From: Macrostomum lignano
Lineage: Eukaryota
Assembly: GCA_002269645.1 (NCBI GenBank)
Contig: NIVC01000969.1
Coordinates: 1 to 64,000 of the forward strand
Length of the DNA stretch: 64,000 nucleotides
Direction of reading: 5' to 3'
Part shown: positions 1-64,000 of the stretch, in pieces
Numbering within the stretch: the stretch's first letter is position 1
Layout of the letters: each line of letters begins with the position of its first letter
Program-made: the position numbers and the translations under genes
The notes under the pieces: generated by a model
Database searches by the model: none
Seen by the model: the letters and a program-made list of their open reading frames with translations, nothing else
Told to the model about the DNA's origin: nothing

Positions 1-740
1 TTCATTAACTCTCTTTGGATAGTTATTGATACAGAATGTTTTTGATACAGATTGATACAGAATTTGATATTCTGAATAGATGAAAAATTCTCAATAAGCT
101 GTTTTCGGCCATCAATTTTACTTGCTAACAATTTCTGTACAAGTCTATTCGGGCAACTGCACGGGTTTCATAGCAATTTGGAGTTTAAAAGTTTCCGGCA
201 TTAAAGTCGCAATAGAAATTCTCTAGGCTGGGCATCTTTATAAGGTCATGTACTGAATTTACAGTCTAAATTTCTTGGAAATCGAAAGCAAAAACATACC
301 AAATTTTAGCAAGCTTTGCACCAGTGTCCGTCTTTGTTTTGTTTAATATTTAGTGTGGCATCGTATTGCACAGCATCAATGGTGCACAAGTAATAATAAT
401 TTAAACAATCATAAACCCCAATTCAAGAATCTTTTTTAATCTGCAAAGTTAAACATTTCTACGAGCTATCAGCGGTTAAAGCTTGGCTTTAATCAACAAG
501 AACCAATGCTCCTAATGAAAACGCCAACATCTAGAGTGATATGTCCAGGTCAATCCAGGCCAGGCATGTCCAGCACAATGATGCCTAAATGGCTTGATCT
601 AGATAGGTAATTCAGCTACAAGCATTCGTAGATTTCGTTCTTAAAACAAATTCAAGCTTTTTAGCCGCGAACTGCGCGATTCCAACAACGCCCTTGCTTC
701 TTTGCTGCTTTGCAAGCCTGCTGCGAAAATGCGAGTGACA

Positions 741-10040
<9,300 letters not shown>

Positions 10041-11241
10041 CCCTCAGCTGAACCCCTATCTGACCGCGTCTTTCCACACAAAATCTCTGCCCCAATTTTT
10101 ATTGCCCTCCTCGATGTACATTCTCAGTAGCACTGCTGTCTAAATGTACATCACGCTTTTTATGTCTACGAGTTCACCCCAATTGTCTCTATTTTCATAA
10201 AATTGCTTACGCATTCCTCCTCACTACTGAGCTGAAAGTAGAAAAACTAACAAACAGTTTTGCATTAAACAAAAAATGCTGCAGTGGCTAATCTACTCGT
10301 AATTCCCATAATTTGGTTTCGTACGGATTATTAATTTCGGTTGCTGGATGTTTTCTAATTATGCTGCTAAATTAAATTACTTTAATATCGAATTAGTAAA
10401 TAAAAATAAATTCTGCAATCCCAACAGAGAGTCCCCACTCATAGTTTGGAGTCGAAATGCTTTGTACTATTCTCTGGTCTATTTTATTTGGGGCTAGAAC
10501 GATTCAATGCCACACAGTATTGCTATATGCTGTAGCCACATCCGTTAGCTGATTCAATCTGCATATCGAAGCAAGCTTGTCTCAACTGGTAATATAAACA
10601 ATTCTGCAGCCAATAATACATACGCATAATAAAATTGACACTATATCTTATCATGCGCATGTATTCTAACGTCTAAATTTTGATGAGAAAATTAAACGGA
10701 CACACATGCTGATGTCTCTCTTTCGTGGCGCTATAATGGTTAATTATTATTATTTCTCAGTGTCGTTATTCAGAAAGTTTGATAAAAAATGAAATATTAT
10801 GACTATAGTTAGTAGCATATTGCTCATTGAAATTCAACAACGCTCTGTCGGTGGTCCACCAGCAGATCGACCAGGTCTCTGAGGGCAGTTTCAGAGAGAC
10901 TCCGCGGCCTGACATTCATTCAGCCAGTGCATGACATTTTGACGCACAACTTCCCTCTCAAGCCATGTTCTGTGGTCATATTTGGCACCATGAGCATCCC
11001 AGGGCACAGCATACAGATTGTACTCACCTCCCTAATCCCTAGCAGAATCCGTCGCACAATTGACTCGCAGTTTTCGCTGCTCATCCGTGAGTATCTCAGT
11101 TGCAGATCTCGGAGAATGCTAAGAATTGTATACTGTGGTCATTGCTCAGCTGCTCGGAAAGATCACTGGATGAGAGGTGAGGATCATCAGAGATCATTTC
11201 ATTCATCTTCAGGGTCAGTTCATTATTTTTTAGCCTCAATG

Positions 11242-11480
11242 GCCAGATGTGCAACCGACAGCTCAGCCGCAGCTATTGCGCGGCGCATCTGAAGGCTGCG
11301 TACGGCTGTTCAGTCTAAGGACTGGGGGGGGGGGTCACCACACACACACCCTCAATTACCCCAGCTACTCGTAATTCTGGCTTGGTGAACTGAAGCAATG
11401 CAGAGTTAATGTCTTGCTCAAGAACACAAATTATTACGCGTGGGTTGAGAATCGAACCCCCGACCTTTCAGTCTTGCGGC
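11242..11480 (-). mobile_element. CORE/MIR-type SINE copy 2
   Basis: Aligns by eye with 5452-5710 in the same orientation. Confidence 0.7.
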
Positions 11481-11858
11481 CGACCCTGTCAGATACTGTT
11501 TTGCAGACGAAATTTAATATTCTGCAACAATAGTTCTAACGCAGTAGCGCCGCAAGCTACAAAAATATTTCCAGAGTCCTTCTCGCTATTTGTTTTTTTT
11601 TTACATTTTTTTTAATTTTTCAAATTCGCCAGGTGCAGGAGGCCGCAGCGGTGAGTGGCCACATCAGAAGAATCCCCTGTCAGTGCTAGTGCTCTAATTT
11701 TCAATTTTTTAAAATTTTTACATAATTTGAATTACATTAAATTTATGCTTATAAAGTGTATAACAGTGGAGTGGACAGGCGCACACATTGCGAAGTGGGT
11801 AAATCCCATAGATTTTTTATGTACGAAGCTAAAAAACTAAAAAAAACTAGCGAAGTTA

Positions 11859-14422
11859 GGGTCTGTATAAAAGCTGGCACGGGTGTTGGTATTTCGCGGC
11901 CCGGCCCGGCCCGGGCGGCCCCTATTTAGCCAATGTAAATCTATTTTAGTAAATAAGTAAAACAAAAAATACTGACCAGAATGCCGCATTTTAGAGTCGA
12001 TTGTGAGTTTACTACGTAGTAAAATATTGATTGTTAATTTAATGAACTTCTGATGCTCTATTTTTTAAATTAAGTTGAAAACTAAAGTAACAAGACCGCC
12101 GGGCCGGGCCGGGCCGGGCCGCGAAATACCAACACCCAAGCTGGCACTTGGCATCACTGGCATCAATGTAGTTAAACAAAATTTCTATTAAATTATAATT
12201 AACTAACAACTCGATGTTTTTTAAACACAATTTATGTCGTTTTTTTCACAAATTAATGCAGTAGCTGTTAAAAAAGTTATTCATAAAACTTTAGCTTTAT
12301 TGATATCTAAAAGATTCAATATTCAACTCATGAGCCACTAAATTTTATTCTAGGTGTACACGTATTATTATGCATGCCGCTAATGATTGCACGTTTGCAT
12401 GTATATGAACGAAAATTAAAGTGTATAAATCTGTGATTTTTACATATACTATACTAAATAAATCTTAATTTTACTTAATACGGTGATTTCATTTCATCTG
12501 AAGTCATTCGATCATATACTAAATATTTGGAAGCTACATTCGTTCATGGTTCGTTCAAGTAAAAACCAAGGATAATATAAAAATAACTAAACTGAAAGTC
12601 AAGGATACAAATTTCGTGGACATAAAATAGCTGCATTGTTCAGGATTTGACTGAAAAATGTACACTCCCACAATCATGTTTTTATTTGCATATATCAGCC
12701 TTGGTATACTTTGTAGTATCCTTCTTGAAGTATTGATTTGGCAGCCATATAGCTCGTACTTAATAACTGAAAATTTAATGTGAAAACTCACACAATATTT
12801 GAACGAAAGCACTACGAAACTTACATGAAATAATTAAATTTGGTGACATAAACAATAATTGCAACCGTGAAAAAGAGGTATATAATTTAAAAAAAGAAAT
12901 CATAAGTTCCAAAATATAAAACCAAAAATACACTTAAACTGAGTAAGAAGCAACATTAACTGCTAAATTGTTATGTTGTCAAAGTCCGAGAAGAAGCGAT
13001 CTAGATGCTGAAATACACATTGATTTTTTATTTTGAGACAATACAAAAATATGTAAACAATAACCATGCAAACTCTTTCCAATGAAAAATGCAATAAAGG
13101 ATCAAGGAATAAAACTAAAAATGACAAGAAAAAAACTATTAGTAAAATCATAAACATGAGATAACATGTAATTTTTTGTGAATTATGAATAGATTTTGTT
13201 AATAGTAAAAATTATTATTAAAAAGATAGTTTTTTCTCATTACAAATTCACAAAATGAAGCTGGGTAGTTGCATTTCCATGCTGCTTTTATACTTACTGA
13301 ATTACAAGGAACTGGCAAGTATAGCCTGAGACTGCCTGTAACCAAAACCAGGTGCGTGTACATCCAGATGTTGTCGCCAGAAGGTCGCTTAAGGAAACAG
13401 AGTCGCAGTGCCCTACTAGTAGGTAACTTCGCATTGGCGTTTTGTTGCAACCCTGCAATTTTCGTTACGCCACAATTGTAATTTTTGTTAACTGTGGTTA
13501 AGTCACCATAGTAAAATTTCTATACATATTCTAAAAGGATCGAAGTGATGTTACTCTGTATTTATATAGAATTACCTTTTCATGCAATACATGTATGTGT
13601 GGCGTGTTGAAAATTATCTAGAACAATTAATTGACTTTGACATGTACTGTATATTGCTTCGAATTGAAAAGATGGCCTAATAAAAATACAATTTGATATT
13701 GTGGCCGAGTTACAGCCTACAGTCATCCAGATGGGGGCTAAGACGGATATTCTCTGAGTTAATCAACAAATCAGGGCAGATGTAACCGTCTGAGCTCAAC
13801 AGAATTAAATGTATTTATGACATGCAAAGCATATGAAAGAAATCAAAGCTGGATATATGCACTCAATGTGCCATAAAGCAGTATGTATGCATATATACAG
13901 TTAAAGATGTGTAGCATTTTTAGTAATACTACTAGTAGTAAAAAAGGAAAGTGGTTCAAGTAATTCAAGACACGCACTGTTCAGCGATAAGAAAGAACTG
14001 TATATTTTGTTTACTGAAAAATTGTAACTCATTTTATGATTATACACAAGTTTAAATTTTGTGCCACATAGGAGCAAAATAAGGCAGAGTGCAAAAAACG
14101 AAGTTCATAGAGAGGCTCGGGAAAATGATAACGATAAAAATTTATTGTCATTTTATTAGCTTGTATAAAATGCATATTATAATGAAAACCAATGCAAAAT
14201 GCCAGTGGAAATTTAAAAAATCGATGATTTAGAATTTTGCTTATTACGTTCTTGAAAAGTGCAATAAAATCTAAAATTTTAATAATAAATAAATAAATTT
14301 TTAGTTAAACTGACACTGGACTTTTATTAAATATAAATATTGGAAAAATATTTGTTTAAGTACACTGCTGCCAGTGATGCCAGTATGTATGCCAGTGTCG
14401 GTTGCCAGCTTTTATACAGACC
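11859..14422. mobile_element. Mutator-like (MULE) non-autonomous DNA transposon
   Basis: Long imperfect TIRs GGGTCTGTATAAA(A)GCTGGCA...; perfect 9-bp TSD GCGAAGTTA (11850-58 / 14423-31); AT-rich interior with no transposase ORF seen. Confidence 0.85.
11881..12137. mobile_element. MITE (Mutator-like) nested in the left TIR of the larger element
   Basis: ~40-bp TIR GGGTGTTGGTATTTCGCGGCCCGGCCCGGCCC; 10-bp TSD AAGCTGGCAC (11871-80 / 12138-47). Confidence 0.88.
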
Positions 14423-15283
14423 CGCGAAGTTAAGCAAAATAGAATTTTCCGGCCTGACTGCCCTTGATCATCACAACCAATTGCCACTGGTTCCTCTCCC
14501 AAGGGCGGCTGTGAATGGTGCATGTATCACCCACTGATTCAGGCCATAACAGGATCTGTGGCCAGTTGACACTTGCATCCAGTTTATCGTGCCATTGAGC
14601 TGGAATACAGGCTTGCAGTCCAGTCGCTAGTTGGGCGGCGCCAACCCTTGGTCCGCGCCTTCCCGCTGTGTCCCCTCAGGAGCGGCCCTGCTGCTAAGTC
14701 AAGTAAGTCAAAGTCGGTCGCCAGAGGTTTCCTTTGCAGGGCAGCCGGGTTTACCTGACGTCTGCGTCTGCAAAACTTTCTTTAGCTAAAAATATGCCAG
14801 AAAAAAGCATAAGATAAAGAAATTGGATAGATGCTTGCATTGTCAAACCTAAAAATTGTATTGAAGTTACAAACTTAAGTAATAAATTCAGGATTAATAT
14901 TTATCTAATTACTAATTTACATACGAGTACATGTAATGCATCTAGCAGCCGTATAAAATTTTAGAATAAGATTGCTGTAGTTGACCAAACGATGATATTA
15001 AAAGCGATTAAAAGGCTAAAAAAAGCTTTTAATACTCGTACTTCATAATTCGTGGTTTGCATTTACGAGCGTAAAAGACGCTCTAGCACTCTGCATAAAC
15101 AAAATTATTGATAAAAAGGTCGGTACTGCTGCAACTCCAGGCAGCTTTCTATATATCAACAAGAAGAGAAAGTTCGCAACCGAGCCAGCAGTTTTCACTC
15201 CAAAGCACAGCTGCTGCTGCTGCTGCTGTTTCAGTTGCCAAAGGAAATCAAAAACTGAAAGCTGCTCTTCTTCATCAGCTGTC

Positions 15284-16607
15284 ATGGCGCAGCTCTTGGT
15301 GCTGTGCGCTCTGTGTGCAGCTCTTTGTGCTCTTGGAGGCGGTGAGTTGTCTTGGAGGCGAGGACAGGTGTGGACCTCGTGACGAACTTCAGTGTGACTT
15401 CCGTAAAGCAGATGGATGGAGGATCTGTGGTTTGTCGCGTCTCTCAGATGGGCCTCGAGGACCTGGACAAGGCGTTCTCCCAGAACATTACTGTTTTCTG
15501 TGAGTTCTCTGTCGCGACTGCTCCAATTTTTATATCAATATAAAATCTAATAGAGGCTTGCAGTGCGTTCGTTTTCTGTTTGCAGTCCGATCGAAGGTGG
15601 ATCTGACTGGCTCAAGGATTTCAGGATCCATTGTGCTCGTCAGCGTCAATGTGACGGATGGAAACCCGACACCGCTGGTGAACTGCTCGCTGCTCTCGAG
15701 CTCTGCAACTCGACATGTGGGTTCTCAGTGTGCACAGTTGCTCCACTTCCATTTGCATTGAGTAGCTTTAATGCAGCAGAACCGGTCATTTTAGGAGGTG
15801 TCCAGGAAGGACTCGACAATGCTGAAAGTCGGACTCCATGAGATACGAGTAGAAGTCGATCTGCTTTCAAGAGACCAGCGTCAGTCAGCCAACGTCACGT
15901 GTTCTGTGAAGCAAGACTATGCGGGTTTCAAAAGCAGCAGCCTTGTCTTCTTGGCGCTCAAAGCTGACGAGAGTTTTCAAGCTAGCGACCAAGAAAGTGA
16001 GCAGTTCTGTGTAGTCCAGCTTTGCTGCATTCGTCTTTCTAAACTCTAAAAATAATCGCATCACTTTGTCTCATTTTATCTGATTAATGCAGAGCATGGG
16101 GGCCTCAGCTGGAATCAAATGTTTCAAATTCTCTGTCTGTGCGCAGTGGTTGGTGTTGCCATCGTTCTGTCCATCTCGCTGCCTGCCACAGTCTACGTCT
16201 GGAGGCGAACTGCATCGCCTCCGTTAGGAATTCAGTGGCAGCACAGAGCAGCCACAGACAGGAGACCAGCTGACGTACCTCTGGTCCCTGTGACTGCTGC
16301 TGAGCGAGATCCCAATGTAATATTGCTTTTCAGTATTGCTTGCTCATTTTGCTGTTTAATCTGTGAGTGAGGCTGACAATCTGCGGCACTTTTCAGACCG
16401 TCTACTACTATGAGGAGAACCCGGCGCTTCCGGATCGGCCTCCGAGCGTTGAGGAGACGGACTCAAATGTAAGTCTATTGTCTGCATCTTTGCCAGATGC
16501 TCCCAGTGCATGCTCACTGCAGGATTCAGTTCCGCTCATTGCAGATGGTGCACTGTTCTGAGGAGGAGCAGACGGCTCAGGGAGCTGTCGAATTCTACGT
16601 GCAGTGA
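15284..16607 (+). CDS. Copy A: internally deleted receptor (signal, one Ig-like domain, TM, tail), about 250 aa if spliced
   Basis: Exons 15284-15341 (MAQLLVLCALCAALCALGG), 15586-15716, 15795-15996, 16093-16316 (TM), 16397-16468, and 16545-16607 or 16523-16561. Phases are compatible. Closely matches the first and last exons of copies B and C. Confidence 0.7.
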
Positions 16608-19600
16608 AAGTGATTTGCAAGTTCGAGTTTCGCTACTCAGACTCTTGGAGAAACCAAAACTGCATATATGAGAGCATTGGCTGACTGAGCTTGCCTATAT
16701 AGGCTCTGTTGCGCCGTTTGAAAGTACAACTGAGTGGCACAAAGATTTGGTAGAATAAACAAAGTCTCGTTTTCGATATATTATTTTTAAACGATGCTAT
16801 CAAAAACTATGCACAATAATGGTTATTAATCTGGAATTGGAGTGGCGTTGGACACGGGGCACAAAATGGGGTGGTGGGCTCACAAGGATGTACAATCAAT
16901 AATTTAATAGTTAATTAGTTCACGCACGCATTGGCGGTTAGCGTAAAATTTTAAAACAAGCCACAGGTACAGCGACAGACCCAGCGCTGCCTCAGACTCA
17001 GTGCATGCTTTCAAGGTTCCTGTGTATAAGACTGGCAATGCTTTCCAGACACTAAGTAGCGATAGCAAAGTAGTAGCTTGTATTTTGATTTTGTCGGGAT
17101 TGAAGCTTTTCTGGCCTGACTCAATGAGACAATGCCTGACAGAGCAACTTTGGAAGGCTTGCAGAAGGATTTAAATCACTTTTATAAGCCTTGGGTTTTT
17201 TTTTGTAGCCATTGGTGTTTGATGAGTGTCATTGAAATAACCTTTTCTACAGATCTAGTGCATATATTTGACATTTTAATCCGGTTTGAAGGCTCTCTAA
17301 CTCACAGTATCAGTTTACTACTTAAAATTCTGTCTTCTTTGCATGATATTTTTGTAACAGGGTCTATGAAAGTTCAGCATGTGATCTACTGACCCATTAC
17401 TTTATTAGTCACTCAGGAGCTGCACTTCAGTGTGTATCTCTTGCAAAGTGGAACTTGTGTTTGGCATCGGAATAAACAGATGCACCACCTCATCTCCTCT
17501 GCTTTAGCCGCTCGAAAACAATGTTTTATCAAGATTACACACTTTGGCACCTACACATTGGCATTGAAGCGTGCAGTAGCGTGCAGTAGAAGTGTGCCGT
17601 CAGCCTAGTGCACTTGTCTGTGCTTAGAGTGACTGATTTTCTCTTGTTGGTTCGACGACTTGAATAGTTTATAATTCCATTTTGCAGGCTTCTCCGTTAT
17701 GCCGTAAAGACGGTCTCTGATGAGAATGTCACCGAAGGTGTACTCGACCCGGAGGGTTGTGGTTCGGGCTCCCAGTTGCCCATGGCCGACCCTGCCTGAA
17801 GGGTAGTTTAGGCCAGAGGATGACGGTCTCTGAGGAGGCCGACCTGGTCCACTAAAAGCGGGTTGGCGGAGCCATACCAATTGCAAGAAATAAAGAGCTT
17901 CACAGTTAGGATCACCCAGAATCTCTCGCCCCTGATGGCGCCCAATCTTTGCCTCTTATGGCTATGGCTCACCCCTGCCTATCCAAAATTACTGCTCTCT
18001 TTGTGATGCAGCCCAAGCTTTGTGCTACGCAAAGGGGGATTCCAGTTTTTAGGTGGCCCGGGTCCAGTACCCATGGGGAACGGGGAACTCAACCAACTAT
18101 TCAAAAGACAGAGCCAAATCCGTGCTTAGGCAACCCCGTTTAACAACAACAGCGGGGCCTGTGAAAGTTCAGCGGTTGGATCTACTGACCCGATACTTTA
18201 TTAGTGCACTTCAGCGTTTTTCTCTTGCAAAGTGGAACTTGTGTTTGGCATCGGAATAAACTTTTTACAGATGCGAGATTCTGCACCACCTCGTATCCTC
18301 TGCTTTAGCCGCTCGAAAACAATGTTTTATCAAGATTAGACTCTGCGAAACCAACGCATTGGCATTGAAGCAGTGTGCAGTCAGCATAGTGCACTTCTTT
18401 GTCCTTGGAGCAACTGATTTTTCATCTTGGTTAGACGACTTGAATAGTTTATAATTCCATTCTGCAGGCTTCTCCGTTATGCCTTCACTGATAACTTTGA
18501 TAACCCTTACCAACTAAATTTCATCTAAACCTGCATCTCTGACTTGCGTGTTCACTGGCCTTCAGCTTTTGGACCTTCAACTGCTATTTGAAGTTTAATA
18601 GAGTTCTGTCCAATTGCTGGTTGGACAAATAACCGAAGACGGAAGTTAATGACCAACACAAACCAGAGACTGAAATTACTCGTAGCAGCACGGGACAGTG
18701 AATTTGAAACAATTGGCAGATGGCTGCCCGAGGCGTCTTAAGAGAGGGGGGCTATTTTTAGAGACAGAACTGGACCTCTTCGTACACCACGCGCGCTGAG
18801 AAGCCTAAATTATCGATCGTGCAACTGTTTGCGAAAGCGTTCAACGCACACAAGCTCAACAGATTAAGCGGCCCAATTGGGGAGCCACCGCACGCAAAAT
18901 TACACAGACAGACGATACGATCATTTATCTGACAAGTTATTTCAGACGCAGAATCTCGGTATAGCAGTTCGTTCTACTGGAAGTAATAAATTCGGAGTAT
19001 ACTTGTAGATTCTGAATGACGTGCAGAGTTTAATTTGTCACAGATAAATTTTGAGTTCGAAAATGGAAATCAAAAATCATTGGCCCGCACAGTCGCTGCC
19101 ATGTTCTGCGAGCCTCATCAAGCAACAGGCTTCACCCAAGGCACCCAAGCCAGCAGACGGGAGCATCCAGCCACCAGACTTTTGCGCTGATGGCGGGATT
19201 CAATACCGAATCACAGGCGATTACTTCTGATAAAAATGATCAATGCTAAAATAATAAAGAAACTACTATTCATATTGCAATCAGCACAATGAACTATGGA
19301 ATATGTCAAACAGTATATTATGCAATTTCCAATCGCGCAGCACACTCAAATCTCATCTCGAAATTTTAAAAACTTTTCATTCACGCGATGGATTTCGATA
19401 TCGCACTCCGTAGCTCTATATAGTACTCATAGTAGCTATTTAACTTGATTTGTTGGTTTTGTCGAAAATTTATATAAATCGCACTTGTGTTCCACCAATG
19501 AAAATGAGATTAGCGGTATCAAGACGTTAATCTAAACCGAATACGTGCAGTTTTACCCGGGAGAGAAATTTCGCAACCGAGCCAGCAGTTTTCACTCCAA

Positions 19601-19674
19601 AGCACAGCTGCTGCTGCTGCTGCTGTCTCAGTTGCCAAGGAAGCACTGAAAGCTGCTCTTCTTCATCAGCTGTC

Positions 19675-22600
19675 ATGGCGCAGCTCTTGGCGCTGTGCGC
19701 TCTGTGTGCAGCTCTTTGTGCTCTTGGAGGCGGTGAGTTGTCTGTCTACCCTCAATATCAGATATATTGTAAGCCTTCATCACTCATGTGAAGCCCCTGC
19801 TCTCTTACAGCGGCGAGCTCCATCAAGTTCAACATCACAAAAACTAACATCGCGGCTTCCTGGCAGTCGTCAGAATACTTCAACAGGTGCTTCAGAGACA
19901 CGGCTGTTCTTGAGCAGTGGGATTACTTTCACACAACGGGCACCCCAGACTCTCATGGAAACCAGTGGCTGCTCATTAAGCTGTCCCGTGCAATCCGTGT
20001 GCAATCAGTCACTGTCTATGGCAGGGCAGCAGGTGAGTTGTCTTGTCCACTTCTGTCTCTTCTGCTTCACTTCTTTCTTACTTCTCTTCTCACTGCAGAG
20101 CCCAGCAGAGCACAGAACATCGAGATTCTGCTGAGTGACAGACTGCCACCGGGTCTGAATACGAGTAGCGATAGTTGCTATGGGACTCTGTCCGGTAGCT
20201 TGAGCTCGCTCACTCAGTGCGGAGTCACTAAGTATGAGCAGACTCAGACTCACAAGGTGGCCTGCAGCTACTCTGACTGCCGGAATGTGGGTTTGTCTCC
20301 ATCTACTCTGTTGTTGCCGAGTGCAAATTGGTGCAAATAGGTGCGATTAGGAGGTGCAAATAGGTGCGATTAGGAGGTGCAAAGAGGTGCGATAAGAAGG
20401 TGCAAATAGGTGAAAATAGGTGCAAATAGGTGGAAATAGAAGGTGCAAATAGGTGCAAATAGGTGCAAATAGGTGCAAATAGGTGCAAATAGGTGCAAAT
20501 AGGTGCGATTAGGAGGTGCAAATAGGTACAAATTGGTGCAAACTGGTACAAATAGGTGTAAATAGGTGCAAATAGTTGCAAATAGGTGCAAATAGGTGCA
20601 AATAGGTGCAAATAGGTGCAGGTGCAAATAGGTGCGATTAAAGGTGCAAATAGGTGCAAATAGGTGAAAAAATGCAAATAGGTGCAAATAGGAGGTGCAA
20701 ATAGGTGCAAATGGGTGCAAATAGGTGCAAATAGGTGCAAATAGGTGCAAATAGGTGCAAATAGGTGCAAATAGGTGCAAATAGGTGCAAATAGGTGCAA
20801 ATAGGTGCAAATAGGCGCAATTAGGTGCAAATAGGTGCAAAAAGGTGCGATTAGGAGGTGCAAATAGGTGCGATTAGGAGGTGCAAATAGGTGCGATTAG
20901 AAGGTGCAAATAGGTGCGATTAGGAGGTGCAAATAGCTGCAAATAGCTGCAAATAGCTGCAAATAAATGGCTAAATCACGCGAAATTTCAGGTGACTGAG
21001 TACATCTTGCTAAGGAAGAACGTTCGAAACGAATCTGATAAGTACATGAACTTTCAAGCTCTGGAAGTCGAAGAGGGTACGACTTTAGTTGATTAAAGCT
21101 TAATTATGCCTTCATGGGACATTGTTGACTCGAAACAAACTTTCTCTCTTTCAGCATCTCAGAACGCGCAGATTTATAGGTGTGAAGTGTCTGGCGGACG
21201 CCTCAGTAACTGCAGACTCAATGCTTTGCAAACTTTGAAAAGTGGCGACAGAGTTTATATGAAAGTCTGCCCACCGTGTCAGCTTCCGACAACTGATGCG
21301 GCATCTTGTCACATTGCTGCTCCAAGTGGCAATATCACACAGCTGAGAGTTGTGAGCTCACGGACGAATTTATTTCTTTTTAAATGATTTTCACAGACTA
21401 TTCGACTAAATAGTAGGAATAAGTGGAATGACCAATTATGAATGTTAACACTTTATTTTTTATACGATTGTAGCCAGTTTCTTAAAGTTCTTTCACCATT
21501 TTCAGAATGGGCACCAAGACTCCAATTTAATTGTAATTTTTACATCGACTGCGGAAAGTCAAGGAGGAAACTTCACGTGCAGCTTTAACTGCTTGAGCGA
21601 GTTGCCTCAGTCAGCAACTGAACCAATCGGTTTCTTTGGTATGCAGCTTTTGTGTGTAATTTTTACCTTGACAGGTGAATTCAAATTAAACTTATAGATT
21701 TGTAGAGCAACCTTGTACTATTCAAACTGTTGTAATCTGGGGTATTGGTATTTTGCTGGCAGCCTACTATCAGGTGCAGTACAAATGACACCCAAAAAGC
21801 AGGTTGCAGTGCAAATGACACCCTAGCAGCAGGTGCAGTACAAATGACACCCTAGCAGCAGGTGCAGTACAAATGGCAGCCTAGCAGCAGGTGCAGTACA
21901 AATGACAGCCTAGCAGCAGGTGCAGTACAAATGACAGCCCAGCAGCAGGTGCAGTACAAATGACACCCTAGCAGCAGGTGCAGTACAAATGACACCCTAA
22001 AAGCAGGTTGCAGTACAAATGACACCCTAGCAGCAGGTTGCAGTACAAATGACACCCTAGCAGCAGGTGCAGTACAAATGACACCCTAAAAGCAAGTGCA
22101 GTACAAATGACACCCTAGCAGCAGGTGCAGTACAAATGACACCCTAGCAGCAGGTGCAGTACAAATGGCTGCCTAGCAGCAGGTGCAGTACAAATGACAC
22201 CCTAGCAGCAGATGCAGTACAAATGACAGCCTAGCAGCAGGTGGGTCATTTCACGAGAGGGTCGCATCATTTTTTGAACTTTAAGCACTTGTAACTTCTG
22301 AGCCATAATAGATAAACAAAGCTGCAAAAAGCAATCTGTGTCAAACTTCTAGTTCTATATTTTTCACATAGCTGCTTATGAATTCTAAAACAACTGAACA
22401 CATAGCAGAGCGTCAACCGTCAGCATAGTTTATTCTCTGCTATGTGTTCAGCTGTTGTCCAGGTGCAGTGCGAACGGCTGAGCTCATTTTCTGTTGCAGA
22501 GGAGAAGCCCAGAAGTGTCAGCATTGAGCCCAGCAACGGGGTTCAGCTTGGATCAATGATATTTCTGGCTTCAGGCATGGAGTTCCACTTCAGCTTCATC

Positions 22601-25600
22601 ACAGAAGCTGCGTACCCAAGTCCCATCCATGCTTGTAGGCTGGTGAGAACTTCTGAGCGGGAAACTACAGAAGATACTTCAGGTGTTCAACTGCATCCCT
22701 TTACAGAGGTGAGAAAATCCTGTGCAATCTTAATACTTTCATTTCCCATTCTGATCTTCTCATTAAATGCTTTTTCAGAGATCCCTCACTGACGCATCAA
22801 GTCATGTAATAACCAAGATCTCAGAGTATAGACTCAGCATTAGCGCACACATGCAAGCAGCTGGGCAAAAGATACAGTGCGTGTCGACTGTCGGTGAAAG
22901 CAGTGAAAAATCGGTGAAATCAATTTCGCTGCCTGAGCTTGTAGGTAAGCAAAAATATTGGAGGGCGAATACTGGCAGGTACCTGGAATTTCTCATAATG
23001 GATGAAGATGAGTTGTATTGAAATGATAAAAACTGCAGTTCCAAGCAAGCCGGAGTTTCTGCTACCGCCAATCACGGATTGGAAAGACGGCCACTCCGTC
23101 TCAGTTGCTGTCAACTCATCAACAGACAGCGCTGTTACAACCAGCCACCGCTGCTTGCTGGAGACTCGAGACGGCAACAGAAGTCTCAACGCTACTCAAG
23201 TGAGTCTTGCTTTGGTTTCATGCCGTCGTAATGTCGGTTTAAATTAATAATTTACAATTGCAAAAAATTGAATGATTTTCATCTAACATCGAATATTTCC
23301 TTCATGCGCCGCTGAAAAGCATTCAGCGTTCTGAGCATGAGCAGGCTTTGTTTCTCATTGAAATTTTAAAACTATTCTGAAGCTCAGATTGGACACCGTG
23401 CTCATAAAAAATATGAAATTTCTAAATTGCTACAAATTTCGGTTTGTTCTCTTCCATACATGTCCATACACAGGACTTACGTATTCTCGCATGGTAGACA
23501 CTTCTCAAATCGAAATTCCAGGTAACAAATAAAAGCAGTAAATTCGAGTTGGATGTTGATAGACACTGGGGAAACGCAGCCTCTCTGGTCTGTTTGGTAA
23601 ATCAGTCCGGACTGATCCAGACATGGACTCGCCATCGGCTACCGAAGGTGCTCTGTGAGTCTCTGATGCCATGACTTTCTTCACAAGCCCATTCTGCATT
23701 TGAAGATTAAATCACGATTGCATTTTCGAATTCAGACAAGGCCGAAGGGCTGGCCATCCGTATTTTGTCAGGAGACCTGGTGAGTGATGAAGAAGCCAGC
23801 TTCTCAGTGACTGCATCTGACTCAGGATACCCAGCGGCTCTGCACCAGTGCAGAATCGAGAGCAAGAGCCTCGGAGAAGACAAGGTATGAGGCTGATGTT
23901 ATTGCTCATTCAGAGTTCCCAGCCAGCAGTTCAATGCTACAATTTCGGTTGACCATTCCGCAGACTGCAGAGTCAGACGGCTCAAGTCACTGGAGATTCA
24001 CGCCTCAGCGAGGGCACAACGGTGAACAAATCAGATGCGATGTGGTGCAGAAACTGAGTGGCTCTTTGATATTCAGTCAGACTGTAAACAACTCTAATCT
24101 GGAGGTTAAATGTGAGGCTCATGCTTTATTATGCTGCATGCTGTGATCCCGACCGATACAGTAGGGCTGCTTGCACTTCAGACAAGGCAACTGTCACGTG
24201 GCCCAGAAATATCGCTCCGAAAAAGGAAGGAGAGGCTCTGTCATTCGTTGTGCTCACAGACGGCAACCCAGAGCCCAGCAGTCAGTGCTGGCTGCAGCTG
24301 GTTTCTGGCGCACAGGTGAGTCTTTGATTTGGGATGATGCTGGTTTCTGGCTCACAGGTGAGTCTTTGATTTGGGACTGATGCTGGTTTCTGGCGCACAG
24401 GTGAGTCTTTGATTTGGGATGATGCTGGTTTCTGGCTCACAGGTGAGTCTTTGATTTGGGATGATGCTGGTTTCTGGCTCACAGGTGAGTCTTTGATTTG
24501 GGACTGATGCTGGTTTCTGGCGCACAGGTGAGTCTTTGATTTGGGATGATGCTGGTTTCTGGCTCACAGGTGAGTCTTTGATTTGGGATGATGCTGGTTT
24601 CTGGCTCACAGGTGAGTCTTTGATTTGGGACTGATGCTGGTTTCTGGCTCACAGGTGAGTCTTTGATTTGGGACTGATGCTGGTTTCTGGCGCACAGGTG
24701 AGTCTTTGATTTGGAATGATGCTGGTTTCTGGCTCACAGGTGAGTCTTTGATTTGGGACTGATGCTGGTTTCTGGCGCACAGGTGAGTCTTTGATTTGGG
24801 AGTGATGCTGGTTTCTGGCTCACAGGTGAGTCTTTGATTTGGGACTGATGCTGGTTTCTGGCTCACAGGTGAGTCTTTGATTTGGGAATGATGCTGGTTT
24901 CTGGCTCACAGGTGAGTCTTTGATTTGGGACTGATGCTGGTTTCTGGCTCACAGGTGAGTCTTTGATTTGGGAATGATGCTGGTTTCTGGCTCACAGGTG
25001 AGTCTTTGATTTGGGACTGATGCTGGTTTCTGGCTCACAGGTGAGTCTTTGATTTGGGAGTGATGCTGGTTTCTGGCTCACAGGTGAGTCTTTGATTTGG
25101 GAATGATGCTGGTTTCTGGCTCACAGGTGAGTCTTTGATTTGGGAATGATGCTGGTTTTTGGCTCACAGGTGAGTCTTTGATTTGGGAATGATGCTGGTT
25201 TCTGGCTCACAGGTGAGTCTTTGATTTGGGACTGATGCTGGTTTCTGGCTCACAGGTGAGTCTTTGATTTGGGAATGATGCTGGTTTCTGGCTCACAGGT
25301 GAGTCTTTGATTTGGGAATGATGCTGGTTTCTGGCTCACAGGTGAGTCTTTGATTTGGGAATGATGCTGGTTTCTGGCTCACAGGTGAGTCTTTGATTTG
25401 GGAATGATGCTGGTTTCTGGCTCACAGGTGAGTCTTTGATTTGGGATGATGCTGGTTTCTGGCTCACAGGTGAGTCTTTGATTTGGGAGTGATGCTGGTT
25501 TCTGGCTCACAGGTGAGTCTTTGATTTGGGATGATGCTGGTTTTTGGCTCACAAGTGAGTCTTTGATTTGGGAGTGATGCTGGTTTCTGGCTCACAGGTG

Positions 25601-28600
25601 AGTCTTTGATTTGGGATGATGCTGGTTTTTGGCTCACAAGTGAGTCTTTGATTTGGGATGATGCTGGTTTCTGGCTCACAGGTGAGTCTTCAATTTGGGA
25701 TGATGCTGGTTTCTGGCTCACAGGTGAGTCTTTGATTTAAGAGTGATGCTGCTTTCTGGCTCACAGGTGAGTCTTTGATTTGGGATGATGCTGGTTTCTG
25801 GCTCACAGGTGAGTCTTTGATTTGGGAGTGATGCTGGTTTCTGGCTCACAGATGAGTCTTTGATTTGGGAGTGATGCTGGTTTCTGGCTCACATGTGAGT
25901 CTTTGATTTGGGATGATGCTGGTTTCTTGCTCACAGGTGAGTCTTTGATTTGGGAGTGATGCTGGTTTCTGGCTCACAGGTGAGTTTTTGTTTTATGATG
26001 ATGCTGGTTTCTGGCTCACAGGTGAGTCTTTGATTTGGGAGTGATGCTGCTTTCTGGCTCACAGGTGAGTCTTTGATTTGGGAGTGATGCTGCAGTCTCG
26101 GTGTTTCATAATAATCACTATTCTCGTTCCAGGTAGACCTGCATAAGCTGAAGCATTCCATGTTTGACAGCACCTTCAACGTCACTGTTAATAGGTCAAT
26201 GAACCGAGCCAACTTGAGCTGTGTTTTGACTCAACTTGGACTTCCATCTTCAACGGAGCAGAGCTTCACCCAATTGATCACAGTATTTTGTAAGTTTACA
26301 GTATCCATTTTCATAGGGTTCATAAAGAGGTATACAATTTGTAAATGAGTGCGTATCATTTGAGCCAATGGAGACATTTCCTGTCGCTTAGGAGGCTCTG
26401 ACTTGAAGCACTTCTTAACTCGTAGACTGAAAAATAATATCGACCCAACCATCCTACAGATCAGCCTCAGCCTCCACTCACCATCGACTTGGCTCAGACT
26501 GTCTACGAAGGCACCGACGTCACCTTCACGGTGCGGTCGGGCGCTGGAAACCCCAGCGTCACCCACAGATGCCACGTGTACAACGAAGAAATTGTGAGCG
26601 CAATATTTGCTCATCAAATCACCTGAATTGCAGCTGTGATTTAACACAGAGTTGATCATTCCAGGAAGTTCAAAACAGCATGAAAATCGAATCGGAGTAC
26701 TTGACAATGGTGAACTATGCACCCAACAGTCATGACACATTTGTGAGCTGCACGGCCGAGCAGATGCACCGCTCTGATGTTGTGTTCACCAGCAGCATCA
26801 GAAGGAGCATCACCGTCAATTGTGAGAAATCAAATGCCATTTTATTAGCATGCAGCCTGGCATTTACTTGAAAACCGGAGTATCCACTTTAACTTCAGAC
26901 TTTGCGCACAACTCCATGGACGTCAGTCCGGCAGACGGAGTTCTTGCTGGAGATCGAGTCGAAGTGACACTCAGATCTTATGGTGGCCGGCCTGCCGTCA
27001 CTCAGCATGAGTGTTCGCTTGGAGGCTCTGAGCTGACTATGGAAAACGTATGCTTTTTATCACCTGAGTGCTTTTGAATTGACTGTAAGCCTTCTTCAGG
27101 CATCCTAAATGATCAATTTGAGAATTTTTCTACAGGTAACAAGGCGTCCCACCGAAGTGAAGTTCACGTTCCGTGCATCGAAAGAGCACGACGGCAAGGT
27201 GCTCGCCTGCAAATTCGTCCAGGATGAGCGACTGATTGAGTGGAAGAGAGAGAATCTCAGCGTCTTCTGTAAGTACAGTTTGAGTTGTTTATTGGTGTGA
27301 AAGTATGGGGGTATCTTCTACATTGAAAAGTAACTCGTTAAGCCACACTGATGTAAATGTGCACTGCTTTTTCGCACCTGTAGACAAAGCGGATTTCGAC
27401 TCTGAGGTACGAATCATAAAGAGAAAAGTCAGGTGGAACACGACAGTCCAGTTCAGCATCTCCTACTCTGATGTGGGAAACCCGTCCGCCAAGCACTTCT
27501 GCCGCATCGGCTCTCGGCCACTCACCGATGCTGAGGTGCGAAAATGCTGACCCACATTTTTGTGCCCGCTTTATGTAAGTAACAAGGTAATTAGAGGTTG
27601 TAATGGAAAACATCTGGTCAAAATACATTTCAGTCGGTTTCGGCATCACAAATATTGTCGCGCTGGAAGTTCAAGGCTCAAGTCGGAGACAACGGTCAGA
27701 AGATTGTCTGCCAGGTGGTGCAAAATGATCGAAATGGCGGCCGAGTCTTTAACCAAACAGTTGCCAGCCAGAGTCTTGATGTGCTCTGTAAGGATTGAGT
27801 TTATGTGCTGTATTGATTTCTTCAATGGAGCTATTTACAATTATTCCAATGTAATCAAGCACTTTGATTGTCACAAGTTCACTGTTTACAGCATCGTTTT
27901 TCTTAATCTCTCCATCTTTTCAGACCCAGTCAGGTACTCAGGATTTCTATCCCAGCCACCGTCAGTGACGGAGGGCGATCCCTTGGTTATTTCTTTCTTA
28001 TCAACATCAGGAAACCCCGAGCCTCGTCACCGATGCTGGTTGCAGACACCTGAAGGTCGGATGGACGCAGTCAATCTAACAGAGGCGAGGACAGGTGTGG
28101 ACCTCTCGACGAACTTCAGTGTGACTTCCGTAAAGCAGATGAATGGAGGATCTGTGGTTTGCCGCGTCCGTCAGAAGGGCCTTGAGGACCTGGACAATGA
28201 GTTCTCCCACAAAATTAATGTTTTCTGTGAGTTCTCTGTCGCGACTGCTGCAACTTTTATAACAATACAAAATCTAATAAAAAAACGTTCGTTTTTCCGT
28301 TCCAGTCCGATCGGAGGTGGACCTGACCGGCTCAAAGATTTCACGATCCACAGTGGTTGTCAGCATCAATGTGACGGATGGAAACCCGACACCGCTGGTG
28401 AACTGCTCGCTGCTCTCAAGCTCTGGAACTCGACATGTGGGTTCTCACTGTGCACAGTTGCTCCACTTCCATTTGCATTGAGTAGCTTTAATGCAGCTGA
28501 GCCGGTCTTTTTAGGAGCTGTCCAGGAAGGACTCGGCAATGCTAAGAGTCGGACTGCATGAGATAAAAGTCGATCTGCTTCCAAGAGACCAGCGTCAGTC

Positions 28601-29323
28601 AGCCAACGTCACGTGTTCTGTGAAGCAAGACTATGCGGGTTTCAGTAACAGCAGCCTTGTCTTCTTGGCACTCAAAGCTGACGAGAGTTTTCAAGCTAGC
28701 GACCAAGAAAGTGGGCAAGTCTGTGTAGTCCAGCTTTGCTGCATTCGTCTTTCTAAACTCTAAAAATAATCGCATCACTTTGTCTCATTTTATCTGATCA
28801 ATCAGAGCATGGGAGCCTCAGCTGGAATCAAATGTTCCAAATTCTCTGTCTGTGCGCAGTGGTTGGTGTCGCCATCGTTCTGTCCATCTCGCTGCCTGCC
28901 ACAGTCTACGTCTGGAGGCGAACTGCATCGCCTCGGTTGGGAATTCAGTGGCAGCACGGAGCAGCCACAGACAGGAGACCAGCTGACGTACCTCTGGTCC
29001 CTGTGACTGCTGCTGAGCGAGACCCCAATGTATAATTATTGCATTTCAGTATTGCTTGCTCAATTTGCAGGTTAATCTGTGAATGAAGCTGACAATCTGC
29101 GGCACTTTTCAGACCGTCTACTACTACGAGGAGAACCCGGCGCTTCCGGATCGGCCTCCGAGCGTTGAGGAGACGGACGCGAATGTAAGTCTATTGTCTG
29201 CATCTTTGCCAGATGCTCTCAGTGCATGCTCAGTGCAGGATTCAGTTCCGCTCATTGCAGATGGCGAACTGTTCTGAGGAGGAGCAGACGGCTCAGGGAG
29301 CTGTCGAATTCTACGTGCAGTGA
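19675..29323 (+). CDS. Copy B: lectin-like + 10 Ig-like domain type-I membrane receptor, about 1335 aa, 26 exons
   Basis: Exons 19675-19732, 19811-20032, 20099-20286, 20992-21076, 21155-21351, 21506-21638, 22500-22708, 22779-22944, 23039-23199, 23522-23654, 23736-23884, 23964-24111, 24182-24315, 26133-26289, 26460-26593, 26665-26821, 26899-27047, 27136-27268, 27384-27535, 27634-27787, 27924-28226, 28306-28436, 28515-28710, 28806-29029 (TM ILCLCAVVGVAIVLSISLPATVYVW), 29113-29184, 29261-29323. All GT-AG; lengths sum to 4008 nt in one open frame. Confidence 0.88.
20322..20965. repeat. (ATAGGTGCAA)n 10-bp tandem repeat in intron 3 of copy B
   Basis: Direct reading; homologous arrays at ~34636-34920 (C) and ~47445-47755 (D) have different lengths. 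Confidence 0.95.
21770..22243. repeat. ~29-bp minisatellite (CAGCAGGTGCAGTACAAATGACACCCTAG)n, intron 6 of copy B
   Basis: Direct reading; also in C and D. Confidence 0.95.
24297..26090 (+). repeat. 42/43-bp splice-donor minisatellite, copy B (about 42 units)
   Basis: Unit GCTGGTTTCTGGCTCACAG|GTGAGTCTTTGATTTGGGA(n)TGAT, beginning inside exon 13. Confidence 0.95.
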
Positions 29324-30149
29324 AAGTGATTTGCAAGTTCGAGTTTCACTGCTCAGACTCTGCTTTGGAGAAACCAAAACTGCACATACGAGAGCATTGG
29401 CTGACCGAGCCTGCTTATATAGGCTCATTGCATGCTTCCCAGGTTTCTGTGTATAAGACTGGCAATGCTTGTCAGACACTAAGTAGCGATATCAAAGAAA
29501 TATTTTTATTTTCTTTTCTGTCTTGCTGGATAATATTTTAAACAATAACTCGATTACCTTGAGAATCAAAGATGTCGAATCGAATCAGTGCCGTCAGTGT
29601 TGTGTATGATGGTGACAATGCTCGTCAGGCGCTATGTACGAGGAGCGTTGCAAAGGTTTCCGGACTGTGTTTACAGTGAACGACATGAACGCCCACAACT
29701 CCTTGCACAGCTGCTCTAATGAATGAAAAAGCTGCAAAATGATTCGAACTTGTAAGTAAATTTTTTACAATTTAGAACAGGTACACATGGGCTTTGTTAT
29801 AACGATTGGGAAATTCAAATTTATCACTGGCTGGCACCGTCTTACTACTGGCGGGTGCTCCGACGCCGCGGTTAGGCCGCGAGGCCCCTTTCGCACGCTA
29901 TCACCGTCACTGTCGCCATTTTCCCCTGCCGTTGACATGCCAGGATGAAGTGCCGTTGGCTCTCCTTTGATCCAATAGTTCGAAGCATTTTTGCTCGGTG
30001 CATTGCCTCGTTTGAGTGACCGAAAAATTAGCAGCTTAAAAGTACAATTTGCTCTGTGTACTGTGATATTCCATCAGCAGGTTGTCTGTGGAAAATGTTT
30101 TCAAATCGTTTTATAAAACCCAGGCATGATTTTGCTCAGCATGTAGAAT

Positions 30150-31400
30150 CGCTCACAGTTTTACCAGTCAACAGTGAAGCTGTGCAAGGAGTTGTGGGTA
30201 AAGTTCAGTTTTTTTGGACATTGCTGTCGTTCACTGTAAACAGAGACCGGAAACTTTTGCAACCCCTCAAAGCGTTCAGGATATTTGCAGAGATTGTATA
30301 GACAAGAATGATCTTGATTTTCGTCTTCTTGTCTAATAATGATATTATTATTGTAACAGTAAATCGATTAGCTCCAGAATAATTCGCTACGGATTGGCTA
30401 TTAGAGCAGTCAAATTGGTAAAAAGCAGACAACTCTGATTCGCATAACTTTTTGTTTTCGGAGAAACGACTGTCAAGCGTTAATTTGCGATCCTCTGGTC
30501 TGCCTTGCCTGGTAGTCGGGATTGAAGCTTTATTTCGACCTGACTGAATGAGACAATGCCTGCCGCATCATTGAGAATAAAATCGAGTTGATGTCTGGCA
30601 GAAGGAATCAAATCGCTTTTCTAAGCCTTGGATTTCTTTTTGCAGCCATTGGTGAAGATGAATATCATTGAAATAATCTTTTTACACTTCGATATGTTAT
30701 CCCAGTGCATATTCTTTAAATTTTATTCCTGTTTTAAGACTGTCTGACTCACAGCATCAGCTCACTACTTACAATGCTGCCTTTGTTTGCGGTATTGGGT
30801 TAATTATTAAATTGCATTATATTGTTAACAGGGCCTGTAAAAATTCAGCATGTGATCTACTGACCCATTACTTTATTAGTCACTCAAGAGCTGTACTTCA
30901 GTGTTTATCTCTTGCCAAGTGGATCTTGTATTTGGCAGAGGCATAAACTTATGTTGCAGCTGCGAGATTCTGCAACACCTCATATTATTTGCTGTAGCCG
31001 CTCGAAAACACCGTTTTATCAGATTATACACTGCCACACCAACGCATTGGCATTGAAGCAGTGTCAGCCTAGTAAACTTCTAAGTGTAAGAAATATTTGG
31101 AGTGAACTCCGAAATTGATAAATTTCTAAATATAGTAAACATTTCAGCTCGGACTTTTAACGATTCTCTTGGAAGTTGGATTGTTTCCTCATGCGTAATC
31201 ATAATTGTTCAGTACATCCCTGTGAGCCAACCAGCAGTGCGCCTCAGTGCGGCTTCCCTGCGTCTCTGACTTCGGTGCCCACTGGCCTTCAGCTTGTTGA
31301 CCTTCAACTGTCAGTTGAAGTTAAACAGAATTCTTTCCAATTTCTAGCAGGACAAAAAACCAGAGACGGGGCTAAATGACAAACAAATAACAGATTTGCA
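30150..31400 (-). pseudogene. Possible decayed leucine-rich-repeat coding sequence in the spacer (homologous remnants after A and C)
   Basis: 121 stop-free codons at 30567-30205 containing LSAFYQFDCSNSQ and ILNALRGCKSFRSLFTVN; nearby frames give KKLNFTHNSL, NGVFERLQQI and KLERILFNFN; many stops and frameshifts. Confidence 0.35.
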
Positions 31401-32362
31401 GCAGGCAGACAGTGGATCAAGGATTACTTAAGTAGATGGATGCAACACTCGAAAGCTATAGCAATTTTTGTCCGATATCTATCAGTCGTCCTTGCAGTGA
31501 AATTTTAAACAGTTGGAAGATGGCTGCCTGAGGCGAGAGCGAGGCTGTATTTAGAAACAGAACTTGACCTCCTCGTGCGCCACGCGCGCTGAGAAGCTCA
31601 AATTATCGATGGTGCAACTGCTTGCGAAAACCTTCAACACATGCAAGCAAAAAAGATAAAACGGCCCGATTGGGGGCCACCACACGCAAAATTACACCGA
31701 CGAGATAGGAAAAAGAAGGATTATTGTCATTTTTTATGCATAAATCTGACAAGTTCTTTCAGACTGCTCAATGTCGGAGTAGTTCTATTAGAAGTAACAA
31801 ATTATGAGTTTGCTTGTAGATTCTCAATAAGGTGCAGAGTTTGATATTCGTCAAAGTTGAATTTTGAGTTGCATAAATCGAAAATCATTGGCCCGCACAG
31901 ACGCTGCTATGTTCTGCGAGCCTCATCAAGCAACAGGCTTCACCCAAGGCACCCCAGCAGACGAGAACATCCTGCTCTGAATGAGAAGCGCAAGCGCCAG
32001 CTTTTTGCGCTGATGGCGGATTCAATATCGACCCCCAAGCAATGACTTTATCATTTACGACAGAGTCTGACCCCGAGTCGGATTTGACATGGCAGCAATT
32101 TCTGATCAAAATGATCAATACAAAAGTAAAGCGGGAAAGAATATTCGTATGGAAATTGGCACAATAAACTATGTAAAATAATTAATGCCGCACTTTCCAA
32201 TCATGCAGCTTACTACTCAAAGTTTCTCTTTCAAAATTTTCGAAACTTTTCATTCGAGCGATAGATTTCGATATCGCAGCCAATATATATGTGTTCACTA
32301 CTCATAGTAGCTATTTAACTCTATTCGTTGGTTTTGTTGAAAGCGTATATAAATCACATCTA

Positions 32363-32912
32363 CAAGGGCGTCGCCATGGATTTTATGGTGGGGGGGGAGA
32401 AACAAAGCCAAGAATTCTACATGTACATAATTTTCAGAATCGGTGTTGTCAGCGCACATTTTGGCGCCGCAGGCACTCATTTTGGCGCCGCAGGCACTCA
32501 TTTTGGCGCTGCAGGCACTCATTTTGGCGCTGAAGGCACTCATTTTGGCGCCGCAGGCACTCATTTTGGCGCCGCAGGCACTCATTTTGGCGCTGAAGGC
32601 ACTCATTTTGGCGCCGCAGGCACTCATTTTGGCGCTGAAGGCACTCATTTTGGCGCTGAAGGCACTCAATTTGGCGCTGAAGGCACTCATTTTGGCGCTG
32701 CAGGCACTCATTTTGGCGCCGCAGGCACTCATTTTGGCGCTGAAGGCACTCATTTTGGCGCTGCAGGCGCTATGTTTTGTTGCCCTGTAGCAAAATAATC
32801 GAAGGGTCCAAAGGTCGGGTGGGGGGGGGGACAAAGCATTGGCAAATCCCCCATAGCATTTACTGGGGGGTCATGTCCCCCTGTCCCCCCACCCCCGGTG
32901 GCGACGCCCCTG
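32363..32912. mobile_element. hAT-like MITE carrying a 21-bp minisatellite
   Basis: TIR CA(A/G)GGGCGTCGCCA; 8-bp TSD CACATCTA/CACATCTG; absent at the homologous sites before B (~19480) and D (~46595); internal (GGCACTCATTTTGGCGCYGMA)n at ~32452-32768. Confidence 0.8.
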
Positions 32913-33082
32913 CACATCTGTATTCCACCAATGACAAATGAGATTAGCGGTATTAAAACGTTAATCTTCACCAAACACATGCAGTTTCACCCAGGAGAGA
33001 AAATTCGCAACCGAGCCAGCAGTTTTCACTCCAAAGCACAGCTGCTGCTGCTGCTGCTGTTCCAGTTGCCAAGGAAACACTG

Positions 33083-33951
33083 TGATGTGTTCCTTATTAC
33101 CCGACTCTCGATAATCAAGGAACAATCACTTCTAGCTCAACAGCTAGGCAACCCAGTAAGTCAATTAAAGGTACTTCTTACCTTGACGTCGCTTGGAGAT
33201 ATCTCTTCTGTAGTCTTCGAGTAGATCTCGCTTGGATCTCTTTGTGATCTCGTAGATCAGGCGCCTTGATTCTTCAGTTGCTCTGGTCCTGGTTCCTCTT
33301 GTACTTCCGGTAAGTTCTTCCGGCCGGTATCTTCCGCCAGGACCAATCAGAGGCCTCGTATCAACAATGGGATCCCTGCGCCAAACTGCGGTCTAGATTA
33401 AGCCTCCTTCTTCTAGCAGTGCCTCTATGCACTCTAGGTATAGCTCCGGAAACCACTGATAGTCCTCTAAGATCTATCAGGGGCAGTCCTTCTGGAGACT
33501 GCAACCAATGGAGTCTAAACAGACTCAAGAGTCTCAACAGACTCAAATAGACTCAAGTCTCACTAGACTTGAGCGAGACGTCTCTAACACAACAGGCGCA
33601 AATAAGGAAGGCTTACCGCAACAACTCGACCGAGTCTCGATTGACTTGGTGATCAGGAAGTCCTTCTAAGGCTTCCTCTTCGGAGCTTCTCCTCTCGTCG
33701 GGAGTTGGCTCCTGGTCCGCTTCGGACCGCTTGTATTTATAGGCAAGTTTTTGGTCCGGAATAGTATCATGACAATCCACGTGTTGCGCTAAAAGGGGAA
33801 ATGGCTCATTGCGTATCATTTTGGTAGCATCTTCTTCTGGTAGCGCAATTCATTCAAAGCTTAGGCGCGCATGCGTGTACTTACTAACTTGTAGTAGCAT
33901 TATACGATTACCTTCTTTTAACCTTTTTAACGGGAGGTAGAACACTCTACA
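33083..33951 (-). mobile_element. Solo LTR (869 bp) in the 5' leader of copy C
   Basis: TG...CA termini and 4-bp TSD ACTG (33079-82 / 33952-55). Empty site AAACACTGAAAGC is seen in copy D. Minus-strand TATAAA at 33736-41 suggests antisense orientation. Confidence 0.85.
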
Positions 33952-33981
33952 ACTGAAAGCTGCTCTTCTTCGTCAGCTGTC

Positions 33982-36900
33982 ATGGCGCAGCTCTTGGCGC
34001 TGAGTGCTCTGTTTGCAGCTCTTTGTGCTCTTGGAGGCGGTGAGTTGTCTGTCTGCCTTCAATGTCAGATTACTGTAAGTCTTCATCATTCACGTGAAAA
34101 CCCCTGCTCTCTTAAAGCGGCGAGCTCCATCAAATTCAACATCACGACAACAAACGTCGCGGCTTCCTGGCAGTCGTCAGAATACTTCAACAGGTGCTTC
34201 AGACACACGGCTGTTCTTGAGCAGTGGGATTACTTTCACACAACGGGCACCCCAGACTCTCATGGAAACCAGTGGCTGCTCATTAAGCTGTCCCGTGCAA
34301 TCCGTGTGCAATCAGTCACTGTCTATGGCAGGGCAGCAGGTGAGTTGTCTTGTTCACACTTCTGTCTCTTCCGCTTCACTTCTTTCTTACTTCTCTTCTC
34401 ACTGCAGAGCCCAACAGAGCACAGAACATCGAGATTCTGCTGAGTGACAGACTGCCACCGGGTCTGAATGCGAGCAGCGATAGTTGCTATGGGACTCTGT
34501 CGGGTAGCTTGAGCTCGCTCACTCAGTGCGGAGTCACCCAGCGTGAGCAGACTCAGACTCACAAGGTGGCCTGCAGCTACTCTGGCTGCCCGAAAGTGGG
34601 TTTGTCTCCATCTACTCTGTTGTTGCTGAGCAAAGTGCAAATAGGTGCAAATAGGTGCAAATAGGTGCAAATTGGTGCAATTTGGTGCAAATAGGTGCAA
34701 ATTGGTGCAAATAGGTGCAAATTGGTGCAAATAGGTGCAAATAGGTGCAAATTGGTGCAATTTGGTGCAAATAGGTGCAAATAGGTGCAAATAGGTGCAA
34801 ATAGGTGCAAATAGGTGCAAATAGGTGCAAATAGGTGCAAATAGGTGCAAATAGGTGCAAATAGGTGCAAATTGGTGCAAATTGGTGCAAATTGGTGCAA
34901 ATTGGTGCAAATAGCTGCAAATAAATGGCTAAATCACACGAAATTTCAGGTGACTGAGTACATCTTGCTAAGGAAGAACGTTCGAAACGAATCTGATAAG
35001 TATATGAACTTTCAAGCTCTGGAAGTCGAAGAAGGTACGACTTTAGTTGATTAAAGCTTAATTATGCCTTCATGGGACATTGTTGACTCGAAACAAACTT
35101 TCTCTCTTTCAGCATCTCAGAATGCGCAGATTTATAGGTGTGAAGTGTCTGGCGGACGCCTCAGTAACTGCAGACTCAATGCTTTGCAAACTTTGAAAAA
35201 TGGCGACAGAGCTTATATGAAAGTCTGCCCACCGTGTCAGCTTCCGACAACTGATGCAGCATCTTGTCACATTGCTGCTCCAAGTGGCAATATCACACAG
35301 CTGAGAGTTGTGAGCTCACGGATGAATTTATTTCTTTTTAAATGATTTTCACGGACTATTCGACTAACTAATAGAAATAAGTGGAATGAGCAATTATGAA
35401 TGTTAACACTATTTTTTATACGATTGTAGCCAGTTCCTTAAATTTCTTTCACCATTTTCAGAATGGGCACCCAGACTCCAATTTAATTGTAATTTTCACA
35501 TCGACTGCGAAAAGTCAAGGAGGAAACTTCACGTGCAACTTTAACTGCTCGAGCGATTTGCCTCAGTCAGCAACTGAACCAATCGGTTTCTTTGGTATGC
35601 AGCTTTTGTGTGTACTTTTTACCTCAGACAGGTGAATTCGTAAAGCAACCTTCTACTGTTCAAACTGTTGTAATCTAATATATTGGTATTTTGCCAGCAG
35701 CCTACTATCAGGTGCAGTACAAATAACACCCTAAAAGCAGGTTGCAGTGCAAATGACACCCTAAAAGCAGGTTGCAGTGCAAATGACACCCTAAAAGCAG
35801 GTGCAGTACAAATGACACCCTAAAAGCAGGTTGCAGTACAAATGACACCCTAGCAGCAGGTGCAGTACAAATGACACCCTAGCAGCAGGTGCAGTACAAA
35901 TGACACCCTAAAAGCAAGTGCAGTACAAATGACACCCTAGCAGCAGGTGCAGTACAAATGACACCCTAGCAGCAGGTGCAGTACAAATGGCTGCCTAGCA
36001 GCAGGTGCAGTACAAATGACACCCTAGCAGCAGATGCAGTACAAATGACAGCCTAGCAGCAGGTGGGTCATTTCACGAGAGGGTCGCATCATTTTTTGAA
36101 CTTTAAGCACTTGTAACTTCTGAACCATAATAGATAAACAAAGCTGCAAAAAGCAATCTGTGTCAAACTTCTAGTTCTATCTTTTTCACGTAGCTGCTTA
36201 TGAATTCTAAAACAACTGAACACATAGCAGAGCGTCAACCGTCAGCATAGTTTATGCTCTGCTATGTGTTCAGCTGTTGTCCAGGTGCAGTGCAAACGGC
36301 TGAGCTCATTTTCTGTTGCAGAGGAGAAGCCCAGAAGTGTCAGCATTGAGCCCAGCAACGGGGTCCAGATTGAATCAAGAATTTTTCTGGCTTCAGGCAT
36401 GGAGTTCCACTTCAGCTTCATCACAGAAGCTGCGTACCCAAGTCCCATCCATGCTTGTAGGCTGGTGAGAACTGCTGAGCGGGAAACTACAGAAGATACT
36501 TCAGGTGTTCTACTGCATCCCTTTACAGAGGTGAGAAAATCCTGTGCAATCTTAATACTTTCATTTCCAATTCTGATCTTCCCTCATCAAATTCTTTTTT
36601 TCAGAGATTCCTCACTGACGCCTCAGCAAACAAAAGCCATGTAATTACCAAGATCTCAGAGTATAGACTCAGCATTAGCGCACACATGCAAGCAGCTGGG
36701 CAAAAGATACAGTGCGTGTCGACTGTCGGTGAAAGCAGTGGAAAAGTGGGGAAATCAATTTCGCTGCCTGAGCTTGTAGGTAAGCAAAAATATTGGAGGG
36801 AGAGTACTGGCAGGTGATATCTGGAATTTCTCATATTAGATGAAGATGAGTTGTATTGAAATGATAAAAACTGCAGTTCCAAGCAAGCCGGAGTTTCTGC

Positions 36901-39900
36901 TACCGCCAATCACGGACTGGAAAGATGGCCACTCCGTCTCAGTTGCTGTCGACTCAACAACAGACAGCCCTGTTCCAATCAGCCACCGCTGCTTGCTGGA
37001 GACTCGAGACGGCAACAGAAGCCTCTTCGCTACCCAGGTGAGTCTTGCTTTGGTTTGATGTCTTTGTGATGTCGGTTTCGAAAACAAAAACTTTGGCAAA
37101 ATATTGAATGCGTTTCATCAAATATCAAATATTTGACAAACGTCATGGGCTACTGAAGTGATTCATTCGGTGTTCTAAGCATGAGCATGTTTGAGCATGT
37201 TTACTTTCTTTGAATAAATACGAAATTTCTAAATTGCTACAAATTTCGAGTTCTCTTAAAACATTTCCTGTAGTAACTCTGAATCAGTCCATGAGTGTGT
37301 GTACAGGACTATCCTTCTCGCATGGTAGAGACTTCTCAAATCGAAATTCCAGGTAACAAATAAAAGCAGTAAATTCGAGTTGGATGTTGATAGACACTGG
37401 GGAAACGCAGCCTCTCTGGTCTGTTTGGTAAATCAATCTGGGCTGATCCAGACATGGACTCGACATCGGCTACCGAAGGTGCTCTGTGAGTCTCTGATGA
37501 CATGACTTTCTTCACAAGCCCATTACTGCATTTGAAGATTAAGTCACGATTGCATTTTCGAATTCAGACAAGGCCGAAGGGCTGGCCATCCGTATTTTGT
37601 CAGGAGACCTGGTGACTGATGAAGAAGCCAGCTTCTCAGTGACTGCATCTGACTCAGGATACCCAGCGGCTCTGCACCAGTGCAGAATCGAGAGCAAGAG
37701 CCTCGGAGAAGACAAGGTATGAGGCTGATGTTATTGCTCATTCAGAGTTCCCAACCAGCAGTTCAATGCTACAATTTCGGTTGACCATTACGCAGACTGC
37801 AGAGTCAGACGGCTCAAGTCACTGGAGATTCACGCCTCAGCGAGGGCACAACGGTGAACAAATCAGATGCGATGTGGTGCAGAAACTGAGTGGCTCTTTG
37901 ATATTCAGTCAGACTGTCAACAGCTCTAATCTGGATGTTAAATGTGAGTATCATGCTTTATTATGCTGCATGCTGCGATCCCGACCGATACAGTAGGGCT
38001 GCTTGCACTTCAGACAGGGCAATCGTCACGTGGCCCAGAAATATCGCTCCGAAAAAGGAAGGAGAGGCTCTGTCATTCGTTGTGCTCACAGACGGCAACC
38101 CAGAGCCCAGCAGTCAGTGCTGGCTGCAGCTGATTTCTGGCTCACAGGTGAGTCTTTGATTTGGGAGTGATGCTGGTTTCTGGCTCACAGGTGAGTCTTT
38201 GATTTGGGATGATGCTGGTTTCTGGCTCACAGGTGAGTCTTTGATTTGGGAGTGATGCTGGTTTCTGGCTCACAGGTGAGTCTTTGATTTGGGAGTGATG
38301 CTGGTTTCTGGCTCACAGGTGAGTCTTTGATTTGGGATGATGCTGGTTTCTGGCTCACAGGTGAGTCTTTGATTTGGGAGTGATGCTGGTTTCTGGCTCA
38401 CAGGTGAGTCTTTGATTTGGGAGTGATGCTGGTTTCTGGCTCACAGGTGAGTCTTTGATTTGGGATGATGCTGGTTTCTGGCTCACAGGTGAGTCTTTGA
38501 TTTGGGAGTGATGCTGGTTTCTGGCTCACAGGTGAGTCTTTGATTTGGGATGATGCTGGTTTCTGGCTCACAGGTGAGTCTTTGATTTGGGATGATGCTG
38601 GTTTCTGGCTCACAGGTGAGTCTTTGATTTGGGATGATGCTGGTTTCTGGCTCACAGGTGAGGCTTTGATTTGGGAGTGATGCTGGTTTCTGGCTCACAG
38701 GTGAGTCTTTGATTTGGGATGATGCTGGTTTCTGGCTCACAGGTGAGTCTTTGATTTGGGAGTGATGCTGGTTTCTGGCTCACAGGTGAGTCTTTGATTT
38801 GGGAGTGATGCTGGTTTCTGGCTCACAGGTGAGTCTTTGATTTGGGATGATGCTGGTTTCTGGCTCACAGGTGAGTCTTTGATTTGGGAGTGATGCTGGT
38901 TTCTGGCTCACAGGTGAGTCTTTGATTTGGGAGTGATGCTGGTTTCTGGCGCACAGGTGAGTCTTTGATTTGGGATGATGCTGGTTTCTGGCTCACAGGT
39001 GAGTCTTTGATTTGGGATGATGCTGGTTTCTGGCTCACAGGTGAGTCTTTGATTTGGGATGATGCTTGTTTCTGGATCACAGGTGAGTCTTTGATTTGGG
39101 AGTGATGCTGGTTTCTGGCTCACAGGTGAGTCTTTGATTTGGGAGTGATGCTGGTTTCTGGCTCACAGGTGAGTCTTTGATTTGGGAGTGATGCTGGTTT
39201 CTGGCTCACAGGTGAGTCTTTGATTTGGGAGTGATGCTGGTTTCTGGCTCACAGGTGAGTCTTTGATTCAGGAGTGATGCTGGTTTCTGGCTCACAGGTG
39301 AGTCTTTGATTTGGGATGATGCTGGTTTCTGGCTCACAGGTGAGTCTTCGATTTGGGAGTGATGCTGGTTTCTGGCTCACAGGTGAGTCTTTGATTTGGG
39401 ATGATGCTGGTTTCTGGCTCACAGGTGAGTCTTTGATTTCGGAGTGATAAGTTATGCTGGTTTCTGGCTCACAGGTGAGTCTTTGATTTGGGAGTGATAA
39501 GTTATGCTGGTTTCTGGCTCACAGGTGAGTCTTTGATTTGGGATGATGCTGGTTTCTGGCGCACAGGTGAGTCTTTGATTTGGGAGTGATGCTGATCTCT
39601 GGCTCACAGGTGAGTCTTTGATTTAGGAGTGATGCTGATCTCTGGCTCACAGGTGAGTCTTTGATTTGGGAGTGATGTTGCAGTCTCGGTATTTCATAAT
39701 AATCGCTATTTTCGTTCCAGGTAGACCTGCATAAGCTGAAGCATTCCATGTTTGAAAGCACCTTCAACGTTACTGTTGATAGGTCAATGAACCGAGCCAA
39801 TTTGAGCTGTGTTTTGACTCAACCTGGACTTCCATCCTCAACGGAGCAGAGCTTCACCCAATTGATCACAGTTTTTTGTAAGTTTACAGAATCCATTTTC

Positions 39901-42900
39901 ATCGGTTTCCTAAAGACGTATAAAATTGTAAATGCGTGCGTATTTTTTGAGCCAATGGAAACATTTCCTGTCGCTTAGGAGGCTCTGACTTGAAGCACTT
40001 CTTAAATCATAGACTGAAAAATAATATCGACCCAACCATCTCACAGATCAGCCTCAGCCTCCACTCACCATCGACTTGGCTCAGACTGTCTACGAAGGCA
40101 CCGACGTCACCTTCACGGTGCGGTCGGGCGCTGGAAACCCCAATGTCACCCACAGATGCTACGTGTACAACGGAGAAATTGTGAGCGCAATATTTGCTCA
40201 TCAAATCACCTGACTTGCAGCTTTGATTTAACACAGAGTTGATCATTCCAGGAAGTTCAAAACAGCATGAAAATCGAATCGGAGTACTTGACAATGGTGA
40301 ACTATACACCCAACAGTCATGACACATTTGTGAGCTGCACGGCCGAGCAGATGCACCGCTCTGAAGTTGTGTTCACCAGCAGCATCAGAAGGAACATCAC
40401 CGTCAATTGTGAGAAGTCAAATGCCATTTTATTAGCATGCAGCCTGCCATTTACTTGAAAACCGGAGTATCCACTTTAACTTCAGACTTTGCGCACAACT
40501 CCATGGACATCAGTCCGAGAGAAGGAGTTCTTGATGGAGATCGAGTCGAAGTGACGCTCAGATCTTATGGTGGCCGGCCTGCCGTCACGCGGCATGAGTG
40601 TTCGCTTGGCGGCCCTGAGCTGACTATGGAAAACGTATGCTTTTTCATCACCTGAGTGCTTTTGAATTGACTGTAACCCTTCTTCAGGCATCCTAAATGA
40701 TCAATTTGAGAATATTTCTACAGGTAAGAAGCCGTTCCACCGAAGTGAAGTTCACGTTTCGTGCATCGAAAGAGCACGACGGCAAGGTGCTCGCCTGCAA
40801 ATTCGTACAGGATGAGCGACTGATTGAGTGGAAGAGAGACAAACTCAGCGTCTTCTGTAAGTACAGTTTGAGTTGTTTATTTGTGTGAAAGTATGGGGGT
40901 ACATTCTTCTTTGAAAAGGAACTCGTTAAGCCACACTGATGTAAATGTGCACTGCTTTTTCGCACCTGTAGACAAAGCGGATTTCGACTCTGAGGTAAGA
41001 ATCATAAAGAGAAAAGTCAGGTGGAACACGACAGTCCAGTTCAGCATCTACTACTCTGATGTGGGAAACCCGTCCGCCAAGCACTTCTGCCGCATCGGCT
41101 CTCGGCCACTCACCGATCCTGAGGTGCGAAAATACTGACCCACATTTTTGTCTGCTTTATGTAAGGGACTGGGTAGTTGATATTGTAATGGGAAAGATCT
41201 GGTCAAAATACATTTCAGTCAGTTTCAACATTACAATCGCTTTGGAAGTTCAAGGCTCAAGTCGGAGACAACGGTCAGAAGATCGTCTGCCAGGTGGTGC
41301 AAAATGATCAGCATGGCGGCCGAGTCTTTAACCAAACAGTTGCCAGCCAGACTCTGGATGTGCTCTGTAAAGATTTTGTTTATCAGTTGTATTTATTGCT
41401 TCAATCGAGCTATTTATATTTATTCCAATATATTGAACCACTTTGACTGTCACAACATTGTTTTCTTAATCTCTCCATCTTTTCAGACCCAGTCAGCTAC
41501 TCAGGATTTCTATCCCAGCCACCGTCGGTGACGGAGGGCGATCCCTTGGTTATTTCTTTCTTTTCAACTGGAGGAAACCCCGAGCCTCGTCACCAATGCT
41601 GGTTGCAGACACCTGCAGGTCGAATGGACGCAGTCGCTCCAACAGAGGCGAGGACAGATGTGGATCTCGTGACGAACTTCAGTGTGACTTCCGTAAAGCA
41701 GATGAATGGAGGATCTGTGGTTTGCCGCGTCTCTCAGATGGGCCTCGAGGACCTGGACAAGGATTTCTCCCAGAACATCACTGTTTTCTGTGAGTTCTCT
41801 GTCGCGACTGCTCCAACTTTTATAACAATACAAAATCTAATAAAAAAACGTTCGTTTTTCCGTTCCAGTCCGATCGGAGGTGGATCTGACCGGCTCAAAG
41901 ATTTCAGGATCCACAGTGCTCGTCAGCATCAATGTGACGGATGGAAACCCGACACCGCTGGTGAACTGCTCGCTGTTCTCAAGCTCTGGAACTCGACATG
42001 TGGGTTCTCAGTGTGCACAGTTGCTCCGCTTCTATTTGCATTGAGTAGCTTTAATGCAGCCGAACCCGTCATTTTAGGAGGTTGCCAGGAATTACTCGAC
42101 AATGCTGAGAGTCGGACTCCATGAGATGGAAGTCGATCTGTTTTCAAGAGAGCAGCCTCAGTCAGCCAACGTCACGTGTTCTGTGAAGCAAGAGTATGCG
42201 GGTTTCAAAAGCAGCAGCCTTGTCTTCTTGGCACTCAAATCTGACGAGAGTTTTCAAGCTAGCGACCAAGAAAGTGAGCAGTTCTGTGTAGTCCAGCTTA
42301 GCTGCATTACTAAACTATTGTCTTTTAAGTTAATCGTATTGTAATGTCTTATCATATTGCTACTATTGTATTATCGCTACAAAAACTGATCAATGCAGAC
42401 CATGGGAGCCTCAGCTGGAATCAAATGTTCCAAATTCTCTGTCTGTGCGCAGTGGTTGCCGTCGCTATCTTTCTTTCTCTGCCTGCCACAGTCTACGTCT
42501 GGAGGCGAACTGCATCGCCTCGGTTGGCAATTCAGCGGCAGCACGGAGCAGCCACAGACAGGAGACCAGCTGACGTACCTCTGGTCCCTGTGACTGCTGC
42601 TGAGCGAGATCTCAATGTAATATTGCTTTTCAGTATTGCTTGCTCATTTTGCTGTTTAATCTGTGTGTGAGGCTGACAATCTGTGGGACACTTCAGACCG
42701 TCTACTACTATGAGGAGAACCCGGCGCTTCCGGATCGGCCTCCGAGCGTTGAGGAGACGGACTCAAATGTATGTCTATTGTCTGCATCTTTGCCAGATGC
42801 TCTCAGTGCATGCTCAGTGCAGGATTCAGTTCCGCTCATTGCAGATGGTGCACTGTTCTGAGGAGGAGCAGACGGCTCAGGGAGCTGTCGAATTCTACGT

Positions 42901-42907
42901 GCAGTGA
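33982..42907 (+). CDS. Copy C: lectin-like + 10 Ig-like domain receptor with the same TM/tail type as A and B
   Basis: Exon-for-exon paralog of B, e.g. 33982-34039, 34118-34339, TM exon 42399-42616, 42697-42768, last exon 42845-42907 or 42823-42861. No frameshift seen in the exons I translated. Confidence 0.85.
34636..34920. repeat. (ATAGGTGCAA)n repeat, copy C
   Basis: Direct reading. Confidence 0.95.
35708..36065. repeat. ~29-bp minisatellite, copy C
   Basis: Direct reading. Confidence 0.95.
38128..39680 (+). repeat. 42/43-bp splice-donor minisatellite, copy C (about 36 units)
   Basis: Same unit; first donor at 38148. Confidence 0.95.
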
Positions 42908-45900
42908 AAGTGATTTGCAAGTTCGAGTTTCGCTACTCAGACTCTTGGAGAAACCAAAACTGCATATATGAGAGCATTGGCTGACTGAGCTTGCCTATAT
43001 AGGCTCTGTTGCGTCGTTTGAAAGTACAACTGAGTGGCACAAAGATTTGGTAGAATAAACAAGGTCTCGGTTTCGATATATTATTTTTAAACGATGCTAT
43101 CAAAAACTATGCACAATAATGGTCATTAATCTAGAATTGGAGTGGCGTTGGGCACGGGGCACAAAATGGGGTGGTGGGCTCACAAGGATGTACAATCAAT
43201 AATTCAATAGTTAATTAGTTCACGCACGCATTGGCGGTTAGCGTAAAATTTTAAAACAAGCCACAGGTACAGCTACAGACCCAGCGCTGCCTCAGACTCA
43301 GTGCATGCTTTCAAGGTTCCTGTGTATAAGACTGGCAATGCTTTTCTTGCAGCTCGTATTTTGATTTTGCTTTTGGTCTTGCCGAATAACATTCTTTTAA
43401 CAATAGCTCGATTAACTTGAGAATCACAGATGCCTCTGCTACAAATTAGCTATTAGAGCAGTCAAAATGCTAACAAGTACACGAGACTGATTTGCATAAT
43501 TTTTGTTTTTCAAGAAACGGCCGTCAAGTTGCGATCCTCCAGTCTTTCTCGTCTGGCAGTCGGGATTGAAGCTTTTTTGGCCTGACTCAATGAGACAATG
43601 CCTGACAGAGCAAATTTGGAAGGCTTGCAGAAGTATTTAAATCACTTTTATAAGCCTTGGGTTTCTTTTTGTAGCCATTGGTGTTTGATGAATGTCATTA
43701 AAATAACCTTTTCTACAGATCTAGTGCATATATTTGACATTTTAATCCGGTTTGAAGGCTCTCTAACTCACAGTATCAGTTTACTACTTAAAATGCTGTC
43801 TTCTTTGCATGATATTTTTTGTAACAGGGTCTATGAAAGTTCAGCATGTGATCTACTGACCCATTACTTTATTAGTCACTCAGGAGCTGCACTTCAGTGT
43901 GTATTTCTTGCAAAGTGGAACTTGTGTTTGGCATCGGAATAAACAGATGCACCACCTCATCTCCTCTGCTTTAGCCGCTCGAAAACAATGTTTTATCAAG
44001 ATTACACACTTTGGCACCTACACATTGGCATTGAAGCGTGCAGTAGCGTGCAGTAGAAGTGTGCCGTCAGCCTAGTGCACTTGTCTGTGCTTAGAGTGAC
44101 TGATTTTCTCTTGTTGCTTCGACGACTTGAATAGTTTATAATTCCATTTTGCAGGCTTCTCCGTTATGCCGTAAAGACGGTCTCTGATGAGAATGTCACC
44201 GAAGGTGTACTCGACCCGGAGGGTTGTGGTTCGGGCTGGGACTTCTGGCCGGCGATCTTGTATTCCGTATTTCAGGAAGAGTACCGCACTCTGTGCTGCT
44301 TTGAGCTGCCATTGCGCTAGGTGAACCTACTCCAAAGACTACTCAAGTAGGACGGGAAACCTCGTTTCTTGGAAAATTTTAGGAGCCAGGTTTTCCCGAA
44401 AAAATACACTACGGAGATGGGAGGCGGAGATGGGAAGATCCTATCTTTCGATAGGAGGCAGACCCAATGTTCATTTTTTATGTTTTGCCTTTCTTATAGG
44501 TCTATTGATTTTCATAAAGCTTTTCGTTCAGAAAATTAGGATTCTATGTTAATCTTTTATTCTGCGTACATTCCCTGTACCTAAAAATCATAAAAATGCA
44601 TGGCACAGCTCCACTCATTGGTTCTATGAATCTGTTTTATCATCTCTGTTACACGCATTGTTACACGGTCAGCTAAGTGTTACAAAATAGATTCAAAAAC
44701 CAATGAACCGAACCGCGCCATTCAAATGGTTTTCAGGCACAGGACATGTGCAATTGTACGTAGAATAAGAAATTATAAACATAGAATCCTAATTCTCTAA
44801 ATGAAAAGCTTATCCTAGGCTTTGGAGATGTGTTCGGCGCCGGAGTGAAAGGCTCTCACCTGTTTGCGGCACAGCCCGGTGGTGCAATTGCTCTCCCAGT
44901 TGCCCACAGCGACCCTGCCTGAAGGGTAGTTTAGGCCAGAGGATGACGGTCTCTGAGGAGGCCGACCTGGTCCACTAAAAGCGGGTTGGCGGAGCCATGC
45001 CAATTGCAAGAAATAAAGAGCTTCACAGTTAGGATCACCCAGAATCTCTCGCCCCTGATGGCGCCCAATCTTTGCCTCTTATGGCTATGGCTCACCCCTG
45101 CCTATCCAAAATTACTGCTCTCTTTGTGATGCAGCCCAAGCTTTGTGCTACGCAAAGGGGGATTCCAGTTTTTAGGTGGCCCTGGTCCAGTACCCATGGG
45201 GAACTCAACCCACTATTCAAAAGGCAGAGCCAAATCCGTGCTTAGGCGACCCCGTTTAACAACAACAGCGGGGCCTGTGAAAGTTCAGCGGTTGGATCTG
45301 CTGACCCGATACTGTATTAGTGCACTTCAGCGTTTTTCTCTTGCAAAGTGGAACTTGTGTTTGGCATCGGAATAAACTTTTTACAGATGCGAGATTCTGC
45401 ACCACCTCGTATCCTCTGCTTTAGCCGCTCGAAAACAATGTTTTATCAAGATTAGACTCTGCGAAACCAACGCATTGGCATTGAAGCAGTGTGCAGTCAG
45501 CATAGTGCACTTCTTTGTCCTTGGAGCAACTGATTTTTCTTCTTGGTTAGACGACTTCAATAGTTTATAATTCCATTCTGCAGGCTTCTCCGTTATGCCT
45601 TCACTGATAACTTTGATAACCCTTACCAACTAAATTTCATCTAAACCTGCATCTCTGACTTGCGTGTTCACTGGCCTTCAGCCTTTGGACCTTCAACTGC
45701 TATTTGAAGTTTAATAGAGTTCTGTCCAATTGCTGGTTGGACAAATAACCGAAGACGGAAGTTAATGACCAACACATACCAGAGACTGAAATTACTCGTA
45801 GCAGCACGGGACAGTGAATTTGAAACAATTGGCAGATGGCTGCCCGAGGCGTCTTAAGAGCGAGGCTATTTTTAGAGACAGAACTGGACCTCTTCGTACA

Positions 45901-46791
45901 CCACGCGCGCTGAGAAGCCTAAATTATCGATCGTGCAACTGTTTGCGAAAGCGTTCAACGCACACAAGCGCAACAGATTAAGCGGCCCAATTGGGGAGCC
46001 ACCGCACGCAAAATTACACAGACAGACGATACGATCATTTATCTGACAAGTTATTTCAGACGCAGAATCTCGGTATAGCAGTTCCTTCTACTGGAAGTAA
46101 TAAATTCGGAGTATACTTGTAGATTCTGAATGACGTGCAGCGTTTAATTTGTCACAGATAAATTTTGAGTTCGAAAATGGAAATCAAAAATCATTGGCCC
46201 GCACAGTCGCTGCCATGTTCTGCGAGCCTCATCAAGCAACAGGCTTCACCCAAGGCACCCAAGCCAGCAGACGGGAGCATCCGGCCACCAGACTTTTGCG
46301 CTGATGGCGGGATTCAATACCGAATCACAGGCGATTACTTCTGATAAGAATGATCAATGCTAAAATAATAAAGAAACTACTATTCATATTGCAATCAGCA
46401 CAATGAACTATGGAATATATAAAACAGTATATTATGCAATTTCCAATCGTGCAGCACACTCAAATCTCATCTCGAAATTTTAAAAACTTTTCATTCACGC
46501 GATGGATTTCGATATCGCACTCCGTAGCTCTATATAGTACTCATAGTAGCTATTTAGCTTGATTTGTTGGTTTTGTCGAAAATGTATATAAATCGCACTT
46601 GTGTTCCACCAATGAAAATGAGATTAGCGGTATCAAGACGTTAATCTGAACCGAATACGTGCAGTTTTACCCAGGAGAGAAAATTCGCAACCGAGCCAGC
46701 AGTTTTCACTCCAAAGCACTGCTGCTGCTGCTGCTGCTGCTGTCTCAGTTGCCAAGGAAACACTGAAAGCTGCTCTTCTTCATCAGCTGTC

Positions 46792-49700
46792 ATGGCGCAG
46801 CTCTTGGCGCTGTGCGCTCTGTGTGCAGCTCTTTGTGCTCTTGGAGGCGGTGAGTTGTCTGTCTGCCCTCAATACCAGATATATTGTAAGCCTTCATCAC
46901 TCATGTGAAAGCCCCTGCTCTCCTACAGAGGCAAACTCCATCAAGTTCAACATCACGACAACAAACATCGCGGCTTCCTGGCGGTCGTCGGAATACAACA
47001 ACAGGTGCTTCAGAGACACGGCTGTTCTTGAGCAGTGGGATTACTTTCACACGACGGGCACCCCAGACTCTCATGGAAACCAGTGGCTGCTCATTAAGCT
47101 GTCCCGTGCAATCCGTGTGCAATCAGTCACTGTCTATGGCAGGGCAGCAGGTGAGTTGTCTTGTCCACTTCTGTCTCTTCCGCTTCACTTCTTTCTTACT
47201 TCTCTTCTCACTGCAGTGCCCAGCAGAGCACAGAACATCGAGATTCTGCTGAGTGACAGACTGCCACCGGGTCTGAATGCGAGCAATGGCAGTTGCTATG
47301 GGACTCTGTCCGGTAGCTTGAGCTCGCTCACTCAGTGCGGAGTCACCCAGCGTGAGCAGACTCAGACTCACAAAGTGGCCTGCAGCTACTCTGGCTGCGC
47401 GAATGTAGGTTTGTCTCCATCTACTCTGTTGTTTCTGAGCAAATTGCAAATAGGTGCAAATAGGTGCAAATCGGTGCAAATAGGTGCAAATAGGTGCAAA
47501 TCGGTGCAAATAGGTGCAAATCGGTGCAAATAGGTGCAAATCGGTGCAAATAGGTGCAAATAGGTGCAAATAGGTGCAAATGGGTGCAAATAGGTGCAAA
47601 TCGGTGCAAATAGGTGCAAATAGGTGCAAATAGGTGCAAATAGGTGCAAATGGGTGCAAATAGGTGCAAATCGGTGCAAATAGGTGCAAATAGGTGCAAA
47701 TAGGTGCAAATAGGTGCAAATTGGTGCAAATAGGTGCAAAAAGGTGCAAATTGGTGGCTAAAACTCACGAAATTTCAGGTGACTCAGTACATCTTGCTAA
47801 GGAAGAACGTTCGAAACGAATCTGATAAGTATATGAACTTTCAAGCTCTGGAAGTCGAAGAAGGTACGACTTTAGTTGAATAAAGCTTAATTATGCCTTC
47901 ATGGGACATTGTTGACTCGAAACAAACTTTCTCTCTTTCAGCATCTCAGAACGCGCAGATTTATAGGTGTGAAGTGTCTGGCAGAAACCTCAGTAACTGC
48001 AGACTCAATGCTTTGCAAACTTTGAAAAATGGCGACAGAGCTTATATGAAAGTCTGCCCACCGTGTCAGCTTCCCACAACTGATGCAGCATCTTGTCACA
48101 TTGCTGCTCCAAGTGGCAATATCACACAGCTGAGAGTTGTGAGCTCACGGATGAATTTATTTCTTTTTAAATGATTTTCACGGACTATTCGACTAACTAA
48201 TAGGAATAAGTGGAATGAGAAATTATGAATGGTAAAAAATCGTGTTTTTATACGATTTTAGCCAGTTTCTTAAAGTTCTTTCACCATTTTCAGCATGGGC
48301 ACCCAGACTCCAATTTAATTGTAATTTTCACATCGACTGCGGAAAGTCAAGGAGGAAACTTCACGTGCAGCTTTGATTGCTTGAGCGAGTTGCCTCAGTC
48401 AGCAACTGAACCAATCGGTTTCTTTGGTATGCAGCTTTTGTGTGTACTTTTTACCTCAGACAGGTGAATTCGTAAAGCAACCTTCTACTGTTCAAACTGT
48501 TGTAATCTAATATATTGGTATTTTGCTAGCAGCCTACTATCAGGTGCAGTACAAATGACACCCTAAAAGCAGGTTGCAGTGCAAATGACACCCTAAAAGC
48601 AGGTTGCAGTGCAAATGACACCCTAGCAACAGGTGCAGTGCAACTGGCACTCTAGCAGCAGGTGCAGTACAAATGACACCCTAGCAGCAGGTGCAGTACA
48701 AAGGACACCCTAGCAGCAGGTGCAGTACAAATGACAGCCTAGCAGCAGGTGCAGTACAAATGACAGCCTAGCAGCAGGTGCAGTACAAATGACAGCCTAG
48801 CAGCAGGTGCAGTACAAAGGACAGCCTAGCAGCAGGTGCAGTACAAATGACACCCTAGCAGCAGGTGCAGTACAAATGACAGCCTAGCAGCAGGTGGGTC
48901 ATTCCACGAGACAGTCCCATAATGTTTTTGAACTTTGAGCACTTGTAACTTCTGAACCATAATAGATAAACAAAGCTGCAAAAAGCAATCTGTGTCAAAC
49001 TTCTAGTTCTATATTTTTCACAAAGCTGCTTATGAATTCTAAAACAACTGAACACATAGCAGAGCGTCAACCGTCAGCATAGTTTATGCTCTGCTATGTG
49101 TTCAGCTGTTGTCCAGGTGCAGTGCAAACGGCTGAGCTCATTTTCTGTTGCAGAGGAGAAGCCCAGAAGTGTCAGCATTGAGCCCAGCAACGGGGTTCAG
49201 ATTGGATCAAGGATATTTCTGGCTCCAGGCACGGAGTTTCACTTCAGCTTCATCACAGAAGCTGCGTACCCAAGTCCCATCCATGTTTGTAGGCTGGTGA
49301 GAACTGCTAAACGGGAAACTACAGAAGATACTTCAGGTGTTCCACTGTATCCCTTTACAGAGGTGCGAAAATCCTGTGCAATCTTAATACTTTCATTTCC
49401 CATTCTTATCTCGTCCCATTAAATTATTTTTCAGAGATCCCTCACTGACGCCTCAGCCAACAAAAGCCATGTAATTACCAAGATCTCTGAGTACAGACTC
49501 AACATTAGCGCACACAATGCAGCTGAGAAAAAGATACAGTGCGTGTCGGCTGTCGGTGAAAGCAGTGGAAAATCGGTGAAATCAATTTCGCTGCCTGAGC
49601 TTGTAGGTAAGCAAAAATATTGGAGGGAGAGTACTGGCAGGTGATACCTGGAATTTCTCATATTAGATGAAGATGAGTTGTATTGAAATGATAAAAACTG

Positions 49701-52700
49701 CAGTTCCAAGCAAGCCAGAGTTTCTGCTACCGCCAATCACGGACTGGAAAGACGGCCACTCCGTCTCAGTTGCTGTCGACTCAACAACAGACAGCCCTGT
49801 TCCAACCAGCCACCGCTGCTTGCTGGAGACTCGAGACGGCAACAGAAGTCTCAACGCTACTCAAGTGAGTCTTGCTTTGGTTTTATGCCGTCGTGATGTC
49901 GGTTTCGAAAACAAAAACTTTGGCAAAATATTGAATGCGTTTCATCAAATGTCAAATATTTGACAAACGTCATGGGCTGCTGAAGTGATTCATTCGGTGT
50001 TCTAAGCATGAGCATGTTTACTTTCTTTGAATAAATACGAAATTTCTAAATTGCTACAAATTTCGAGTTCTCTTAAAACATTTCCTGTAGTAACTCTGAA
50101 TCAGTCCATGAGTGTGTGTACAGGACTATCCTTCTCGCATGGTAGAGACTTCTCAAATCGAAATTCCAGGTAACAAATAAAAGCAGTAAATTCGAGTTGG
50201 ATGTTGATAGACACTGGGGCAGCCCAGCATCTCTGGTCTGTTTGGTAAATCAATCTGGGCTGATCCAGACGTGGACTCGACATCGGCTACCGAAGGTGCT
50301 CTGTGAGTCTCTGATGCCATGACTTTCTTCACAAGCCTATTACTGCATTTGAAGATTAAATCACAATTGCATTTTCGAATTCAGACAAGGCCGAAGGGCT
50401 GGCCATCCGTATTTCGTCTGGAGACCTGGTGAGTGATGAAGAAGCCAGCTTCTCAGTGACTGCATCTGACTCAGGATACCCAGCGGCTCTGCACCAGTGC
50501 AGAATCGAGAGCAAGAGCCTCGGAGAAGACAAGGTATGAGGCTGATGTTATTGCTCATTCAGAGTTCCCAGCCAGCAGTTCAATGCTACAATTTCGGTTG
50601 ACCATTCCGCAGACTGCAGAGTCAGACGGCTCAACTCAGTGGAGATTCACGCCTCAGCGAGGGCACAACGGTGAAAGAATCAGATGCGATGTGGTGCAGA
50701 AACTGAGTGGCTCTTTGATATTCAGTCAGACTGTCAACAGCTCTAATCTGGATGTTAACTGTGAGGCTCATGCTTTAATCTGCTGCATGCTGTGATCCCG
50801 ATCGATACAGTAGGGCTGCTTGCACTTCAGACAAGGCAACTGTCACGTGGCCCAGAAATATCGCTCCGAAAAAGGAAGGAGAGACTCTGTCATTCGTTGT
50901 GCTCACAGACGGCAACCCAGAGCCCAGCAGTCAGTGCTGGCTGCAGCTGGTATCTGGCGCACAGGTGAGTCTTTGATTTGGGATGATGCTGGTATCTGGC
51001 TCACAGGTGAGTCTTTGATTTGGGATGATGCTGGTTTCTGGCTCACAGGTGAGTCTTTGATTTGGGATGATGCTGGTATCTGGCTCACAGGTGAGTCTTT
51101 GATTTGGGATGATGCTGGTTTCTGGCTCACAGGTGAGTCTTTGATTTGGGATGATGCTGGTATCTGGCTCACAGGTGAGTCTTTGATTTGGGAGTGATGC
51201 TGGTTTCTGGCTCACAGGTGAGTCTTTGATTTGGGATGATGCTGGTTTCTGGCTCACAGGTGAGTCTTTGATTTGGGATGATGCTGGTTTCTGGCTCACA
51301 GGTGAGTCTTTGATTTGGGATGATGCTGGTTTCTGGCTCACATGTGAGTCTTTGATTTGGGATGATGCTGGTTTCTGGCTCACAGGTGAGTCTTTGATTT
51401 GGGATGATGCTGGTTTCTGGCTCACAGGTGAGTATTTGATTTGGGAGTGATGCTGGTTTCTGGCGCACAGGTGAGTCTTTGATTTGGGAGTGATGCTGCT
51501 TTCTGGCTCACAGGTGAGTATTTGATTTGGGAGTGATGCTGGTTTCTGGCTCACAGGTGAGTATTTGATTTGGGAGTGATGCTGGTTTCTGGCTCACAGG
51601 TGAGTCTTTGATTTAAGAGTGATGCTGCTTTCTAGCTCACAGGTGAGTCCTTGATTTGGGATGATGCTGGTTTCTGGCTCACAGGTGAGTCTTTGATTTG
51701 GGAGTGATGCTGGTTTCTGGCTCACAGGTGAGTCTCTGATTTGGGAGTTATGCTGCAGTCTCGGTGTTTCATAATAATCACTATTCTCGTTCCAGGTAGA
51801 CCTGCATAAGCTGAAGCATTCCATGTTTGAAAGCACCTTCAACGTCACTGTTGATAGGTCAATGAACCGAGCCAATTTGAGCTGTGTTTTGACTCAACCT
51901 GGACTTCCATCCTCAACGGAGCAGAGCTTCACCCAATTGATCACAGTATTTTGTAAGTTTACAGTATTCATTTTCATAGGGTTCATAAAGAGGTATACAA
52001 TTTGTAAATGAGTGCGTATCATTTGAGCCAATGGAAACATTTCCTGTCGCTTCGGAGGCTCTGACTTGAAGCACTTCTTAACTCGTAGAGTGAAAAATAA
52101 TATCGACCCAATCATCCTACAGATCAGCCTCAGCCTCCACTCACCATCGACTTGGCTCAGACTGTCTACGAAGGCACCGACGTCACCTTCACGGTGCGGT
52201 CGGGCGCTGGAAACCCCAGCGTCACCCACAGATGCCACGTGTACAACGGAAAAGTTGTGAGCGCAATATTTGCTCATCAAATCACCTGAATTGCAGCTGT
52301 GATTTAACACAGAGTTGATCATTTCAGGAAGTTCAAAACAGCATGAAATTCGAGTCGGAGTACTTGACAATGGTGAACTATGCACCCAACAGTCATGACA
52401 CATTTGTGAGCTGCACGGCCGAGCAGATGCACCGCTCTGATGTTGTGTTCACCAGCAGCATCAGAAGGAACATCACCGTTAATTGTGAGAAGTCAAATGC
52501 TATTTTATTAGCATGCAGCCTGGCATTTACTTGAAAACCGGAGTATCCACTTTAACTTCAGACCTTGCGCACAACTCCATGGGCATCAGTCCGACAGACG
52601 GAGTTCTTGCTGGAGATCGAGTCGAAGTGACACTCAGATCTGATGGTGGCCGGCCTGCCGTCACGCGGCATGAGTGTTCGCTTGGAGACTCTGAGCTGAC

Positions 52701-55522
52701 TAAGGAAAACGTATGCTTTTTCATCACCTGAGTGCTTTTGAATTGACTGTAAACCTTCTTCAGGCATCCTAAATGATCAATTTGAGAATTTTTCTACAGG
52801 TAACAAGGCGTCCCACCGAAGTGAAGTTCACGTTTCGTGCATCGAAAGAACACCACGGCAAGGTGCTCGCCTGCAAATTCGCACAGGATGAGCGACTGAT
52901 TGAGTGGAAGAAAACCAATCTCAGCATTTTCTGTAGGAGAAAATGAACCAATATTTTTCACGTTTTTTCGCTTTTTGTTTGCAAATGCATGTACACTTCA
53001 CATTCACTTTTCGTACCTTTAGACAAAGCGGCTGTCGACTCTGAGGTGCAAACCTTAAAGAGAAAAGTCAGGTGGAACACGACAGTCCAGTTCAGCATCT
53101 CCTACTCTGATGTGGGAAACCCGTCCGCCAAGCATTTCTGCCGCATCGGCTCTCGGCCACTCACCGATGCTGAGGTGCGAAAATACTGACCCACATTTTT
53201 GTCTGCTGTATGTAAGGGACTGGGTAGTTGATATTGTAATGGGAAACATCTGGTCAAAATACATTTCAGTCAGTTTCAACATTACAATCGCTTTGGAAGT
53301 TCAAGGCTCAAGTCGGGGACAACGGTCAGAAGATCGTCTGCCAGGTGGTGCAAAATGATCAGCATGGTGGCCGGGTCTTTAACCAAACAGTTGCCAGCCA
53401 GACTCTGGATGTGCTCTGTAAGGATTTTGTTTATGTGCTGTATTCATTTCTTCGATAGAGCTATTTATATTTATTCCAATATATTGAACCACTTTGACTG
53501 TCACAACATTCTTTTCTTAATCTCTATCTTTTCAGACCCAGTCAGCTACTCAGGATTTCTATCCCAGCCACCGTCGGTGACGGAGGGCGATCATTTGGTT
53601 ATTTCTTTCTTTTCAACTGGAGGAAACCCCGAGCCTCGTCACCAATGCTGGTTGCAGACACCTGCAGGTCGAATGGACGCAGTCGCTCTAACAGAGCCGA
53701 GGACACTTGTGGACCTCTTGACGAACTTCAGTGTGACTTCCGTAAAGCAGATGAATGGAGGATCTGTGTCTTGCCGCGTCCGTCAGAAGGGCCTCGAGGA
53801 CCTGGACAAGGAGTTCTCCCACAAAATTAATGTTTTCTGTGAGTTCTCTGTCGCGACTGCTGCAACTTTTATATCAATACAAAATCTAATAAAAAAACGT
53901 TCGTTTTTCCGTTCCAGTCCGATCGGAGGTGGACCTGACCGGCTCAAGGATTTCAAACTCCACAGTGCTCGTCAGCGTCAATGTGACGGACGGAAACCCG
54001 ACACCGCTGGTGAACTGCTCGCTGCTCTCGAGCTCTGGAACTCGATATGTGGGTTCTCAGTGTGCACAGTTGCTCCGCTTCTATTTGCATTGAGTAGCTT
54101 TAATGCAGCCGAACCCGTCATTTTAGGAGCTGTCCAGGAATGACTCGACATTGCTGAAAGTCGGACTGCATGAGATGAAAGTCGATCTGCTTTCAAGAGA
54201 GCAGCCTCAGTCAGCCAACGTCACCTGTTCTGTGAAGCAAGACTATGCGGGTTTCAAAAACAGCAGCCTTGTCTTCTTGGCACTCAAAGCTGACGAGAGG
54301 TTTCAAGCTAGCGACCAAGAAAGTGAGCCGATCTCAGCTGCTCGTATTGGTTTTTTCAGCTAGCATGACTTTTTCTGATATTGAAATGTATAAGTGCATT
54401 ATTTCACGGATTTCTCGTATTAAATAGTGCGTTGTCTCACACCGCCAAAAGCAGGAGGGTCGGTAGGCGGCGCTGTCGGCGCCACATTCGGAACGCTGTT
54501 GGCCGTGGGACTGGTCGGGGCCGCAATCCTGCTGCTGCTGAGAGCTCGGCGACTCAGGGCAACTGACGGGCCCGACAATCGCAGCGGCTACTCCAACGGT
54601 AGAAGAGGAGCCAGTGGAGCTGCTCGAACGGAACGAGAAAAGCAACAGCCTAGAAAAAAGCAGACCGAAGATCCCACAGAGACTGAGCTGCAGTTCATGG
54701 ACAAGCACTATCTGTATCCGGTGAGATGAGCATCATTGGACTTTTAATTAACAGATTCCTGATCCAACTTGGAACAATTTGTGTCTTTGAGCAAGACACT
54801 TAACTCTGCATTGCTTCAGTTCACCCAGCTGTAAAATGGGTGCCAGTATTAGCTGGGGTAATTGAGGGTGTATGGCGACCCAGAGTTCTTGGGCTGAACA
54901 GCCGTACGCAGCCTTCAGATGCGCCGCACAATAGCTCGGCGCAATAGGTTGCACGTCTGGCCCCCTGGGTTAGGTGTAATAAATTATTATTATTATTATA
55001 CATCTGAAGCATCTCCCTAGCAATATCTGCAGCCTCTCTTTAGCAACATCTGCAGCATCTCCCCAGCAACATCTGCAGCCTCTCTCTAGCAACATCTGCA
55101 GCCTCTCTCTAGCAACATCTGCAGCATCTCCCTAGCAGCATCTCCAGCATCTCCCTAGCAACATTTGCAGCGTCTCCCTAGCAGCATCTCCAGCATCTTC
55201 CTAGCAAAATGTGCAGCATTTCCGTAGCAACATCTGTAGCATCTCCTTAGCAACATCTGCAGCATCTCCCTAGCAGCATCTGTAGCATCTCCCTAGCGAA
55301 ATCTGCAACGTACCTATTAGCTGTAACCAACACCTACCAGTATTCAAAAACTTGATACCATTGCAGAAGCCCCGCATGGAGTACGCTACGGTTGTCAAGG
55401 GCAAACTAATGGAAGAGACCAGCCTAGCCGACAGCACAGAGACAATCTACCTGACCATCGTGGGCTGCACACAGCCTGAGGATGACAAGGCGCCCACAAT
55501 GCAGAAATCTAAGGTCAACTGA
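46792..55522 (+). CDS. Copy D: same ectodomain with an unrelated TM and an ITIM-like/ITSM-bearing tail (putative inhibitory receptor)
   Basis: Exons 1-23 parallel B and C (46792-46849, 46929-47150, ... ending 54322). Then a TM exon ~54428-54720 (AVGATFGTLLAVGLVGAAILLLL-RARR; acceptor position uncertain) and last exon 55367-55522 (KPRMEYATVVKGKLMEETSLADSTETIYLTIVGCTQPEDDKAPTMQKSKVN*). AATAAA at 55763. Confidence 0.85.
47445..47755. repeat. (ATAGGTGCAA)n repeat, copy D
   Basis: Direct reading; includes ATCGGTGCAA variants. Confidence 0.95.
48538..48897. repeat. ~29-bp minisatellite, copy D
   Basis: Direct reading. Confidence 0.95.
50946..51757 (+). repeat. 42/43-bp splice-donor minisatellite, copy D (about 19 units)
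   Basis: Same unit; first donor at 50965. Confidence 0.95.
54755..55002 (+). mobile_element. CORE/MIR-type SINE copy 3 in the last intron of copy D
   Basis: Reverse complement of copies 1 and 2; ends in an (ATT)n tail. Confidence 0.7.
55005..55310. repeat. ~22-bp degenerate minisatellite (GCAGCATCTCCCTAGCAACATCT)n
   Basis: Direct reading, in the last intron of D. Confidence 0.85.
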
Positions 55523-55762
55523 ACCTTCTCGAATTGAAAAACGACTGTTTTACGTTTCAGCTTTTTAATTTTGAATATTACAAGGGTTAGACTGTAGAGG
55601 TATGTCTAATTCTTGTCAACAATACAATTTACTGTTTGACAAGTCGCTAAACAAATTCTGTTTGTACTTTTGCTTAGACTTTAAAGCGTTACAATAATAG
55701 CCCTGTTATGAAGCTTTATACCTGTCTCGTATCCAAGACGTGCATCAGCAAAATTCTGCATG

Positions 55763-55768
55763 AATAAA
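55763..55768 (+). terminator. Putative polyadenylation signal of copy D
   Basis: First AATAAA I found after the stop at 55522. Confidence 0.5.
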
Positions 55769-56109
55769 TTAATTAACTCTGCGAGAATGCAGTAAATATA
55801 GATGTAGGAGGGTACATTATATACTAATTCAGAATGTACTAAATGTACTATATATAAGTCTAGCTTATTTATTTAGCTTATGTAGTTTCCATGTACATGA
55901 AAGTTTTGACTCTGAAGTAAGTTTGTGAAATAGCAATTTCAATTTACTTTAGAATCTACGAGTATTTTATTCCTGTAAATTTTGTTCCTCGTTATCAACT
56001 GTACAATATGTAATTTCCCTGTGTGCTTATTAATTCGTATAATATAGTTTCAAGATTTTCTTATACAGAAAAAATCCCTCAAATTTGGAAGTTTAATAAC
56101 CGGCGGTGT

Positions 56110-56330
56110 TTCAGAAGACCTAAATTTCAGAAGATCTGAATTTCATAAGACCTAAATTTCATAAGACCTAAATTTTAGAAGACCTAATTTCATTAGACCT
56201 AAATCTCGAAAGACCTAAATTTCGAAAGACTTAAATTTCAAGACCTAAATTTCATTAGGCCTAAAGTTCACATCGTGAAAAGTGGAGGCTGATAACTTGG
56301 TGACAAGAAATTTAGGTTTTCTGAAAATTT
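56110..56330. repeat. Degenerate (AAGACCTAAATTTC)-type repeats with one inverted copy
   Basis: About 9 direct units at 56110-56270; reverse-complement unit at ~56308-56330. Confidence 0.7.
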
Positions 56331-57387
56331 GACGTTCTGATGTGGCGTTTGACGAATTTTATTTTTAACGATGTGAAATGTTGGGGTCCTATGAATTTAT
56401 GAAAGTATCTAAAAAACGGCTACTACTCGTAAAATACCCGCTACAGTTAAATAAATCGCCCACACTGTGAAGTTGAACGCAGATTTGTTTTACTGCGAGA
56501 TTGGTTGCCACCGATAGACAAGCCCTCGCTTCGGTTTCCGCTGCTATCCGTTGATTCAATAATTAAAAACGAGAATTTAGCTGCCGGCACAAACATTTGA
56601 GACACTGCATGGTTTGCCTCGACCAAAAATGCACCGAGTATATTGTGAGCGATGCATATCAGCAGCCATGCAATTCAACTAAGAACTGTACAGTGTACAT
56701 TAGGAAAATGCTGCAATTGCAGAGAGACTGACTGCGTTTTGGTATATACAATTGATAAGCATCAATTCAGTTGTACATAGTAACCATAAAGATCAGGATG
56801 GGCCGAAAGCCCACGCAGCTATACTGTAGTTGCATCAGCGCATACTGTTTGAAATTTGGCAAAATTTAAACATTTACAAGCAACTATAACGTACATGAAA
56901 GTTGAAGCTTAAATTATCATTGATGTCAGCGCGCGAATGCAAAGATGCAGCGAAAAATCTGTGAAAGCATACACAAATATATTTTTGGGGGATGACCCTC
57001 TAGAAGTTACGGCTATCAACAAGTATAGTTTATCTTATCTTCAGGGCTTACACAGCAGGTATTTGTTTAATTGGGAGGTTGCAAGTTTAAATTTGTGTTT
57101 TCTTAAATGGATTTTTGTCTTTTTTTGCGTTCGTCGGTGAACTCATGAAAAGCCACCTTGCACCAAACACGATTGCTCTGGCTTCATGCAAGAAGGCGTC
57201 CTTTAATAAGTGTGGGCCAAAAACGAAAGGTTCCCTATCTCACTAATGCATTTTAATGCGACATTGAGCCCTCAAAATGAGCTGTCAAAAAAGAACGTCA
57301 GCGTTACGTTCTGATAAAATTGGGCAATTTCCAGTGGTTCTTGGGCCAAAAATTCGAACTAAAGACCGAACTAACATATCAGCAAGC

Positions 57388-60115
57388 CTATAGTGAAGCA
57401 TTTCCTGAGCAGCGACTCAAAAGCCGCTTGCTGCTTGGCCTCTTCGGCCGGGTCGTTCGCAGGCTTGATTGCCTCGGCCGCCGCTGACTGCGGACCACCG
57501 ACACCCGGCGGCGGCGTAGACGGCCGCGGCCCGTTGACGCCGACGCTTCCGGGGACGCGCGACAGCGCCTCGGCGACAGGAGAGCGGCGGTGAAGAAAGC
57601 CGGAGGCAGCAGGCTCTCCATCAGAGTCTGGACACCCCGAGCATCGCCAGCGACTGTCAATATTTGAGAGCGAGCGTTGATTGAGCTTGAATCATTTTTA
57701 ATATTTTTGGAATGATTTTTTGTGTCTTAGAAAAGTATTAAGTATGGTTACTATCGATTTTTAAGAATTTTATTACAGGGACTACTCAAAAATGGTTTGA
57801 GCACTATTTTTACCAGGTAGTCTCTGGGGTTTGAAATGCATTTAAGCTTAAAGGATCTTAAACGCTTTGATATAAAAGATTTCTTTACATCCATATACTA
57901 AAAATGGTCTATTGGTAGGTAGGTAGGTATCTATCTAGGTATGTGATCGATTTTAGCAAAATTTTAACTATTTTCAAAACGTTTTAAATGATTTAGTAGG
58001 TGTATCGAACATTTAAAGATTGTTGTATCGAATATTTAGAAAGTTTTTTATTAATTTTATAAACTCGCAAAATTAAATCACGAAAACTTAAATTTAGGTT
58101 AATTTTTCATTAAATTTACATACAAATTTACAGTTGTTGTCCATATTTGAGCCTCAATCTATAATTATAAACAGCAAGCAGACCTTAGTTTAAATTTAAT
58201 ATATATATATTATTTTAAAATTACACATCATAGCAAATAGTACTGGCGTTTTTTACACGGTAACTACAATAAATACTGATTGTATATACTGTAGTATTTA
58301 TAGCAATGGTCCAGCTACATTTGAAGGACCACAAATCCATTCTTTTGAAGGCGTATGAGTTGCATTCGCCATTCTCGTTCGTTTCTTTTGAAGCAACCTT
58401 CGTACTTTACATTATTAAAAGTACGAGCTAATAACAAACGCTAAGCTATAATTGCACATAAATTACGCCTAAACTCCATCTACCGACTTTAGTTAGTTTA
58501 AATTTAAATTCATTATGAAAATAAGAGATACAGGAACAAATATTGAGTAGTCCCTGATGAGGTAACTATTTACAAGGTATTTATTTCAGTTACCGTGACA
58601 CTCAAACTCGGAATACCAAAAATATATAGTTACGTAAGAGCCCTCCCTGGGCTGATGCGCAGGGCTTTAATTTGCCCAAACTTATCAACGTGAACATGAA
58701 CGTATTTATTTCAGTTACCGTGTAAATAACGACTGCCAGTAGCTTTAGCTACCTTCCGGTTTTACCATAAATTAGTCCTATTAATTCACATTGTTGCTGA
58801 CTGAGACATTTACCTATCTGCCAAGCTGTGATTAAATTAGTCACATGTTTATGACCGGCATAAATTGCTGTTAAATTTAGGATGCATCTGTAACTATCTA
58901 AAGCTGTGCAGTCATTTACAGTCTAAATGTACACTAAAAATAATATACATTTTCTGCTTACATGGAAACATTCGCGTCAGCAGCTCCCGATGCAGCTGGT
59001 CAATGTACGCAGCCGCCTGTTGCACTACTTTCATCTGTAAGGTGGTAGAGAGAGAGAGAGAGAAGTTTAGCGTGAAAGAAAATTATGTAGCCATCTTTAC
59101 TATACTACTATCAATAGACAGTTTAGAGATTATTAATTGCATTACTTGTATATAATTATAAAGGATAGTAACTTCTTAGCAGTCCACTGAGTCCCATTCG
59201 GGTGTCTAAAGTGGGTACTGAAGTAGTTGCTCGTGGCCCCATGAGGTAACTGGGTATCTAGAGTGGGTAGTTGCTCGTGGCCCCATGAGGTAACTGGGTA
59301 TCTAGAGTGGGTAGTTGCTCGTGGCCCCATGAGGTAACTGGGTATCTAGAGTGGGTAGTTGCTCGTGGCCCCATGAGGTAACTGGGTTATCTAGAGTGGG
59401 TAGTTGCTCGCGGCCCCATGAGGTAACTGGGTATCTAGAGTGGGTAGTTGCTCGCGGCCCCATGAGGTATGGAGGTATCTGGGTATCTAGAGTGGGTAGT
59501 TGCTCGCGGCATTATGAGGTATGGAGGTATCTGGGTATCTAGAGTGGGTAGTTGCTCGCGGCATTATGAGGTATGGAGGTATCTGGGTATCTAGAGTGGG
59601 TAGTTGCTCGTGGCCCCATGAGGTACCTTGGTATCTAGAGTTAGGTAGTTGCTCGCGGCCCTATGAGGTACCTTGGTATCTAGAGTGGGTAGTTGCTCGC
59701 GGCCCTATGAGGTACCTGGGTATCTAGAGTTGGGTAGTTGCTCGCGGCCCCATGAGGTATCTGGGTATCTAGAGTTGGTCGTGGGAATATACTGACGGCC
59801 CATTGAAGTATCTGGGCATCTAAATCTTATGGCGCTAGGTGAAGCATTAACACACAAAAGTAATTATTTTGGCCCAGGTAAGCTGGTAGGAAAACGGTTG
59901 TTGGCAACATAGATAATCTTGTAGAATCCAGCTAAATAGCTTGAATATAACGGTACACGTCTTCCACAGCCCAGTGGAACTCTCACCTGTCCTGTCTCCG
60001 ATGCCAGCGGCCCGTCAGCCGAGACTTCGGCGGCACCAGGCAGCACCCGGAGCAGCCGACGGCACTCGCGCACCTCCTCCAGTTGGCGAGACCGAAGCTG
60101 CAGCTGCTGCGTCAT
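57388..60115 (-). CDS. Three-exon helix-loop-helix protein lacking an obvious basic region (Id/emc-like), about 155 aa
   Basis: Exon 1 60115-59987 (MTQQLQLRSRQLEEVRECRRLLRVLPGA..., donor CAG|GTGAGA). Exon 2 59034-58962 (MKVVQQAAAYIDQLHRELLTRMFP, long (CT)n acceptor, donor GTAAGC). Exon 3 57653-57388, in compatible phase. ECRRLLRVLP...KVVQQAAAYIDQL fits the HLH helix1/helix2 pattern. Confidence 0.7.
58247..58731. mobile_element. Probable MITE in intron 2 of the HLH gene
   Basis: ~31-bp imperfect inverted repeats CGTTTTTTACACGGTAACT... (58247) and ...AGTTACCGTGTAAATAACG (58731); TSD not clean. Confidence 0.5.
59215..59780. repeat. ~38-50-bp minisatellite (GGGTATCTAGAGTGGGTAGTTGCTCGYGGCCCCATGAGGTA..) in HLH intron 1
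   Basis: Direct reading. Confidence 0.9.
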
Positions 60116-60199
60116 GACTTGTTGAACTGGATGATGCTGGGCCTGAGTCTGAGTCTCTGCGAGTTTCCTTTGCTTTCTGAGTCTCAGTCACTGCTTGTA

Positions 60200-60237
60200 T
60201 TTATAGCTATACTCAAGCGGGGCTCACGTTCAATTGG
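60200..60237 (-). promoter_or_regulatory. TATA box and CCAAT box of the HLH gene
   Basis: TATAAA on the minus strand at 60200-60205 and CCAAT at 60233-60237, 85-120 bp upstream of the ATG at 60115. Confidence 0.55.
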
Positions 60238-60569
60238 TTGCTGCGGGTTTCTGTGCGCCCGACAGCTGGGGGGGGGGGGCTTGAGTCCGAATTTTCGCTC
60301 GCTTCTAGGCTGGGGTGGAGAGGGGAGCCGTCACCTGCCGGGCCCCGGGGACCCCCACCTCCACGTTCCTCGGTTCCCATGGCCTCCACCCCTAAGCCAG
60401 ACCATGATATCGGAGAGGGGAGGCGGTAACTGTGTGGGGGTGGGACACCTACCTATGGAATTGCCTCATTCTCATTGGGCAGGGAGCCCGCAAGCTAGAA
60501 GTCTGGAGAGAGGGGGGGGCATCGCAAACCCGAAAAAGCTTCGAAAGTGCTAGCAACGCGCCCAACGCT

Positions 60570-60875
60570 TTGGATTTCGGAGTTATGTTATTTCGGGTTT
60601 TTTATGGGAAGTGATGTCGGAGTTATGTTATTTCGGGTTTTTGATGGGAGCGATTTCGGAGTTGTGATATTTCGGGTTTTTGATGGGAGCGATTTCGGAG
60701 TTGTGATATTTCGGGTTTTTTATTGGAGCCATTTCGGAGTTGGGATATTTCGGGTTTTTGATGGGAGCGATTTCGGAGTTGTGATATTTCGGGTTTTTGA
60801 TGGGAGCGATTTCGGAGTTGAGATATTTCGGGTTTTTGATGGGAGCGATTTCGGAGTTGTGATATTTCGGGTTGC
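60570..60875. repeat. 39-bp minisatellite (ATTTCGGAGTTGTGATATTTCGGGTTTTTGATGGGAGCG)n
   Basis: Direct reading, about 7 units. Confidence 0.9.
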
Positions 60876-60965
60876 ACCCGAACAGACCACACATTGCAAC
60901 TAAAAAACAAAATCGGAACTCCTGAACTCAAAAACAAAAATTGGAAAATTGGAAAACAGTTGGAA

Positions 60966-61079
60966 AATTTATGTATCTTAATTTATGTATCTTAATTTAT
61001 GTATCTTAATTTATGTATCTTAATTTATGTATCTTAATTTATGTATCTTAATTTATGTATCTTAATTTATGTATCTTAA
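60966..61079. repeat. (AATTTATGTATCTT)n 14-bp tandem repeat
   Basis: About 8 perfect units. Confidence 0.95.
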
Positions 61080-61299
61080 CCGGATGCACATCTAGCTCCT
61101 ATTAGCTATGAAATTACTTTCAGACCTTTCTAATCCGAAGTTTAAGTTTTCTTTGACTGTGACAGAAATTTGCAGAAGAAATTAGATAAAGGAAGGGAGT
61201 AAACAGTCCAGATATTCTCTCTGTCGGTGGGCGGCGGCATTAGGAGTAAGGAGAGTAGGGGAGTAGGACGACCTCGGGTCTATTTGAGACAAGGGGGTG

Positions 61300-61785
61300 G
61301 GTGTCGCCACGGGCCTCCCCACATGCTCACCTGGCTCACTGCGCACGTGGTACGGATACCGAGGCCTCTCCCACGCTTGTGCAATCTGAGTGTCTGGCAG
61401 CTGCTTGGCCTCAGAGCTGGGGGGGGGGCGCCCCGAGGCCCCAGCAACACGCGGCCATAGCGGGTGAAGAAGCGCGCCATCTGCTGCCGCAAACGGCTGG
61501 GACTCTCAGCTTTCTGCCCAGCCCCTGCCTGCGCTGGGTTCTCAGTTGTTAACCGCCTGGGGTTTAACTTTCCCAGCACAGCTTGACGACTCCACAGTAA
61601 CAGCCTGGCAACAAGCAGTTTATGGCGCCTTCTGGCGTGCAAAAGCAGATAATGGGCTCAAAAATGCTGGAGTTCTTATGCGCCGGCATGAGAAGCCTAG
61701 ATGGAGAGAAATAAAAGTTCGTCTGGCACTTTCAATCAGGACACAAGGAATTGAATCGCCAATGCTGGACTCGCTGGGCCATTAG
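61300..61785 (+). mobile_element. Possible degenerate 3' end of a non-LTR retrotransposon
   Basis: Frames give HCARGTDTEASPTLVQSECLAAAW (weak zinc-knuckle-like) and WQQAVYGAFWRAK; frameshifted. Confidence 0.25.
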
Positions 61786-62580
61786 ATTCTCCCAATGAGC
61801 TCTAAGAATTCTCTCCCTTCCTGCCCATGAGATTAGAAGATTCTCTCCCTTCCCGCCCATGAGATTAGAAGAATCTCTCCCTTCCCGCCCATGAGATTAG
61901 AATATTCTCTCTATTCCCACCCATGAGATTAGAAGATTCTCTCCATTCCCGCCCTTAGCTTAGAAGATTCTCTGCCTTCCCTCTCATGAGATTATAGAAT
62001 TCTCTTCCTTCCGCCCATGAGATTAGAAAAGACCCTCTCCCTTCCTTCTCATGAGATTAGAAGACTCTCTCCCTTCTCGCCCATGAGATTAGAAGATTCT
62101 CTGCCTTCCCTCTCATGAGATTATAGAATTCTCTTCCTTCCGCCCATGAGATTAGAAAAGACCCTCTCCCTTCCTTCTCATGAGATTAGAAGACTCTCTC
62201 CCTTCTCGCCCATGAGATTAGAAGATTCTCTGCCTTCCCTCTCATGAGATTATAGAATTCTCTTCCTTCCGCCCATGAGATTAGAAAAGACCATCTCCCT
62301 TCCTTCTCATGAGATTAGAAGACTCTCTCCCTTCTCGCCCATGAGATTAGAAGATTCTCTGCCTTCCCTCTCATGAGATTATAGAATTCTCTTCCTTCCG
62401 CCCATGAGATTAGAAAAGACCATCTCCCTTCCTTCTCATGAGATTAGAAGATTCTCTCCCTTCCCGCCCATGAGATTAGAAGATTCTCTCCCTTCCCGCC
62501 CATGAGATTAGAAGATTCTCTCTCCTATCCCACCCATGAGATTAGAAGATTCTCTCCCTTCCCACCCATGAGATTAGAGT
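61780..62580. repeat. ~32-bp satellite (CCCATGAGATTAGAAGATTCTCTCCCTTCCCG) with a 129-bp higher-order period
   Basis: AGAAGATTCTCTGCCTTCC recurs at 61962, 62091, 62220 and 62349. Confidence 0.9.
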
Positions 62581-62919
62581 CCTGTCATAGCAATTCGTTA
62601 ATCAGTTTCGAATTGATTCATTTCAAGCATGGATAAGAGCCGCCACTAAGACACGAAGTAGAGAAAATTAAAAAAAGACCTCCAGCTAAGCCCCGTGCCC
62701 GGGGGCTGCATCGAAATTGAGCTCTTTATTGGGGGGAGTCGCTTTTAGATAAAGCGTTGCGCAATCGGCCCCTATTAGACTGACTCCATCTGCCCCATCA
62801 AATAGGCACGAGTCTGCCGCCACTGCCCCCCTACTTGAGGATTGACTCGGTTGCCAACCATCTTGCCGTCATGGATACTTGAGTGGGGAGTTTGAATAGA
62901 TGCACTGGAGGGCAACGAG

Positions 62920-64000
62920 TCACTGTGAATATTGTGACTGTGTGATGTATAGTGACTGAGGCTGGCACTGACTCACTGTGAATAGTGTGACTGTGTGATG
63001 TATAGTGACTGAGGCTGGCACTGACTCACTGTGAATACCGTGACTGTGTGATGTATAGTGACTGAGGCTGGCACTGACTCACTGTGAATACCGTGACTGT
63101 GTGATGTATAGTGACTGAGGCTGGCACTGACTCACTGTGAATACCGTGACTGTGTGATGTATAGTGACTGAGGCTGGCACTGACTCACTGTGAATACCGT
63201 GACTGTGTGATGTATAGTGACTGAGGCTGGCACTGACTCACTGTGAATAGTGTGACTGTGTGATGTATAGTGACTGAGGTTGGCACTGACTCACTGTGAA
63301 TACCGTGACTGTGTGATGTATAGTGACTGAGGCTGGCACTGACTCACTGTGAATACCGTGACTGTGTGATGTATAGTGACTGAGGCTGACACTGACTCAC
63401 TGTGAATACCGTGACTGTGTGATGTATAGTGACTGAGGTTGGCACTGACTCACTGTGAATACCGTGACTGTGTGATGTATAGTGACTGAGGCTGGCACTG
63501 ACTCACTGTGAATACCGTGACTGTGTGATGTATAGTGACTGAGGTTGGCACTGACTCACTGTGAATACCGTGACTGTGTGATGTATAGTGACTGAGGCTG
63601 ACACTGACTCACTGTGAATACCGTGACTGTGTGATGTATAGTGACTGAGGCTGGCACTGAGTCACTGTGAATACCGTGACTGTGTGATGTATAGTGACTG
63701 AGGTTGGCACTGACTCACTGTGAATACCGTGACTGTGTGATGTATAGTGACTGAGGCTGACACTGACTCACTGTGAATACCGTGACTGTGTGATGTATAG
63801 TGACTGAGGCTGGCACTGAGTCACTGTGAATACCGTGACTGTGTGATGTATAGTGACTGAGGTTGGCACTGACTCACTGTGAATAGTGTGACTGTGTGAT
63901 GTATAGTGACTGAGGCTGGCACTGACTCACTGTGAATACCGTGACTGTGTGATGTATAGTGACTGAGGCTGGCACTGAGTAACTGTGAATAGTGTGACTG
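62920..64000. repeat. 53-bp satellite running off the window end
   Basis: Unit CACTGTGAATACCGTGACTGTGTGATGTATAGTGACTGAGGCTGGCACTGACT, about 20 copies. Confidence 0.95.

Follow-up and report, generated by a model that had tools for sequence, protein, structure and literature searches.

Vertebrate innate immunity is marked by paired receptors, in which one binding domain serves two outputs; the activating partner of a vertebrate pair has a short tail and a charged transmembrane (TM) residue that recruits an ITAM adaptor. Clear cases beyond deuterostomes and cnidarians are scarce to our knowledge, and we know of none in flatworms. The predicted genes A to D described here lie in a window of 64 kb, the whole stretch of Macrostomum lignano DNA that was analysed. 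The locus resembles vertebrate paired receptors (KIR, LILR, SIRP alpha/beta, SIGLEC5/SIGLEC14) in its linked genes, near-identical ectodomains and gene conversion, and in TM and cytoplasmic parts that are swapped at an intron boundary, one predicted tail (that of D) being tyrosine-based and probably of the ITIM/ITSM type. It differs from them in having no sequence homology, in an F-type-lectin-like head on 9-10 Ig domains, and in that A, B and C carry no charged TM residue but a conserved 72-residue tail with its own tyrosine and proline motifs.

PECAM-1 and CD22 share a design in which a recognition domain on an Ig stalk is followed by a TM and a tail that bears two tyrosine motifs. The receptors predicted here are like CD22, sialoadhesin and PECAM-1 in their N-terminal recognition domain, long Ig stalk, single TM and two tyrosine motifs about 22-27 residues apart. 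The lectin domain of Siglecs, however, is a V-set Ig, whereas the head here appears to be a jelly-roll related to F-type lectins. Ig domains are also joined with a lectin-type domain in the mollusc VIgL proteins (FREPs, CREPs, GREPs), which likewise form expanded, lineage-specific families; unlike the present receptors, these are secreted, begin with the Ig part and end in a fibrinogen, C-type or galectin domain, and have neither a TM nor a tyrosine-motif tail. Drosophila furrowed is an example of a membrane-bound F-type lectin. With F-type lectins (eel agglutinin AAA, 1k12; striped bass FBP32, 3cqo) the head shares remote homology and probably the fold class, but it lacks their fucose motif, Cys-Cys pair and calcium motif (PMC5712786), and its Pfam F5/8-type-C score is below threshold. 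None of the architectures given in the figure 1 legend of that review (PMC5712786) pairs an F-type lectin with Ig domains and a tyrosine-motif tail. The Alr genes of Hydractinia are similar in being clustered, lineage-specific IgSF receptor genes with highly divergent tails, some with ITIM or ITAM, and in Ig domains that have intrasheet disulfides instead of the canonical disulfide and tryptophan (PMC9546547). The role of Alr in allorecognition is established genetically; the described Alr architecture, V-set/I-set/Fn3-like and with no lectin-like head, sets the two apart (PMC9546547).

Array layout and predicted genes

The array is arranged head-to-tail at 15.16-54.33 kb, with units of about 13 kb that are 90-97% identical in self-BLAST, and B, C and D stand in tandem on one strand (+). 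The window contains no N runs. The units and the minisatellite in intron 13 are as follows.

15355-16706, +, partial copy A (self-BLAST)
~17.1-29.4 kb, +, unit B (self-BLAST)
~30.4-43.0 kb, +, unit C (self-BLAST)
~43.4-54.33 kb, +, unit D (self-BLAST)
24297-26092, +, intron-13 minisatellite of gene B, 42 copies of a 43-bp unit
38129-39677, intron-13 minisatellite of gene C, 36 copies, same array as in B
50946-51755, intron-13 minisatellite of gene D, 19 copies, same array as in B

The minisatellite belongs to the duplicated unit, and its copy number varies from gene to gene. The shared ectodomain cassette begins about 125 nt before the ATG, reaches 6 nt into intron 23 and is present in four copies, one of them internally deleted. 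Discordant site patterns among the copies form 239 runs where 391 +/- 11 would be expected, a mosaic make-up that indicates gene conversion. By these patterns the array copies are shown to have been kept similar through unequal crossing-over or gene conversion. More copies are found outside the array (P0001, P0002, P0007 and P0009, 84-92% identical). The near identity of B, C and D claimed in the earlier note is borne out, at 90-97% for DNA and 89.0-91.5% for protein.

Four gene models were rebuilt, with 6 exons in A, 26 in B, 26 in C and 25 in D; all introns are GT-AG and all frames are open. The predicted proteins have 222 aa (A), 1308 aa (B), 1307 aa (C) and 1365 aa (D), those of B, C and D being full length. 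The features are listed below, except for the last exons of D.

15284-16607, +, gene A, internally deleted; 222-aa open frame provided that exon 1 joins the exon-22 equivalent
15284-15341, +, gene A exon 1, signal peptide
15355-15499, +, remnant of exon 21 (3' half) inside intron 1 of A (blastn)
15586-15716, +, gene A exon 2
15795-15996, +, gene A exon 3, last Ig
16147-16289, +, gene A exon 4, TM
16397-16468 and 16545-16607, +, gene A exons 5-6, tail
19675-29323, +, gene B, 26 exons, 1308 aa
19675-28710, +, gene B ectodomain, exons 1-23
28860-29002, +, gene B TM exon
29113-29184 and 29261-29323, +, gene B tail exons
33982-42907, +, gene C, 26 exons, 1307 aa
33982-42273, +, gene C ectodomain, exons 1-23
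42453-42589, +, gene C TM exon
42697-42768 and 42845-42907, +, gene C tail exons
46792-54322, +, gene D ectodomain, exons 1-23 (signal peptide, lectin-like domain, Ig-like domains)
46929-47863, +, gene D F-type-lectin-like domain, exons 2-4

Gene A is not a full-length sibling. Positions 15162-15352 (5'UTR, exon 1 and 11 nt of intron 1) match 19562-19743 of B, and 15355-15552 match 28082-28279 of B (blastn), so that intron 1 is fused to the middle of exon 21 at 15353/15355 with an internal deletion of about 8.3 kb. At best, the predicted product of A consists of signal peptide, last Ig domain, TM and tail, and A may be a dead copy. UniRef protein P0008 is 100% identical to A over 159 aa, with identical tail junctions. 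P0005 equals gene B at 100% over the first 184 aa, and P0004 is 98.6% identical to gene D with the same exon 1-6 junctions; together, the independent M. lignano protein models P0004-P0008 agree with the rebuilt models in the exon 1-6 and the A/B/C tail-exon junctions. The M. lignano models already available for these genes are in fragments: exons are skipped and frames contain errors. Matches from M. lignano bear UniProt names (CUB, MATH, SET, IRS-type PTB and others) that vary from match to match and are not reproduced where Pfam was run, and for this reason these names were ignored.

A divergent paralogue lies upstream of the array.

2971-9587, +, gene 1, approximate limits (tblastn of D against the window, stop-free segments)

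Gene 1 has two F-type-lectin-like domains, a Cys-rich domain, about five Ig-like domains and a TM exon of its own, which ends at a GTAAGT donor after 9587. Of the third TM and tail ascribed to this gene earlier, the TM was recovered as a third sequence (hydropathy 2.41). A candidate last exon with SMYASV at 14382 was rejected for want of a convincing acceptor.

Ectodomain and selection

The ectodomains of B, C and D are 89.0-91.5% identical in protein sequence and comprise a signal peptide, a divergent F-type-lectin-like domain and Ig-like domains. A profile of the N-terminal region matches F-type lectin FBP32 (3cqo) at E = 2e-6 and fish and copepod F-type lectin proteins at E = 9e-9 to 6e-4, in which the Pfam F5/8-type-C domains are strong; the Pfam F5/8-type-C scores of the N-terminal domain itself are below the cut-off. 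The structure model of the first 275 residues has low confidence (pLDDT 54) and was used for the fold class only, for which Foldseek returned galactose-binding-domain-like folds including fucolectin 1k12. These matches support a head that is a remote F-type-lectin homologue, probably with a divergent F-type-lectin/discoidin-type fold. F-type lectins are characterized by the fucose motif HX24RXDX4(R/K) and the calcium motif h2DGx (PMC5712786). The fucose motif is absent from D, which has H-x22-R-A-A-V-P-S-R, with the acidic residue missing and the spacing off; the His is unaligned in the FBP32 alignment, and two Arg align with the basic triad of FBP32. The adjacent Cys-Cys pair is also missing from the D head, as is the calcium motif, there being no DG dipeptide in residues 20-184. 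The earlier description as lectin-like holds as remote homology but not as a canonical sugar-binding site, and carbohydrate recognition found no backing from the fucose and calcium motifs, which D lacks. The ligand may or may not be a glycan. Logan protein P0024, a tandem F-type lectin of canonical type, comes from an unrelated sample and says nothing on the expression of these genes.

The Ig-like domains of D are mostly encoded by two exons each, in phase 1-0-1. Nine are clear, and a tenth (exons 5-6, Cys-rich) is probable at an hhalign probability of 79%, so the count of ten given before stands for nine. The Ig fold, proposed for checking by Pfam and structure prediction, was confirmed by both: Pfam C2-set_2 scored 42.7 bits (cut-off 21), and the AlphaFold model of Ig4 (pLDDT 88.5) has a TM-score of about 0.7 to Ig domains of CD147, LAR and titin. 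In 32 of 32 aligned Ig domains the invariant Cys are only in predicted strands C and F. These 32 domains have no B-strand Cys and carry Cys at the Trp position, lacking both the canonical B-F disulfide and the Trp of strand C.

The dN/dS of the ectodomain is 0.54-0.67, below 1 (Fisher test, p = 9e-5 to 0.018), with 0.4-0.5 in the lectin-like domain and values near 1 in Ig6, Ig8 and Ig9. The A/B/C tail has a dN/dS of about 0.3-0.4, with RRPADVPLVPTVYYYEENPALPDRPPSVEETD invariant, and is conserved more than the adjoining Ig domain. By this measure the A/B/C tail is under purifying selection, and A, B and C are therefore not obviously decoys.

The two tail modules and the family

Exon 23 ends at 15996 in A, 28710 in B, 42273 in C and 54322 in D. 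BLAST homology of D to A/B/C stops at 54325-54328, 6 nt past the exon-23 donor; the stop just past this donor noticed before (54323 versus 28711) was reproduced exactly, and so were the different TMs and tails of A/B/C and D, with MEYATV and TIYLTI in D, in the rebuilt models. The predicted end of D is as follows.

54323-54328, +, end of D homology to A/B/C: shared donor GTGAGC, then unrelated intron sequence
54428-54720, +, D exon 24: phase-1 acceptor, juxtamembrane part, TM TFGTLLAVGLVGAAILLLL, stop-transfer RARRLR, 60-residue linker
55367-55522, +, D exon 25, the last: KPRMEYATVVKGKLMEETSLADSTETIYLTIVGC...KVN and stop

Residual similarity between B and D over intron 23 and the TM exon (global score 4 SD above mononucleotide shuffles) was discounted, since both pass from an AT-rich intron to a GC-rich exon. 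In the models of A, B and C, exon 23 joins one TM/tail module in phase 1; exon 23 of D is predicted to be spliced in the same phase to a module different from that of A/B/C. In D the TM directly follows the acceptor of exon 24 (hydropathy 2.37), and with no in-frame ATG ahead of the TM this exon is excluded as a first exon. Its codon-usage score is 0.455, best in the predicted frame, with negative scores in the flanking introns; exon 25 scores 0.504, versus -0.058 in the other two frames, and is the sole T.Y..I[VIL] match in the six frames of the window. Read-through past D exon 23 would, as predicted, end in ...QASDQESEPISAARIGFFS and a stop.

A, B and C share the conserved TVYYYEENPALPDRPP tail, with a single TM, (M)VGVAIVLSISLPATVYVW, then ...TVYYYEENPALPDRPPSVEETD... 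and EFYVQ before the stop. Their TM MVGVAIVLSISLPATVYVW contains no Lys, Arg, Asp or Glu. The tail has a tyrosine cluster, YYYEEN, directly followed by PALPDR (PxxPxR, a class II SH3-type site), and is without a distal ITSM. The predicted D tail has the different TM TFGTLLAVGLVGAAILLLL, then ...MEYATV...TIYLTIV..., located at 55376-55393 and 55442-55462. No ITAM is present in either tail, and neither tail type was found elsewhere in the window by tblastn. TIYLTI fits the ITSM consensus TxYxx[VI] and lies 22 residues downstream of the ITIM-like site; MEYATV has Met at position -2 and does not conform to the strict ITIM consensus [ILVS]xYxx[ILV] given in PMC9546547.

No D TM or tail was found in 5.8 billion clusters of public proteins, which include both public M. 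lignano protein sets; the search with the tails returned A/B/C-type tails only. The motif TxY[LT]xIV recurs near the C-terminus of D, P0012 (PAA49974), P0023 and P0034 (PAA92527), and P0012 has VVYAQV 27 residues upstream of it. This recurrence in three other family members of M. lignano suggests that the D tail is probably the family-typical tail. The D and P0012 tails are not significantly similar (BLASTP, E = 1.8), and P0012, a single-gene locus with TM and tail within one exon, lends no intron-position support, so homology of the tails is carried by short motifs in disordered sequence. The search for orthologs, suggested previously, found the family in Macrostomum only, among 1.84 billion representatives. 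Its proteins are publicly annotated as hypothetical or 'Ig-like' only, and searches of the literature on M. lignano immunoglobulin, ITIM or lectin and on these gene identifiers returned nothing relevant.

Proposed working and alternative readings

We consider the balance to be about even for a tandem array of Macrostomum-restricted type I receptors with F-type-lectin-like head, Ig stalk, TM and one of two tyrosine-motif tail modules. In such receptors D would keep the family-typical tail, with a proximal xYxxV and a distal, ITSM-type TxYLxIV 22 residues apart, and once phosphorylated this tyrosine pair would suit tandem-SH2 effectors, for example an SHP-2/Csw-type phosphatase. The A/B/C module (YYYEEN, PALPDR and the EFYVQ end) may recruit other SH2/SH3 partners. 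With two distinct tail modules on one ectodomain, a single extracellular ligand could lead to two different outputs inside the cell, much as in vertebrate paired receptors.

The same array could serve tissue cohesion, neural wiring or reproduction, and not immunity or self recognition, if its products were IgCAM-type adhesion molecules (PECAM-1-like or Sidekick/Dscam-like) whose two tails differ in cytoskeletal or adaptor coupling and form no opposing on/off pair. Adhesion molecules typically have a long stalk such as this one of 9-10 Ig domains; the top structural matches are Ig domains of LAR, neuroplastin, CD147 and titin; conservation of the lectin motif is lacking; and PECAM-1 likewise has ITIM and ITSM. 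Core adhesion molecules, however, are usually conserved across phyla and not species-restricted, whereas this family is confined to Macrostomum among the 1.84 billion representatives, is tandemly expanded with gene conversion, and has dN/dS near 1 in several domains; we hold the adhesion reading doubtful, though a serious contender. It is also rather improbable that one gene or none is functional, A/B/C being young chimeric duplicates that drift after unequal crossing-over, or D being secreted or truncated with its tail exons unused. The absence of the D tail from the public protein sets searched, the 8.3 kb deletion in A, dN/dS near 1 in the membrane-proximal Ig domains and the fragmentary existing models, with their skipped exons and frame errors, would fit such decay. 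Yet all 103 exons retain GT-AG borders and open frames despite 7-8% silent divergence, dN/dS as a whole lies significantly below 1, conservation is stronger in the A/B/C tail than in the neighbouring Ig domain, and the D tail exons score as coding and carry the family-conserved motif.

The M. lignano genome is recently duplicated and repeat-rich, and with further copies elsewhere at 84-92% identity (P0001, P0002, P0007, P0009) the array might consist of allelic or homeologous copies placed in tandem by the assembly. The window is gap-free, however, and the copies have diverged by 5-9%, with their own indels, differing minisatellite copy numbers and a different B-C spacer. Proteins of an independent assembly match A and B exactly, as separate genes, and in its model P0003 an A/B/C-type tail continues into the next ectodomain, in the same tandem order; the mosaic pattern likewise points to recombination between true neighbours, and an artefact is most improbable.

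An array of receptors with two tail modules might go further and be a paired-receptor system that arose in Macrostomum independently of vertebrates, the flatworm counterpart of Siglec-5/14 or KIR, in which one ligand would evoke opposing outputs; we regard this as unlikely. The architecture of such a system would be new, with a head derived from F-type lectins and non-canonical Ig domains as its stalk. One class of tails would carry the distal TxYLxIV ITSM (D, P0012, P0023, P0034) and another would end with the proximal tyrosine (A/B/C, P0022, P0019), and one ectodomain would shift between the tail classes through unequal crossing-over at the phase-1 intron. The paired-receptor likeness drawn in the earlier note persists in the conserved ectodomain, two tails and gene conversion, but the partner has neither a charged TM nor a short tail. 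As to its contrast of an inhibitory member with non-inhibitory or decoy siblings, the predicted D tail has the ITSM TIYLTI, but MEYATV is no strict ITIM, and the conserved A/B/C tail speaks against obvious decoys. Both 'inhibitory versus decoy' and 'carbohydrate/self recognition' are hypotheses.

If the tails do not signal differently, the locus would be a plain lineage-specific IgSF expansion. RNAi and transgenesis can be applied in M. lignano, which makes the paired hypothesis directly testable. The locus defines a Macrostomum-restricted receptor family with a predicted F-type-lectin-like head, 0-10 unusual Ig domains and a C-terminal TxYLxIV, and it shows the genetic mechanism legibly: a phase-1 intron borders the homogenised ectodomain cassette, and the two tail modules are distinct, each conserved.

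Organization of the array and gene models

Self-BLAST and repeat finding revealed a head-to-tail array with a period of approximately 13 kb in the window, which contains no runs of N. The units were delimited by self-BLAST as follows, with B, C and D at 90-97% identity.

15355-16706, partial unit A
about 17.1-29.4 kb, unit B
about 30.4-43.0 kb, unit C
about 43.4-54.33 kb, unit D

A rough translation of copy D matched Macrostomum lignano proteins only. Over its first 275 residues, D shows 99% BLASTP identity to UniRef A0A1I8GS81 (P0004; 98.6% over 294 residues); at 100% identity, B matches the database protein P0005 across 184 residues and A matches P0008 across 159. These near-exact matches identify the window as M. 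lignano DNA. For the model of D, a frame-keeping GT/AG pair was chosen for each pair of neighbouring coding segments, which yielded 25 exons that total 4098 nt and encode 1365 residues; all introns are GT-AG. The junctions of D exons 1-6 are identical to those of P0004, and several further junctions agree with the family member P0001. When projected from D onto B and C, the 23 ectodomain exons keep their splice sites and stay open in frame. For A, B and C, the TM and tail exons were taken straight from the sequence, and their junctions are those of the database models P0006-P0008.

Gene A model, 6 exons, 222 aa
Gene B model, 26 exons, 1308 aa
Gene C model, 26 exons, 1307 aa

Exon 23 ends in phase 1 in all copies (A 15996, B 28710, C 42273, D 54322). 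The homology of D to A, B and C stops at 54325-54328, and the D intron is unrelated to theirs beyond a common GTGAGC. In tblastn searches with either tail, no second D-tail copy was found in the window and no A/B/C-type tail downstream of D. Self-BLAST, gene models and tblastn thereby bear out what the earlier note had described, namely tandem copies of nearly the same ectodomain with two different tails and a break at exon 23; the donor that it placed there is matched by the phase-1 ends, including those of B and D.

Gene A is an internally deleted copy rather than a full gene. The segment 15162-15352 corresponds to B from the 5'UTR through exon 1 to the 11th nt of intron 1, and at 15355 the sequence jumps to mid exon 21, with a loss of about 8.3 kb. 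The frame of A is predicted to stay open only when exon 1 is joined to the exon-22 equivalent, both being in phase 1, and the product would then consist of a signal peptide, one Ig domain, TM and tail. Gene 1 (about 2971-9587) is a far more divergent paralogue with a TM exon of its own and a smaller number of Ig domains; the remainder of its tail beyond that exon was looked for and not found. It carries two F-type-lectin-like domains in tandem, as against one in B, C and D.

2971-3165 with 3972-4169, lectin-like domain of gene 1
4826-5125 with 5801-6076, lectin-like domain of gene 1

Upstream of gene 1, a 648-bp stretch (1267-1914) is 83% identical to its own reverse complement and represents a long palindrome or hairpin-forming inverted repeat. 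Other repeats of the window are listed below.

24297-26092, intron-13 minisatellite of B, 42-43 bp unit, 42 copies
38129-39677, same minisatellite in C, 36 copies
50946-51755, same minisatellite in D, 19 copies
20321-20965, 34635-34923 and 47445-47756, intron-3 10-bp repeat, (GTGCAAATAG)n
21771-22243, 35709-36065 and 48541-48896, intron-6 29-bp repeat
5430-5690 (+), 11181-11371 (+) and 54748-55012 (-), dispersed repeat, three copies
55000-55307, 23-bp tandem repeat, 13 copies, ACATCTGCAGCATCTCCCTAGCA
59223-59779, 60573-60873, 61808-62578 and 62920-64000, four different satellite arrays at the 3' end, units of 44, 39, 32 and 53 bp

The intron-13 minisatellite begins within exon 13 and is the source of a strong local GC and AT skew in the composition profile. 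The consensus 5' splice site CACAGGTGAGT is present in every unit, so that dozens of identical decoy donors follow the true exon-13 donor. The intron-3 and intron-6 repeats are present in all three full copies, with differing copy numbers. The dispersed repeat, the translation of which contains ...SYCAAHLKAAYGCS..., is probably a transposable-element fragment; its third copy lies inside D intron 24. The 23-bp repeat fills the 3' part of that intron, just upstream of the last exon, and since CAG and TAG occur in every unit, any of them could serve as an acceptor. Downstream of D, the window shows no clear gene.

Lectin-like head and Ig-like domains

The sole Pfam domain above threshold in the ectodomain is C2-set_2 (42.7 bits); matches to F5/8-type-C are sub-threshold. 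A head profile was made from the N-terminal stretches of B, C and D; the two lectin-like domains of gene 1 were aligned to its first part. In a PDB search this profile matches the F-type lectin FBP32 (3cqo) with E = 2e-6. It retrieves only 23 proteins from 1.84 billion representatives, 19 of them from M. lignano; the others include a copepod 'fucolectin tachylectin-4 pentraxin-1' protein, two fish proteins and, from an unrelated sample, one canonical tandem F-type lectin. Strong Pfam F5/8-type-C domains are present in the copepod protein and in the one fish protein that was scanned. The AlphaFold model of the N-terminal region is poor (pLDDT 54); in Foldseek, every one of its top matches is a galactose-binding-domain-like jelly roll, eel fucolectin (1k12) and FBP32 among them. 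From the profile matches, the Pfam-positive copepod and fish proteins and the jelly rolls, the head is probably a divergent F-type-lectin-like domain. F-type lectins have a fucose-binding motif, HX24RXDX4(R/K), and a calcium-binding motif, h2DGx (PMC5712786). The term 'lectin-like' of the earlier note stands as remote homology, but both motifs are absent from the head (D has H-x22-RAAVPSR, and no DG dipeptide in its head); the term denotes ancestry, and sugar-binding activity is putative.

Ten Ig-like domains had been proposed per ectodomain. Nine are clear, and the Cys-rich domain of exons 5-6 is probably the tenth, its match to the Ig profile having a probability of 79%. When 32 repeats from B, C, D and gene 1 were aligned, the model obtained was confident (pLDDT 88.5) and resembles Ig domains of CD147, LAR, neuroplastin and titin (TM-score ~0.7).

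50831-51952, example Ig-like domain, D residues 619-715

The cysteine pattern of these domains is unusual: invariant cysteines are confined to predicted strands C and F, strand B lacks its cysteine, the C-strand cysteine occupies the usual tryptophan position, and the F-strand cysteine is the usual one. This pattern implies a C-F disulfide within one sheet, resembling CD4 domain 2.

Tail modules

Several features favour the predicted D tail as genuine. Its acceptor at 54428 is in phase 1, matching the exon-23 donor, and the frame opens directly into a hydrophobic helix of 19-23 residues followed by RARRLR. No ATG lies ahead of the helix, so the D TM exon must be preceded by another exon. With a codon-usage score that was trained to tell ectodomain exons from introns, the two predicted D tail exons are positive (0.455 and 0.504) and reach their maximum in the predicted frame. 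Known exons in their own frame score 0.26-0.62, including A/B/C tail and gene 1 exons outside the training set, and the score is negative in the introns flanking the D tail exons and in downstream DNA. Against the predicted tail, neither the D TM nor the D tail was found in the public proteins searched. In its favour, three other family members have counterparts of the C-terminal TIYLTIV, each near the C-terminus.

TEYTEIV, P0012 (NCBI PAA49974)
TVYLEIV, P0023
TEYLDIV, P0034 (PAA92527)

By our estimate from ordinary residue frequencies, T.Y[LT].IV is expected by chance in about 1 in 10,000 tails of such length. In P0012 the strict ITIM VVYAQV lies 27 residues upstream of TEYTEIV; in D, MEYATV lies 22 residues upstream of TIYLTIV. 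Also against the D tail, whole-tail BLASTP of D with P0012 was not significant, and the P0012 tail is not intron-split, unlike that of D. The M. lignano proteins P0019 (PAA53557) and P0034, both encoded outside the window, belong to one 90% cluster and differ at the C-terminus: P0034 has ...EFYINSKLFRSRRLNGDVTEYLDIV..., and P0019 stops at ...EFYINSKLFRKA, without the distal TxYLxIV. A contrast with and without an ITSM may thus recur elsewhere in the family.

In the A/B/C tail the distal site is missing, and the last residues are EFYVQ. Its YYYEEN cluster adjoins PALPDR, which fits the PxxPxR class II SH3 consensus, and this tail may engage other SH2/SH3 proteins than the D tail. The two tyrosine sites of D, at ITIM/ITSM-like spacing, would bind tandem-SH2 effectors once phosphorylated; vertebrate SHP-1 and SHP-2 bind phosphorylated ITIMs (PMC9546547).

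Evolution of the array and comparable receptors

The homologous cassette starts about 125 nt upstream of the ATG and ends 6 nt inside intron 23. The array order is (cassette + A/B/C tail + spacer) x 3, then cassette + D tail, a layout that could go back to two older neighbouring genes, each with its own tail, and repeated unequal exchange between them. The closest pair among B, C and D shifts along the unit, and site patterns are strongly clustered (239 runs against 391 +/- 11 expected), which is a signature of gene conversion or unequal crossing-over. The A-B spacer and the C-D spacer are 96-98% alike, but the B-C spacer (29426-33952) differs from both and resembles them only in patches (~75%). 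It contains a 21-bp repeat array and an insertion of ~870 bp between the common upstream segment and C exon 1.

32457-32768 and 33078-33950, sub-regions of the B-C spacer

An assembly artefact is an unlikely reading: the copies are 5-9% different and have their own indels and minisatellite lengths, and an independent assembly has separate models matching A and B and shows the same order of a tail followed by the next gene. The genes might alternatively be partly dead duplicates. Among B, C and D, silent sites (dS 0.07-0.08) have diverged as much as introns (0.064-0.079), and the overall dN/dS of 0.54-0.67 is significantly lower than 1 (Fisher p = 9e-5 to 0.018). The most constrained regions (0.2-0.5) are the lectin-like domain, Ig2, Ig4 and Ig7, with values near 1 in Ig6, Ig8 and Ig9. 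The A/B/C tails have a dN of 0.025-0.036, below the 0.066-0.081 of the neighbouring Ig domain, and a block of 32 residues including TVYYYEENPALPDRPP is invariant across them. A role as an adhesion molecule is a further reading.

The closest systems are vertebrate paired receptors, long-stalk Siglecs and PECAM-1, F-type lectins, the Hydractinia Alr family (PMC9546547) and mollusc VIgL; the architecture is common to none of them. Intrasheet disulfides reported for Alr domains (PMC9546547) parallel the C-F bond predicted here. Of the paired-receptor idea in the earlier note, the structure of one ectodomain with two tail modules, each conserved, is shown, and its logic would be like that of the vertebrate receptors, but a charged TM residue and a short adaptor-dependent tail are absent here. 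Because these two defining vertebrate features are missing and MEYATV is not a strict ITIM, the array is described as paired-receptor-like, in no named family. Literature searches found no papers on this M. lignano receptor family, and public records label its members hypothetical or 'Ig-like domain-containing'. The value of the locus would depend on transcripts that bear out the models and on the two tails having different binding partners.

Follow-up and report, generated by a model that had tools for sequence, protein, structure and literature searches.

The question raised by this locus is whether one receptor gene of the flatworm Macrostomum lignano encodes a cytoplasmic tail with two tyrosine motifs able to recruit an SH2 phosphatase, and whether its output would then differ from that of its paralogues. 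The window, i.e., the whole stretch of DNA analyzed, is 64,000 nucleotides long (contig NIVC01000969.1) and holds four tandem genes for Ig-type surface receptors (copies A-D), copy D being the one of interest here. Scanning the window for Rfam families and for tRNAs gave no matches. The gene model of copy D comprises 25 exons, all introns being GT-AG with consistent phases, and contains no internal stop. Its membrane-spanning part lies in the following features:

46792..55522, + strand: gene of copy D, with 1381 codons in 25 exons, ATG at 46792 and TGA at 55520-55522
54428..54720, + strand: exon 24, encoding the transmembrane (TM) helix, the stop-transfer sequence RARRLR and the membrane-proximal tail
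~54472-54540, + strand: TM helix, AVGATFGTLLAVGLVGAAILLLL, in exon 24, followed by RARRLR

In the predicted product, a signal peptide is followed by a domain of weak F5/8-type-C-like (discoidin-like) character at the N-terminus, by consecutive Ig-like (C2-set) domains, most of them split over two exons each, and by one TM helix. The TM helix and RARRLR of exon 24 are in the correct phase, 105 bp 3′ of the last Ig exon. Copy D is thus predicted to be a type I membrane protein whose Ig-like, multi-domain ectodomain of ~1200 residues precedes a single TM helix and a C-terminal cytoplasmic tail of 111 residues. In Pfam the ectodomain matched C2-set_2 (E = 8e-11) and, weakly, F5_F8_type_C. The PDB search gave weak matches to SYG-2 (E = 0.008) and nectin-4 (E = 0.012), and a protein homology search with the ectodomain matched M. 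lignano proteins only. P0004 and P0009-P0011 clearly match the Ig domain in the C-terminal 358 aa of copy D.

The tail is encoded by the 3′ part of exon 24 and by exon 25:

54589-54600, + strand: YSNG (YxN type), in exon 24
54709-54720, + strand: YLYP (YxxP type), 3′ end of exon 24 (...DKHYLYP)
55367..55522, + strand: exon 25, reading KPRMEYATVVKGKLMEETSLADSTETIYLTIVGCTQPEDDKAPTMQKSKVN and a stop, i.e., the last 51 codons and the stop codon
55376..55393, + strand: MEYATV, ITIM-like YxxV with M at -2, in the translation of exon 25
55442..55459, + strand: TIYLTI, ITSM, an exact match to TxYxx[V/I]
55763..55768, + strand: likely polyadenylation signal AATAAA, read from the sequence, ~240 nt past the stop codon of copy D

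Translation of 55367-55522 on the + strand bore out the preliminary description, according to which the last exon encodes MEYATV and TIYLTI with tyrosines 22 residues apart. Comparison with the ITSM consensus TxYxx[V/I] (PMC8211107) likewise confirmed that TIYLTI fits it exactly. The proposed resemblance of MEYATV to TEYATI of PD-1 stood in part: E-Y-A-T and a V at +4 are common to both, but MEYATV is not a canonical ITIM because M at -2 lies outside the consensus [I/L/V/S]xYxx[I/V/L] (PMC9546547), and no strict ITIM was found in the 111-residue tail. The preceding exon does end in YLYP, as had been reported (...DKHYLYP up to 54720, then gtgaga). Four of the five tyrosines of the tail are in recognizable SH2-type contexts (YSNG, YLYP, YATV, YLTI). 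Short linear motifs can arise by chance, and the pattern in copy D was picked from a scan of the whole window after looking at the sequence.

The reading of this tail depends on the use of exon 25. Its reading as a terminal coding exon in the proposed frame agrees with the intact gene model and with codon usage. Exon 25 adjoins an AG at 55365-55366 and exon 24 ends in ...DKHYLYP, which makes both sides of the junction phase 0, and the 51 codons are open in the exact phase set by the exon 24 donor. This donor (CCG|gtgaga) scores 8.4, for a training median of 8.1, and the acceptor of exon 25 scores 7.6, ranking second of 64 AG sites. The codon usage of exons 24 and 25 resembles that of exons 1-23, with scores of 0.63 and 0.65 bits per codon, respectively; only 1-1.5% of the control set of stop-free intergenic stretches (n = 195) reached scores as high. 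The intron between the two exons contains the following features:

54721..55366, + strand: intron 24 of copy D, mostly a SINE-like interspersed repeat and a minisatellite
54754-54998: SINE-like interspersed repeat
54818-54819: competing, SINE-derived acceptor; splicing to 54820 scores 8.2
54978-54983: AATAAA inside the intron
55000-55307: minisatellite with a 23-bp unit

These features offer another ending for the gene, in which exon 25 would be unused or restricted to a minor isoform and the main product would end shortly after YLYP, without both motifs. Retention of intron 24 would give ...YLYPVR*, with a stop two codons into the intron and the internal AATAAA available at 54978-54983, and splicing to 54820 would give ...YLYPFTQL*, from an acceptor scoring higher than that of exon 25 (8.2 vs 7.6). 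Also, a D-type tail is present in none of the annotated M. lignano proteins, including the fragmentary models of family members, which carries little weight because the existing models in this family are fragments that extend into introns. The open frame of exon 25, its exon-like codon usage, the negative scores of its other two frames and the clean AATAAA at 55763, 3′ of the exon, all argue against such an ending, and we regard it as unlikely. Exon 25 is most likely translated in the frame given here, and the analysis flags an unannotated 3′ gene end in a poorly annotated family.

The other copies show what is particular to this tail:

15284..16607, + strand: copy A, truncated, with homologues of exons 22-23 and an A/B/C-type tail at its 3′ end
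19675..29320, + strand: copy B, exons 1-23 intact and homologous to those of D, with an alternative tail
~28808-29002, 29113-29184 and 29261-29320, + strand: alternative tail of copy B, i.e., the TM exon, TVYYYEENPALPDRPPSVEETDAN and MANCSEEEQTAQGAVEFYVQ
33982..42907, + strand: copy C, exons 1-23 intact, with an alternative tail
~42399-42589, 42697-42768 and 42845-42904, + strand: alternative tail of copy C, i.e., the TM exon, the second exon and the third exon, the last followed by the stop

Copies B, C and D all have intact exons 1-23, with 87-99% nucleotide identity and ~91% amino-acid identity, and dN/dS of the ectodomains is 0.54-0.68. In copy A, the signal-peptide exon runs, after ~12 nt, into the middle of an exon-21 homologue, and the UniProt fragment P0011 is an exact match to this copy. 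Copies A, B and C have in common a conserved TM and tail (TVYYYEEN...EFYVQ) without ITIM or ITSM. Their TM, FQILCLCAVVAVAIFLSLPATVYVW, lacks K, R, D and E, and their tail is acidic, ~70-80 residues long, and contains YYYEEN; the ITAM pattern Yxx[I/L]x6-9Yxx[L/I] is absent from it. The homology of D to B and C stops six bases past the exon-23 donor, after which D has its own TM exon and final exon. Copy D, whose tail differs from that of A, B and C, is thus a tail-swapped paralogue. Within the window, exons 24 and 25 of copy D each occur once, no D-type tail was found 3′ of copies A-C, no A/B/C-type tail 3′ of D, and no further family member downstream of D. The region 3′ of the TM exon of a distant upstream paralogue (9.1-15.3 kb) yielded only junk-like open stretches where ITIM/ITSM-like exons were sought.

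The D-type TM and tail had no homologue among 1.84 billion representative proteins, and exact look-ups of the tail ORF (from two possible starts) and of P0011 returned no record. The D tail thus appears as a singleton without known relative in the databases searched, whose Macrostomum content is confined to fragmentary M. lignano models. Four matches to the 51-aa tail exon were either tandem repeats in translation or Calx-beta repeat proteins; they are not homologues because their scores sum weak repeated matches.

How often the motifs would arise by chance was estimated by shuffling the 111 residues of the cytoplasmic tail 200,000 times. Of the shuffled tails, 2.8% contained an ITSM, and 0.09% contained an ITSM together with a second motif, loosely defined, at a distance of 15-35 residues; the latter value is moderate, not strong, evidence because the loose motif class was defined after the sequence had been seen. 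The motifs might accordingly have arisen by chance in a tail that is young, fast-evolving and lineage-specific, and have no specific signaling function. The absence of homologues of the singleton tail, among the representative proteins as among annotated family members, the dN/dS of the family, the frequency of a lone ITSM in shuffles and the selection of the finding from a whole-window scan are all in keeping with this explanation. Nevertheless, the rarity of an ITSM with a spaced partner, the SH2-type contexts of most tail tyrosines and a codon usage that points to maintained coding sequence make it improbable in our view.

The explanation that we prefer, although tentatively, is that exon 25 of copy D, an intact paralogue, is translated and that its motif pair docks an SH2 phosphatase, thereby dampening or switching the output of the receptor. 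The gene model, splice sites and codon usage, the ITSM with its spaced partner, the PD-1-like order and spacing, and the swap of tails between near-identical ectodomains speak for it. The failure of the searches to find any homologue in which either tyrosine is conserved, the M at -2 of MEYATV, the fit of both motifs to YxxPhi, and the splicing outcomes that end the protein after YLYP speak against it, as do the uncharged TM and ITAM-free tail of A/B/C. The sequence itself establishes the structure and frame of the gene, its motifs, the tail swap and the intactness of the paralogues. We infer the use of exon 25, phosphorylation, a binding partner and a sign of the signal along these lines: ligand engagement would lead a Src-type kinase to phosphorylate both tyrosines of exon 25, and the bisphosphorylated stretch would then dock the tandem SH2 domains of a putative SHP-2/Corkscrew-type phosphatase, or another SH2 protein. 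The resulting output would differ from that of the YYYEEN-type tail of A/B/C and would probably be dampening or switching. To treat copy D as a candidate inhibitory or switch receptor is reasonable but unproven.

A real exon 25 could also serve another purpose. YxxPhi is an established tyrosine-based sorting motif, and YATV and YLTI both fit it, so the two motifs might be unphosphorylated signals for sorting or endocytosis (through AP-2-type adaptors) or general-purpose docking sites in an adhesion molecule. The first motif, MEYATV, falls outside the ITIM consensus, and the only database similarities of the ectodomain are with adhesion-type C2-set proteins, e.g., SYG-2, nectin-4 and ICAM-1. 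However, sorting signals require neither a T at -2, as in the second motif, nor a spacing of 22 residues, and the acidic and isoleucine context E-T-I-Y is, we assume, like that of Src-type kinase substrates, which counts against a sorting signal. We consider this explanation rather doubtful. For the phosphatase-docking tail that we prefer, the idea is directly testable because M. lignano is amenable to RNAi, in situ hybridisation and transgenesis. The prediction is at the level of motifs, in an orphan sequence, and makes copy D a useful candidate for follow-up. If its tail does recruit an SH2 phosphatase, flatworms would join the animals in which fast-evolving, clustered Ig receptors signal by ITIM/ITSM-type inhibition, and paired receptors with swapped tails would have a second, independent case outside vertebrates.

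Among known receptors, PD-1 (CD279) offers the closest layout of motifs. Both PD-1 and copy D are type I members of the IgSF, predicted as such for copy D, with two tyrosine motifs near the C-terminus, ITIM or ITIM-like and then ITSM. In PD-1 these are VDYGEL (Y223) and TEYATI (Y248), the ITIM binding the N-SH2 and the ITSM the C-SH2 domain of SHP2 (PMC6994217, PMC7078208). Their spacing of 25 residues, compared with 22 in copy D, supports the preliminary description, in which the spacing was likened to that of pairs engaging both SH2 domains. The PD-1 tail string TEYATIV (PMC7078208) even has EYAT[V/I]V in common with copy D. However, this string is the first motif in copy D but occupies the ITSM position in PD-1, the first motif of copy D has an M at -2, unlike PD-1, and the ectodomain of PD-1 is a single V-set domain whereas that of copy D is large and multi-domain. 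No relationship with PD-1 emerged from the tail search of 1.84 billion proteins or from the ectodomain search, which matched M. lignano proteins only. The likeness is convergent or due to chance, and not homology.

Adhesion molecules with C2-set domains of the nephrin/SYG-2/nectin type show the best, though weak, similarity to the Ig domains of copy D. Tails of this type are also regulated by tyrosine phosphorylation. The likeness is at the generic domain level only, the discoidin-like domain and the tail of copy D not being shared.

In invertebrates, ITIM-bearing IgSF receptors, their motifs either predicted or tested, include an oyster NCAM1 homologue (PMC11841013), the Alr family of Hydractinia (PMC9546547) and fester/uncle fester of Botryllus (PMC12582321). 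Like copy D, they are lineage-specific, clustered and fast-evolving IgSF receptors with ITIM/ITAM-type motifs in their tails, mostly identified by motif search (PMC11841013, PMC9546547, PMC12582321). They belong to other phyla and their sequences are unrelated to that of copy D. Also, the oyster NCAM1 homologue has binding data (PMC11841013), whereas copy D is known from sequence alone. Searches of the literature found no ITIM receptor in Macrostomum or other flatworms, and no flatworm PTPN11.

Finally, the A-D cluster resembles the paired-receptor clusters of vertebrates (KIR, LILR, SIRP and the like) in its tandem duplicates, its ectodomains ~91% identical and its swapped TM and cytoplasmic regions, and also in that only one type, D, has ITIM/ITSM-like motifs. 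No sequence relationship of A-D to KIR-, LILR- or SIRP-type families was found. The predicted proteins thus combine similar tandem ectodomains with divergent tails, but A/B/C differ from classical activating partners, with no charged TM residue, no short tail and no ITAM or ITAM-adaptor pairing. It is quite improbable that a true paired-receptor system exists in M. lignano, arisen independently of that of vertebrates, in which near-identical discoidin-plus-Ig ectodomains sit on either a YYYEEN tail (Grb2/Src-type, positive) or an ITIM-like/ITSM tail recruiting SHP-2/Csw. A recognition response of an immune, mating-related or tissue-related kind would then be adjusted through the balance of the two tails. 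As far as literature searches show, no inhibitory/activating receptor pair has so far been described in Platyhelminthes, and such a system would be the first.

Part of the window is a segmental duplication in tandem, its units recurring about every 13 kb. Copy D, the last duplication unit and the last of four tandem Ig-type surface receptor genes (A to D), was modelled from the signal-peptide exon at 46792 onward. The model has 25 exons, GT-AG introns and consistent phases throughout, and a single open frame of 1381 codons running to the TGA at 55520-55522. The protein starts with a signal peptide and an N-terminal domain of weak F5/8-type-C (discoidin) similarity, followed by a long series of divergent Ig-like domains, mostly encoded by two exons each, with a phase-0 split inside and phase-1 borders between domains. 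Pfam returned C2-set_2 (E=8e-11), and the PDB search gave weak matches only (SYG-2, nectin-4, titin, ICAM-1). One hydrophobic helix (AVGATFGTLLAVGLVGAAILLLL) is followed by RARRLR and a cytoplasmic tail of 111 residues. Upstream lies a distant paralogue (2971-9576, +) whose N-terminus is discoidin-like and which also has Ig-like exons; segments of it share 26-59% identity with D. Its transmembrane (TM) exon ends in TTPHR, before gtaagt, at 9576, and no cytoplasmic exons were recognised for it.

The TM exon of D, exon 24, ends in DKHYLYP at 54720, before gtgaga, and exon 25 (55367-55522, +) is preceded by ccattgcag, with its AG at 55365-55366. With these ends, the junction joins two phase-0 boundaries. 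The stop-free translation of exon 25 is KPRMEYATVVKGKLMEETSLADSTETIYLTIVGCTQPEDDKAPTMQKSKVN, and it contains the two motifs that the preliminary description had placed in the last exon with tyrosines 22 residues apart:

55376-55393, +, MEYATV in the exon 25 translation
55442-55459, +, TIYLTI in the exon 25 translation
55763-55768, +, AATAAA about 240 nt past the copy D stop

The YLYP reported at the end of the preceding exon is indeed formed by the final four codons of exon 24, and the original observation on exon 25 was accurate. Four of the five tyrosines in the D tail stand in recognisable SH2-type contexts: YSNG (YxN), YLYP (YxxP), YATV and YLTI. No gene was recognised downstream of copy D within the window, whose last 5 kb are densely packed with unrelated tandem arrays (periods: 44, 39, 14, 32/129 and 53 bp):

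59223-59779; 60573-60873; 60966-61079; 61808-62578; 62920-64000, tandem arrays at the window end

The exon-24 donor scores 8.4 against a median of 8.1 (matrix from 23 other donors), and among the 64 AG sites within and past intron 24 only one outscores the acceptor at 55367. Exon 25 is open for 51 codons in the frame dictated by exon 24. Its codon usage in that frame reaches 0.65 bits per codon (exon 24, 0.63; exons 1-23, 0.13-0.81), the remaining two frames being negative, and scores as high occurred in only 1-1.5% of 195 stop-free intergenic control stretches of at least 50 codons. We thus regard exon 25 as a terminal coding exon with high probability, and its use as likely. That it is skipped in the main isoform of D appears improbable; if intron 24 were retained, translation would stop after YLYPVR, with an AATAAA at 54978-54983 in the intron, and splicing to the best-ranked AG in the intron (exon start 54820), which lies within a SINE-like insert, would make it stop after YLYPFTQL. 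The acceptor of this repeat and its AATAAA could yield truncated D isoforms. Almost all of the 646 bp of intron 24 consists of repeats, and the ancestral intron probably measured about 90 bp, as neighbouring introns do:

54754-54998, +, SINE-like interspersed repeat in intron 24 (79-85% identity between copies)
5415-5667; 11241-11435, -, other copies of this repeat (79-85% identity between copies)
55000-55307, 23-bp minisatellite in intron 24, directly 5' of the D tail exon

Copy B (19675-28710) and copy C (33982-42273), likewise intact with canonical splice sites, carry homologues of exons 1-23 of copy D at 87-99% nucleotide identity. Comparison between copies gave about 91% amino-acid identity, dS of 0.07-0.08 and dN/dS of 0.54-0.68, and short introns diverge by 6-9%. 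Introns 3 and 6 carry minisatellites whose copy number differs among B, C and D, and intron 13 of these copies has a further tandem array:

20321-20965; 34635-34923; 47445-47756, 10-bp GTGCAAATAG array, intron 3 of B, C, D
21771-22243; 35709-36065; 48541-48896, 29-bp array, intron 6 of B, C, D
24297-26092; 38129-39677; 50946-51755, +, 42/43-bp tandem array, intron 13 of B, C, D

The unit of the intron 13 array (...GCTGGTTTCTGGCTCACAG/GTGAGTCTTTGATTTGGGATGAT) copies the final ~19 nt of exon 13 plus the splice donor, so that intron 13 holds ~19-42 additional consensus CAG/GTGAGT donors; in copy D one frame is open across part of the array (50814-51194).

Homology between D and the other copies ends six bases past the exon-23 donor. 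Copies A, B and C possess their own TM exon (FQILCLCAVV(A/G)VAI...VYVWRRTASP), distinct from that of D, followed by two small exons encoding TVYYYEENPALPDRPPSVEETD(S/A)N and M(V/A)(H/N)CSEEEQTAQGAVEFYVQ, the latter ending in a stop. All are intact in the window, and this tail is identical or nearly so in the UniProt M. lignano fragments P0004 and P0009-P0011:

16095-16604; 28808-29320; 42401-42904, +, highly conserved A/B/C-type tail

It carries a YYYEEN cluster (YxN and YEE-type motifs), and no ITIM, ITSM or ITAM was found in it in copies A, B and C. Inside the A/B/C TM exon, annotated models use an acceptor other than that of our model. Within the 64-kb window we found no second copy of D exons 24 and 25, and no A/B/C-type tail downstream of copy D. 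Thus, the cluster sets near-identical ectodomains on two unrelated TM-plus-tail modules, the ITIM-like/ITSM module being on the last gene only. A possible origin is an ancestral pair of genes with unequal crossing-over in their ectodomain exons, which would give exactly such a layout. Copy A (15284-16607, +) is a truncated chimera: its signal-peptide exon is intact and 98% identical to that of D, about 12 nt past the donor it is fused, apparently out of frame, to the middle of an exon-21 homologue, and farther 3' it has exons 22-23 and an intact tail of the A/B/C type.

The ectodomain search returned only four UniRef matches, all M. lignano 'Ig-like domain-containing protein' (63-89% identity), and another search, run with the final Ig domain and the tail, TM removed, added three M. 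lignano fragments, P0011 among them. With the low-complexity TM in the query, the word-indexed search gave zero matches despite clear homologues, and its negatives need a positive control; with a working one, it found no D-type tail, all matches being family members whose tails are of the A/B/C type. When 1.84 billion representative proteins were scanned in full with HMMER, the tail exon drew just four matches, rejected as homologues: they are Calx-beta repeat proteins or translations of tandem repeats, whose scores add up weak repeated matches. This makes the D-type tail an orphan in available data, which speaks neither for nor against function. The public models of this family are fragments running into introns: P0001 and P0002 (A0A1I8H8M2, A0A1I8GMR9) begin in 5' UTR translation and end in VSAIFAHQIT, which is translated intron 15 (exon/intron border 52256/52257), and the family needs re-annotation. 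Also, P0004 joins one gene's tail to the next gene, and P0011 (A0A1I8HMB6) is identical to the product of the 3' part of copy A, which identifies the window as DNA of M. lignano, a free-living flatworm.

TIYLTI, described beforehand as an ITSM, fits TxYxx[V/I] (PMC8211107); the ITIM is defined as [I/L/V/S]xYxx[I/V/L] (PMC9546547). MEYATV, called ITIM-like and likened to PD-1 TEYATI, lies outside that definition because position -2 is M; the resemblance is real as a string, yet there is no homology. In some peptide-library studies, M is reportedly listed among the -2 residues that the SHP-2 N-SH2 domain tolerates. The 111-residue tail was shuffled 200,000 times: an ITSM arose in 2.8% of the shuffles and a strict ITIM in 7.9%. 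An ITSM accompanied, at a distance of 15-35 residues, by a loosely defined second motif arose in 0.09%, a figure that overstates the true significance, since the loose class was drawn after viewing the sequence and the finding was picked from the whole window. We consider it unlikely that the pair is there by chance in a young orphan tail. It is rather doubtful that the two motifs serve as YxxPhi sorting signals or as generic docking sites of an adhesion molecule. In the best-supported, though tentative, reading, the C-terminal exon of D, a paralogue with a swapped tail, would provide two candidate phosphotyrosine docking sites. Their geometry would suit a tandem-SH2 phosphatase of the SHP-2/Corkscrew type, and we infer an output that may be modulatory, probably inhibitory, relative to the tails with YYYEEN in copies A, B and C. 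Such an inhibitory or switch interpretation is plausible, resting on two hexapeptides in an orphan tail.

In our literature search, no flatworm receptor with an ITIM or ITSM turned up. Copy D is a newly predicted receptor of a known kind, the ITIM/ITSM type, with an ITSM and no strict ITIM, and is directly testable in M. lignano. In PD-1 (...SVDYGELDFQWREKTPEPPVPCVPEQTEYATIVFPS) the tyrosines are 25 residues apart (PMC7078208), and on SHP2 its ITIM binds the N-SH2 domain and its ITSM the C-SH2 domain (PMC6994217). Like paired receptors, the cluster combines similar ectodomains with divergent tails, but its A/B/C partner has neither a charged TM residue nor a short tail nor ITAM logic, so that the cluster belongs to this class only in part. 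Functionally, D comes closest to the ITIM/ITSM receptors of vertebrates, such as PD-1, and to paired receptor clusters. Its nearest invertebrate counterparts are the oyster NCAM1 homologue (PMC11841013) and the lineage-specific IgSF clusters with such motifs in Hydractinia (PMC9546547) and Botryllus (PMC12582321).
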